Shown piece after piece: positions 1 through 64,000 of a stretch of 64,000 bases of DNA. Made by a program: the position numbers and the translations under genes. The stretch comes from Tubiluchus corallicola (lineage: Eukaryota; Animalia; Priapulida), in contig JAQGDQ010002372.1 of the NCBI GenBank assembly GCA_030141605.1, positions 761,694-825,693 of the forward strand, given 5' to 3'. Under the pieces are notes generated by a model. The model did no database searches, was not told the DNA's origin, and saw only the letters and a list, made by a program, of their open reading frames with translations. Every line of letters begins with the position of its first letter. The stretch's first letter is position 1.

Positions 1-912
1 TAAACCAAGCAAAATGCTTTCAAATAGAGCATACACGGAAAATCAACAATTCACAGTTTCACAATGCATGTATAAATGACATGCTACCGAGAGCAGGAAA
101 CTTACTCAATGACAGAGTCTAATAATGGAGCTGATATTGGTTGGACCCTAACCTAGTTCATTGTCAAAAAAGATATTTCTCTGGGACAAAAGAGAGCACC
201 AGCTAAAGTGCTTAAACATATTTGGAAGGGTAGCTCCTGACCATCCCTCAATAAAAATGTGCAGCAACCATGCAAATTTTCCTACAAGCTGAGCACTTGC
301 ATCAACGCTTTAGTAAACTTGGCAATGCAGTCAATTTTTTGTACATTTATCATAAAAGCCCGCCATGTAACTTTCACAACCTTAGTTACAAAATAGCTAC
401 AACAACAGTAAATTTAATTTCAATGTAAATTCTGACAAATTTACTGAAAAAGCTTGCAGTGCTTGCTGTCAAAATATGGTATTTGTGATCTGACTTGAAA
501 TAAGAGTTTAACTCACAGAGTTAAATTTTTATTAAAGTAAAAGCGTTTTCTTCAGCTATGATCTACTCTTATTTATATGATATTTTAATTGCAAAGCTTT
601 TTCTTTGACCAAATATTAATTAAAATACCATAAGCACGTCTCATGAATTGAAAATTATATTTTTTTCTCATAAATTTTTGCACTCAATAGTAGATTAGTT
701 TGTTAACATGAAAACACAAACACCGATACACTGTTATTACCTGAATGTTGCACATTAGGAGCTGGGCAGACAATTATCAAATTTTTATTGATAAAAAATA
801 AATCTACCAAGCTACTGCCAACAGATAAATAAGTTCTTAAACTAACTCAGAAAATCAACAATCACAGCTACACAGTTCAACTGCTTAGATTTATACTCTT
901 GTTGATACTTAC

Positions 913-3900
913 CATAGACACCAAAGGAGATCCAAAAAAAATAACGCCCATCAAACAACAGGCTATTCCAAGCCTATTTAATGCTGTATAGTAATCATTC
1001 GCAACATACTTCGTATAGATGAGCAAGGGAAAAACAACACCCGCTGCAACTAACAGTTGTTTTTGCATAGCAACCTGCAAAAAAACTTTGGTGAGCCACA
1101 TTAATTAAAAAGTAAATACCGGGCCCTTTTTAAATGCCTTAACTAAAGCATAAAATGTTTCACAGCTGAAAATTTGTCGTCCAAACATTTAATATTTTTA
1201 CATAACATTTTTCAGGGAAATTGGTGATGCAGGTCATAAATGCATTCATGTTACAATGGATAAAACCTCTGAGATGGTACGGAATAAACGATACACCTGG
1301 CATGCAAAACCAGTACACAAAATTCATTGTCTTGGACAAGTGTATATATAAAGTACTTTGCAGCCACGCAAACCTGTTATAGGTAAACCATCTTGGCTAA
1401 ATGTTAGGTACAGTAAGTTCTCGCTTAACAACTCCCCAGTCAGCAGCATTTTGTTTTAAACATTTTGCCACCTTCTCTCATTTAATAATCAATTTTTCAG
1501 TTTCTCGGCCTTACCTTAAGCACTGAAATTTTATTTGTTAAGGTGCCTCTTTATAAAGAAGCCACTATTTACCCAAATCACTGTGAAGATATTGCTGCTG
1601 TATGGTTACCTAGATATGCCTCGTCTGATAACATTTGGCTATACTATGTGAAAGTGTGGTGTTAATTGCTCCATTCCAAAAAAACAATGTATTTATAATA
1701 TTTCTCAGCAAACTGCCATAGCTAGCATAAAATAGAAAAGAAAATTTTTAAATCCACAAAACTGGACATTATATGACCATTTGTTCAATTCTATCTCAGA
1801 TAACTCTAACCACAATTTACAAAAATGCAGACCAATCAAAATGAGCACATAAGTGTAACAATGAGTAGGACAGCCAGGAAAGCCATTAACAAAAAGTAGA
1901 ACAATAAAGACAGAGAAACTGTTACTATAATACAGTATTTAGATGACCATTTACAAAGTACAATGATGTGCAGGCAACTGAAAAACTTTTCGGAAACACC
2001 TCTGAGGTAAGTCCAACATGACTTCATCATCTATACTAATATTATTATTGATTGTTAATTTCGATTTGTTGTTCTATAAACTTTCAATACTGGAATATAC
2101 CTCTGGAGTATTTTAAGGTATTTCGCATTAAGACAATTTACTTTTAAAACACAGCATTTTCCTGCAATGCGTTAGTGTCCTGAATTGAGAATTTGCACAT
2201 CTATCCTTTCCTCTGTTTTCTTGTTTTTTGATCATGTGCAAGAGCAAACACTTGTCTGCTTACAAAATGTCATTATTAATTGTAAGCATCACAAATTTAA
2301 ACATTCTAAATTAATGTAACTGACTTACTTTAGCAGGACACATGTAGTAGTAAAATATAGTGTAACATCCTTGCAGAATGGTACCAATCAGATTCACTAA
2401 AATGATAGTCCAATCTTCTTTCATAATTCCATACTTGAGCCATAACACAGCACTGAAAAAGAAAAAATACATCACGTTATATACATATATTTATGGAGAC
2501 GGAGCCACATTGTTTGTACATGTGTATTTATGTGAGAGAAAGAAAAGAAAGCATTATATATGATTTTTTTCCCACTTACTCTATATTACCAGTGTTTTTT
2601 GAAAAAGGTTTTCAGGTAATGACACCATTTGTTTTGTTTATGCTTGTAACTGAATATTTGATTTACGCCATATTGGATGCATTTATTCTGAGAGATTTAA
2701 AGTAAAAACATATAAAAATTGTCTATTTGTTAAGATCCCAATGTTTCTGTGCGCACAACTACCCTAGTTAATAAAATAAATAAGATAACTTGAACTTTTG
2801 CTTAAAATTATTAAGGTTGCTAAATATTTACACGGCGTTTACTAAAGGAAATAATTTAGTTTACAGTGTACACCTAATTAGCAAACCTAATATACAGCTG
2901 TTTACAAATGAAAAGTTTACTTAGTTTAGTTTAGTCTTGTTTAGTTTGTTTTAGTTTATTATGTTTGCACTGTAACAGATGCGAAAATTTGCAGATGTAT
3001 AAATTTCGCTACAGTAGGCCAACTTAAATTGCTGCTGGGCTCTTTGCAGGAATGTGTCAGTTTTATTAAATTATGACAGTAGGCCTTCAGTTAATGAAAT
3101 CATAAAACCTTGAATAATGCTAGTATAGTTATGAGAGCCAGTGCAAGTTTAGTTCCAGAATGAAATGAAGTAGTTAATGAAAAGTACTGCCTATTTTTGT
3201 GCCTTATTACCCACCCAATATTGTGACAGCAGATGTTAGTATGCATATAGGTTCATGTATAGGTTGATAAATAAGGACAACAATATTATTAATAGCATAA
3301 TGCTTTACTTTCTCGTTAATTCTGTGAAATGAAGCAATAAATTTTTGTCGTCTCTGACTTACGACACGTTGCAAAAATACCACTTTACAAACAAGGCTTT
3401 AAAAGCCAATTTACATAGATTTAGCATGCACTTTTTTCTGCTTTTCAGTACTTTTGCTGAGACATGAATATAAAAAAGCAAATAGTGATTTCTTTGCCAA
3501 GAAGTTAACTATCAAAAAGCATTTATGCAAACTAAAAGTGAAAGTTTTCTGTTTAAAATAACTCTTAAAGAGGAAAATTTATCATTTTTACTATTTTAAG
3601 AAGAAATTACCTACAACTATTACTCTGAAATTACATTTTGCTACCATTCATTAATTACCAACTCAATAGCGCTATACAAAATGATACAATGTGCTTTCGA
3701 CTGCATAGCTGTGTCTCTAACAGTCTGTGTGCTGTGCAACATTGCCATTTAACTTCGCCTAACTCTATAATCAAATATCGTAGGAAGTTGGCCTTTCTTA
3801 CCAAAATGTGCTGAATTTTCAGCACAGTTTACTGATATACAGTACTTTGTTCAGTAAGAAGATCTACATGGAAAAATCGAGCATCCAGGTAGGCCAGTCC

Positions 3901-4506
3901 ACACAGAATAGGTACTAAACAGATTGGCAGCTTATTGCGATTGCACCAGCCCTCAACAGTTACACAATCAGAAAATTGCGTGGCTTGCTTGGAAAAACGG
4001 TTAATGCACAGTAAGATCATCTAATTACTTACTGAATGATTTAATTATTTTACCAAATTGATCAAAAGTATTGTTTCAGAACATATTCCTTGAACTTACC
4101 TGAAAAAAATAATGAGGCTGAGCCTTTATATCATAACTGGAAAAACTGGTACAACACAGTAACTAACACTGCATACATCATTCGCTGACTCAAAATGAAA
4201 ATACTAAACTTAACATATTTTACCTTGAAGTAGCCGTAATGAATGGAAGAGGAGATATATCACCAGTAGATCCAATTCTCCAGATCTTTTTACAAGTTGG
4301 TCTAAAAGCAAAAATAAAGGTTTGGTTGACTGCTTTGTTAGCTAACAGCAATAACATTTAATCAGCTACAAAGCATTGCGAAATCTACCTCATATAATAC
4401 TCTCGTAAATTTTCTTTTATCTAGTAGCTTACATTCCAGTCAGAGCTAGACAAACAGTCGTTATAGTTGCCAGAAAACCAACTGAGTCTGTCAGTGTGAG
4501 AGTCAT
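913..4506 (-). CDS. SLC50A1: Sugar transporter SWEET1 (MtN3/saliva family), 5' four coding exons; remaining exons presumably lie left of the window
   Basis: Manually spliced GT-AG exons (minus): 4506-4433 (MTLTLTDSVGFLATITTVCLALTG), 4301-4224 (IPTCKKIWRIGSTGDISPLPFITATS), 2452-2329 (SAVLWLKYGIMKEDWTIILVNLIGTILQGCYTIFYYYMCPAK), 1074-913 (VAMQKQLLVAAGVVFPLLIYTKYVANDYYTALNRLGIACCLMGVIFFGSPLVSM). Phases are consistent (2,2,0,0). STGDISPLPF, LWLKYG, VNLIG and FFGSPL are MtN3/SWEET motifs. Confidence 0.93.
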
Positions 4507-4692
4507 TTCTCCTAGTCCTGTGACTGACAAATATATTCAGTTCTACATTGATTACCTGAAAATGCAAAAACAACTGTATATTAGAAAAGGAGACAGCTAG
4601 CAGAAGTGTTATTTCCTAGATAGATAAACAAATGCACAAAAACGAAAACGAGTTACTTCAAATATAGGTAAATCAGCTAAAACACTGATTAC

Positions 4693-4860
4693 CTTCCTCG
4701 TAAATGCCAAAACAAATGATGTTTGTCCAAAGGTTCAATTTGTCAGGCAAACAGGTTCAGTGTTATGAAGCAAGCAAATTCGATTCAAACTATAACTCGA
4801 GGTCTTGCTGAACTCAAGTTCGTGGATAGAAAAAAAAATGACGTGAACGCCGCCCTTTTG
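4693..4860 (-). promoter_or_regulatory. Probable non-coding first exon and core promoter of SWEET1
   Basis: Minus-strand donor GAAG|GTAATC at ~4692 pairs with the acceptor TTTTCAG at ~4556 upstream of the ATG exon. The region is locally CpG-rich, with TGACGTG (CRE-like, ~4839) and CCGCCC (GC box, ~4850). TSS position is inferred. Confidence 0.5.
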
Positions 4861-5068
4861 AAATGAAGGCAAATCGAACTCTGTTAGTCTGTACAGGTTT
4901 CATTCCAATATATTCCTATAAAGTTTCATGATGATCCGTTGTGAATTATTGCAGGCTTAGGCTTTTCTCTAAAATGATGTTATTGCTGCCATCTAGAATT
5001 CAAATTGGCAATTCAAAAATACGACTCTGTCATTTGTTGTTGAATCCATTCTAGTATACACTCATATA

Positions 5069-5122
5069 TGCCAATGTACATTGCATGTATTTTCGCAAAT
5101 AAAACTGAAATGAATTGAAATT
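5069..5122 (+). mobile_element. Isolated 3' tail of the same LINE family as 6250-8048
   Basis: GCCAATGTACATTGCATGTATTTTCGCAAATAAAACTGAAATGAATTGAA closely matches the LINE end at ~7992-8048 (GCCAATGTACATTGTATGTATTTGTGCAAATAAAACCAGATTAAATTGAATTGAA). Confidence 0.7.
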
Positions 5123-6049
5123 TATAATTTACCCACTTTTACAAAGCTACCCAATTGGTCTTTCGCTACCCTTTCTCCTGCACCCCCCCCCCCTTAACTC
5201 TTTCCTTTATGCTTAATTTATCCTTTTTAATCAATAACTAAAAAAATAATACTATCAATTTGTATACAGGTGTAAATGAGGAGATAAATAAAAATGTCTA
5301 TGTCTACCAACTTTTTCATTCATTAAATAAATTGAAATAATAAGAGAACATCTGCTCACATAAATAATCACAAATTCATTAGTTAAGTAGCAAACATGTC
5401 TTTAACTAACTTTAATTGACATGTTACAGGCTGTCGGGAGTGGAGTAGGATACAAGCCAAAGTAGGACAGTTGCCGTACATCTACGTAGGGCTAGCCTAA
5501 TTAGCATGCGTCGTATGTGGCTGCACAAGTAGAACACTAGAGACAGTCACTTATTGAGTCCTTAAACCATAGTGGCAACGTCCGTTGTCCTTGTTTATTT
5601 AATAATAATAATTGAAAATGTCAACACATCATACAATTCATTATACATCTGCTGAAATAAAAGAATCTTATTCTGAGCTAGTCTAACGAGCAATATTAAA
5701 TTTGTCTTTGGGATTAATCTTTTTGAAGTGAAAATAAGCCCGTTTTTAGGCGATTCCAACATTTTTTATTTTGTCTCACTACGTGAACAATATATATGTT
5801 TTTGATGTTGCAAACTGGCACTTTTAATTGATGTCAGGCTGCTTGCCGATTTGGTGAAGACGATCAAGTGTATATCCACTGTATGATGCCAAACTGACGG
5901 AAACTAACTCAACAAGCCCAATTTTTAATAAAATGAAGAAACTTTCACAGAGTCTTTAAAAATTTGACAAAATACTTGTTGACATATCCATATCCAATGT
6001 TAAGGCTAGAAGTAGATTCATGGATCATCTGTAATGCCTGTTCTCTACT

Positions 6050-6245
6050 GGTATTAGTGTTGTATGGTACAAGAATTTTTTTCTGATTCCACTCATATTT
6101 TGTTTGAATTCATTTATTGATTTAGATGCTATAGTTTTGCTGCTTAGACCATTCCAACTGTTTACTACTCGGTTGCTAAAGTCAAAAGAGTGAAAGAAAT
6201 TGCTAGTGCTCTACATGGGATGCCCATGCACGACACTAGTTTTCC
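6050..6245 (-). mobile_element. CR1-clade LINE ORF2 C-terminal fragment
   Basis: Minus-strand translation FDFSNRVVNSWNGLSSKTIASKSINEFKQ matches the CR1/L2 ORF2 C-terminal motif F-S-x-R-V-V-x-x-W-N-x-L...F-K. Confidence 0.7.
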
Positions 6246-6249
6246 ACAA

Positions 6250-8048
6250 ATTTAGCGCATGTGCTCTAACAGATCTAGAGAGGGCCTCCAAAAATGTATT
6301 GATGAACTTTCACAGTATGCCACACAAAACCACCTAAAAATCAACTACAAAAAAGCGAAAATAGTGGCATTTGGAAAAAGGCTGCCATTATATACCACCT
6401 TCCAGATGAAAGCAGAAACACTAAAGAATGAAAAACATATTAAATATCTCACCAATACAGGAATACACAACAAACATGTAGAAACAGTGAGAAACCACAG
6501 CATTGGAACTCTTTTTAAAGTAAAAGCTCTAATATTTAATAGTAATTTCCCATTGAGTTTACTAATTTTCTTATTTAAGACATTAATAGTCCCTTTTGCA
6601 ATATACGGTTGCGAAATTTTGACAAATGCTTACGTAGAAAAACTAAATAAAATTAACAGCAATGACACTGAGAAACTTCTACAAATATGGAATCAATTCC
6701 CATTCGACAATGTCCAAAATAAAGTTCACAAAATGGGTAATAGGAGTAAAGACAACAGCATGTAATATTGCCTACAAGGCTGAACTGGCTTTATATCCTC
6801 TCCTCATCGCAGCAGCAAAAAGATCATACAAATTTGGCTTGACTGCTGCCCACAAACCTAGAAAGGCTATATTTAACACCATCTTCCCGTCTCTGAATCA
6901 TACAGCTCTATTGTCGCCCACATGGCAACCTAACCCAAGCTATGCATCAGAATATGAGAATGAATCAATGACAATAGCACAGAATGTCAAAAAAACCTGA
7001 ACAAAATTCTAAAAACGGGATATGAAAATATATTTTTTAGCGAAATTCATAATGGTGATAGGAAAAAGGGAGGCAGTAACAAGCTCAGATTTTACAGGGG
7101 GTTAAAATACAAAATGGAGCCTTACCTAAACACTATTAGGGACAACAATCATAGACAAGCTATCACTAAACTCTGAGTGAGTGATCATGATTTAGAAATC
7201 GAACATGCTTGTTATACCAAAACACCTGAACAAGAACGAATATGCAATTATTGCACAACCTCCTGACCTAAAAAACATGAAATAGAAGATGAAATACACT
7301 TTATTTATGACTGCTCACTTTTTCTTGAAAATAAAACAAATTATGAAATTAAACTTCACAGTCTAAATTTTTCTCTAGATGTGGCTGTTTAACAGCAATG
7401 TTCAAAAGGATATAATTCCTTTTGGAGAATATATATTTAAAAACTTCTAAATAAGAAAAACAAAAAGCTAACACTGGCTACACCTTGTTGAACCTTCTCA
7501 ATGGAAACTCAACTACTCAAGAGTTGAGACTTTTTAATATCTAGTTATAATTTTGTATTGCATAATGTATAGCTGCTAATTGTTTTTAATAATGTTTTGT
7601 TTGTTTTTTGTAGGCTTCGCTCTTAGTACAGTTTCTTTGTTTTTCATAGGTTTTCTGGTTACAGTCGATACATCTATAACATCAATGCAAGAAACTTTTG
7701 GCAACAACTCCAGTTCCTAGGGAAGAAGAAATCAGCAGTTTGGCAGCAGACTCTAACCAAATTATTTTCAACTCTATGTTATTTTTTATAATCTTTCATT
7801 TAAAAAGCTGGTACAAATACCTACTATTTTTAAGTCATTTTTCTTTTTTCATTGCTAAATTATACAATTTTTATATAACTGTGACTTTAGTATCAGTATG
7901 CCGTATCCTAACATTTGTCTATGAAAAAAACTTTACACACAGCCTATTATGATTTCTTCGGTTTATGTAGTATTTAACGTGTATTGCTTTTGCCAATGTA
8001 CATTGTATGTATTTGTGCAAATAAAACCAGATTAAATTGAATTGAATT
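6250..8048 (+). mobile_element. 5'-truncated, decayed non-LTR retrotransposon (RTE-X-like): end of RT domain, C-terminal CCHC-like region and 3' tail
   Basis: ORFs 6259-6765 and 6662-7000 give SREGLQKCIDELSQYA...LKINYKKAKIV, LFKTLIVPFAIYGCEI and FTKWVIGVKTTACNIAYKAELALYPL. Downstream come NKLRFY...EPYL...RQAITKL*VSDHDLEIE...ERICNYC...EDEIHFIYDC with frameshifts and stops. The element ends in AATAAA plus (TTGAA)n. Confidence 0.88.
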
Positions 8049-8129
8049 AGCGCTATTTGGCCTACTAGTGGCGTACTCCGCGCTCTGCATGGGCAACTCC
8101 ATAATTAACGCGATACGTTGCCCTAATCG

Positions 8130-8270
8130 GTTTGGTTTGACTATATACTACACCGAAGATCGTTGCCATTGCTAAACTTCAGTGAGCACATGGTTTCAGA
8201 TTTAATGGCGAAAAGGGACCGATTAGCCCTGATATTGTATTTCTAGTGCTTGTTGGACTAACTGGTAAGC
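8130..8270 (+). promoter_or_regulatory. Candidate non-coding first exon/promoter of the Acl4-like gene
   Basis: CpG-rich segment ending in a strong donor CTG|GTAAGC at ~8265. The Acl4 ATG exon at 10596 begins with an acceptor, so an upstream exon is required. The pairing is inference. Confidence 0.4.
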
Positions 8271-8511
8271 TAGTGTTTGGTTGTTTTTTTCAGGGGTACG
8301 AGATTTCGTTTGGCGATTGCCTGTCCAATGACTACGGAGAGCGAAACTGTCAAATATTTTCGATACATAAACAATATGTGAAAATATTTTTTTTTAAATT
8401 GCATGACCTCCCTCTATCTGCGATGGTGCCACTATATACTTTCTCAGTTCTAATATCCGTCTCTGGATTATGGATAAAGTCTTAAATGTGATAATATTTT
8501 TTTAAATTGTA

Positions 8512-9269
8512 TGTGTTGGGAGCGGAGTAGGACACTAACCGAAGTAGGAAAATTGGTGTACATGGGCTGCCCAAGTAGGACAATAGAGACAGGTCGCGAA
8601 TTGAGTCGTTAACCGTACCGGCAGCGTCCGTTGTATTTATTTATTTAATAATAATAATTGAAAACGTTAATACAAGTTGAATAATTTATTATACATCGGA
8701 CAAAATAAAATAATCTCGTTCTGAGCTAGTAGGTCGGCCAGTATTGAATTTCGCTTTGATATTAATCTTTTTGAAGTGAAATAAGCCCACTTCTTAGCCG
8801 ATTCCAACATTTGCTTAAGGTATATCATTTTTTATTTTGTCCTGCTTCACAGACAGGTGATCCAAGTACTTCACTACCTCTAGGACAAGTAATTTTTTTA
8901 TTACTACTTCACTACTAAATAAAAGTTTCATTTTTAAACTTGCAATAATTATTGTTGTAATAACTGTGTGCATAGTTTCTCTCTTTAAAGCATTAAATAC
9001 TTAGTTTAATGTTATGATGAGCTAATAATAATGATGATATTATTGTAAAAAAATACATTTGTAATTGTCAAGGATTATCCATATAGTCACTATTTTCTAT
9101 AAAGTCACTTTTTTCTAAAACAAATTTAGTTTTGTGTTTTATTATGTCATAATTCTCGATTCCCGACAGAAATGCCAGTGCCCTACTTGGCTGCCCTGTT
9201 TTTCCGCAAATTTAGCACATTTATCGGAAGTGTCCTACTTCGGCTAGTGGTGTACTCCATGCCCCACAG
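8512..9269. mobile_element. MITE copy B with imperfect terminal inverted repeats, flanked by TA
   Basis: Left end GGGAGCGGAGTAGGACACTAACCGAAGTAGGA; the right end reverse-complements to CTGTGGGGCATGGAGTACACCACTAGCCGAAGTAGGA. TA on both sides suggests the Tc1/mariner/pogo type. Homologous to 5431-5790. Confidence 0.7.
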
Positions 9270-10601
9270 TATGCATTATCATTAAAATTAATTATAAATA
9301 TGATGTATGCATTATCATTAAAATTAATTATAAATATGATGTATACAGGGCTGGGCCTAGGAGGTGTGGGCATTGCTGGAAATGATTTGGTGCACCCCAG
9401 GTTTGCAACTAAGGCCTGCAGAGTCGTAAAAATGTACTATTATAGGTTTTGTATTTCTAAGACAGAATGGAAAGTGCAAAATGCGCATTTAATAAAAAGT
9501 GCAGTGCATGTTAATGGACAAGCATCTACATTTTTATATAATGCCCGACAAGTAACAAACAAAATGTTTAGATCAAAACTGCATAGGTTGTGGACACCTT
9601 GTACTCGAGACTTGCATGGTCTGAATGTAGTAGCATACTTGGTATTTTGCCACTGAGATATGAATGTTTGTAAAGATGCAGTACATGTGATGAATTTCAT
9701 CACATGTTACAGTAAAAAAATCTATAGCTTTATAGATATTTAAAAGCCATTGCCATTACATATTATTTGTTTAAATATTTGTCTTAAATATACTAGCTAG
9801 CTGTTAAATAATCATAGCGACTTTTGCGGATCTGTATGTTCACATTCAATTGATAGCTTATGTTTCTGCACTGTCAGCAGCAAATAGGGAGCTGTCATTA
9901 ACCTGTAGGCAGATAACCCTAACTTTTTAAAGATAATTATCAGTATTTGCAAAATTTTGACATATATTAGTTTTCTTACTCAGTTCCAAACTATGTAACT
10001 TAGGAAAAGCTTGTTTATTTTTTTATTGCTTTATTAAATTTGAAGTCTCATTAATCTTTCTTGGAAATGTAGAATTTTAAAATGGCATGTGACCACTTGT
10101 CAAATTTGAAAGTCATATTCCAGGAGATACTAGAAGATAGTGGCTAAGAACCTGGGGAGCACTGCAAGCTTCCTTAGCACTTTTTTTAAATTTGAGGGTA
10201 TGTTGGAGACACAATTGGACACTTAGGCAATTGTAAGAAATTAGGAAAAACACATGCTTTTTGTGGTTACTTTTTCCAAGACAGCTGCAAAATATTAAGT
10301 TTACTTAAGTGAAGGCTTGTTGCCTACTTTAATATTTTTTGCCACTAACAAAATTCATTGTTATGGGGATGCACCATATCAGAGTTATTGTATGAAGCCT
10401 GATGAACTTTAATAATTGTTTGTATTATGCAGAATATCAAAAATATTGTACTTAATTGTTAAAAATTATGTTCATATTATTTTAGTTATTATGTTTATAC
10501 TTGCACTATGTGCACATTTATGAATTTTGTTTGCGTTCTTTGCAAGAATTTTATTTTGTTAGTTTGGGAATACTGTCACTTTTTGTTTGTTTCAGAAAAT
10601 C

Positions 10602-13600
10602 ATGGGGAAACATGGTATGAAAGCAAAAGCAAGGAAGCCAAAAAGACTGCACAGAAAAGGTGGGTATAATTACAGTAATTCATTCAGTTTCTTTAGTGCA
10701 GCATGATTATGGTTTAAACGAAAAACTTCTGATATGACTGTAAACTCATTAAAAAAAGAGAAGATTTAAGAGCTGTAACAGCCTTTAGGCATGGAAAGTT
10801 AATCATTTAGTCATCTGTCATCAGCTAGTCTAAGTCATTAGTCATTTTTATTTGATTTGTCAACCATTTCCAATACAATCCAAGTATAAAAAAGTATTTG
10901 TGGGAAAATGCAGTTTGTCTTGATTGATGATCTAGTCAGTACTGCATTGTAACATACCCCGACACATCGTCTCCCTTCATTACATTGCATTTCAATACAG
11001 TATACTGCATTTAACTGCACTACACTACTCTACAGTGACTACGCTACACCTCACTATGCTATTCTACGATAAACTGCAGTGCACTACACTACACTACACT
11101 ACATTCTTTATGAATATGGCTTAAATGTATATGGTTTTTCATGTGCTTTGGCACACTGTAAGCTGAAATCCAGGATTCAAAAAGTGAATCTACTCAACAA
11201 TGTGTTTATGGCATAACTAGAGCCTAGCTCGCTGTCAAAGATATCCTGTAAATTCTGAGTGACAAACCCAAACCAAGCTAATATCAACACACATTACTTT
11301 CATAAATGGCAAATGCCTGTCCACTCAACCACGAACCTGGTCATCTAATGTCATTTTGTATGCTACATAGGTTCACAGAGGCCTGATGAAGAAAGCAATG
11401 CAAGACAACACAAGAAAACAACCAAAAAGTCCAAACAGAAGTTTGGAGTGAATGCATTACTAGAAAAAGTTTGTACTGTTTTAATTTTGAAGTCTTTCTT
11501 AATTTGCAGCCATCCTGTTACTGGCCATCCATGCTTTTTATTCATTTTAATTTTATGCGTGTTTCTGTCAAACGTTTTGAGTGCCCCTGTACATTGTTAT
11601 AGTGGGCACCTTTACAGAAATGGTCAATTTTTTTAAGAGCGAAATGCATTTATTAGTCTTTCAACTGCTTGCAAAAAGGTACCATAGCTACACATTCTGG
11701 TGCAATAAACAAGTATTTGACTGCACAAATGCACGTGCGAGTTTAGCTATAAGCTGTAGATGACTGAAGCATAATGTCTCTAAGCCTGAATATACCTCTA
11801 CGGAGAAGAGTGGTCTCCAAAAAATATACGTTTTGATAAGAAGTGCTAGTTCACTGAGGTGCTTCTAGTAGCAAGTCAGTGAAGTCACTTAATTATTATT
11901 AGTTCAGTAAATCTCAGTTTTCTCCTAGAGCACGAGAACTAATTTTGTCTTTTCTCTTGGATGTAATGTATTAATAAAAGACGACCTTAAAAATACTTAG
12001 CAGCAAATTTCTATTTGGTAATTAGTTGGTAAAGTAGTAAATTTTGTTGCTTTACCTTTATCAATCCATATAGTTCATGTAAGTGTAAATAACATTGTTT
12101 ATTAGTTTCAATTTCTAAAATTCATTTTCAATTTATGGTTCAAACAAAATTTTGAGATGTCTTCTGATTATTTTATTTTAGGCACGTGAATGTCTCGACA
12201 GATTTGACATTGAAGTGGCACAGAAATTTTGTCATAGAGCTTTGGAAATAGAACCTGACAATTTAAAAGTATTGGAAACTACATCAAGCCTTCTTTTAGA
12301 AACTGGAGATGTGGATGCCGCATTACAGGTAAAAGTGCTGTAATTAGCAAGACTTAGATTTATAAATTCTACAGCTTTGATGGATTAGACATTGTTGCAT
12401 CAGAGATCACACATTTTGCTTTAATAAATAACTATAGTGTTGTAATACAGTGATCACTGTAGTGTATTCTCTTGCCAGACAAATTGCTTTTTGTGCTCAT
12501 AATTATTGAATGTGGCCTTCCAATTGTTAGTACACTCATTCTTATCGTGTATTGTGCATAAAACTAGTCTACTACGTGCAGATACTTGGAATATACTTCA
12601 CCAATTGTTTTTTAATACAGGTCTCCCAAATAAGGCACTGATTAGTAATGAGAGAGGTGTTTTGATTTTATTATAGCATGAATACGGACAAATGTTTTTT
12701 TTGTTTGCACACTGAATTGTCACCAAATGCCTTTGCAATTAATCACGACTTTTTCAGAAAGAAACAATCTTGCTTTACTTGCAGTTTTTGAATATGCTTC
12801 TACAATCAGTGAAAAACATTTTCTAAAAGTACATTTGTGCCATTTTTAACAATATCTTTAACTTGTAAACTAGCTGATTGTGCTGTTTCCTTTACATAAA
12901 ATTACCTTGTTCTTCTCATTAGTATTTAAATCGGGCAGTCAGTCTCTCACCCGATGAAGGCCATACAAAGTTTCTGTGTCTTGGGCAAGTTCTTAAAGGA
13001 CAGGAAGCTGTTAAGTGCTATCAAAAAGCCATTGATATCATGTTGTCTGAGAGGTCAGCTGATTCTGAAAATAAGGTATGGTACCTATTCTTAGCAGCAG
13101 TATTTGGGCACTCATCAGGCTAGTAACTTAGTAACTTAGCTTAGATCTGTGTCTTCAGAACTTCAGAATCAACTCTGTGTCTCTAGGTTGCAGTAAAGCA
13201 GACTACAGAGTTATTTTTTAGTTGCCCACTTGAGTAGTTATTATTTACTTTGATTACATGTCATTGTTGTACATGTGTCTTAATTTTGAAATTGTTTTGT
13301 TTCCTTTTGCTTTTATTTGATATAAATTGCATTAATTTTGTATTTTTAATAGTTGCCATATGATTTGTTTTCTCCACTCTTATTCTCATTTTTCTAACAG
13401 CAATGTCTGCCTGCCCTGTATTTTTTTAAGTAGAGATATGACCTTTGAAATTGTTATACGTTGTTATGACGTGATTTTCTTATAAAGGCAAATAAACATT
13501 TCTGATTTTTTACTCATAGACAATATTTCGCTCATAAGCCTCTTGCTAAATCATCTTGTGATTGTGATTGCCACTGCACTGAATCAAAAATGAGAAATCT

Positions 13601-16600
13601 AGTGGACTATTTGTGAAAGTCGTATAACAGCACAGGAAAGAGTGACAAAGCACTATTACTGTTAAGTAGCACTTGGGTAGTAAATAAATAGCTTTGTTTG
13701 GGTTTATATCATTTTTTAATTTAGCTATTTAAACACTACTTTTTCCAGACAGAAGCAGATGGTGCAATTGGCGTTGAGGATGTCTCCAGTTTCCCATCGT
13801 TAACTGAAATCTCTTCTGCATATTGTTCTGTTGCAGAAATATACATGACTGATTGTTGGTGAGCAAAATTTCTTTTGCCTTGGGGTCTTTACTTACAGAT
13901 CTGATGAAGGAAGTATAACTCAAAATTGGTGTGATTATAAACATTACCCTCCTGTAAAGCCTGTAATTCAATAATATAGGTTTCCTGTTTTTTTTGTAAA
14001 AAATGGCAAAAACCAAAATCCTATTCATTAGATATTGAAACATGGGATTTTTAAATACTAGTTCTAGTTGTCTGCCAAATTTTAGCTAACTACATTTTTG
14101 CAAATGGTGTTGCTGAGCTGTATGATTATAATTTGAATAGAAAGAGCATTTGCACAACTTTGGTCTTATGAGTTTATGTATGTAACTTAGGAAAGTTGAA
14201 ATTTTATGGAATACGAAATATTGTTTGTTTGCCCATTTTATCCAGTCACCTTTTGAAGTTCATATTATGTCTTATCTTATCATTCTTGAAGGCTTCAATA
14301 TCTGATTTACAGTTTTGAAGAAAATGCAGAGCATCTTTGTAAAGGTTATATAGAAAAAGCCATAGAAACTGATCCAGGCAATCCAGAAGCTCATCATTTA
14401 AAAGCAAGCTTTCTTACTACTATAGGTAACCGTGAGGTAATATTTTTTAAACTTCATTATGAGACAAAAGTATAACATTTTGCTCTATTGATTTAGTTTT
14501 CACTATACACTACCTTAGTAATGAATAATGAACTGAGTAAAAAAATGCAAAAAGTCTGAATAAGAAAATTAGTCTTACATGTCGACGACATTATCACTTT
14601 TAATAATTGTCATACTTTGCTATTTACTGTCATGTAAATATTATGTTTATTGATATTATCCTTACTTATTTATCTGCTGTTTTCCTGCTGTCAAACTGGT
14701 TAAAACACTAAAAAATGAACAAAAAGACCCAAAGACATTTTTCTTGCAATGGATTATTCGATTCCAAATAACACTAATATGTTAAAATTCAGTTTGTGCA
14801 GTTTGTTATGCTTTGAGGAATGCAGTTTTAACATCTTACTTCCATGTTAAGAAAAAACAGTGTGTTGTTTTTACGTACAAGAAGTTGATGTTTGAATACT
14901 TTTAGCAACATTTCTTTTCTAACTTCCCAGATAGAGGTTATTTTTGCTTCAGTATTTAATGGATTACACAACAATAATTACCGAATCTCACAATTTACTT
15001 TTTTGGAGATTTATTGCTTGAAGAGAAATATATGAGCTTCTAATGTGTGTTTTTTACAGGAAGCCAAAGAATCTGCCGAGAAGGGTTTATCTCTCTGGCT
15101 TCCAAACCTCCAAGCTGTTCAGCAAGGGCATCTTGAAAGTGACTCCAAAGTCGACCTTGTTGAGGTATCAACTTTTGTTGACATTATTGGTCGTATTGTG
15201 GTATACACATTGACACCAGTGATGTAGTCAAGTCTTTCGGTACCAGTCCAAGTTGAGTTTCAAGTCCTTGGGGCTCAAGTCCAAGTCAAGTCTCAAATCA
15301 CTGTGACCAGCATTCAACTCAAGTCTTGAGTCTTATTGCCCAAGTTATTGTGTCTGTGTCTGAGCTGGGTCCTAGGTTATGTTCATGTTGTCATGTACAT
15401 CTTTAAATAGAGTTTCAAGATAAAATATTCTAAGGTTTAATCAATTTTCAAACTCCTGATTAATAATAATAAATTGTTATTTTTGGTGTTATTTTGCTTA
15501 TTACTGCACTAAATTTATTGAGTAATATTGATTATTGAATTTTGCTTACAAATGGTTTTACATTTTAATAGCAATTTTGCAGTGGTGTTATAGTGAGTAT
15601 TTATAACATAAAAATTATATTATAATCAGTAGTACTAATTACAATGTACAGGCAGTTAGTCAAGTTTCTTATTACATTTAAGAAACACTATGTCAATTAG
15701 GTTCTTATCTGACAAGCTTAGCTCTGTGGTCTTACTAACAAGCCACTCTGACTGAAGACTCGCACATGTAACAGATATCCTAGTAGCTGGGTATCTATAC
15801 ACTGATTAGCCAGTTTAAAAAGCCTGGCACTAAAAAAACTGACGTAATGTTTCTGATGTTGTGTCAAGTGTACATTTAATGTTGTAATAACAGGAAAGTT
15901 TTTAACTGAGCGTAGATGTGACCACAACGGTGACCCTAGAGAGTTCAAGAACTCCACTTAGGTATAAAATATAAACATGACAATAGGCAACAAACACTGT
16001 TCGAGTGCCAGAATTGAAATGCTTTGTTAAAGGAAGACAGGATGATTTTTCATATACTACCACATTTTCAAGTCCGATAAAAAATATACATTTTAACACA
16101 ATTAGTGCTGCAAAAGCATTTCTGTTAATTAAATAATAGATTAAAAACTTAGTTAATGGCGTGCGAGCACAACTATTGATGACATCACAAACTAACATCA
16201 TTTTCAACAGCAAAAAATATTCCACGAGCACGTTGCACGTGTTTGCAAAAGCGAAAACTGAGGCACAGTACTCCACTCAGTTAAAATCTCTTCGAACAAT
16301 GTAACTACAAGTAAAGGCTTTGTACCTTGTCCTATTTGAGGCTCCCTAGACTACCAATTTGTTAACCTCGGTGATTTAACACTTTTTCAGCAAAAAATTT
16401 GGCCCTTTAATAAAAAAGTAACTCGTTATCCTAATAAAAAACAATTTGTTAAAACTAAATAGGTTTAAAAATGTTTGATTACTTAAAAATTATAAATTTT
16501 TATTGTTTGATGTATAATTTTTAGCAGCTGCAGCATGATCTTTGCTGGAAATTTTATGAAAATTATGAAGTGTTAAAGCATTTGGTAAACAGTAGGCCGG

Positions 16601-17758
16601 GGCTAAGAAGTGCAGGGCCAAATTAGAAAATTATTAGTGGAGCTGTTTGCCCCACTAATGATGCAGAACAATATAAACAGTTTGGACATATTTAACAAAA
16701 CAAACTATATTCCAAGCGTTATGTTATATAACCTCATTAACAGCACTGTTTATGTTTTGAGTGTTTGAATATCATCATCAAATTAGCAAAATTAAAATCC
16801 AATGACAATCTAACTAATGCATATAGGGTTTTTACCATTTACTTTTTTAAAAGGTAAATTGCAAGAATAAACTGAAATTATAAAACAAATGAACAAACAA
16901 TCAGCAAAAAACATTGTAATATAGGTGATATGTGAGGAAAGACTGAATAGTTTCACTCCTTCACAGTATCAAGAAACTTCATGCACATTGGACACTCATT
17001 AATTCATCATAGCATCCTCCACTCGGGCGTGTGCACAGGGCCCCCTTTTGGCGCAGAGCCCATTTTGAACAAATGTGTCTATTTGACTTAAAACCAGTCT
17101 TGATAAACAGTTATTCAAAGTGGTTACTTCTAATAAAAAAGATTATTGCTAACGTGAATGGATCTAACAAATGCATTTTAGTTTTACACAACCTTGTTTA
17201 GTGACTGCAGAACTTCAATGAATCTGAAAGTTTTAATCACATGTTATGTTATTGCCATCTCTTATAGAAAACTATTGCTTTAATGCCATTTTGATAAAAC
17301 TACTGTAATAAAATTTGTTAATATTTAGGTTTGTTCACTCAGCATTCAGAGCAGGATAGCAATATCTCAGCTACTCATTGAACTAGAAGAATATGATGTA
17401 AGTTTTTTCTGAAATGCTTTTATCTACATGCCTAATTATGATATAAGTAAAACAAAGTTTTCTTTATTGTAAATAAAAACAATGTAATTAACTAAGCTTT
17501 TTAATTTCAGAAAGCAAATGAAGTCTTAGATCTTCTTGTTGATGAAGATGATGAAATTGCAATCGTAAGTTTTGATTTTAATTTTCTTGTTCGTAGATTG
17601 GACCAGTTACTTTTGTTTGTCATTTAGATTATCACAACTTTTTAAAAGAAATATGCATTTTTTCTGTGCAGGTTTGGTATTTACTGGGTTGGCTGAATTA
17701 CTTGAAAGGTTCTGACTATTATGGAAATGCAAAATTTTATTTAAATAAGGCAAAAAAG
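10602..17758 (+). CDS. ACL4: TPR-repeat assembly chaperone of Rpl4 (Acl4-like), 10 coding exons, 335 aa read; terminal exon not found
   Basis: GT-AG exons 10602-10659, 11371-11468, 12182-12328, 12923-13075, 13749-13858, 14313-14436, 15060-15164, 17329-17397, 17511-17564 and 17672-17758 splice in frame. They give TPR helices (AQKFCHRALEIEPDNLKVLE; YLNRAVSLSPDEGHTKFLCLGQ; IEKAIETDPGNPEA) and Acl4 motifs AYCSVAEIYMTDCCFEENAE, LSLWLP and LVDEDDEIAIVWYLLGW. The gene ends at an open phase-0 donor (AAG|GTAAGT) with no stop codon. Confidence 0.9.
15218..15380. mobile_element. Degenerate hAT-like non-autonomous element end with CAAGTC subterminal repeats
   Basis: Begins CAGTGATGTAG and is followed by repeated CAAGTC/CAAGTT units. 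The other end was not identified. Confidence 0.35.
16593..17102. mobile_element. Degenerate hAT-like MITE in an Acl4 intron
   Basis: GC-rich ends (TAGGCCGGGGCTAAG...GCAGGGCC and GCAGAGCCC...CTTAAAACCAGTCTTG) form a weak inverted pair around an AT-rich core. Confidence 0.35.
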
Positions 17759-19458
17759 GTAAGTAACACATTGTTAATGTTATGCTGGCACATTACATAG
17801 TGTAGCATGTAAATTTTATGCTGGCAGATTACATAGTGTAGCAATCATAGCAGTTATATAAGAGCATGCAATGTTATATAACTGCATAAACTAGTGATCT
17901 TGAAACTTTGAAACTGGTCCAAATGTCAGTGGAAATGTCAGCAAAATATTGTAAAAATTTTTTAACAACTTTATCATTTGCCTCCACCTTTTACTGGTAT
18001 ACCTATGTGTGTCATGTAATTTGTTGGAAATATGAAAAGCCATGGTTTTACTTTTTTGGTTTATTCCCTAATGTATGGAAAAATTGAGTAGTCTGCCAGC
18101 AAAAATGGGATGATAATAACAATTTTTGCTGGACAGTAAAGGTTGTAAAACAGTTGGTTTGGTGTCAGCATACTTACCAGTCACTCTTCATGATCAGATT
18201 TTTAATATCAGTATATCATTTTCCTAAAATTAATGTGCACAGCTAGGAGTCACTCAACATTGGAAACAGTTTGAGAAACTTACAGCATGTTTTATCTTTT
18301 CTTTGTACATTATTGTGGGCATTTTCTTTGAAATTTGTGTGATTTCATTATCAAAACTATGATTTTAACTGTCAAATTTTTCTTAAACTGTTGTTGACCT
18401 TTGGCACAAGGTGATTTGCAGGCAAAACTACAGACAAATGTGTTACAAAGAAACATCTCCTCATTTTTTCAACTTCATTTATGTACAAGATAACAGTCAG
18501 AAATAAAAGGATCATTCAAAATAGGTGACATGTGAAAAGCTGTTTACAAACATTTTTAACAGACAATTTGTAACAGATGCATTATGGGATTCCCCACTAT
18601 TCAGTTAGCTCATGTCGAGTAAAAATAAATAACTACATGCATGCAATACTTTGCATGTCCTGACTTTCTAGCTTATTCATATATATTTTAGTAAAGTTAA
18701 AGGAAGTTACTTGAAAATGATACATTGTGAAGCGTCACAGCCTGCTAATGCCCTATATGAGTGGCTCATTTAGAATAAGTAAGGTGCCATTTCTGTAGAA
18801 AAATGGAAACATAGTCCCACAAATGGGAAAAATTGAGCAGTATAATAATGCAAGGCAGTTATCATTATGCAAGACAACTGTCATATTCATATGACTATAT
18901 GCTTTGCTGAAACAAACATTGTAAAATAGACAATTAAATAATTTTAGCTTGTGAAGATCATCAACTGCCTTAACATTGTTTGACCAATGTTAGCAAAAAT
19001 GGTAGTATTAAAAACTCATATACAGCAACAAGTAAAAGCATTGCCATATTGGCTACATACCTCGTTAGGATCATGCTTGTTTTATTAGGCCACAAGTCGA
19101 TAAACATTTATATGTTCATTTACAAGTACATTAAATGCACTTGAGTGGTTCACTTTAAACCTCAAATGTAACACCAGTTCATGTTCTTGTCTACTGTGTT
19201 ACCTGTCAATTATTTTGCCCATTATGGTATCTGTTATGGAAGTTTTAAAAGACTCCACATCTTATCTATTATTATAAGAAATTTTTGAACATTCATTGCT
19301 TCATAAGCGTGATAACACTTTCTGCACCACATTACCTGTCTATAAAATAACAGAACACTACTCACAATACAACAGTATTATTTACAAACAAATTTACACT
19401 TTGTCTTTTATAAAAAGACACTAACTTCACAATAATACCAAACAGTCTAAATGCAGCA

Positions 19459-22053
19459 TTATACCGAGGTGACAATTGCTGTTGTTTCCGAGTTATCTAA
19501 GTGCTTCTTTGTTTCACTAGAGTGGATGGGTGGTGGTGGTGGGGGAGGAACAACAGACATAAAATCTCTTTCTTTTTTACTAACTGTCCTGCTTTTTAGC
19601 ACGCACACATAAGCACACAGAATGATTACTAAAACGGCACACATTCCCAATGAACTTGCTAGTATTATGATGATTAAGAAATGCTCATTTTCTATTCCTG
19701 TGCACACAGAAGCACTGTGATCACTGTTCTTTTTATCACTATTGGGAGTGTCTGTTTCAAAATGCTTGTTGTCATAGAAACCATTGTTCATTGAACTAGT
19801 GCACACAAATGACGACGGCTGTAAGCACATAATACACTTATTCATTAAATATGGCGGTCCATAACACGTGATACTGTTTAGTTCATCTATATCAGCAAGG
19901 CTGCTGCGCGATTTATTTTTCCACAACTCTAACCATTCACGCAACCATTTTATTTGACAGTCACAAATCCAAGGGTTCTTATTTATCCTTAAAGTCTTGA
20001 TGCCAAGTGCATGTGTTTTTGTCAGCACATCTGTGTCCATGCGCATAATCCGATTATGGCTGAGATCTAACCAGCTCAACATCTGCAGTTTTTTAAACAG
20101 CTGACCTTTAATAGTAGAAATATTGTTATAGCCAAGATCGAGCTGTTGTAATGTTGGAATGTCATTAAATGCACTGTCTGCTATATCTGTTATTGTGTTA
20201 TTTGCTAGCGATAAATGTCTGAAAGACTTCATGATCTGAAAACTACCATTTTCAATAACTTTTATCTGGTTGTGACTGATATTTATCACAATAACTTCGC
20301 TCAAGTTATAAAAACTATTCACTTGTATGTCGCTAATGTTGTTGTGAGATAAATCAAGGCTCTGTAAACTAGATAAATTCGAAAAAGTCCATGCTTGAAT
20401 CTTTTCTATGCGGTTGAAAGATAAATTAATAGCTGTTATAGAACTAGTAAATGGTCCACCTTGAAATGCCATTGGGTCAACAGTGCTGATATTGTTTCCT
20501 TCGAGGTGAATGTTCAGCAAACTCTTCATATTACAGAAAGAGTTATCTGGCAATCGGTATACGTTGTTGTTTTCCATCTGAAGGCTTTGCAAAGCGGTCA
20601 TATTTATAAAAGCTTCTTTTGGGAAAATACTAATGTGATTATTTCTAAGTACAAGGTGCTGAAGACTCTTTTCAACCCCAAGGAAGGCTTTTGAGCTGAT
20701 GTGATCGATTTTATTATTGCCTAAAGTGAGTATCCTTAGTGAACGGAGAGTAAAAAATGATTCGTCTGGTATCCATCGTATCTGATTATCTTGTAGAGAT
20801 AAGCTCCATAAATTAGTAAATCCATAGAGTGCTGATACTGGAATTTCTGTCAGCAAGTTTCCTTCCAAGTTAAGCGTTCCTGGGTTTTCTTTAAATTCCT
20901 CTAAGCTATTGGGTGGAATGTTGATATTTTGTATTTCATTGTTACCTAAATTAAGCACATGCAGTGATCTTAAGTTAGCTATTACTGTATACGGAAATTG
21001 ACTAATACGGTTACGTGAGAGATGTAGATAGACGAGGCTGTCTTCCAGCCCATTTAGTGCCCCATCAGATATGTTACTGATTTCATTAGCATCCAAGTTT
21101 AGGTTCATTAGATTGGGAAGATTGCGAAAACTGTCATTAGGTATGGATGTTATTTCGTTCGCCCCCAGTACTAAATACTGCAGTTGGTACATATTGAGTG
21201 CTTCTTTTGGTATCTCTTTTAACTTGTTACTGTGCAGATATAGCAATGTAACATTATCTAGACCGGAAAAGCCATGCTCTTCTATTGTGGTTACCTGATT
21301 ATAAGCAATGTTGAGATGCTCTAATTCAATGAGGCTGCTAAATGCTTGGTTTTGGATGGTTGTAATGTAATTATGAGATAACTTGAGTATAGCAAGTCTG
21401 TCTAAATGGCAAAATGCATTCGAAGTGATGTTCATTAGGTTATTGTTCCGTAAATCTAACTCTTGCAGTGCATCTAACCCTTTAAAGGCATTGTGAGCTA
21501 TGCTGTTTATGGAATTTGAATTTAATTTGAGCTGTGTCATTGACGGCAAAGAACTAAATGCATAATTGTGGAGCTTCGTGATCATGTTGTAACCAAGGTC
21601 TAGTTTTTTCAGATTGTGCAAACCTTCGAATACTGCAGATGGAACTTGCGCCATGTTGTTTTCTTTCAGTATCAGCTCTAATAAATAGTCTCTAGATTCT
21701 AAAAATGCTTCTGCTGCAATCGTTTCCAAGTTGTTATTTACAATGTGAAGCTCCTTTATTTTGAGGTGGGAAAGTGTTGGCTGAGGAATAGTGCTGATTT
21801 GATTGTACTCTATCACTAGTTTGGTGATGAAATTATCTTTGTTTACACTTTGCAGTGCTTCGTCGATGCTTTCCAAATTGCTGTTTTCACAGTGGATGTT
21901 AAGTGGATTGGTGCTGGTGCACCAACAAACACTCGTCTTCCTTGTCTCCAGAGGACACAGTTGTGTAGATACCTGGTTTATTAAAGAACAACCAACGTAT
22001 GCATGAAGAAGTTGATAAAACAGCCATAGCAATTTTTCCTGCTTCCCAGCCAT
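19459..22053 (-). CDS. Single-pass leucine-rich-repeat cell-surface protein (chaoptin/slit-type ectodomain, no TIR), single coding exon, ~864 aa
   Basis: ORF 19459-22095. A strong acceptor (TTTTTTGTTGGTTTTTGCAG|ACAATG at 22058-22056) makes the ATG at 22053 the likely start. Domain order: hydrophobic signal-like N-terminus, LRRNT (CP...C-W-C), ~25 LxxLxLxxN repeats, LRRCT (NPWICDC...C..P), TM helix (FLIIIILASSLGMCAVLVIILCAYVCVL), short tail with PPPPPPP and C-terminal TSV. Confidence 0.93.
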   Translation of the reverse strand: MAGKQEKLLWLFYQLLHAYVGCSLINQVSTQLCPLETRKTSVCWCTSTNPLNIHCENSNLESIDEALQSVNKDNFITKLVIEYNQISTIPQPTLSHLKIKELHIVNNNLETIAAEAFLESRDYLLELILKENNMAQVPSAVFEGLHNLKKLDLGYNMITKLHNYAFSSLPSMTQLKLNSNSINSIAHNAFKGLDALQELDLRNNNLMNITSNAFCHLDRLAILKLSHNYITTIQNQAFSSLIELEHLNIAYNQVTTIEEHGFSGLDNVTLLYLHSNKLKEIPKEALNMYQLQYLVLGANEITSIPNDSFRNLPNLMNLNLDANEISNISDGALNGLEDSLVYLHLSRNRISQFPYTVIANLRSLHVLNLGNNEIQNINIPPNSLEEFKENPGTLNLEGNLLTEIPVSALYGFTNLWSLSLQDNQIRWIPDESFFTLRSLRILTLGNNKIDHISSKAFLGVEKSLQHLVLRNNHISIFPKEAFINMTALQSLQMENNNVYRLPDNSFCNMKSLLNIHLEGNNISTVDPMAFQGGPFTSSITAINLSFNRIEKIQAWTFSNLSSLQSLDLSHNNISDIQVNSFYNLSEVIVINISHNQIKVIENGSFQIMKSFRHLSLANNTITDIADSAFNDIPTLQQLDLGYNNISTIKGQLFKKLQMLSWLDLSHNRIMRMDTDVLTKTHALGIKTLRINKNPWICDCQIKWLREWLELWKNKSRSSLADIDELNSITCYGPPYLMNKCIMCLQPSSFVCTSSMNNGFYDNKHFETDTPNSDKKNSDHSASVCTGIENEHFLIIIILASSLGMCAVLVIILCAYVCVLKSRTVSKKERDFMSVVPPPPPPPIHSSETKKHLDNSETTAIVTSV

Positions 22054-24989
22054 TGTCTGCAAAAACCAACAAAAAACATTTACTGATTTAGCCATTATTT
22101 TTGATCAATAGATGCTTTTGCCAATACAATTCTCAAATTGACATTTTCAAAATCGTATCATCTTCAGTGAACAAATTACATTCTTTTAGTTGGCAGTAAT
22201 GCCGTCACAAGAATTGATCAGAAGCTAATTAATGTTGTCGCTGGACTGAAAATTATATTTGAGCACCAATGCATCAAAAACTGTGCTTTTCACAACACCT
22301 TTCTGATAACTCCTTGTGTGTGAATTCAGTAATGAAGGCAATTTGCATATTGAAAGCATAATAATAATGTGAATAATCACGTTCCTCCACTCTACAACGA
22401 ATTTGTGAGGCTCGTTATAGTAAAATCACGCGGCTGCGAACATAAAGCTTCTTATGAACACACAAACTGCAAGCAGTATATATTCTTCTATACAAAGATA
22501 CTACCTGTTTAAAATGTATAAGTGACAGAAAGCTGATTATCCAGTGCATTACAGTAGAAATTAGCTGACAAAACAACAAACATTTTTTTTATTTTCAGTC
22601 AGTACTTAAACTGTTCAGCTCATTGCACAACTGTTGACTGCCTTACAAAATTACTAAATTTTATGTATAATTTTGCACAGTGACAATGCATAATAGATAG
22701 GCAGCTGGTTATTTTAAATAAGCCATGTTAGGTCAAAGCTACAGTGTTTCATTTCATTCTAGGAGTTTTAGAAGTCCATACACATATTTTACCCAGATCT
22801 CATGGGTGACTGACGCAGATCAATATGAAATTTTCTGAACAGCAAAACATCTGCGTAACCCTTTATGTGTCACTGCTTATTACAACTCTTCTTCTTTGGC
22901 CATGTTTACCTTCTTGGGCTTTGTAAATCAGGACTCTTGAAAAGCAGTCCCATCTATACAGCAGTTGAAAGTGTAACGTCTCTGAAAGCGTAAATCCAGA
23001 TAAATTTGTATAATGGTTTTGGCCTTTTATTATTTTTAAATTAAGAACGTAGGTTGACGGTAATAGACGTTCCTATAGTTTGACTTTTGTGATATCGTAG
23101 TTTTATTTTCAGTGATATCTGTTTTTGAGATAGCTGCAGTATCGATAAAGAAACCTCAATTAGACAGATATTTAAAAGCAGAGAAATTCAGGCACGTTTG
23201 TTTTTACCAAGCTTTCATCCAACTATATACGAACGCAATATTTCTAAATTACTTCTCAAACTTTGATGTTATTCTCGTACGCATCTATTTACTGACTTGA
23301 TTAAGACAGCAAAAGTTCTCCGAAATTCTGAGTGGCTTTTGTTATTGCAGGCTTAGTTTGCATTGTTTCTGAAATAGCTTTTAAAAGTCTGTGAATTGTG
23401 CCCTTTTAGTATCAAAGTATGTTGTATTAGGACCTATAAATACGTGGTAGATTCTGAGCCAAATTGAGGAATATCTGTGACATCTTACACTCACAAAATC
23501 TTGCTTTAAAAATAATATTTTGTAGACAATCAATAATTTTCCTCATGATCTGGACGTTCTTCTTAGTTACATATACCAAGTACTTTTATTCTGATATAAT
23601 GATATTTTATGTGGTTAATTAGTGATTGTTATGAGTCATTTATCATTAATTACTTGATCAAAAAATCACATCTAAGATTCATTGAAGTGGCAAACTTTAT
23701 TTTAATTTATTTAATATGGTGTTTACGTTCAAATAACTGGGAATTTAAGTGTGAGTCTGTGCCGTGTGAAACTCTCGGTAGTCTGACTTGCGTTGATAAA
23801 ACCATTTGAAAATCTGTCATGCCTAATATGATATCATTATGTTAGTGAAGTTACTGACCATTTTGCTCACAACTTCCTTAAACTGAAAAATACTGTAGCA
23901 CCATCGTTATTAAGGACTGAACTTTTTATCACACTGCTATTGGCTTATTGGCAAAACCGATATCAATCAAAATTATGCTGCTTTAAATGGCTCAATATCC
24001 TTGTATTTCTCATTGCTATTTTTTCTTCTGTCTTGCTAAAAGCTTCAGTTGCATTCTTCTTTCACTCTGATTCTGATGCGACACCCGCCGTTAAATTATA
24101 TTGTCTCGGCTGGCGAACTATCGTTATGAATTTCATAAAGGCACCGGCGAAATTTCGCTCTACAGTCGCTAGCTTGATTTGCAGCTGACACACGAAAATG
24201 AAATCTCCTTTGCTGACAAATTAAAACGCGTTTCTATTATGCCGTAGGTAACTGACACTGCGCATCTCAGTAGCTTCAGCTGCATTGTGAAACTAGGCTC
24301 AATTTATGTGGCAGTTAATTAGCTTTCACGAATTTTTCCCAATAGAAAACGCATAGGAAACACAAAGCCCGATATTCTGGCTTCTAATTAGAAATTGTTT
24401 ATTGCTCACTTTAATAGGAATGAGAGTCTGTAAATTACTCACTGGTGAGCTCTACTGCTAACTGTTATTAAAGCTGGTTGTAATACAAATAAGCTCAGTT
24501 CAATCTGTGTCGCGGTAATTACCCTTGGATGACCATTGGCTTGTCCTTGTTAGGTCGACTAAATTGTCTGCACAAGGTGGATCAATATAGTAAATTCACA
24601 TTGACCCCAATTTATCGTCTGTTGTACAGGAAGCCAGCCTGCTAGTACTTTGACTGGTTTCAGTTTAATGTCAATACTGTTTTGAAATGGCTTCACTTCC
24701 TTCTTTCTATTTGTCCTCCGAACTGGCATGCGCCTGAAAATTCTCTCTGATCTCAAAAACGTTGCGGATTGGCAGAATGAATTGTTTAGATTATACATAT
24801 GATATACTCTGCAGAGCATGGAGCTCAACTGAACAGACGACATTGCTGAAATTGTCTTTCTTTTCAGTCCATTAAACCGTTCGATAACCAATTGTTTTCA
24901 ATACGTAAACGATTCAATTTAATACCCATTTTTCTGCGAATTTTAGTACTTACAAAACGAATTTTTAGTAGCTTCGCTATGCTTGAAAG

Positions 24990-25800
24990 CAGGGCCAGCT
25001 ATACCACTAGGGAAATTAGGCACTTGCCCAGGATGCCAAATTTTTTGGGGCGCCAAATTCTGGAAGTAATTCTTAAATTTTTTAGATTAGTTTTAGCATA
25101 AGTAATTGTATATATTATACTAATGTACTATACTATACTAATATTATACTAATATAACATAGTGTGTGTATAACATAAATGCACAACGTTTTAACTTGCT
25201 GAAACAAACTGCTTGTGTTATACTCCTGTCGAAATATATAGACGCCAATATGAACTTGTCTTCTTGCAGCAAAATACTTTCCATTTTTGCTTTACCTGCC
25301 TTCTTAAGATTACATTATTCAACGTTTTATTGTAGACACCATTAGCATGTTAACCCGCTTTTGCGTACAGTGTACATTGTACGCATACTGTGTGGCAGCA
25401 GAGAAAGTAACGACTCTTCATTTTATAAAAAAATTTCTTGCAAAAGCGCATCTAATTATGACAAATAAATCTATAAAAATAGAAGCTTTCAGGGCCATAA
25501 TACGGGAAAAACAAGGTAAAAAAGCTGGTGAACATTGAACGGCAAAAGATTCGTCAAAGAACTATTTGCAATCAGACAGAGTTATGGCTGTGAAGATGAT
25601 GAAACTAGTAATTTGGTGTATGAAAAAGAAGTTATTGTTTCAAAAATTTTCTGGTGAAAAGATCGAGCGCATAGTCAAGAGTATGTACACGAACAATATG
25701 CAGCAGAAATTGCAATGGACTCATAAATTCAACTTGAAATGAAATCGACACAAGCTGTAGATAGATAATTGACTACAGTTAATTAGTACACTTAGTAAAC
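24990..25800 (+). mobile_element. Decayed hAT (Tip100-like) transposon 5' part
   Basis: Starts CAGGGCCAGC, followed by TAGGCACTTGCCCAGG/GGGGCGCCAAA subterminal motifs. ~25483 translates KLSGP*YGKNKVKKLVNIERQK, resembling the basic KLSG N-terminus of hAT transposases. No right TIR was found. Confidence 0.45.
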
Positions 25801-26319
25801 TAGCTATTGGACAAAAAGCTGCGCATTCAATTTCTCGTTTTGTTATCGTCATTTGATGTATTTTAAGATTATTAATGGTTATCTGTAAATTAATTTCTCG
25901 GGTAAAGCAGCCATGATGTTCGGGACAGGGTGCTTAGTCCCGTATCTTCGTTGATGGGACACACACTCAGACTGAATGTAACTTACCTAATATAGATAAT
26001 TAACACACTTTGCATGAATGTAAATGACATATATTACGAAAAAATAAGATGATCTGAATTTGGTCCATGGTACAAGGGTGCCGATGACGTCGTCACTGCC
26101 CCTGGCGTACAACTTAGACACAAAATTCTTGTAGCAAATGGCCGATTTCTTATTGGTCCATAATACATTTCGTAACATTTTGTGGCTTCGCTTGCAAGTT
26201 AGGTACAAATAATTTATTTTGCGAACTGGCTAAAGGGTACTGATGACGTAATTTGGTCACTTCGTGTGTTCCTAGATCATATCATTAATCATTTTACCAA
26301 ATGAAAGCGCACATAACAC

Positions 26320-26880
26320 TTCCTGTTCGTCCCTGCTAATAGTAGCGAAGAGTCTATCTGTGATCATTTTTAAGTTATAAGCCTCCAAAGTGCATGTTCC
26401 TAAGCACAATTTCGTGACCTTTTAGTGTCCTGGGACAGTAAGCCAAAATGCAAAATTTTATAAAAATGCCCAAAAACGCTATTAAAATGGTTCAAAGAAA
26501 CTTTCCTAAACGTTTGGCAGCTGTATCCAGTCAGTTCTCTTTTTTCAGCTAATAGACCAGACTATTGATTTTGTGAAATGGATAGAGGGGTACCAATGAT
26601 GTAATTTGGCCATTTCGAGTGTTCCAATGTCACTAATCGTACTACCAAAAGAAAGCCCACATTTAAGTTCCTATTCGCCCCTAATAGTACATAAGTGTCT
26701 ATCTGTAAACGTTTTGGAATTATAAGCCTCCAAAGTGGACTATTTCGTGACCTTTTAGTATCACGGGACAGCGGGCCGAAGTGCAAAATTTTATTAAGAT
26801 CGCCAAAACGCCGTTAGAATGACCTAAAGAATCATTCCTGAAAGTTTGGTAGCTGTGTCTGGTCAGTCTCCATTTCGTTA
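26320..26880. repeat. Diverged ~220-bp direct repeat inside an unclassified non-autonomous element
   Basis: ~26330-26550 and ~26670-26875 share GTCTATCTGT, TTATAAGCCTCCAAAGTG, TTTCGTGACCTTTTAGT, GGGACAG, TGCAAAATTTTAT, TTCCT..A.GTTTGG.AGCTGT and GTCAGT in the same order. Confidence 0.65.
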
Positions 26881-26999
26881 AAATTTGGCCTTAACAGATC
26901 AGACTAAAAGTTGTTTTAGTAAGTTAGAACGCATTTATCCTATTAGAAGAAGCTAAGATCGATTAAACTGTTTGGTCTAAACCTAGAGCATTGAACATA

Positions 27000-27700
27000 A
27001 TTCAAAGAGCCAAGAAGTGTTTCTGTAAATCCATGTCTTTAGAAGTGGTTACTTGATCATTTCTTGTCAAAGAGGCATTACATCTTTGCGAAAAATATTG
27101 GTTTAGCATTGTGTTCAAATGGCGGCCTATGTGACTTGAGCTAACACACGGCTTGATTGCAAAATTAAAACTCTGCATATTTAGAAATTTTATCTTCCAA
27201 AATAGTTTAAAATAGTACAATTAAAGTTTTTAAAAATTTGCAATAAATCGCAAACTAATAATACAAGAAAACAGCTTATTGGTAAGTGTTAAAATTAAAA
27301 GTATGCTAAATATAAAATTACCTAGAAATGAGTGATATAGTAATTGACAATTTTGAATGAAGGCGGTAAAATTAATCGATGTACTTAAAACCTGTAATCC
27401 ACCCATTTGCAATGTGTCTTGAATACATGTATAGGGTATAGGCATTGGGTAAATTGATCGAACAAAGAAAATCAATGAAGTTATGAAATGAACGAAAAAG
27501 AGCTAGGACGTGTCCTGATTTTCAGTCTATAGTATAAGTACAAAAGTTCTCAATGCTTTCTTCTAACATCTGTTCCTTTATCATTGCTTTGATATTTCTC
27601 TTTCTCCTTTCGACTTTCTTTCTCTCGTCTTTTAACTGATGTCGCTTCTTAGTCGCTCTCACACTCCATACTACCCATTGTTTTACAGTTTCTATTTTCG
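27000..27700 (-). mobile_element. Possible very old L1/Tx1-like LINE relic
   Basis: Minus-strand fragments such as TLQMGGLQVL resemble the post-RT GGL motif of L1/Tx1 ORF2, and a Lys/Arg-rich fragment lies upstream. The support is weak. Confidence 0.25.
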
Positions 27701-30700
27701 TCACCCTTCCAGACTATCCTTTGCATTTGCAAGATTTGCATCTGAATATCAGAAGTGATGCAGCTGGTGGCATCTTGCAACACAAGAAATCGTATGCTTA
27801 TTGCCTCAGATAAATCTAATTTTTCAGTAACAGACAAAAATGTAAATTTGCCGAATGTCAGTAGAATCATAAAAGCTAAGTTTTTATACGCTATTTTGAA
27901 GATTATAGCCTTTGACTATACTTTCCTGCAATACAAAATCAAGTTTCACTCAACAAATTAAATTGGAACATATTAACAGATGTTAACAAAAATTTTAAGC
28001 AAAGAGTCATTTAAACAATGCAGCAACACTTCTTTTTCATTCAGTGAAATTTGTTATGACTATGAACGAACTAATAACAGTAACGTGTGCCGTGGTAGTA
28101 ATAAATTCAGCGCACTTATTATTTTCGAAACATTTTCGACATGTTATTCGCCAGATTACGTTTATCCGAAAAGCTAGTTTTCATGGCAATAGTTTGTATT
28201 TTCCACACTGATAACTATACAGTTTTCAACTCTTGAAATTGGTAGAATACTGATTGAAGAAGTGAAAAGCTTTATCAGCGTCTACGTTTAAGACTTTCCC
28301 CATGGGATGGCAAAATTGTCGAATATCATATGAAAGGTAAATGAAAAATAATATGTGGTCGTATTGATTTCCTCTCCCCATATATTACTTACGTTAGTGA
28401 TTCCCTCGAACTGAGTCTACTAAGACTGTGCGTCCAAACAACGTAATCGTACACCAAGCCATCTCACAGCTTATTCTCACAGAAGATTGTCGATAAACAC
28501 ATAATAGTTTGGTCAGGTTATCAGGTGGCTGCTCTTACTATATTTATTCCTCTGTATCTATATTCTACACTTCATGAATAAATCAGCGCGTGGTTGATGC
28601 ATCTCACTTAGGATGTATATTGAGAATTGTAGTCAGATAGTGTTGATCAATGAAACAAGAGTATCAACACATCTACAGTAGCAATGAACCCACCAAATAA
28701 AGCCAATATTATGACTGTTTTTTGTCTTGCTTGTCTTTTTCTGCATATTATTTCCTGTATTGAATTGTATTATTTTTGCAGTCTTCTTAAACTATTTACA
28801 TTGCCGTCTTTCTTCTCTTCCCGCTGCATCTATTTGCACTTCCCTTCCCTTTCTCTCTCCCTTAAACGCGTGGATGTACTGATCATTAATACTGTCCTTA
28901 AAAATAGCCTATAAAATAAAGTTGAGCGGCTGAGTGAAAATAGCCTGATTCCAATCTGCCCTTTTAAAGGTTAGCACTAACAGCAACCCATGAAATCGTG
29001 CGTTGAGTTCAATTTGGCAGGATCGACTGTTCACATGTGATTTACGCATCTGAACTGCTCGGTGTATTGATGATTGGACTTTCTCAGTAATCCGATGCTT
29101 GAGGCAAGAAAAGAACATCGACGTAGAGTTAGATTGTGTGCCTAAGCATCCTGTTTTCTGCGTTTGCCCGAAGCACCGTCTAGCATAAATTATCGACGTT
29201 ACTCACTCGTGAATGTTATGCAAATGAACATTGTATGGAAGACGTCACTCATATATTTGCTAACTGTATAGCCTCGTTATTGGTTTGTAAATAATGCAGC
29301 GTGAAGCCACTTAATTAAACTGCATTGTGAGGCATAACAGGTGACCTTTCACTTTCAGGTCAAGGGCATTAAAATCAACCAATTAGCCGTTGCCTTACTG
29401 AATTTTTTATTTGTCTACATAGAAAAGCTAACTTGTTACACATTTTATCGTCAGTTTTCCTATTGAAATTGCTTAAAATTTAGAATTTCATGTGCCTCCC
29501 ATTTTCTTATCGTAACCTTATTTGACTAATGTATGACGGTTCAGTGTAAACTATAATCCCATCTGATCTACATAGGCTAAGCTCCAGGGATTTGGGCCAC
29601 AACTGGCTGATGTTCAATTACCGTCCTTAATTGGCATCTCGGAAGCACAAGAGTATTTCAAAGCTTACAAATACCATTAAAGCCGCTTGCCGCGGCTCCG
29701 AAAGTACGTCATTACAAATGCTCAAACTATCTTTGGTCGCCTTTTGATAATTTACTCGCGCCTGCTTTTTTTTTACTTGGGCGAATACAACATACAATAA
29801 TTATGGAAATTGATAGTAGTATTCTAGTACTAGTAGGCTAATTTTTATACAAAGATATCTTAATGTGGTGTCTGCAGAAAAAGTTACCCTTGCAGCAACT
29901 AAGGCAACTCTGAAAGTATCAGTCAAGTTAGTGTCAACAACGTAAAGTTTTTTCATGGAATTTTTGCATGGCAGCTAGGATACTGGTACCACATTTTTCG
30001 TTTTGAACAGTTTAAACGTCAGCAACAATTGAAATTTTTCGTTTTCGTACAAGTCCTTCATGTCTGACAGCATATTACAAACCTTATTAGGCAACCGTAA
30101 ATGCGGAAATAAGTTCAGATACGCTCTTAACACTGCTCAAGACGTGTCCACACTTTGACTTTTTGCAACAAACTGTAAATCTGGACGTATCGGATTTTTG
30201 AAGTCCATCTCTTTCTAAACACTCATAATATCACGCAAAAACGTTTTCATGAAATTATGTGCCACGGACGGATGAATGGCGAATTATTAGGGTAACAACC
30301 CAGTGAAGGAAGCGTAATTTGGCGTAATGTGGAGAGTTGCTGCTTATTGCCTATATTTTTGCGTTTCAATAGCGTATTGGCCGAGACACTCGCAGCCTGA
30401 GGTGAATCTTGGGTGAGGGCGAACATTCTCGAAAAATAAAAAAACAAGCCTCCATAAATTCAGATTCAAATCCTTAAGCATGAGAGTGTGTAGAAGTGCA
30501 AATTATTAGATTATTATGCTCGTGGTTGATTGACCGACAGTATGCACGGTGCTTGTGACTAATTATCACTTGACTTGGCCTGGCCACTGCAGTTTACTCA
30601 TCTGTGAGGAGTTTGCAATTTGCGGTAAGTTTCACATTCTGGTTCCGTTCTTAGGTTTTTAAGCAACCCTTGCTTTTTAACCGTACTATTGTAAGAAGAT

Positions 30701-33302
30701 TTTGATTCTTACCCCAGGTGAGTAACAGGTTGCAGGTTTTGTAACCCTGTCCCTCTAATTTTGCGAGTTAATATAAATTAAAAATGGATGTCTAACATAA
30801 ATAAAAGTAATCAATGTACAGGTTCCCTTAGATCCCGCTGCTCGCGTATAATAATTTCTAACATTCACTGTTTTAATTTAAATGGCAACATACACACATT
30901 AAATACACGTTTTAACAGCTTAAGTAAATGAATGTAGTTAACGTTAAAGTTTTGATTTCTATGCTTAATAAGTGCCGTGGAACACTTTCAACAAAGTTGA
31001 TTTCTAAGTTTTCAAATACATTTTGTTTCATTGCGATTGAAGTTGATGATTAGCACACGAGTGGGCTGTAGTGTGACGACTCGTAGATGATGGTTAATCG
31101 TTCAAAATTCCTATATGTGTAATCTAAATTTTTTTATTTAATTTCAACATATATACCGTTTTAAATCGTGTTTAGTTAAATGATTTTTATTGGCCATCTG
31201 TAAAAATGGTAGCAGAGTTGAATTGTATGTCAGTGCACAGAAAAGACCAAAAATTTAATGTGATCTGCAATGAAGCAAATTAACTAGAGTATTTATTAAA
31301 ACTAGTACGTATAGTGAACGGGATTCTGTAGACGAATAATAGTAAATGAAATTATAATCATCTGCATGAATTTATTTGCGTGAACTCAAAGTCTGACCAT
31401 TTTGGTTTAGTAATACAACTACGTTTGGCCTGCAAGTGCTTTTCGAAATTTTGAAACCAGTTCGGCGATTTTAAGTGAAGTTATCTGTATCAACAATTGT
31501 CCTTAAATGTTCTGGAATGCAAATTTAATTTACATCTTAGCTTAATGACACATTTGTCAAAAATGACTATGGAGCTGCAGTTTTTTACCCTTTACATAGC
31601 GTTGCTGTGAAATTTCTGCGCAGGAAAAGCTCATGCTACATTCATGAGCTTTCTAGTGTAAATAAAAGCGTGTAAGGTGCCGCAATTACTTGCCAGTGCC
31701 CTGTACTCCAATGCAACAGCAAATAGTGAAAAACATGAAAATTACCCAGAGTAATGAAACTGGATGGACGGCGGAGTTTTCATGCTTTTCATTCATTGGT
31801 AAATGATTTTGTATATATTACTGTACACTTGAATCGTCTTTTTCGATTGCACGTGGAAAAACTGTAAGTACACAAATGCACCCCAAAAGCGTAGTGATAA
31901 AGAAGTGTAAACCCATGTCGTAAAGGCAGTGCATCAGCATACCATGCCTCACATCCACTTATCATAACCCGTCAGGTAAACGCATATGCATGCTATTAGA
32001 TAAAAATAACACTGAAACTTTGCGTGATAATGTTAGTAAGGAATTGAGCATGTCATAAATGATTAATTAGCCAAGTCTCCAATCATGTTATTTGTGCTCT
32101 ACACTGCTTTTGAAGTAAAAACAGTTATCGGCAGCAAACTTTGTATGTGTATTTTATACATGTATTTTATGCATTTTATAAATTATAACACTGCCACCCC
32201 TGTGATTACATTTGTTGTTAAAGTTTTTTGTATGAGGAAAAAGTATAAATACTTTTTCATGAAAAAGTGTAAATAGCATTAAAATGTTGTTCAAATAAAA
32301 AAGCTTCAGTGTTTTGAAAACAATTTATGTCACGAATAACAGAGAAACTATAGCTTCTGATTAAAATCACGAAATTACATTATTGCTTGTGATCCAACTT
32401 GCGAATTTTTAATTTCCTTTATTAAAAAAATGAACAGTTTGACCAACAACAAGCTAACCGAATTAAACATTTAATAAATTTACGGACATTTTTGAAACGG
32501 TCACTATAAAAAAGGATACGCCTACAGCCGTAGTGTGAACGCTAAAGTTTTAACTTTTGTAATAGTCGTAAAGTTAAAAGAATTAATTTATTAATCATCA
32601 GGTGAATTTTCAAACCACCTGGTAAGTCTTCGGCATTGGCATAAACAAATGGCCTAATATTAGACAGTTTTCTTGTGCTAGAAATATTTATAATTCAAGT
32701 ATGATTGTGCGCTTTTATTGATCTCACTGATTTTCACGCCTCAAGCGCCCTACTCTGGTAATAGTACACAGATATGAAAGCTTTTACCGGGCTACAGAAA
32801 GCATTCTAGATTTATTATCCTCCGTTGTAAAACAAGGAAAGGCTTTGCCGCTGTGGAAGGAACTTTATGATATAATTAGCAGCTCTTGCTCATTATTGCC
32901 GTGACATGGTCATGACACTGAGCAAGGTGATGGTTGCACCACTAAAAATATTTTGCTCAGCTAATTTACCTACTGATAATCTGGAAAACAGACTTGGTGC
33001 TGACAAGTCAAGTACTTTTTTCATTTTCTTTTCATTTAGTTGGGAACTTTACCAAGGCCCAGTGTAATTAATTATGTGGCATAAGGGATCAACAACAGCT
33101 TGCATGAATTACATGAATAATATACATGTATTTGCAACAAAATCAGTAGAACGTTTTTACTCTATTTGAGCCTTTTTCAGCTATATAGCTACCTTTTTTT
33201 CAGTTACATAGCTGAGCAAAGTATTGCCTTTAAATGACGTTACAAACCCACAGTTAATTAACGTTGATGCCAAACTTACAAAACAGGAAACGTGAAAAAG
33301 TT

Positions 33303-33373
33303 GGCATGCAGTCTGAATTTGAACCAAGAGCATTCTGCTGAATATGCAGAGATGGCTTAGATCACTAGGTCAT
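33303..33373 (-). mobile_element. Degenerate tRNA-derived (SINE-head-like) sequence
   Basis: Minus strand reads TGACCTAGTGATCTAAG (A-box-like) ... GGTTCAAATTC (B-box-like) at tRNA spacing, but no intact cloverleaf. Confidence 0.45.
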
Positions 33374-36300
33374 ATTTACAATGACATTTGCTTGCATGAG
33401 AATTGTGGGCACTACACCTGCCGATGGGAAAGAAAAATCGACGTGTGTAAAACCTCTGCATAAATATTCTGTCTAAATTGTTATAGCTAAGAAAGGCTAT
33501 TATTTTGTTTTTTAAATTGCAGACCCTATACACGGCGACACTGAGTTACTACAAATGTGCCATTGTTGAACTTCAAAATTCATTTCCCAGTCTTTACAAC
33601 ATGAAAATGTCGCGTAGGGCCCAGCACAAATGGCAGCTTTTCTTAGCATTTTAGATGGTTTTTGCATTCGTAGGCACGATTGCAGGTGTTTTACGGTTTC
33701 GTTGTCGAGAGTTGCTGTCATGGGATTTCTGCCATTTTGTGAACTGAATGCCAAGCATTGAAATATAAAATTTTCGTTTGCATTTATACTTGTTTGTAGA
33801 AGAAAATTGGACGAGGTTTTCTACGTAGAGTTGTAGGCGGAAATCCGCCTACCGCTTCAAATGCCTGAATATCCTAACGCTCTGTTTGCTTTCCTGACAT
33901 TTTCATGATGACTGTGGTCACAGAGTTCAATTTTAAGTTGTGTGACCAACTTACTCACATCCCAAAGAAAAAACATCTTCTTGAATTATCTTTATTTTTA
34001 AAGGCATTGGAAATAAATTTAGGCATATTTTCACATAACAGTTTAACTGATGCAAAGAAATTCGCATTTTTATTTATGTAATTTGGAATTGTTTGGGTGG
34101 GCGGCGGGGAAGGAGTAAAAATCGTGTAGCATGTAGGGTGTCGGCATGCTTTTTCTTTTATTGGCGTATCACGTATTTATCTGAGCACTGTTCAAAACAG
34201 TGAGAATCCGCGAGAATTATTACAGCCGCAAATATTCATTTCTAAATTATCATCATTATTTAAAACTTCCACTGATCTCCCTGCTCATATATAATATGCC
34301 ACTTGAATTACGTATGATCTTTTCACATGGACTGTATAAGAATTTTCCCTTTTAACGCTACTCTAAGATCAAAGATGTAAGGTAATCCCCAGGTAATGTC
34401 ATTTTGTGGGAAGGTAAAGTCTTTGGCTCTGGGCAATTCAATTCTAGGAATTTTTTATCTGAAAAACCTTTTGATTCAATCATCATCAAGACACAAGGGA
34501 ATATCTTTAATCTCTTGTTGAGGCTATCCGCAAACATTTTTTCGTACAGCTGGGCAATTCATACAGTGGGAATACAGTACTTAACAACAGAGCCGATTTA
34601 TAAATTTTAGTTTATTATCAAAAATAATCCTTGTAAATGAGATACAGAACTGAATACTGAACGTTCTTGCCACGTTTAGATACTATATTTTGCATACTCC
34701 CTGTACGAGATAAACAGGCGTGAGCAGCATGGCAAATGAAATCGGCCAGATGCAATCTACTGGGTTTCGCCCTTGTTAATGACCTGGCCAGGTATCCTTC
34801 ACTTGCTCGCCGTGATCATTCAGCTGTTGCCTATTTAACTTGATGGTCTTGAAGTAAAATGTGTTTATATACGGCAATGTTTGCTTCGAAGTTCTTTTAA
34901 TTAATTTCTAGTAGCTTACCAAATTTTATGGAAAAACTTCAGTCTAAACAGATACATAGTGGTTCCATCTTTTATAACTGAAATAACGCTTAAAATTTAA
35001 TGTTATTTTTTTTGTCTTTTGTTAATTTTCTAAAAAGAAGTGCTTTATTTTTATTAACTGAAATTGACTAACATTTATTAATTATTTATTAACTGAAAAT
35101 CGTGTAAAATTTTGAAATTATTTCGTAAGTGCCATTTTATACGCTTTCCAAGCCAATTGACTTGCAATGCCCAAGATGTTTTTTACATGAAGCGCATTGT
35201 ATCTTCATATTCAAACGTCATTAATCATGCTAATACCAGCTTCGCAGGCAAATTCACACGCGCCCTACATGTTTTCGACCATAGGATACATTGAGTATGA
35301 CATATCATACAGTCATACTATGTCAACTGCAAACATACGTGTACTGTGTAGGGATATGTGTCTCTAAGTTATCTCTATAGCAGACAGACAGATTGCGCTT
35401 GTAAGGGAAACTGGGGCTGCAGAAGAAGCGAATTCATACCAATGATCGCGTACATCTAACAAATTTTCTTAGAAAATCCATCGATTGTTATCCCCATGGG
35501 GCGGCTGATTGAAAATTTGCCCCAAATAGCTTTTGTGTACGGCAGGATTATATAAATATTGGAACGGACTACAATTCATCGAAGAGTTGCCCATCAGAGA
35601 ATTTCAGTAAGGCAAATTTGGCTTTTAGAAATGTGCCACAGGAAGCAAACATCAATATCTGACGTTTAAAACCACTTAAAAGTCGTCTGAGCCCAAAGTC
35701 CCATGGGTGAGCTGATCGATTCTCCAAATAAAAATGAAATACTTCAAACTTTGCAGTGAAGTCAGACTTAATCATAATTTGGCTAATAATTTTCTTAACG
35801 ACATATTTTGCCTTCCAGCAATCAAATCAATTTGTCAATTTGGAAAAGTACAACCCGAGACGTATTTTCAACTCAGCTATAGTAACAGGGTTTGAAAACT
35901 TTCTATACATTCTATAACTTTCAAATATTTTAATTTATTGTTTTTAATAAATAATAATCATTTATCATTTATAGCATAACGTAGTGGCAAAGCAAAGTAC
36001 GAGGAAAATATTACAAAAAAATTTACGTAGATGTTACAAGTAGTTTACACCCTCAAGAATTTGTCACTTCAATTGAAAATTGGTTTTCTTAATCAAACTT
36101 CGTTGAAAACAAAGCGCAATGTCACGTGTGTATAGTAATTCGAGATTCATTACGCGAAACTACGTTTCATGCCAATAAAATAATCTCATTTCGGAAATTT
36201 AAACAATATTTTCCTTAATGCCACCAGTATCCAAAATACTGTAAGCTACAAATGGGAAAAGTTTAATTAGTAATGTATTGTTCAATTTATTGTACTTAAT

Positions 36301-39300
36301 TGGACTATAAATGTCACCAATGTGATGTCTGCAGAAAATTTAAAGTTGCGTGTTCATTTATTTCTGCAATTTGCATCTGTCCCGTTTTTTATATTCCTGA
36401 TGCAATAATTTCTGTATAGTATTGTGTATAGTAGTCACATTCCATTTTATGTGGTTTGCAGCAGACTGTGATGTAAATGCTTGGTGTCGCCATAGCCGCA
36501 ACTGTGTAAGTATGAACATTCCCTAAATGAAAGCTTTATCAGTATTTACATCAGTATTTCTCTGATGGGCAACTCTTCGATGTTCGTTATAAAGAAAGTT
36601 TTATCTTCAGATCATCATGCAGAGTCTACTCCAGAGTTGTAATTACTGTGATCACTACAATTGCAAAAGTTAAGTAGCAACGAGCTTGATTAGTAAATGG
36701 ATGGTAAATTTAATTAGTAAATGGTAACTGCCAGAAAACCTGCTTCTGGGTGTTTTCATCTGCCAGATGCCTTCATTGATGGAAAATAGATGTAATGTAA
36801 TATGTAATCTGATAATATGTAATCTGGTGGAGAATAGATAATATGTAAGATGGAGAATAGATATACATGCAAACGTGCCTAAGTCACATCTGTCATTGTC
36901 ACTTAAGTACCTACTTTTGGAGAATTATCAAATTAGGTCAGGTCGTTTCTAATATTGAACTAGGTTTCAGACCCACCACAAGTACTCAACAAAACAGTAG
37001 ACCCTGCAACTTGGTTCTGACTTCCAGTCGTCGAACAGAATAAAAAGTAATTTTGCTTTGATAATTTTGCTTAGGATATTCAAAACATGGAACATTTTTA
37101 ACGGAAAAAATAATATAATGTATAAATAATTTGAATTTTTTGTTGAGCATTCATATACCATGAGTGAACTGCAATAATTTGTAGAATTATTATAAATTTG
37201 GCATTTCTGCAGTTGGTAGCATGATCTATATGTGGGTCGTCAGTTATATTTGTCACTTTGCTGCCCTTGCTGTTCCGTGCTATATCGATCAGCACAGTAT
37301 TACTTATGCAATGTTTGTTCACTACATTAACCACACTTTAATCAAAATTTATTGCCAGCTTTCTCAATCCATTATCACATTTAATCACCCCTCAGCTTCC
37401 GCAGGCTTCTACGCACATGGTTTCCATTCACCTTGCGATCTTCCTCGTGATTACTGGCTGCGTTTTTCTTTGTAAAAGTGACTGTGAGCTGTAATAGCAG
37501 TAATTATTTTTGACTACACCTATCAGCAGGGCATTGTTTGCGGAAAAGCGCCTGACACAATCTATTTTTTGCGGCCTTTGCATGACTGGTTTATATATGT
37601 GTGAATGTCAAAACGCTATGAGTCTCGCCAAATGTAGAAGTCTCAGAAAATGCATTTTATGGGTAATATGAGACAATAGCGAATAGCTGAGTGGTCACAG
37701 TGTGTGCTTAACAGCTGAATCAACAGACTGTACGATTACTGATTTACAAATGTCAATGAAAAGTGACAGTTTACATGTAAAATAGTATTCTGGTATAGGT
37801 TTTTCCAATTTTTTTCGAATATAACTATTGAGTAGGGTAAACCATAGTTGGTATCAGGCCAGTTTTCCAGATCGTTTACCCCACGCTGTTAGCTGGCGTG
37901 TATGCGTCTGAGAAAATTTCCGGCTATTAAGCCATTCTTCAGAATAATAAATGCTGATTTTTTTCAACAAATTGGCGCTTAGTAAGAAACTTGTGAACAA
38001 AACTGATTCAATTAATACTTAAGTACTAAAACTTATAATATTACATGAGTTCTATGACCCTTTTATCTTGCAAAAATATCCTCAGTGGCTATCCGTTACC
38101 CATTTCAAGCACAAGCATTTCACAAGTATTTCCAGTACTGGTGCTAACTCAGTTAAATTCAAAAGATTGTGTGTTCTGAAAAATCTCAACTGTCCAACTT
38201 CGAAGGGGGTTCGTTTGCATGTGCGTGAAAATAAGCTGTTTCTTGAGCTCTACACGCGGCCGACCTTGTGCTAATCGACGTATTGATATTTGCTTCTGGT
38301 GCACATCTCGCAGACTTCAACACTGATGGAAGGAATGAGCCATTATATAAAACGTGATTGCAACAAATACTCGGCGTCCATGCACGCGACTAATTGGACC
38401 ATTCACTGGAATATGTAAAAATTTTCTGTGCAATTAGCAGCTAATCACTGAACGTAATTTCAATTGCATTTCTTATCTTCGATTTTATGGTTGTTTTAAT
38501 GGCCGTGTTTAGGAAAAACGAAGTCACTCAATATTTGGTAAGGAGCATGCGCAATAGAATAGATAGACTAAAGGACATGGTCTGTGCCGATAGGTTAACA
38601 ATACAAAATAGTCAGTATGGATGGGTTGCTGTTGCTGTTCATATTGTTGTACCCATTAGTAAGGATTTTGCAAAACCTGAAAAGTTGGTGTAATCAAGGA
38701 TGGTTTTGCACTGAGCAGTTCCTTACCGCATGTCACCTGTTATATGTAGTTATAAAATGTCGAAAGACCGCAAAACAAAATTGCAGTAAAACAAAGTTGA
38801 AAATTAAAGGGCAAAATGGCCATAAGGTAGAAATTTATATGGAAATTATGTGAAGATGGTTCTGCCCAATTTTCTATCCAAGGGCGTTTTGTTCCACATT
38901 AGGTACATTTTTTGATCACTTTGCTTGCCAATGACTGTTTTTGTGCTTATAATCCTACGTACCAATCTTTTCTTCAGTTTCTTTTACGTTCTTTTATTTA
39001 TGTCGCGCATTTCACTTTACAAATTTCCTTCATTTTTCCTACACCTGTATCACACACACTTTGTCCCTGAATCGCACACCTGTAACCTGTAACTGAATTA
39101 ATCAGCGGTCTCCTTTTAAATGACTGATATCTCCAGCAGCCATGCATTATGGTTCATTTCTTGCAATAATCAGTTTGTTCCCTCAGAGCCACTTAAAAGG
39201 TTTGTGGACCTTATCGGGAATGATTTCTGTATTTCCTTGATGGAACTGACTGAAATGAGTTTAACAGCACTTTACCCAGATCAAGCGTCAAATGCCGGCA

Positions 39301-42300
39301 AGAAAACATTTCTGTACAACTGACGATCGAAGGACTGCTGCAAGAGGCAAGCTCTGTTTTTGCAAACTTGCATGTACATGTATGATATTCAAAGAGTCTT
39401 CAACTTTTGAGAAATTTCATTATCCTTATAAAATGCAGATTTTTTTATTGTTTATAGCAATTGAACAATAATTACGCTCGCTGCACTGTTGTATACAGTG
39501 TTTTCTTGTAGTACTTGTAAAAGGTGAACTTTATTTTATTGTACTCAAGAAATTGTTATGTTATTGTATTGTTTTGTAAAACAATTTGTTCTTTCCGATT
39601 CGCACAAAAAAAAACAACTGCAAAGCTTTTAGTTGAAGCAGACTGGGATGCCCGGTAATGTGAATTTGCTCAGAAATCGGACTACCTGAACGGAAATAAA
39701 TAACCAATGATAAAGTTTCTTGGGGGATTTTGACAAATCGTATCAAGCAAAAGCATAGCCCAAGTTACCAACTTCTGATCTTCGTTTTTGCTTCCAAGGT
39801 TAGACGTTGTGTGAGAATTTTTAGTTTTTAGGTGCATCTCAAAATTAGTATTCACGGCTTGCTGCTCTTTTTGACGTTCCGAGCGAACCTTTGAGGTACA
39901 TTTATGTGTGTAAAACGGTGCCTTGAACATCTGTTTCTTAATGACGAGTAGAATGCAGATGTGCTGATTTTGATGAAATATTTATTGGGTGCATTCTGAA
40001 TTATTCATTTCAAATCCACAATGTCAAAACAATGTGGATATGTCCAAAGGAATAATCCGAAGAGCAGCTATCCTAACTTAGTTGTCTCCAAGGAGTTCTA
40101 ATTTGTTTTTTTAAATACATCTTTCAGTCACAATCTTCTAGCACCGTTCTAGCACGTTCTTTGAGCACCCTTCTCACACGTACCATGTTTCAAGATAGAA
40201 AACTGAAATACTGAAGCAATTTCAACTGAGCATCTTTGAATTACCGTTTACTCTTATAAATACTAACATTTCAACGAAAAATTGTTAGCGTCGTATTTAT
40301 ATAGTTTGGAGATAATGGTCACAAGTTCATATAAATAAAATAAAATTCCTGGCACTTTACCAAATTTTAAAAATTTGTGTAATTTTATCAAATATTATTT
40401 AATGCAAGGGGGACTTCTTGGTTTGCATGTATGAATAGCAGGTTTCTGAATACAAAACTTGTACTCGAAATCGAAATGCACAACCTATATATCCCTTCAT
40501 CATTACACATCATCGCTACTTCACGACGTCTATCGTAATAATGTACTAAAATCTTTACTAAAGTTATTGTATTAAACATTAATGTACTTTGGAATTTGAC
40601 ACTCAGTTTCGCACATTTAGTTACATTCAACTTTTGACATATATTTTGAGCTATGACAACACAGCTCCTTGAAGATGGCTGTTTGGGAACATCTAAAACT
40701 TGGAAGCTATTAAACAGCATAGATACTGAATACAATTCATATAACTTATACAGCTTATCTTTTATGTGGTATTGTTGATGCAAATGCGGTCAGCGTAAAT
40801 TATCTGAGAAACTGTGCTTATCTAGGGTATAATAAGTACACTAGTCTAGCTCCCCTGACGTACTTGCTTCTGAATATCGCCATTAAGTCTTACTCTTCTA
40901 GTGTATTGATCACGTCAATTGTATATGAACATTGCTGTTTATGACTTCTATATTCCGTAATTACTGGTGACATGCTGGTGGAACTGGTGGCCCCGCGGCA
41001 AGTATGCCGGAGTATATCGGAGACAGGCATAGTGAAGCCACAGAAATTTTTTTAGCAAGAATAAAAAGCAGAAATTACTATAGTTTGTAGCCTGTTCATT
41101 AACTGATGTTGTATTAATGAGAGTTGCATAAAATCGCCACACGATAAAAATGTAATCAAACAGTACACCTGACTATAAAGGTACGTTGCTAAGCAAATTA
41201 TCAATGTGGAATACATGTTTTTCATCTAAGCCACACATACAGTTCGTAAAACATCAGTTTACTTTTTCCTCAGCTTTCTCAACTTGTTGACATGAAAGTC
41301 AATTTATAGACCCAGTGACATGCAAACGAATTTTTCCACTCGTCTAATAGGATTTTTCCAATTCTGATTTCCGATTTCGCTGATATATGTGCATATCGTG
41401 TATCTATTTGAATTTCGTCTCACTGCACTGGCAATATTGCCGTGCTACAAGTTACTATAAAATGGCTAGTGAGTGTTACCGCAATTATTTCACATAACTT
41501 TCATTATAGTCACAGAATTTTTTCTGGAACCATATTTCATTATTAGGTTAAGTTTGGCTTGCAGAGGAGCCAAAATTGGATGCATATCCTAGTGCAACCT
41601 TTTTTCCTTCTTGATGGCTGTATCTGCATTTGATGGAAATTGGAAAATATTTAGGTTTGCGTAAGGTGCATTTTACTGGGAAGTTCCAACTGTTTCGCCT
41701 TTACTGCATACTTTCTCCTTGCTTTGCGGAGATACACCTTGTCGGCGTCTCAGCCATGGAAGTTGTAAAAGCAATATGATGCGGCAATCCAACCATAAAA
41801 CAGGCTCTTGATTGCTGCTTTTACAAGACGTCATTGCTTTTCTGTATGTTTTTAGTCTCTGGTGCACGTGCGTGCTCATTCACGCGACAAAACAAGAGTA
41901 TACTTGCAATTCCGTGCATATGGCTTCTCAGATTTGAAATCCACTGGTTTGTAATAATTGAGAGAACAATGTTGAATATTATTATATATTATTGAATTTG
42001 CTGCTTTTAGTTGTTTCTAATCAAACCGGCAGTAATATTTTTCATGTAACTGAATAAGTGAAATTAATTACTTAGGTGTGATGGTTGAAAGTAACGATTA
42101 AACATATGCGTCACGACTTCACCAATTAAAAGAAATGGCAATAAGACCTCAAACGTATTCAACAACAGCACACTGACCGTAGGATCGCCATTTTAAAGGA
42201 AGCTTTTCAATCCAAAGCCATTTAACTGTCAGTGAGCTGCATAAGAATTAATCGGAATTTACTCGCGTCATTGCTCTTAATCGTTAATAAATTCCGTTAT

Positions 42301-42795
42301 TGTGTATAAGAGAACGATTTTTCGGGCTTGGGTTTTCAGTGTTTCTTCAGTTTTTATACGTACGCTGGACTGCACATGCAAAAAACTCTCCAGGAAATGA
42401 AAAATGTAGACGCAATTAGTATGTGCTGTTTAAGCAAATTACACAAACATTAAACACTCTTTGAATACCCTGTAATGCTTTATTCATTAATCTGTCTTCC
42501 TTTCACTAAATGGTTAATCTGTCTTCCTCACACTAAATGAGCATGATAGTAATAGAGTATCAGAAAAACAATTTTCCTGGGTTTGTGGTCGTTTGGCCAG
42601 CAATATCCTAACTGAGAAGTAAAAACAACTTTGCCAGCTTATTAATACAAGCTGTAGAAGTAATTGTTTTATGTAATTAACTAACCTTACCAAAATCCTA
42701 TAGTTTTTTTTATAATTCCACTGCACTTTGTTTTTTTTTGTATATGTATTCTGTAGCTTCACACATCTCTGCTAAATTTACTCTAATAATAATTA

Positions 42796-43020
42796 GTTTA
42801 GTTTAGTTTAGTTGAGTTGAGTTGAGTTGAGTTGAGTTGAGTTGAGTTGAGTTGAGTTGAGTTGAGTTGAGTTGAGTTGCGTTGCGTTGCGTTGCGTTGC
42901 GTTGCGTTGCGTTGCGTTGCGTTGCGTTGCGTTGCGTTGCGTTGCGTTGAGTTGAGTTGAGTTGAGTTGAGTTGAGTTGAGTTGAGTTGAGTTTAGTTTA
43001 GTTTAGTTTAGTTTAGTTTA
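42796..43020. repeat. Compound pentanucleotide microsatellite (GTTTA)3(GTTGA)13(GTTGC)14(GTTGA)9(GTTTA)6
   Basis: Counted directly from the sequence; abuts the 3' end of the minus-strand LINE. Confidence 0.97.
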
Positions 43021-46000
43021 TGTGGTATATGACCAACAAGGCCAGCCAAAATACGTTTTACAGAAACCACATCAGTTTGCGTGCACATTCAAGAGTAAAC
43101 AGCACATTGCATCATTACATCAGATGACTGCATAATATTGGATAACTTCTTTTCGTTACTAAGCGTTATATAACTTAGATATAGTTCACTTATATAATTA
43201 TTTCAAACGTTACGTGCTACTGCGTGTTTTGAACAATGAAATAAAAATATTTGTCTTCTACAACGTTACAGGTTTCACAAAGACGATTCCTAAACTGCGT
43301 CCGCTAGGTTCTAAGTTTATGATTTTATGTCTTTAATATTTTTATCATTTAATAAGGAAGATTCGAATACAAACTCGGACTTGTTGATAAAAGTGCAATT
43401 TAGACATATTTGTTAGAGATTGTCGTCAGGTTATTCAAAAGTTAGCTTTAACTCATCCTTCAGCAAGACAGACAGTATTAGAATAAAGCGCTATTGAGTC
43501 AGCATTTAGCAGTTGATCCAAATTTATCCTATTTAACATCAATTTCGACGACCTGTACCAAAGAACATTTAAAGTTTTGCTAAAGTGGTATCTTGGTTGC
43601 ATAGTCGTGTTTGTGGAAAAGAAATACCCGAAGCCAATATTTAACAACTCTACAAGAAATATCTAAATTTATCTGATATCTTCCTAATGCTCCAACCATG
43701 GCTGGAGTAGGAGTTGTCAGCACCTAAAATTGCTTTATAATATTTAAGAAAAGGGTTTCAAGAACAGCAAAATATTTCATACCACAGATTTCACATCCAT
43801 AACATAGGATGGGTTTGGCATATATGTTAAAGAAAGGTATTTGCAAAGTTGGCTTCAAAATACCCAAATGTTTTTGATTTACTCAGTAAAGAAAATACTA
43901 CTTCGTTGCCTTGCGAGGCAGGATAATTTACAGATTCATTAAATTAATCATTTGGATTAAAATATACGCCAATGCATTCGTGCTCGACATATTGTTTTAT
44001 TAATGTGCCGTAGCAAAAGAAATCCTGTTGGTGATTCAACAAAAGTACTCTTTTCAAATATTAAAATTTCAATCTCACTGGATTTGACAGTTTAGACTCC
44101 ATTTTCTACAATGGCTGTTCAGTAGCTTTAACTGATGTAGCAAACCCTTCTTAGTTACAATAATTAAAACGAGATCATCTGTAAACATGTCATTAATTAG
44201 TATTATGCCATCAGAATCTTGTACATTTTTTATAGACACTCATCTAAATCAATAAAATACAATAAAAACAGCATGAGTGACAGAGTACAGCATTAAAGTA
44301 CACCAAATTCAACCAAAAAATACTCAATTAAACCAGGATCAGCTAACACAACTTCGTGTATGTGTAAATGCAGCTGAGCAGCATGCAATTTCCTTGATAT
44401 TGGCCTTTTTCTTAAACAGTTTTGTCGTTGTTTTCTTTTGTAATAAAAATAGCTAACTGGACATCTCTATTATCTGTATTTAATTGAAATTTACGCATAC
44501 TTTATTTTTTAATTTTCTTTTTGGGACTGTACGTTCATAATCGAGCAATTTTTTAAAAAATTTTTGCATTATGCCCGGATTGGAAAATTTTCTGCTGTAC
44601 TTATTTAATACCAGCTGCTACAGCTGGAAAAATAATTTCTTATACGCCAGATACAGTACTTAAGGTGCTATACTTACTACCTGATTTTATATTTGACAAT
44701 TTTGGATTGGCGTTGTTTCATTGCTTGGAAAATATGTTTTAATAATTATTGGCCAGAGGGTTGAAGTCGGGCTTGAGCATTGTCCCACACAATTGTTTTA
44801 TCCAACGGACACATATTTTTTCTGCTCCTCATATTACATCTCTTGTGCTTGTGTATTTTCATTTTTTCAGCAAACATAAACAGAAACATAAAAGAGAAAA
44901 ATCTACATGCATATCAATAAAATTTTGGTACAGAATGTTGAAGACAATAACATACAGTTAATTGCTGAACAGCCTGTCGGCTGACGATAAATAAATCTCC
45001 CGGTATTTTCACTATTGCCAATTCTACCCTTTAAAATGCTAAATCTTGCTTCACAGGTGCAAAATTCCATAAGTTGCATGACAAAGCTCAGCAAGTTGCC
45101 GGCCTTGTGTATTAGTAATTTTATCCTCGTTAAACCTATCCGGGAACAAATTTACGTCATACAAATGAAAATGAGGATATGGAATTGTGGTGAAGTTTTG
45201 CTCACTAGCAGTTTCTTCATCTAAAATGAAATCATTCGAATTTGCTGTTTGTTTAGTTATTGAAATCACCACTGATGACATCATTAGGTAACTGCAATAC
45301 AGTAGATCTGGTGTAGGATTTACTACTTAGAATTTATGCAAATTAAGCAAAATATAACATTTTTAGGTAATTCAGACGAGTTGAATTTGAACCTCGCAAT
45401 GTTTGGATGCGTGGTTTTGACAATTTCATAGATTGAACTTAAACCAGAACAATGAAGCAATTCAAATCCACCTGCAATTCTTTACTTTTCACGTTCTGAA
45501 CCAAAAACATTTGTATCATAACCCGATTTGTTAAACGACGCACCGTCTGATAATCAAGTTTCTACTAAGCCAACGAAGTCAGGCTTACATATTAGTCCGT
45601 GGGACAAAAACCATGGTCTTGTAACAAGGTCTGTTATTGGGTACCCTTTATACCGTTATCTTGGTTGGTGTCCACTGCTGCCTGTCCCGACTTTCAACAG
45701 TTAAAGTTAAACTAGTTAAAGTTTCGATCCAAGTTCAATCAAAACACCTCTATAAAGTGACGTGCATTAAGATCCATTGCTCTAAGTTAGTTTATTCCTA
45801 CTATGATTGTGTCCACACTATTTTTGTTCTAGCTTCTAACTTAACTTATTACAAATCACTTCCTACTCTTCCATGTTTTTCACATGCAGTGCAGAGTCTT
45901 GAATCAATCCAATCACTGAGATTTTCAAACGCCATTTTTCTCGAAAAATTCTTGCTACAAAATCTCTGCAGCGGTCTGTCGTTTGTCATTAATAATGCCT

Positions 46001-46053
46001 CGTCACATTGAAAATGTTATTACAGGCCCTTATTAATGTCGCCATTCTCTTTT
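43021..46053 (-). mobile_element. Decayed, internally deleted non-LTR retrotransposon (RTE-X-like) with endonuclease, RT and C-terminal remnants
   Basis: Minus-strand fragments: PDFVGLVET*L (~45570) and NTQGRQLAELC / ILKGRIG...GRFIY...GCSAIN (44950-45130) are AP endonuclease motifs; MFTDDLVLI...KKGLLHQL...CRKWSL (~44190-44090) is RT FADD-like; RLCETCNVVED (~43270) is the zinc-finger remnant. The element ends in a (TAAAC)n tail. Confidence 0.82.
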
Positions 46054-46973
46054 CACTGGAGCGTCTGCGTGTTTGCATAATGTCAGCAAACGAACTGAAC
46101 GTGTTTTTCAAGGTGTGCTTCATTGTGTTTGATTTTTAAGCATTAAATATTACACAAATAGTTTTCTAATAACTGAGAAAATCAAAATTGTTAAACACGT
46201 TTACATTCAGGGAATATAGCCGTTACAATACAGTAAACAGTATGGCGAACCTTATGATTGCAAAGACTTATTTTGTGATTTTTTTTGTATAATATGGAGG
46301 TAACAAAAAATACTACTTTTGTTCACCTTAGATGCAACTGAATTGGATCACTTGGTCCATTTATTAACTTTACTAGAACGAATCTTTTCTGAAGTAAAAT
46401 TATTAGTCATTAGTAAATATAGCTTATTCATACAGAAAAGTAAAAATTTTTTGCAATAACAGTATTCCTTGGGACAAAAGTCAATTTGTGCTGTTTGCCT
46501 GTTCATCAACCATTTGTTTTCCTTAGAAGACGATGGTCTTGTAACAAGGTCTGTTATTGAGTACCCTTTATACCGTTATCTTGGTTGGTGTCCACTGCTG
46601 CCTGTCCCGACTTTCAACAGTTAAAGTTAAACTAGTTAAAGTTTCGATCCAAGTTCAATCAAAACACCTCTATAAAGTGACGTGCATTAAGATCCATTGC
46701 TCTAAGTTAGTTTATTCCTACTATGATTGTGTCCACACTATTTTTGTTCTAGCTTCTAACTTAACTTATTACATATCACTTCCTACTCTTCCATGTTTTT
46801 CACATGCAGTGCAGAGTCTTGAATCAATCCAATCACTGAGATTTTCAAACGCTATTTTTCTCGAAAAATACTTGCTACAAAATCTCTGCAGCGGTCTGTC
46901 GTTTGTCATTAATAATGCCTCGTCACATTGAAAATGTTATTATAGGCCCTTATTAATGTCGCCATTCTCTTTT
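45613..46973. repeat. Near-identical 441-bp direct duplication (45613-46053 and 46533-46973)
   Basis: The two copies are offset by 920 bp and I count 5 substitutions. This explains the twin 124-aa ORFs in the ORF track. Confidence 0.95.
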
Positions 46974-47662
46974 ACGTACGCTGTTACGACGCAGTAGCCC
47001 CCCCTGCCTAGATTGCATTTGACCGATTATTTTATATGCAATTTGACATTGCATGTCGGTATCTAGATTTCTACGGCAGTTCCTGCGTAAAGTGGATAAC
47101 TGGAACCTAGCACACTGTCAAGGGTAGTCCTCTAAGATGGGGGCACTGGACCGGCATTCTGGGAGGTCACCCATCTACTTGCTGTCAGTGTCTGTCACAC
47201 TCGGATTGTGCTTCACACATGCTGACGAGTCAATCATTCTCCGTGCCACACAAAATTTCCATTTCACAACACACGCTAAGCATGAAAGATCTATTCTCGA
47301 ATATGGTCGCTTCCCAGTGTGCAAAAATGTCTTACGTTTACCGAACATTCGCTAATATGTTAATATTAACCGAGACATCAATTGACATAACTTTGGGGCA
47401 TCTTTATTGACTGTGCCGTTGCTGTCTACTTCAATGCATTACTGTTTAAATCCACTCTGCTGTTGTGTCTCTCTGGGGGGACATCTTGCATGACTGATCA
47501 TCTGCATGGCAATTCATCATATCTTCATGTCGGCTTGACATTGGGATGTACATAGATAAGAATATTTGCCGTCTTATTTGTGGTCGCCGCAAGTTAAGTA
47601 GAGGCGGCACTGTTTTATTTGGAATCCGTAAGGTAACGCAATATTGGCTTCCCACGCAACAG

Positions 47663-47754
<92 letters not shown>

Positions 47755-47790
47755 CGTACGTAAAAGAGAATGGCGACATATATATATATA
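47663..47790. repeat. (CT)n(AT)n microsatellite interrupted by a 29-bp insert
   Basis: CT tract, then TA tract to 47750, unique 29 bp at 47751-47779, then TA resumes. Confidence 0.95.
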
Positions 47791-49279
47791 AACTTGGGAC
47801 AAACCCACAAAGCATAATTCTTGCTGTTATTAATCTATAAGTTACTTTCACAATTTGTATTGAAAAGCATAAGATGTTGTGTCCTTCCGTTGGCAGAACG
47901 GTATATTACGCGACCACTCGCGCTGAGCTTTGTCTGTTCTTGCTGTTTGACACCTCAGCATTGTCTATAGTTGACGTAATGGGCATATGATGATGTCCTC
48001 ACTGCGAGCAATCTCGCATCATCAACTTCAGCAACAAGAAATTGTCAAAATTGTGCATTCGTTCAGTATTTGACAGCGTCGGTGTTTCGGCACTCGCTAT
48101 TTTTTAACTAAATGACGATTATACAAATCGGGGTAAACGCGCACCATTATTTATATGATGTTAATTTATCAAAGCGTTAACAAATTATATCATCTAAAAA
48201 TGTCTGACTTTAAATGAAATGCACTGTATGTTTGCCATTCTTCGCTCATCCTATATAATAAATAACATTTTGAATTTTCATGCAACACTTCGTGTTTGGG
48301 GAGAATTGCATCATTGCAGTACAGATTTAAACGTATGGGTTTTGCTTACTTTTGCACTGTACGAATACCGAATCCGATTCAAATGCGAAATGCATTTGAC
48401 TTACATTGTATGTTTTTCATGCAAAATTTGCCTTGTCGTTGAGTATACAGTAGAACACAATGTATAGCGTTGCCGTAAGAAAAGGTAAATTTCTTATTTA
48501 AGTAGCAAAACTGTAGCAAGCGTGGGCTGTGTGATTTTGGATAACAAATTTCTAAACTTCAAGCTTGACTAAGGAACCCAGTTATTACACGTAAAGCCCT
48601 GGTTCCTTTACTCTAAAATCAGAATAGATAGATTCGTTTTTCTCATTTTAAAGCTCATTCTACCTCCCTTCTCTCTTCCTGTCTATAAAATGTGCTTGAA
48701 TCACCTGGGCTGCATTTCGTAATATTACTGTGAGCTTGCTGTGAAAATTATCGCGCAAATTGCAACATTAATCAATAAGAAGCATCTCCGATCATATAAT
48801 TATGCTCATGGTAATGAATAAATTGGATTCGCGGCACCATTTAACGCATGATTATGAAAACACCGCTGCTTTTTCTGGACAAATTTCGCTTCTGAGTTTT
48901 TCAGATAAGACATTTTCTTGGTAACAGTGTCATTTGTCCGTTTTCAAAAAGTGTGACAAAAACGTGACGAGTCTGCCCACCTATACGTATAGGAAAGAAT
49001 TATTGTAATTGTCTAATTTACTTTTACTATAATTTCAATAAGTATGTTTTGATCTGCCGTAGACCTAAATTAAATGGCAGTTCGTGTTTTCGTGAATAAT
49101 TATATTAGAACTAGAGAAACATTTCATGTTATTGCAATTATCCATGTGAATGATTAATTAATCTAACGGAAGGAGGAGAATTTAGGCTAACTTTTTTACT
49201 CACATTCATAATACATATTTTGCAAAATACAAATATATGTACACACTAGTCACAGTGTAGTGCTAGTGTTGTAATGTAG

Positions 49280-49870
49280 TTCTATAACGCATTACTAGCA
49301 TTGTACAGTATGCTGCAGAATGAGCCTTTTCACAATTCCAACGATTGATGATGATCGTGAAAAGGTCAAAGGTTAAGTGTACCAGACAACGCATTTGTGT
49401 ACACTTGACAATGCCTCGCAACCCCATGCTGTTGTAAAAGTAATTAAGAAAAGGGACGAATGCTAGCTATAGAACCTTATCTAGTTCATTTTTACTTCAC
49501 GGGCAGACTAATGCATAATTAAGTAAAGTCCACTTGCTTTCCCCACATGTCACGTGACGGCTACAGACCTATAGCAACTGCGCGTGCGCACAACGAAACT
49601 GCGAAAAGGCTTATTATGCAATACAATGTAGTATTACGTACAGTGGCTGTTATAGTTCACTAACGCATTCGGCATTACTAGTCAGTTGTATTACATTGTA
49701 TAGTATGTTATTGCATTAAACAGGATAATGTGGCACTACTGTTATAATATATTTCAGTAACGCATTACTAGGCTATTACATTATGCAGTATGCAACTGAA
49801 TCATCTAGTTTAATATATACTACAATAATTGTTACAGTTCAGTAACGCGTTACCAGCCTATTGCATTATA
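49280..49870. repeat. Degenerate dispersed/tandem repeat with core TAACGCATTACTAG
   Basis: The core recurs at ~49286, ~49661, ~49758 and ~49843 with similar flanks (…CATT…CAGTATG). Confidence 0.55.
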
Positions 49871-52312
49871 TTCTTTGGTTTCACGTGCGCTGAAACAACA
49901 TGTTATAAATACGTTCTCGGCGTTTCTCTTTTCCTTACGTACGCCATCACTTCCCGTTGCATTTTAAGACTGACAAATTGATTTATCATTTTATTGCTTT
50001 ATTGTGTTACTGAATTACTGAATAATGCATTACTCTCGCTGCTAGGTCTATAAGTTCGTGAAGCCATTTAATTAATACTCACCACAGTGTAATTATTTTC
50101 ATTTTGTTGACAGAATAATTAATTTCTATGCGGTTGCTATCCAGTTCTCCAAGAAGACTATTACTTTATTGTATTTTCAATGTCAGTTCATCTGAGTGGC
50201 TGGTGCTATTTTTCGTAATAGTATGCATACTTGTACATAAATATGACTTTTGTAATTTTAAGCTTACAACAGTGTTGCGGGCCTTACAGATGTACGAACC
50301 GTGAGGTCACACCAGGCCCGCAGCTTTAAGTGAAATAAATAAATCAAAAGAAAAGATTTTTATTGCTTATATGTACCTGCAATCATTGCATTAGCCGCTT
50401 ATGTTTATTTTTTATGTTTAAGTCTTCTATGTTTTAGTGTCCGCATATTTGTTTTTTTGTATACTTATAAACATTGTGTATTGCTGAACATTTTAACTGA
50501 AATTCCTAAGGCCTCTTATGATATAGTGTAAGTATTTGACAATGATAACAAGATAATAAGCAGTGATAGTAAAGGCTAGCTGGCCAGCTTAATTTTTATG
50601 CATTTACTAACATAAGAATAAATTGTCTCCTAAAATAAAAATGCTGTAGTTGAAAGTTTCAATACTAGGAATACGTGCATGTTAGGGGCTGGTGTGATTT
50701 TAAAAATATATGGTTGGTCATTTTTTCGGAAAGCCTGGAAGAAATAAATTACATCAGTTTACAGTTTTCGAAATTAGCTAAGTTAGTTCATTAAATTCCG
50801 CCCTCCAGTAACACAAGTTAAATTGACCATTAAAAAAGTTATCAAGTGACAGCTGTGTCAGAGTCCTAGTAACGTAGTGGCCCTCCGAAGTCACCTTGAT
50901 ACACCTCTTGTCTTCGTATTTCCCCCAACTGTTTCCATTTCAAATACAGGGCTTAAATTGAGAGTACGATAAAAAGGTTTCGGGTGAGGATTGCCAAAGA
51001 TTCCTGTAACAAGTGATTCCTTTAACTTAATGGCTTAGTTTAACATCTAGCAATACACAACGTTTTTCATTTCATTTAGAGGGGTTAAACTGAAAGTACG
51101 ATAAAAAAAAGTTTTCGAGTGAGGATTGTAAGACAAGTGATTTCTTTAACATAATCGGTTCCCGCTGAGGTCACCTTGATACACTTCGTCTCTTCGAATT
51201 TTCCCTAAATTTTCTGCCGAGCCTGATTAAATTTACAGGGCAAACCTCTTTCCAAATTAAGCTCCACACTCACGCACGTAGTTCACATCTGCCATTTCTC
51301 ACAACGCACGCGGAATTAGCAAGCGTGCATGGAAAAGTGATGTCACCTCTTAAGCAATTAATAATTAAATGAATAAGCTTGAATTTCCCTCACGGGATTC
51401 TTAAAAGTGCTTACTCACTTACTTATCATTTGTAAGAGATAAGCTTCGCTGCAACTGTTTGCGCTGCGTTTGCATCTCGTGCATGTTACATTCGAGAATA
51501 TTGTTGCTTCATACTGCTTTGTTGATTAGTTGGCTTCTTAAATTGGCAAATTGACATTGACATTACTTTGGGTGGTACCTACTGCTGCTAATAATGGTTC
51601 ACAAATTTTACGTAGCTTTTTTCACGTAAAATTGGACGTGTAGGCCAAAAATTCATTATTTTTCGTATAACGAGGTCGCCCTTGCGCGTGTAACGTGAAT
51701 TGCATAATTCCAAAGTGAAAAGCATATCGGGATAAAGTCAAATTAAAATAATATACATATATTTGTCGAATTATTGTTGCTATCTGGAAAAGTTTCAGAT
51801 ATATTATCTTACATAACGTGTATTGTCTGTAGATTAATTGAAATGTTTTTAAGATTTTGTTTTAACATTACTGTAACCCGTATTTTCAAAAGTTTTAGTC
51901 TAAATTACACCTTCATTGTTGTTTAACTTACTTAAACTGTATTGATATAGCAAATATTGTTTTAATTTACATTCTGAAGATGCCAAACGATTGCCGAAAT
52001 TTTGAAGATATAAATTCCGATTGTATCAATGAATGTAATTATATGTAATTAGTCAACATTTTCTACTTTGAACGAACTCACGTACAGGCAAAGAACTCTT
52101 TTCTTGTCAAAAATGGATATAACTGGATTTGATAGTCACTCTTCATATATAGTTAACTGCAGCTTGGGCAGCATGTGCGATAAAATTGAATTTTCGGCAA
52201 GAATTAGCGTATAATTGGTTTAGCAATGGTTTCAGTAAAAGGTGAAGCCGTAATAAGACTAATGGCTTCAGTTGCAGCTGCCATTACAGCAGTCACTGCT
52301 CAAATTCATGGC

Positions 52313-52504
52313 AGTGTCTTCAAGCATTGTCCATAGTAAAGTCAAATTCACGACGGTTGTGTGCTTCAAGCACTGTCCACAGTAGATTCATATTCACAAA
52401 TAACAAAGGTTGTGTGCTTCAAGCACTGTTCACGGTAAAGTCATATTCACAAATCACAATGATTGTGTGCTTCAAGCATTGTCCACAGCAGAGTCAAATT
52501 CACA
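52313..52504. repeat. Degenerate ~46-53-bp tandem repeat, 4 copies
   Basis: Unit GTGTGCTTCAAGCAYTGTCCACAGTARAGTCAWATTCAC… repeated four times. Confidence 0.85.
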
Positions 52505-52598
52505 TTGCTGTGAAAAACGGTGGTCTAGGAAACCTTACACTTTTACTGAGCATTTCGCTGTTTGTTGCAATGAAAAAGTCAGATTTATTGTCACTGAG

Positions 52599-52599
<1 letters not shown>

Positions 52600-52659
<60 letters not shown>
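52600..52659. repeat. (GAT)20 trinucleotide microsatellite
   Basis: Perfect GAT run; produces the poly-D, poly-M and poly-S ORFs in the track. Confidence 0.97.
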
Positions 52660-52660
<1 letters not shown>

Positions 52661-54291
52661 CCGCAGTTGTTATACTGCTATTGCCACTGCCTTTGCCCCC
52701 TACTACTGCTATTGCTCTCACTGTTACTGTTGGTACACCTCTGCTGGACTGGCAGTCCTGCTGTTTTGAGTCTTAGTGTTTGGTCCTCGTGTGTAATGAC
52801 CTGAATTTCTATTAGAAAAAATGTAGAAGCAAGCATGTTGTAGTAAAATTAACAGAGCTTAAGAAATCAAGAAATTTGCCAGTCATCCAAGAGCTTTCCT
52901 AAAAGACTCCCGTATGTCTAACAGGCAAAAGCAGTACTGTACCACACCTGATTAGGCCAATCATAAAATGCAAGGCTCTCAAATCAGAAATTGTAACAAA
53001 CTTTATGCTTATTGGCAACAAAAATAAATTTCAGTCTTCACCCATTTTTTTCAAACACAATTCATTTCAATATAAGTCATAATTAGATCAGCATTCATCG
53101 CAAAAGTGATCTCCTTTACTATATCAGCTAGTCGTATGTATGGTATGAACGTATTGTGAATTGGCTTCGTTGGCTCTATGCGACAAATCAAATATAGGAA
53201 TATACACTCAAGAGTATTTACTGAGCAAATATTAAGCATGGGCTGTATAACTGATCTCAATAATTGCTTTTGTCGTAAGGTTGTCAATTATCTCGGAAAA
53301 GAAAATGTTAACCAATATCACTGAAAAAGTGATCTGAAGAGATATAGGTTTCGGTTTACACTTATTGTCCTAAAATGGTCGTTGCAGGCTGAGCCTAACT
53401 GTAGGCAAATTTATACGATAGACGAATAGTTAAACCTAAGTAATTTATGAAAATGTAAAACATAATCAGTAACTTCTAAAAAAAATTCACGTCTTATGAA
53501 TACCGCAAAATGTCTTTTCACCACTACCCAATACTAGCAGATATTACAAGCGAAGCTTACTATAGTGACATCATTATGTAAATACAAAATACACACCGCA
53601 TTTTTTTAAGTAAAAAATTACTGAAAACGTCATTATCACTGCTTATTGCAACACGCATATGATCATACGGCGACATAAATTCCCGACATAGTTATAATTT
53701 TTATAAATATATTTCAGCAAGATAGAAATGTCATCTCGATTGCACAGAAGCTAAATTTTGACTTCAACACCTTGTAATCTGTACTTTGCAGTCTGTGTAG
53801 GGCATTGTGATTATTCGAGGTATGAAGCCGTGTCTACATTCCTGTTTCCGGTGACCTCGGGAAAAAGAGTTGAAAATAATAAGATAGCAACGCGTGACTG
53901 ACTGTCCCTTAAGCACAGCTCCAATTTAAGATATTCTGTTTGCTTAGAAGAAACCCTAGCTTTACTTACTGTCGCTATTGTAATATATCTATGATCAAAC
54001 ACAAAGCAGCTCAGCGTTTGACCACAGTTAGACATAACACAGTTCTAATCTGACACGTAGTTAGACATTAGTGTTCATGCTAAATCAAGCATACATAGAA
54101 TATACATGCCATATAGCATAATTTTACTTATTTGTTTGAAGTTTTACTTCAGCACTTTAGTATATTGGAAAGTTTATGTACATTCAATAATAATAATTGC
54201 TTCTGTTTTTGTGTGCATAATAAGTTTTGTAACATTGTATTATATTAATCATGATATTACGATGTTTATTCATTTTTTTAAATTTCTGCAG

Positions 54292-57200
54292 GTGCTCACA
54301 GTCATCAAGGAAAACCCAAATATTTGCAAGCAAATTCACCTGCCAGCACAGAGTGGAAACTCAACAGTATTGACTGCAATGCGCAGAGGATACACTAGAG
54401 ACACCTATATAGACTTAGTCCATCATATTCGAAGTATTCTGCCAGGTAACTGTTATTGTCTGTTCATAGGTTATTGTGTTATGTTACAGTGTCTTAATGG
54501 CAGTGTGGTTTATCATATCACATTCACAGTATGCTGGCCTAAAATCTGGACTATTGTGTTTCTTTCACAAATTTGTTAAGTAATATTAATTTGCTGTTAT
54601 ATATGTTCTTATATTCATTTTTAATCATAATTAAAACATATTTTGTTGTGAAATAAATGAGTTACTAATAATAACTAATAATAATAAATAATAATTATTT
54701 AAATTCACCAGCCTAGAACAATAATGATAGTAAAGTGGTTAGTCATTTCTAAAACAACTTTTGATAATTTTTTCCACAAATTCTTTTCGTTTTTGCAGAA
54801 CAAAATGACTTTATAGGAAAAAAACATTTATTAAGTTTTAAACGAACCGTTAAAGAACTCGTATGTGTGTGTGTTACTTCTTAACATGGCTTCAAATTTT
54901 GTAATCGTATGTGTGTGTTACTTCTTAACATGGCTTCAAATTTTGTAATCGTATGTGTGTGTGTTACTTCTTAACATGGCTTCAAATTTTGTAATCGTAT
55001 GTGTGTGTTACTTCTTAACATGGCTTCAAATTTTGTAATCGTATGTGTGAGTTACTTCTTAACATGGCTTCAAATTTTGTAATCGTATGTGTGTGTTACT
55101 TCTTAACATGGCTTCAAATTTTGTAATCGTATGTGAGTGTTACTTCTTAACATGGCTTCAAATTTTCTAATGTCTTTTTCAGGTGTTTTTTTATCAAGTG
55201 ACTTCATCTGTGGTTTTTGTAACGAGACTGAAGAGGCTCACGAAGACACGCTGTCGCTTATTCGGCTAGTCAAATACAATTTTTGCTACATGTTTCCATT
55301 TAGTTTGAGAAAGGTGGGTGAAAAAATGAAGAAAAACAGAGAAATGTAGAGATTGGCTAGAAGTATGAAGTGTTTTACGGTTGCCAACACCCGACCACTT
55401 AAGTATGACTGACTCGTAGTGTCACTTGTTTGGCAACTCGTTATCTTAATTTAGTGTTTATGAATTTATTTAAAAGCACTGATTAGCAGGGCCTATTTCA
55501 TGGGGCGGGGGAGTGGGGATACTTCCCTGGGCCCTCACCCTCCAGGGGGGCCTCACACCAAGGTAACATTTTTTTCTTTATGCGAACATACTGCCTCTTC
55601 TCTCTCTCTTGCCGCACGCGCGCCGTTTGCCAGTATTGACAAGTATTAAGGACTGGTCTTGAGAATAAAGCAGTTTTTCTTTCAACTGTTCTTTCCTTTA
55701 ACAACTGTATAACTCCATATTTTCTCTTCGAAAAAAATGCTTCTCCGGCGTTCTAGCAGTTCAAAAATTTTCTGCACGCCAACCATGATGGCACCCATGC
55801 CCCGGCGCTTCATGCCACCCCCCCCCCCCCAAGGGGGCCTCACATGCCCCACTTCCCCGGGCCTAGCTTAGGCTGAAATAGGCCCTGCTGATTGGCACCG
55901 ATTTGTGATGAAGATCGGGTGAGAAAAATGTGAGCAGAATTTCAAAGATTATTGTACAGGCATTACAGACATTTTCAGTTTTAATATTTTCTTGTAGAAG
56001 ACTCATGCATATCACAAGCTAGAAGACAACGTGCCGCAACACGTCAAGGTTCGTCGGATGCAGGAAATTCTTGATTGTTTTCGACAAGAAGCAGAGAAGT
56101 TGAATGCGCAGCTTGTTGGCTCTGAACAGCTGGTGTTAATTGAAGGAGTAAGTTGATTTTAGTAGGTGATTCAAAAAAAAATAAGAAAAACAAACCGTGG
56201 CTGCCTTAACCTAGAATGACCCAGAATTCTTTCATACATTAGCTTTATTCATTTTTTATTTTACGTAGTTAGTTAGTTAGCTAGTTATATTAGTTAGTTA
56301 GTCAGTCAGTTAGTCAGTTACTGTATATAGTTATGTACAAGTCGAATTTTTGGGAGGCGATTTTAAGGTGAAATTTTTGGGGTCGACTTATACTTACGAT
56401 ATGTTTTTTGACTTGTACCACCACTTTGCATTAGTTTACCCAGTTGCTGTGGTTGTGACTTGTACCACCACTTTGCATTAGTTTACTGTGATACACGCGT
56501 ATAGTGTGCTATTTTAAAATGTGCTGATGAAGTCTGTTGTTCTTTTACCAGACAAGTAAACGATCACAACAAGATTTATTCGGCAGAAATGACGGCGGTA
56601 CTAAAGTCATTGTACCTGACGTTGAGGTGCCCCTAGGAGTTTCCACTGAAATTCACAAACGACTAAAACCAGGAGATTATGTTGTAGTGCACGTAAGTGT
56701 TTTGTGAAATTTTTGTTGACAGTTAAGTAACATTAAACCTGTTCTGTTCTGAGCTAGAGAAACAGAGTTAATATTCATCTCTTGCTTACTGTTGAAGTTT
56801 GAACTTGTATCAGTAATTTATTGTTAAAAACTTGAACTTAAAAATTATTACTAAGAGTTGAAACTTTTCCCACTTAAACATTATCAGTGTTTTTGATCAA
56901 GCAGAAGACCTTTTATGGCATTTCATTAAAAAAAGAGCTTACATGTACCTCGCATAGGATATGAGAAAGAGCTTACATGTACCTCACATAGGATATGAGA
57001 AAGAGCTTACATGTACCTCGCATAGGATATGAGAAAGAGCTTACATGTACCTCGCATAGGATATGAGAAAGTGCTTACATGTACCTCGCATAGGATATGA
57101 GAAAGAGCTTACATGTACCTCGCATAGGATATGAGAAAGAGCTTACATGTACCTCGCATAGGATATGAGAAAGAGCTTACATGTACCTCACATAGGATAT

Positions 57201-58588
57201 GAGAAAGAGCTTACATGTACCTCGCATAGGATATGAGAAAGAGCTTACATGTACCTCGCATAGGATATGAGAAAGAGCTTACATGTACCTCGCATAGGAT
57301 ATGAGAAAGAGCTTACATGTACCTCACATAGGATATGAGAAAGAGCTTACATGTACCTCACATAGGATATGAGAAAGAGCTTACATGTACCTCACATAGG
57401 ATATGAGAAAGATCTTACATGTACCTCACATAGGATATGAGAAAGAGCTTACATGTACCTCGTGTAGTATATGAGAAAGAGCTTACATGTACCTCGCATA
57501 GGATATGAGAAAGAGCTTACATGTACCTCACATAGGATATGAGAAAGAGCTTACATGTACCTCACATAGGATATGAGAAAGAGCTTACATGTACCTCGTG
57601 TAGGATATGAGAAAGAGCTTACATGTACCTCGTGTAGTATATGAGAAAGAGCTTACATGTACCTCGCATAGGATATGAGAAAGAGCTTACATGTACCTCA
57701 CATAGGATATGAGAAAGAGCTTACATGTACCTCGCATAGGATATGAGAAAGAGCTTACATGTACCTCACATAGGATATGAGAAAGAGCTTACATGTACCT
57801 CGCATAGGATATGAGAAAGAGCTTACATGTACCTCACATAGGATATGAGAAAGAGCTTACATGTACCTCGTGTAGGATATGAGAAAGAGCTTACATGTAC
57901 CTCGCATAGGATATGAGAAAGAGCTTACATGTACCTCGCATAGGATATGAGAAAGAGCTTACATGTACCTCGTGTAGTATATGAGAAAGAGCTTACATGT
58001 ACCTTGTGTAGTATATGAGAAAGAGCTTACATGTACCTCTTGTAGTATATGAGAAAGAGCTTACATGTACCTCACATAGGATATGAGACACTCTAAATAT
58101 CGAGATTACTTTTTCAAAATAACTGGCACTGAAGACCTAAATAAAATCAACATTACAGTATTCATCTGATGGTTTAAGTCTGTGTGCATCTACACTAATA
58201 CTACAATTTTGTTCTGAATTGCATAAAGAAAGAACCAAGATGTTACTTGTATGTATGTACAAATGCTGGTTTATCCATTGAGACCAAGAAATCTCTAAAA
58301 TTGCATTGTGAATTTATAGCCTTGTTTTGAAGCACCTAACTCTGTAATGTGATTCCTTATTTAAAGTGTTTGTAAGGAAAACATGGAAGCTGGAGACATT
58401 TTTTGTCTGGCTACATTTACAACAATTTGTAATGAAAACTGTTACATTTGCAGGTGAATTCGTCTACATCACAGGTACTGAAAGCAACACCTATGTTTCA
58501 CACGACTTTGCAGGATTATTCAAGACAAAGCTATTGCAAGGAGATCTATGCATCCTATCAAACCTACATGAAGAGTAGCATTCGGTGA
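54292..58588 (+). CDS. CDK5RAP1: CDK5RAP1 mitochondrial tRNA methylthiotransferase (MiaB family): end of radical-SAM core plus TRAM domain; 5' exons not found in the window
   Basis: GT-AG exons splice in frame: 54292-54445 ([36 protein letters not shown]), 55183-55313 ([20 protein letters not shown]), 55998-56147 ([13 protein letters not shown]...QLVLIEG), 56552-56692 ([19 protein letters not shown]...PGDYVVV), 58454-58588 (SSTSQVLK...stop). HLPAQSG and DFIxGF are MiaB/UPF0004 motifs. Confidence 0.94.
54860..55171. repeat. 44/46-bp minisatellite, 7 copies, intronic
   Basis: Unit CGTA(TG)4-5TTACTTCTTAACATGGCTTCAAATTTTGTAAT starts at 54860, 54906, 54950, 54996, 55040, 55084 and 55128. Confidence 0.95.
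55487..55887. mobile_element. hAT-type MITE (401 bp) in a CDK5RAP1 intron
   Basis: Perfect 14-bp TIR CAGGGCCTATTTCA / TGAAATAGGCCCTG; 8-bp target duplication CTGATTAG / CTGATTGG (7 of 8 match). Confidence 0.92.
56933..58088. repeat. 34-bp minisatellite, 34 copies, in the last CDK5RAP1 intron
   Basis: Unit AGAGCTTACATGTACCTCGCATAGGATATGAGAA. ACATGT recurs every 34 bp from 56941 to 58063. Confidence 0.97.
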
Positions 58589-58970
58589 CATTACGTCGGA
58601 CTAGATCTGCAATAGCATAGCTGGTCTAATCTTTAATCTTTCAAGAATCTAGACAAAATTGCTTATGGTCACAATCAAAGGTTGATAAAATAGTTAATAT
58701 AAAATTAGTGTCCATCTTTGTCTCTGAAGGTGCCTAAAGTAGATTCACATTTTTTAGTCATCTTAAATATCGAAATTTCTTAAATTGTATAATTTCCTGA
58801 CAGATCTGCCATTTTTAAATTCGTCTGTATCATTTGAATTGAGCTGTTCGATCATTAAACTGAATTGGTTTTTGGATTTTCAAAATCAATGACAAAAAGT
58901 GACAAAATGTGGCTAATTATTATGATTACATGTACAATATTGATATAATTATTAAATAAAAACTTAATTT

Positions 58971-58974
<4 letters not shown>

Positions 58975-59011
<37 letters not shown>
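58975..59011. repeat. (TA)n microsatellite just after a candidate CDK5RAP1 poly(A) signal
   Basis: TA run; AATAAA at ~58955. Confidence 0.85.
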
Positions 59012-59013
<2 letters not shown>

Positions 59014-59670
59014 TGATATAATTTTCATGCCTTGCAAAATTTATTGCAGGTATTGGTGCTGTATGAAGTGTCTATTGCATTTTAGAAAATAATCTACAAA
59101 TGTTCAGTAATGCAATTACACATTGAGGTGCAAAATATATTTCTTGTGCGTAACTTATACTTAAAAAAGACATAAAACAGATTACTTCTGTAAGCATTAC
59201 ATTTTAATATGTTATATCACAAGTAAAACAAGTAACATTTAGTTTCCATGTTAATTGTTGTAATTACACACCCCTGTCAGAATTTTTAATAGTAGTGACT
59301 ATAATTTGCATAATATATCATGGTGCTTTTTAATTTTTAAATAACAGTATATAATGACGTAAAAATAGTTTCATTTCAACTGATGTTTTCATCCATTTGT
59401 TAACTGCTATCACCACAGATAATTTACTATAATTATTAATTAACAGATTTACTGAAATCTGAGTCGAGTCACAACTGTTACCACAGACTATGCTTAATAT
59501 CAAACCCGGTTAACGTCTATTTACAAAGACCTTTGAAAGTAATATTTAAAATCATGCAAATTTGAACATCTGCAAATTCACAAGTTAACAAAGTTTCACC
59601 AATGTGTCGTGACATTAGTAGCGAAAGCAACGCAGTAAATTCTACAAAACTAGATTTTGTATAATCATAT

Positions 59671-60133
59671 CAGTGGAGGCTTGTGTATAGGCACTACGGA
59701 ACTGCAGCAGCCCCTGTTTTCACTCGATATTAGTGATAACATTCAACATAATGTGTCTTTCTTTCTTTATTTCTTTCTTTATATTTGTACATTATATAAT
59801 TCTTAAGTCTAATGTAAGTAGCCATTTCCTAGTCCATGGAAAAATTACAAAATCCTTGTTCGGAACTGTGTGCTTCATAGTTCCAGCGACGTGGTGTTTG
59901 GCCGTTCTGTGCATGCGGGCATGAGAACATGCCTGAGATAAGAAGCCGCACGCTAAGTAGAGAAAGCACTGTCTCTCATGCAGTGCCGACCCTGTTGTGC
60001 AAGTGTAAGGTAGTGTTTCTTTTTGACTAAATTTTGTTTTTATATGTTTGTCTCATTTTACACAGTATTAAAACATTGGTTAAAAATTTTCTGAAGCAGC
60101 GTCCACAACAATTTTAACTACAAGCCTCTACTG
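59671..60133. mobile_element. hAT-like MITE
   Basis: TIR CAGTGGAGGCTTGT / ACAAGCCTCTACTG (1 mismatch); the target duplication is not preserved. Confidence 0.7.
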
Positions 60134-60328
60134 AACAGCATTGTATTCATTAACAATCAGTAAGCCTAACAATTAACTCAACCAAATATAAAATTCCAGC
60201 AAGAAATTCAGTTACATTCAGTTAAAACGGCACATTTTAAAATTATTTACTGCGAACATTAATTACTACAGTCTCCACTCATATGTTATTGTAGGTGAGA
60301 TTGAAAATTTTTTACATATAATTTACAG

Positions 60329-60696
60329 CAGGAGTGTCCAACATACGGCCCGCGGGCCAGAATCCGGCCCGCCATGCGTTTCTATCCGGCCCGCAAAGTT
60401 TCTCTTATTTGGTCAAAATTTAATAGACAGCTGCACTTGTGACCCAACTATCAGATTTGCCGGTCGTCAACAATCCATGAAGGTCACAGTCATTAACAAA
60501 CAAAAGCAGTGCCAGATTTCACATTAAACTGATCAAAAGCATGAACTTACAAGACTGTCTCTTCTAGCTTAAATGTAACATAAAATGTATTTTGTGCTTC
60601 ATTGTCTTTTTGTGGTTGTGAAATTGCTAATCCGGCCCGCAACTACTTTGAAGGTTGTACACTTGGCCCTCAGTTCAAAAAGGTTGGACACCCCTG
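60329..60696. mobile_element. hAT (Charlie-type) MITE, 368 bp
   Basis: TIR CAGGAGTGTCCAA / TTGGACACCCCTG, repeated CGGCCCGC subterminal motifs, and a perfect 8-bp TSD ATTTACAG (60321-60328 and 60697-60704). Confidence 0.93.
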
Positions 60697-61326
60697 ATTT
60701 ACAGGTATGTGATTTTCAATTCTACTGTTGGCTACAAGTAACTTTGAAAAGCTCAAGTAGACTAAAAAAATGTAAAAATATTTTACATACAGATTTAATG
60801 CCACCCTTGACACTTATGTAAAAAATAGTTTAGTGAAAACAACTTACATATCTATGTTTTTCGTTGCTGTTCCTCATTATTATACAGTTATGCTTAATAT
60901 TGACCATTTACACATTCAAATAACCTGTAAAACTTTACTTAAGGAAGATGTTATCTGCTTCACTCAAATTTGTGCATGAAAAAACCTAAAAAGCTACTGT
61001 AAATAGCTACAATAGCTACTAAAAGTACCACAAATACAGTTACATAAATAATATAGGGAAATAGAAAGAAATTGCAAAAAAACTATAGTAATTAACTTCA
61101 TTAATTTTAGGTGTAAAATAAGATGCAGGCATAATAATAGTACAGATGAAACTTAAAAGCCACTATCATGTCGTCATAGTGACATAGAGAGGAAAAGACA
61201 AGAGTGTAATGCAGGTTAACAGGTCAGTCAATTACTAAAAATTGTAATTTGCATTATTTTTTGCTTAATCTAGCTCAGTTTTTAACTTTTCAAGTAAAAC
61301 ATGATAGCTGACTTAATACTCATGAA

Positions 61327-61935
61327 TGTGTATATCATTCTAAGCTATTTACTTTATAGATAACATTTTATCTAAAACTATTTGCCAAATAGCTAGCTAC
61401 AATGTATATCTTCACAAACAGTAACTTTGTGTATATCATTCTAAGCGATTTACTTTATAGATAACATTTTAGCTAAAACTATTTGTCAAATAGCTAGCTA
61501 CAATGTATATCTTCACAAACAATAACTTTTGTGTATATCATTCTAAGCTATTTACTTTATAGATAACATTTTAGCTAAAACTATTTGCGAAATAGCTAGC
61601 TATAATGTATATCTTCACAAACAATAACTTTTGTGTATATCATTCTAAGCTATTTACTTTATAGATAACATTTTAGCTAAAACTATTTGCGAAATAGCTA
61701 GCTACAATGTATATCTTCACAAACAATAACTTTTGTGTATATCATTCTAAGCTATTTACTTTATAGATAACATTTTAGCTAAAACTATTTGCGAAATAGC
61801 TAGCTACAATGTTTATCTTCACAAACAATAACTTTGTGTATATCATTCTAAGCTATTTACTTTATAGATAACATTTTAGCTAAAACTATTTGCGAAATAG
61901 CTAGCTACAATGTATATCTTCACAAACAATAACTT
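61327..61935. repeat. 101-102-bp tandem repeat, 6 near-identical copies
   Basis: TATATCATTC recurs at 61331, 61432, 61534, 61636, 61738 and 61839. Confidence 0.95.
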
Positions 61936-62845
61936 ATACAAAAAAATGTAAAACAAAATTAAAGTAAAATAAATGCAACAAGAGAGGGAGCAAACAAAAA
62001 CTGAAAATAGCTAAATTATAGCTACAGTAAATCTATAACAATAATTAAGTCCCTAAGAACTTTTAAAAATGAGTTTACTGAATAATTTAAATGCAAGATT
62101 TTTTATAAATTATTTACATACCTATAACACGAAATTAAATACTAGAAGTATTTATTTCTGATATGCAACAGTAAACTATCCTATCATTGTAAAGAATTTT
62201 TTGGAATGTTTTTCTATCACAAGTAAGAGATTCTATCACACATTATTATTATTATTATTATGAAAAATTTATAGCAGCTAATAGCTACAATCTATTAATA
62301 TTTCGTTTTGATATATCCTCAGCTCATCCTATTTAAAACAATTTCAGTATTTAAACTCTGTAAAGATAGGAGTAGAGCTGACACACAATACATTGGAGTA
62401 GTTTTGTTGAGACTCAAAAAGCTTGAGATAATGACTGACAAGCACCAGTCTTCTGATAAGAAGCCAGAAACGGGTCAAGAAGCCAGACTAATACTGGTTT
62501 TGCCAACCTAACAAATGAATGCATAGAAATTCGTGTGGGAAATTTGTAGCAGACAACTTAACTGCTTCACAGTCAATTTCCCTAAGAAATGTCTGACAAA
62601 CACATTTTCCAATAGTAAATAATAAACTAGATGCAGTATTCGTGTTGTTTCAAAATTGAGACTGTTTAAATCACTATGTTTATACCACTTAAAAAACGTA
62701 TAAAGAACATTATAAATTACAATATTAAAAAAAGCATTTAAATACCTACTGAAACTCTTCCCAAAAAGTCAAGTTGCAGAAATATGATTAGAAAGTGTGC
62801 CAGCTGTGTTACTGCTCTGCTTAGGCAAGCTTGCTTAAAAAATAT

Positions 62846-63982
<1,137 letters not shown>

Positions 63983-64000
63983 CTATATAGTAAGTTCCTT

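What the first reader, a model, noticed from the sequence alone, without database searches (positions are those of the whole stretch)
17672..54445. Two same-strand half genes: Acl4-like has no visible last exon, CDK5RAP1 has no visible first half, and the free ends are in phase
Seen: Acl4 coding ends at a phase-0 donor (17758) with no stop. The next recognisable plus-strand coding exon is the phase-0 CDK5RAP1 exon at 54292, in mid radical-SAM domain. Reading both strands I found neither an Acl4-type acidic terminal exon nor the CDK5RAP1 N-terminal motifs (GCQMN, the CxxxCxxC cluster motif, FTSPHP). Splicing 17758 to 54292 would give an open TPR-(partial radical SAM)-TRAM chimera lacking the Fe-S cysteines. 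Inference, unresolved: (a) a real fusion transcript at a tandem-duplication or rearrangement junction; (b) interleaved genes with very long introns that host SWEET1, LRR and TDH; (c) an assembly or haplotype mis-join; (d) a divergent short Acl4 ending, e.g. the strong acceptor at 22598 giving SVLKLFSSLHNC*.
Basis: partly seen in the sequence, partly recalled or inferred. Interest (0 to 1): 0.75.

Follow-up and report, generated by a model that had tools for sequence, protein, structure and literature searches.

The report
False join between two housekeeping genes
The two half genes are in this sequence as described, but deep public DNA data, likely from the same animal, run on into other sequence on both sides of one point just before the second gene, so the apparent gene fusion is likely an assembly error rather than biology.

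Summary
Observation confirmed: the window holds Acl4 residues 1-334 of about 397 (ten exons, 10602-17758) and CDK5RAP1 residues 346-579 (five exons, 54292-58588); the other halves are absent. Both halves are intact, 88% identical to whole proteins of a close relative, and show no relaxation. The phase match means little: 11 of 14 donors here are phase 0. The deciding result is one unsupported join at 54169-54175, 117 nt before the first CDK5RAP1 exon. In the deep DNA run X1, which otherwise matches the window almost letter for letter, one full-depth contig leaves the window there for 4,541 other letters and another enters it with 77 other letters; they overlap by 7 nt. All other contig breaks between 9.5 and 54 kb lie at repeats under 1.3 kb. 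Depth says single copy, so no tandem duplication. Most likely a microhomology chimera built into the assembly dropped or displaced both missing halves. I could not read the missing DNA and no RNA holder was listed. The scan's earlier notes hold no matching finding. Verdict: artefact.

The parts
10602..17758 (+). Acl4-like (Rpl4 assembly chaperone, TPR) coding exons 1-10: 10602-10659, 11371-11468, 12182-12328, 12923-13075, 13749-13858, 14313-14436, 15060-15164, 17329-17397, 17511-17564, 17672-17758; residues 1-334 of about 397
   Evidence: open frame, GT-AG borders, 88% identity to P0121
17759..54175 (+). Likely the first 36.4 kb of a long last intron of Acl4; the last exon is not in it
   Evidence: no last exon; X1 contigs cover 33,497 of 36,417 bases, 7,599 of them inferred from one contig seen at both ends; breaks only at repeats
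19459..22095 (-). Intronless 878-codon leucine-rich-repeat gene with a predicted membrane segment near its end, antisense behind Acl4 exon 10
   Evidence: LRR_8 E 1.9e-110; one contig 16991-25607 holds Acl4 exons 8-10 and this gene; membrane segment judged by eye
22599..22637 (+).
   Evidence: not among the listed hits of the tail profile; 51 of 52 family members have 25 or more residues after this point
54169..54175 (.). Unsupported join: 7-nt overlap (AAAGTTT) where X1 record 7 leaves and X1 record 8 enters the window
   Evidence: table 8
54292..58588 (+). CDK5RAP1 last five coding exons: 54292-54445, 55183-55313, 55998-56147, 56552-56692, 58454-58588; residues 346-579 (end of radical-SAM domain and TRAM domain)

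Best explanation
The window contains one join, at 54169-54175, that deep DNA data likely from the same animal do not show, so the Acl4-CDK5RAP1 'fusion' is likely an assembly artefact and the animal likely has two ordinary whole genes. Shown: both halves are intact; X1 contigs continue into other sequence on both sides of the join at full depth; the two sides overlap by 7 nt. Inferred: a chimeric long read, formed by a template switch at the 7-nt match during library amplification or repair, was used by the assembler. It either deleted a segment of at least 4.6 kb that holds the Acl4 last exon and the CDK5RAP1 5' exons (neighbouring genes; my estimate 55% of this case) or joined two distant loci (45%). 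Acl4 likely has a long last intron that hosts the antisense LRR gene.
For: table 8: record 7 (6,078 nt, depth 180.7) fits 52699-54175 with letters 61-1537 only; record 8 (804 nt, depth 176.6) fits 54169-54895 from letter 78 only; neither has a mismatch in the fitted part. Heterozygous sites show 105.3 of 205.7, so about 180 is both haplotypes; a one-haplotype tail would give about 115. The other 12 long X1 contigs end at repeats or stretch ends with at most 38 unlaid letters inside the stretch. X1 long contigs differ from the window at 1 of 33,732 directly laid bases left of the join, while another sample (X3) shows many differences. The join is 117 nt before the first CDK5RAP1 exon, where a break that cuts this gene must fall (13 introns of 107-2164 nt; chance of an unrelated break within 800 nt about 1.7%). 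A 7-nt overlap has a chance of about 0.0008 and no repeat of 16 nt is at the join. Neither half is relaxed: derived changes window vs relative 7 vs 6 and 5 vs 7; 3 of 3 coding variants visible in the tables are silent. A close relative has both whole proteins. Amplification chimeras with 2-21 nt overlaps are documented (PMC1855051, passages).
Against: I could not read the unlaid tails, so it is not shown that they hold the missing exons. Contigs drop rare variants, so a minority allele with the join is not excluded. That X1 is the assembled animal is inferred from identity, not from a record. That the library was amplified is not known. A 7-nt overlap is also what a target-site duplication of an insertion looks like. 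In PMC1855051 direct-orientation chimeras were only 69 of 475. For the neighbouring-gene form: Acl4 and CDK5RAP1 lie on contigs of different length in 3 of 3 named species that I saw in both lists.
Confidence: 0.87

Rival explanations
1. The join is a real but rare allele: a microhomology-mediated deletion or rearrangement in some cells, or in a near-identical other individual, which could give an in-frame Acl4(1-334)-CDK5RAP1(346-579) transcript without any Fe-S cysteine, likely a null for both genes.
For: 7-nt overlap fits end-joining repair as well as an in-vitro switch. Both ends are phase 0 with good splice sites. Contigs hide minority variants (tool note).
Against: Full depth on both non-window continuations and no contig break at the join exclude a heterozygous allele in X1. 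No TPR plus radical-SAM/TRAM protein among the 120 listed of 361 hits or the 78 hits.
Confidence: 0.05
2. The missing DNA is an unrelated insertion with a 7-nt target-site duplication, and the two genes are truly interleaved on one strand (CDK5RAP1 5' part upstream of the window, Acl4 last exon downstream), made whole by very long introns or by trans-splicing.
For: 7-nt overlap resembles a target-site duplication; both halves are under constraint; no missing exon was seen because the tails could not be read; Acl4 does run at least 7.8 kb past exon 10 without a last exon on one contig.
Against: An unrelated indel would not be expected 117 nt from the cut gene's exon. The 4,541-nt tail is part of one contig at single-copy depth, unlike a recent multi-copy element. 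X1 would be homozygous for an insertion that an otherwise identical haplotype lacks.
Confidence: 0.04
3. The window is the junction of a tandem duplication with whole copies of both genes on either side.
For: The geometry (5' half of one gene before 3' half of another, same strand) is what such a junction gives.
Against: Depth over unique parts is 170-195, the same as single copies of repeats from elsewhere in the genome (about 167-230), whereas a true two-copy piece at 45.6-46.0 kb shows 372. Bins holding Acl4 exons 3 and 6 show exactly one contig's depth (169.8) at 85% likeness, so no diverged copy. The junction itself is not in X1.
Confidence: 0.01
4. This species' Acl4 has really lost the conserved last exon and ends with a short new exon (such as 22599-22637); the false join then explains only the CDK5RAP1 half. 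This can hold together with the best explanation.
For: A strong acceptor and a stop exist at 22598-22637; the nearest possible place for the normal last exon is more than 36 kb away, against introns of at most 2.2 kb elsewhere in the two genes.
Against: [quoted passage not shown]
Confidence: 0.05

Closest known systems
Amplification chimeras with short overlaps (Lasken and Stockwell 2007, PMC1855051, passages read; small-animal HiFi after amplification, PMC11660948, passages read)
   Same: Two genomic segments joined at a short exact match (2-21 nt there, 7 nt here) with no longer repeat.
   Different: Those were mostly inversions within 10 kb in an E. coli experiment; here the library type, the orientation of the true loci and their distance are unknown. 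PMC11660948 found few chimeric contigs in its assemblies.
CDK5RAP1 / MiaB tRNA methylthiotransferase (domain layout from PMC10702137, passages read)
   Same: The five exons are the end of the radical-SAM domain and the TRAM domain, 88% identical to a whole relative.
   Different: The N-terminal MTTase domain and the CxxxCxxC motif, which hold both Fe-S clusters, are not in the window.
Acl4, dedicated chaperone of Rpl4 (PMC5296656, passages read; animal proteins named 'probable assembly chaperone of rpl4')
   Same: TPR protein, 45-48% identical at the relative's level to chiton and brachiopod proteins.
   Different: The last 63 residues (conserved helix-like stretch and acidic tail) are not in the window. 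Function in animals is by annotation, not tested here.
Trans-spliced split genes of animals: Drosophila mod(mdg4) (PMC4387717, search listing and start of abstract only); C. elegans eri-6/7 (trans-splicing recalled; papers seen in listing only)
   Same: Would be the model if both halves had to be joined to far-away partners.
   Different: No RNA evidence here, and the DNA join that creates the puzzle is unsupported.

Membership tests
Assembly false join (chimera) | Deep DNA of the same source diverges from the assembly on both sides of one point | tested here: met
   table 8, records 7 and 8
Assembly false join (chimera) | Junction absent from raw reads or carried only by duplicate long reads | not testable with these tools
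   only contigs were served; contigs drop rare variants
Assembly false join (chimera) | Missing gene halves found in the true continuations | not testable with these tools
   no genome held; tails not printed
Repeat-collapse mis-join | Long shared repeat at the join | tested here: not met
   overlap is 7 nt; no 16-mer near the join recurs in the window; depth there is single-copy
Tandem-duplication fusion gene | Doubled depth or a second diverged copy of the exons | tested here: not met
Tandem-duplication fusion gene | Junction present in genomic DNA | tested here: not met
   (one deep run)
Tandem-duplication fusion gene | Spliced fusion RNA | not testable with these tools
   no RNA holder listed
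Interleaved or trans-spliced genes | Order of halves supported by continuous genomic DNA | tested here: not met
   continuity fails at 54169-54175
Interleaved or trans-spliced genes | Whole mRNAs from separated halves in this species | not testable with these tools
   no RNA holder listed
CDK5RAP1/MiaB methylthiotransferase | N-terminal MTTase (UPF0004) domain and CxxxCxxC motif | tested here: not met
   absent from the window; present in relative P0001
CDK5RAP1/MiaB methylthiotransferase | C-terminal radical-SAM part and TRAM domain | tested here: met
   window exons align to P0001 346-578, which includes TRAM 480-550; the single TRAM-region exon alone gave no Pfam hit
Acl4 | TPR array orthologous to 'assembly chaperone of rpl4' | tested here: met
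Acl4 | C-terminal conserved stretch and acidic tail | tested here: not met
   absent from the window
Pseudogene halves | Stops, frameshifts, lost splice sites or faster change | tested here: not met

The most novel reading that the evidence does not exclude
Two housekeeping genes, Acl4 and CDK5RAP1, are truly interleaved on the same strand after a block rearrangement, and each is made whole by skipping the other's exons or by trans-splicing; the unsupported join would then be only an unrelated insertion with a 7-nt target-site duplication.
Probability: 0.04. Interest if true: 0.8.

Novelty: not a real feature. Interest (0 to 1): 0.06.

Why it matters
As biology it does not matter: it is most likely an error in the assembly. 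In practice it flags one place (54169-54175) where annotation would make a false Acl4-CDK5RAP1 fusion or call two conserved genes broken, and it warns that other odd gene fusions in this assembly should be checked against read contigs. If the interleaved reading were true it would be a rare natural test of how the spliceosome keeps two same-strand genes apart.

Tried and rejected
No whole genome is held, so the missing exons could not be searched genome-wide. No RNA holder listed; the one possible RNA run X6 laid pieces only on repeats and on the LRR gene, none listed on the Acl4 or CDK5RAP1 exons; this is no evidence on expression. X3 and X5 were too thin at the join to list a piece across it. 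A scan of metagenome contigs with P0121 gave 10 loci at 26-43% identity, none close to this animal; I did not study them. The 447-nt near-identical duplicate at 45607/46527 was my first candidate for a mis-join; its doubled depth (372) shows a real two-copy piece and the flanking contigs have no foreign tails. The (TGA)n run at 52599-52660 reads as poly-Asp but is a microsatellite, not the acidic Acl4 tail. CpG depletion is low in 23-52.6 kb (0.84 against 0.30 over Acl4 and 0.58 over CDK5RAP1); it fits an unmethylated region upstream of the LRR gene but does not decide between readings. A shift from no variation left of the join to about 1% right of it hints at distant loci, but the first 727 nt right of the join are also invariant, so I gave it little weight. 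Earlier findings: 0 for the gene names in this genome, 0 near, 0 by words, 0 by P0121 sequence; the P0001 look-up returned unrelated MiaB notes from other genomes. Paper searches with no result: Acl4 with CDK5RAP1; interleaved genes, same strand, nested; chimeric reads, microhomology, ultra-low input, genome assembly.
Full report
The observation. The window is animal DNA, about 34% G+C, without any N. No whole genome is held. A search with the exon at 54292 found a 579-aa whole CDK5RAP1 of a close, unnamed relative (P0001, 88% on that exon), and a search with an Acl4 exon found a 397-aa whole Acl4-like protein of a close relative (P0121). With these as guides the window gives ten Acl4 exons (10602-17758, 335 codons, no stop, 295 of 334 identities to P0121 residues 1-334) and five CDK5RAP1 exons (54292-58588, 206 of 233 identities to P0001 residues 346-578), all with GT-AG borders. 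The missing halves are not in the window on either strand: 85 full-length CDK5RAP1 proteins and their profile found only those five exons, and neither P0121 nor a profile of the Acl4 tail found a last exon, while a profile built without P0121 scored P0121's own tail at 1.6e-10. The in-phase ends carry little weight, because 11 of the 14 donors in the two genes are phase 0.

The halves are not decaying. Against outgroups, derived changes in window and relative are 7 and 6 for CDK5RAP1 (220 columns, 84 outgroups) and 5 and 7 for Acl4 (328 columns, 51 outgroups). The three variants in the read tables that fall in these exons are all silent (3 of 3 visible; the tables showed only 40 rows each of 408 and 272). 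51 of 52 Acl4 family members keep 25 or more residues after the point where the window stops, and both Fe-S binding parts of CDK5RAP1 lie in the absent half (domain layout from PMC10702137, passages). Both facts suggest that whole, working genes exist in this animal.

Is the DNA continuous? Six public runs were listed, none on record as RNA. X1 is deep (about 183). Its long contigs differ from the window at 1 of 33,732 directly laid bases left of 54175, whereas another sample (X3) shows many differences, so X1 is likely the assembled animal or a clone of it (inference). Ten gaps between contigs are 43-1,242 nt and lie at microsatellites, high-depth repeats or a local duplicate. Depth equals that of single repeat copies from elsewhere in the genome, a real two-copy piece at 45.6-46.0 kb shows 372, and bins with Acl4 exons 3 and 6 show one contig only; a tandem duplication is therefore unlikely.

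The one exception decides the case. X1 record 7 (6,078 nt, depth 180.7) fits 52699-54175 and then has 4,541 letters that lie nowhere on the laid stretches. Record 8 (804 nt, depth 176.6) fits 54169-54895, including the first CDK5RAP1 exon, but its first 77 letters do not fit the window (table 8). Heterozygous sites nearby show 105.3 of 205.7, so about 180 stands for both haplotypes; had only one haplotype left the window, record 7 would average about 115 and would have been cut at the branch (the branch argument is from general knowledge of de Bruijn contigs). The two records overlap by 7 nt, with a chance of about 0.0008, and no longer repeat is there. The point is 117 nt before the exon at 54292, which is where a break that cuts CDK5RAP1 has to be; an unrelated break would fall within 800 nt of that exon about 1.7% of the time.

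Mechanism. Shown: the join is not in X1's contigs and has a 7-nt overlap. Inferred: a template switch at the short match made a chimeric molecule, and the assembler used it. Such overlaps of 2-21 nt mark most amplification chimeras (PMC1855051, passages), and amplification is used for small animals (PMC11660948, passages, which however found few chimeric contigs); whether this library was amplified I do not know. Two forms remain. A local deletion of at least 4.6 kb would remove the Acl4 last exon and the CDK5RAP1 5' exons in one event; at the exon density seen here (1,005 coding nt over 7.2 kb, 711 over 4.3 kb) these would need roughly 7-10 kb. A join of distant loci explains the picture equally; the two genes lie on different contigs in the three named species that I saw in both hit lists (Lingula anatina, Octopus bimaculoides, Ixodes hexagonus). 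I put these at 55 to 45. In both, Acl4 likely has a last intron of more than 36 kb with the intronless 878-codon LRR gene nested antisense, an ordinary kind of arrangement (recalled knowledge).

These leave about 5% for a real rare allele, 4% for true interleaving or trans-splicing, and 5% for a real short Acl4 ending (which can hold beside the false join).

Comparison and novelty. The parts are ordinary members of the Acl4 and CDK5RAP1 families, cut by the join. No TPR plus radical-SAM or TRAM protein appeared among the 120 listed of 361 hits or the 78 hits, and a full-text search for both gene names gave 0 papers. The scan's earlier notes hold nothing matching; one note calls this genome priapulid-like, which I did not test. 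Verdict: not a real feature; interest 0.06. No supplementary files were consulted.

Noticed in passing
window 19459-22095 (-): Intronless 878-codon LRR gene with a likely membrane segment and a proline run near the end, behind Acl4 exon 10 on one unbroken contig; the 30 kb upstream of it are gene-free and not CpG-depleted (0.84), like a regulatory region inside a long intron.
   Followed up: partly
window 9500-54895 versus 55256-56093: Run X1 shows almost no variation over the left 45 kb but at least 12 variant sites within about 900 nt further right, at the same total depth: a long run of homozygosity ends near here.
   Followed up: partly
window 45607-46053 and 46527-46973: 447-nt direct duplicate with 7 mismatches; read depth 372 on the collapsed piece supports a real recent two-copy duplication.
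   Followed up: yes
No intron, in a region where neighbours have many.
   Followed up: partly
window 6256-7173 (+): Broken frames that look like the end of a non-LTR retrotransposon reverse transcriptase (resemblance recalled, not tested).
   Followed up: no
window 16027-16260, 49319-49616, 55480-55890: Very high-copy short dispersed repeats (summed depth over 300,000 in X1), probably miniature mobile elements.
   Followed up: no
window 56932-58088, 54866-55171, 61327-61935: Minisatellites: 34 copies of 34 nt in the last CDK5RAP1 intron, 7 copies of 44 nt ending 11 nt before the exon at 55183, 6 copies of 102 nt.
   Followed up: no
window 2314-2490 (-): Exon of a SWEET/MtN3 sugar transporter (Pfam MtN3_slv E 5.5e-11).
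   Followed up: no
window 11469-11474: The donor after Acl4 exon 2 is a weak GTTTGT, yet the exon ends there by alignment to the relative.
   Followed up: no
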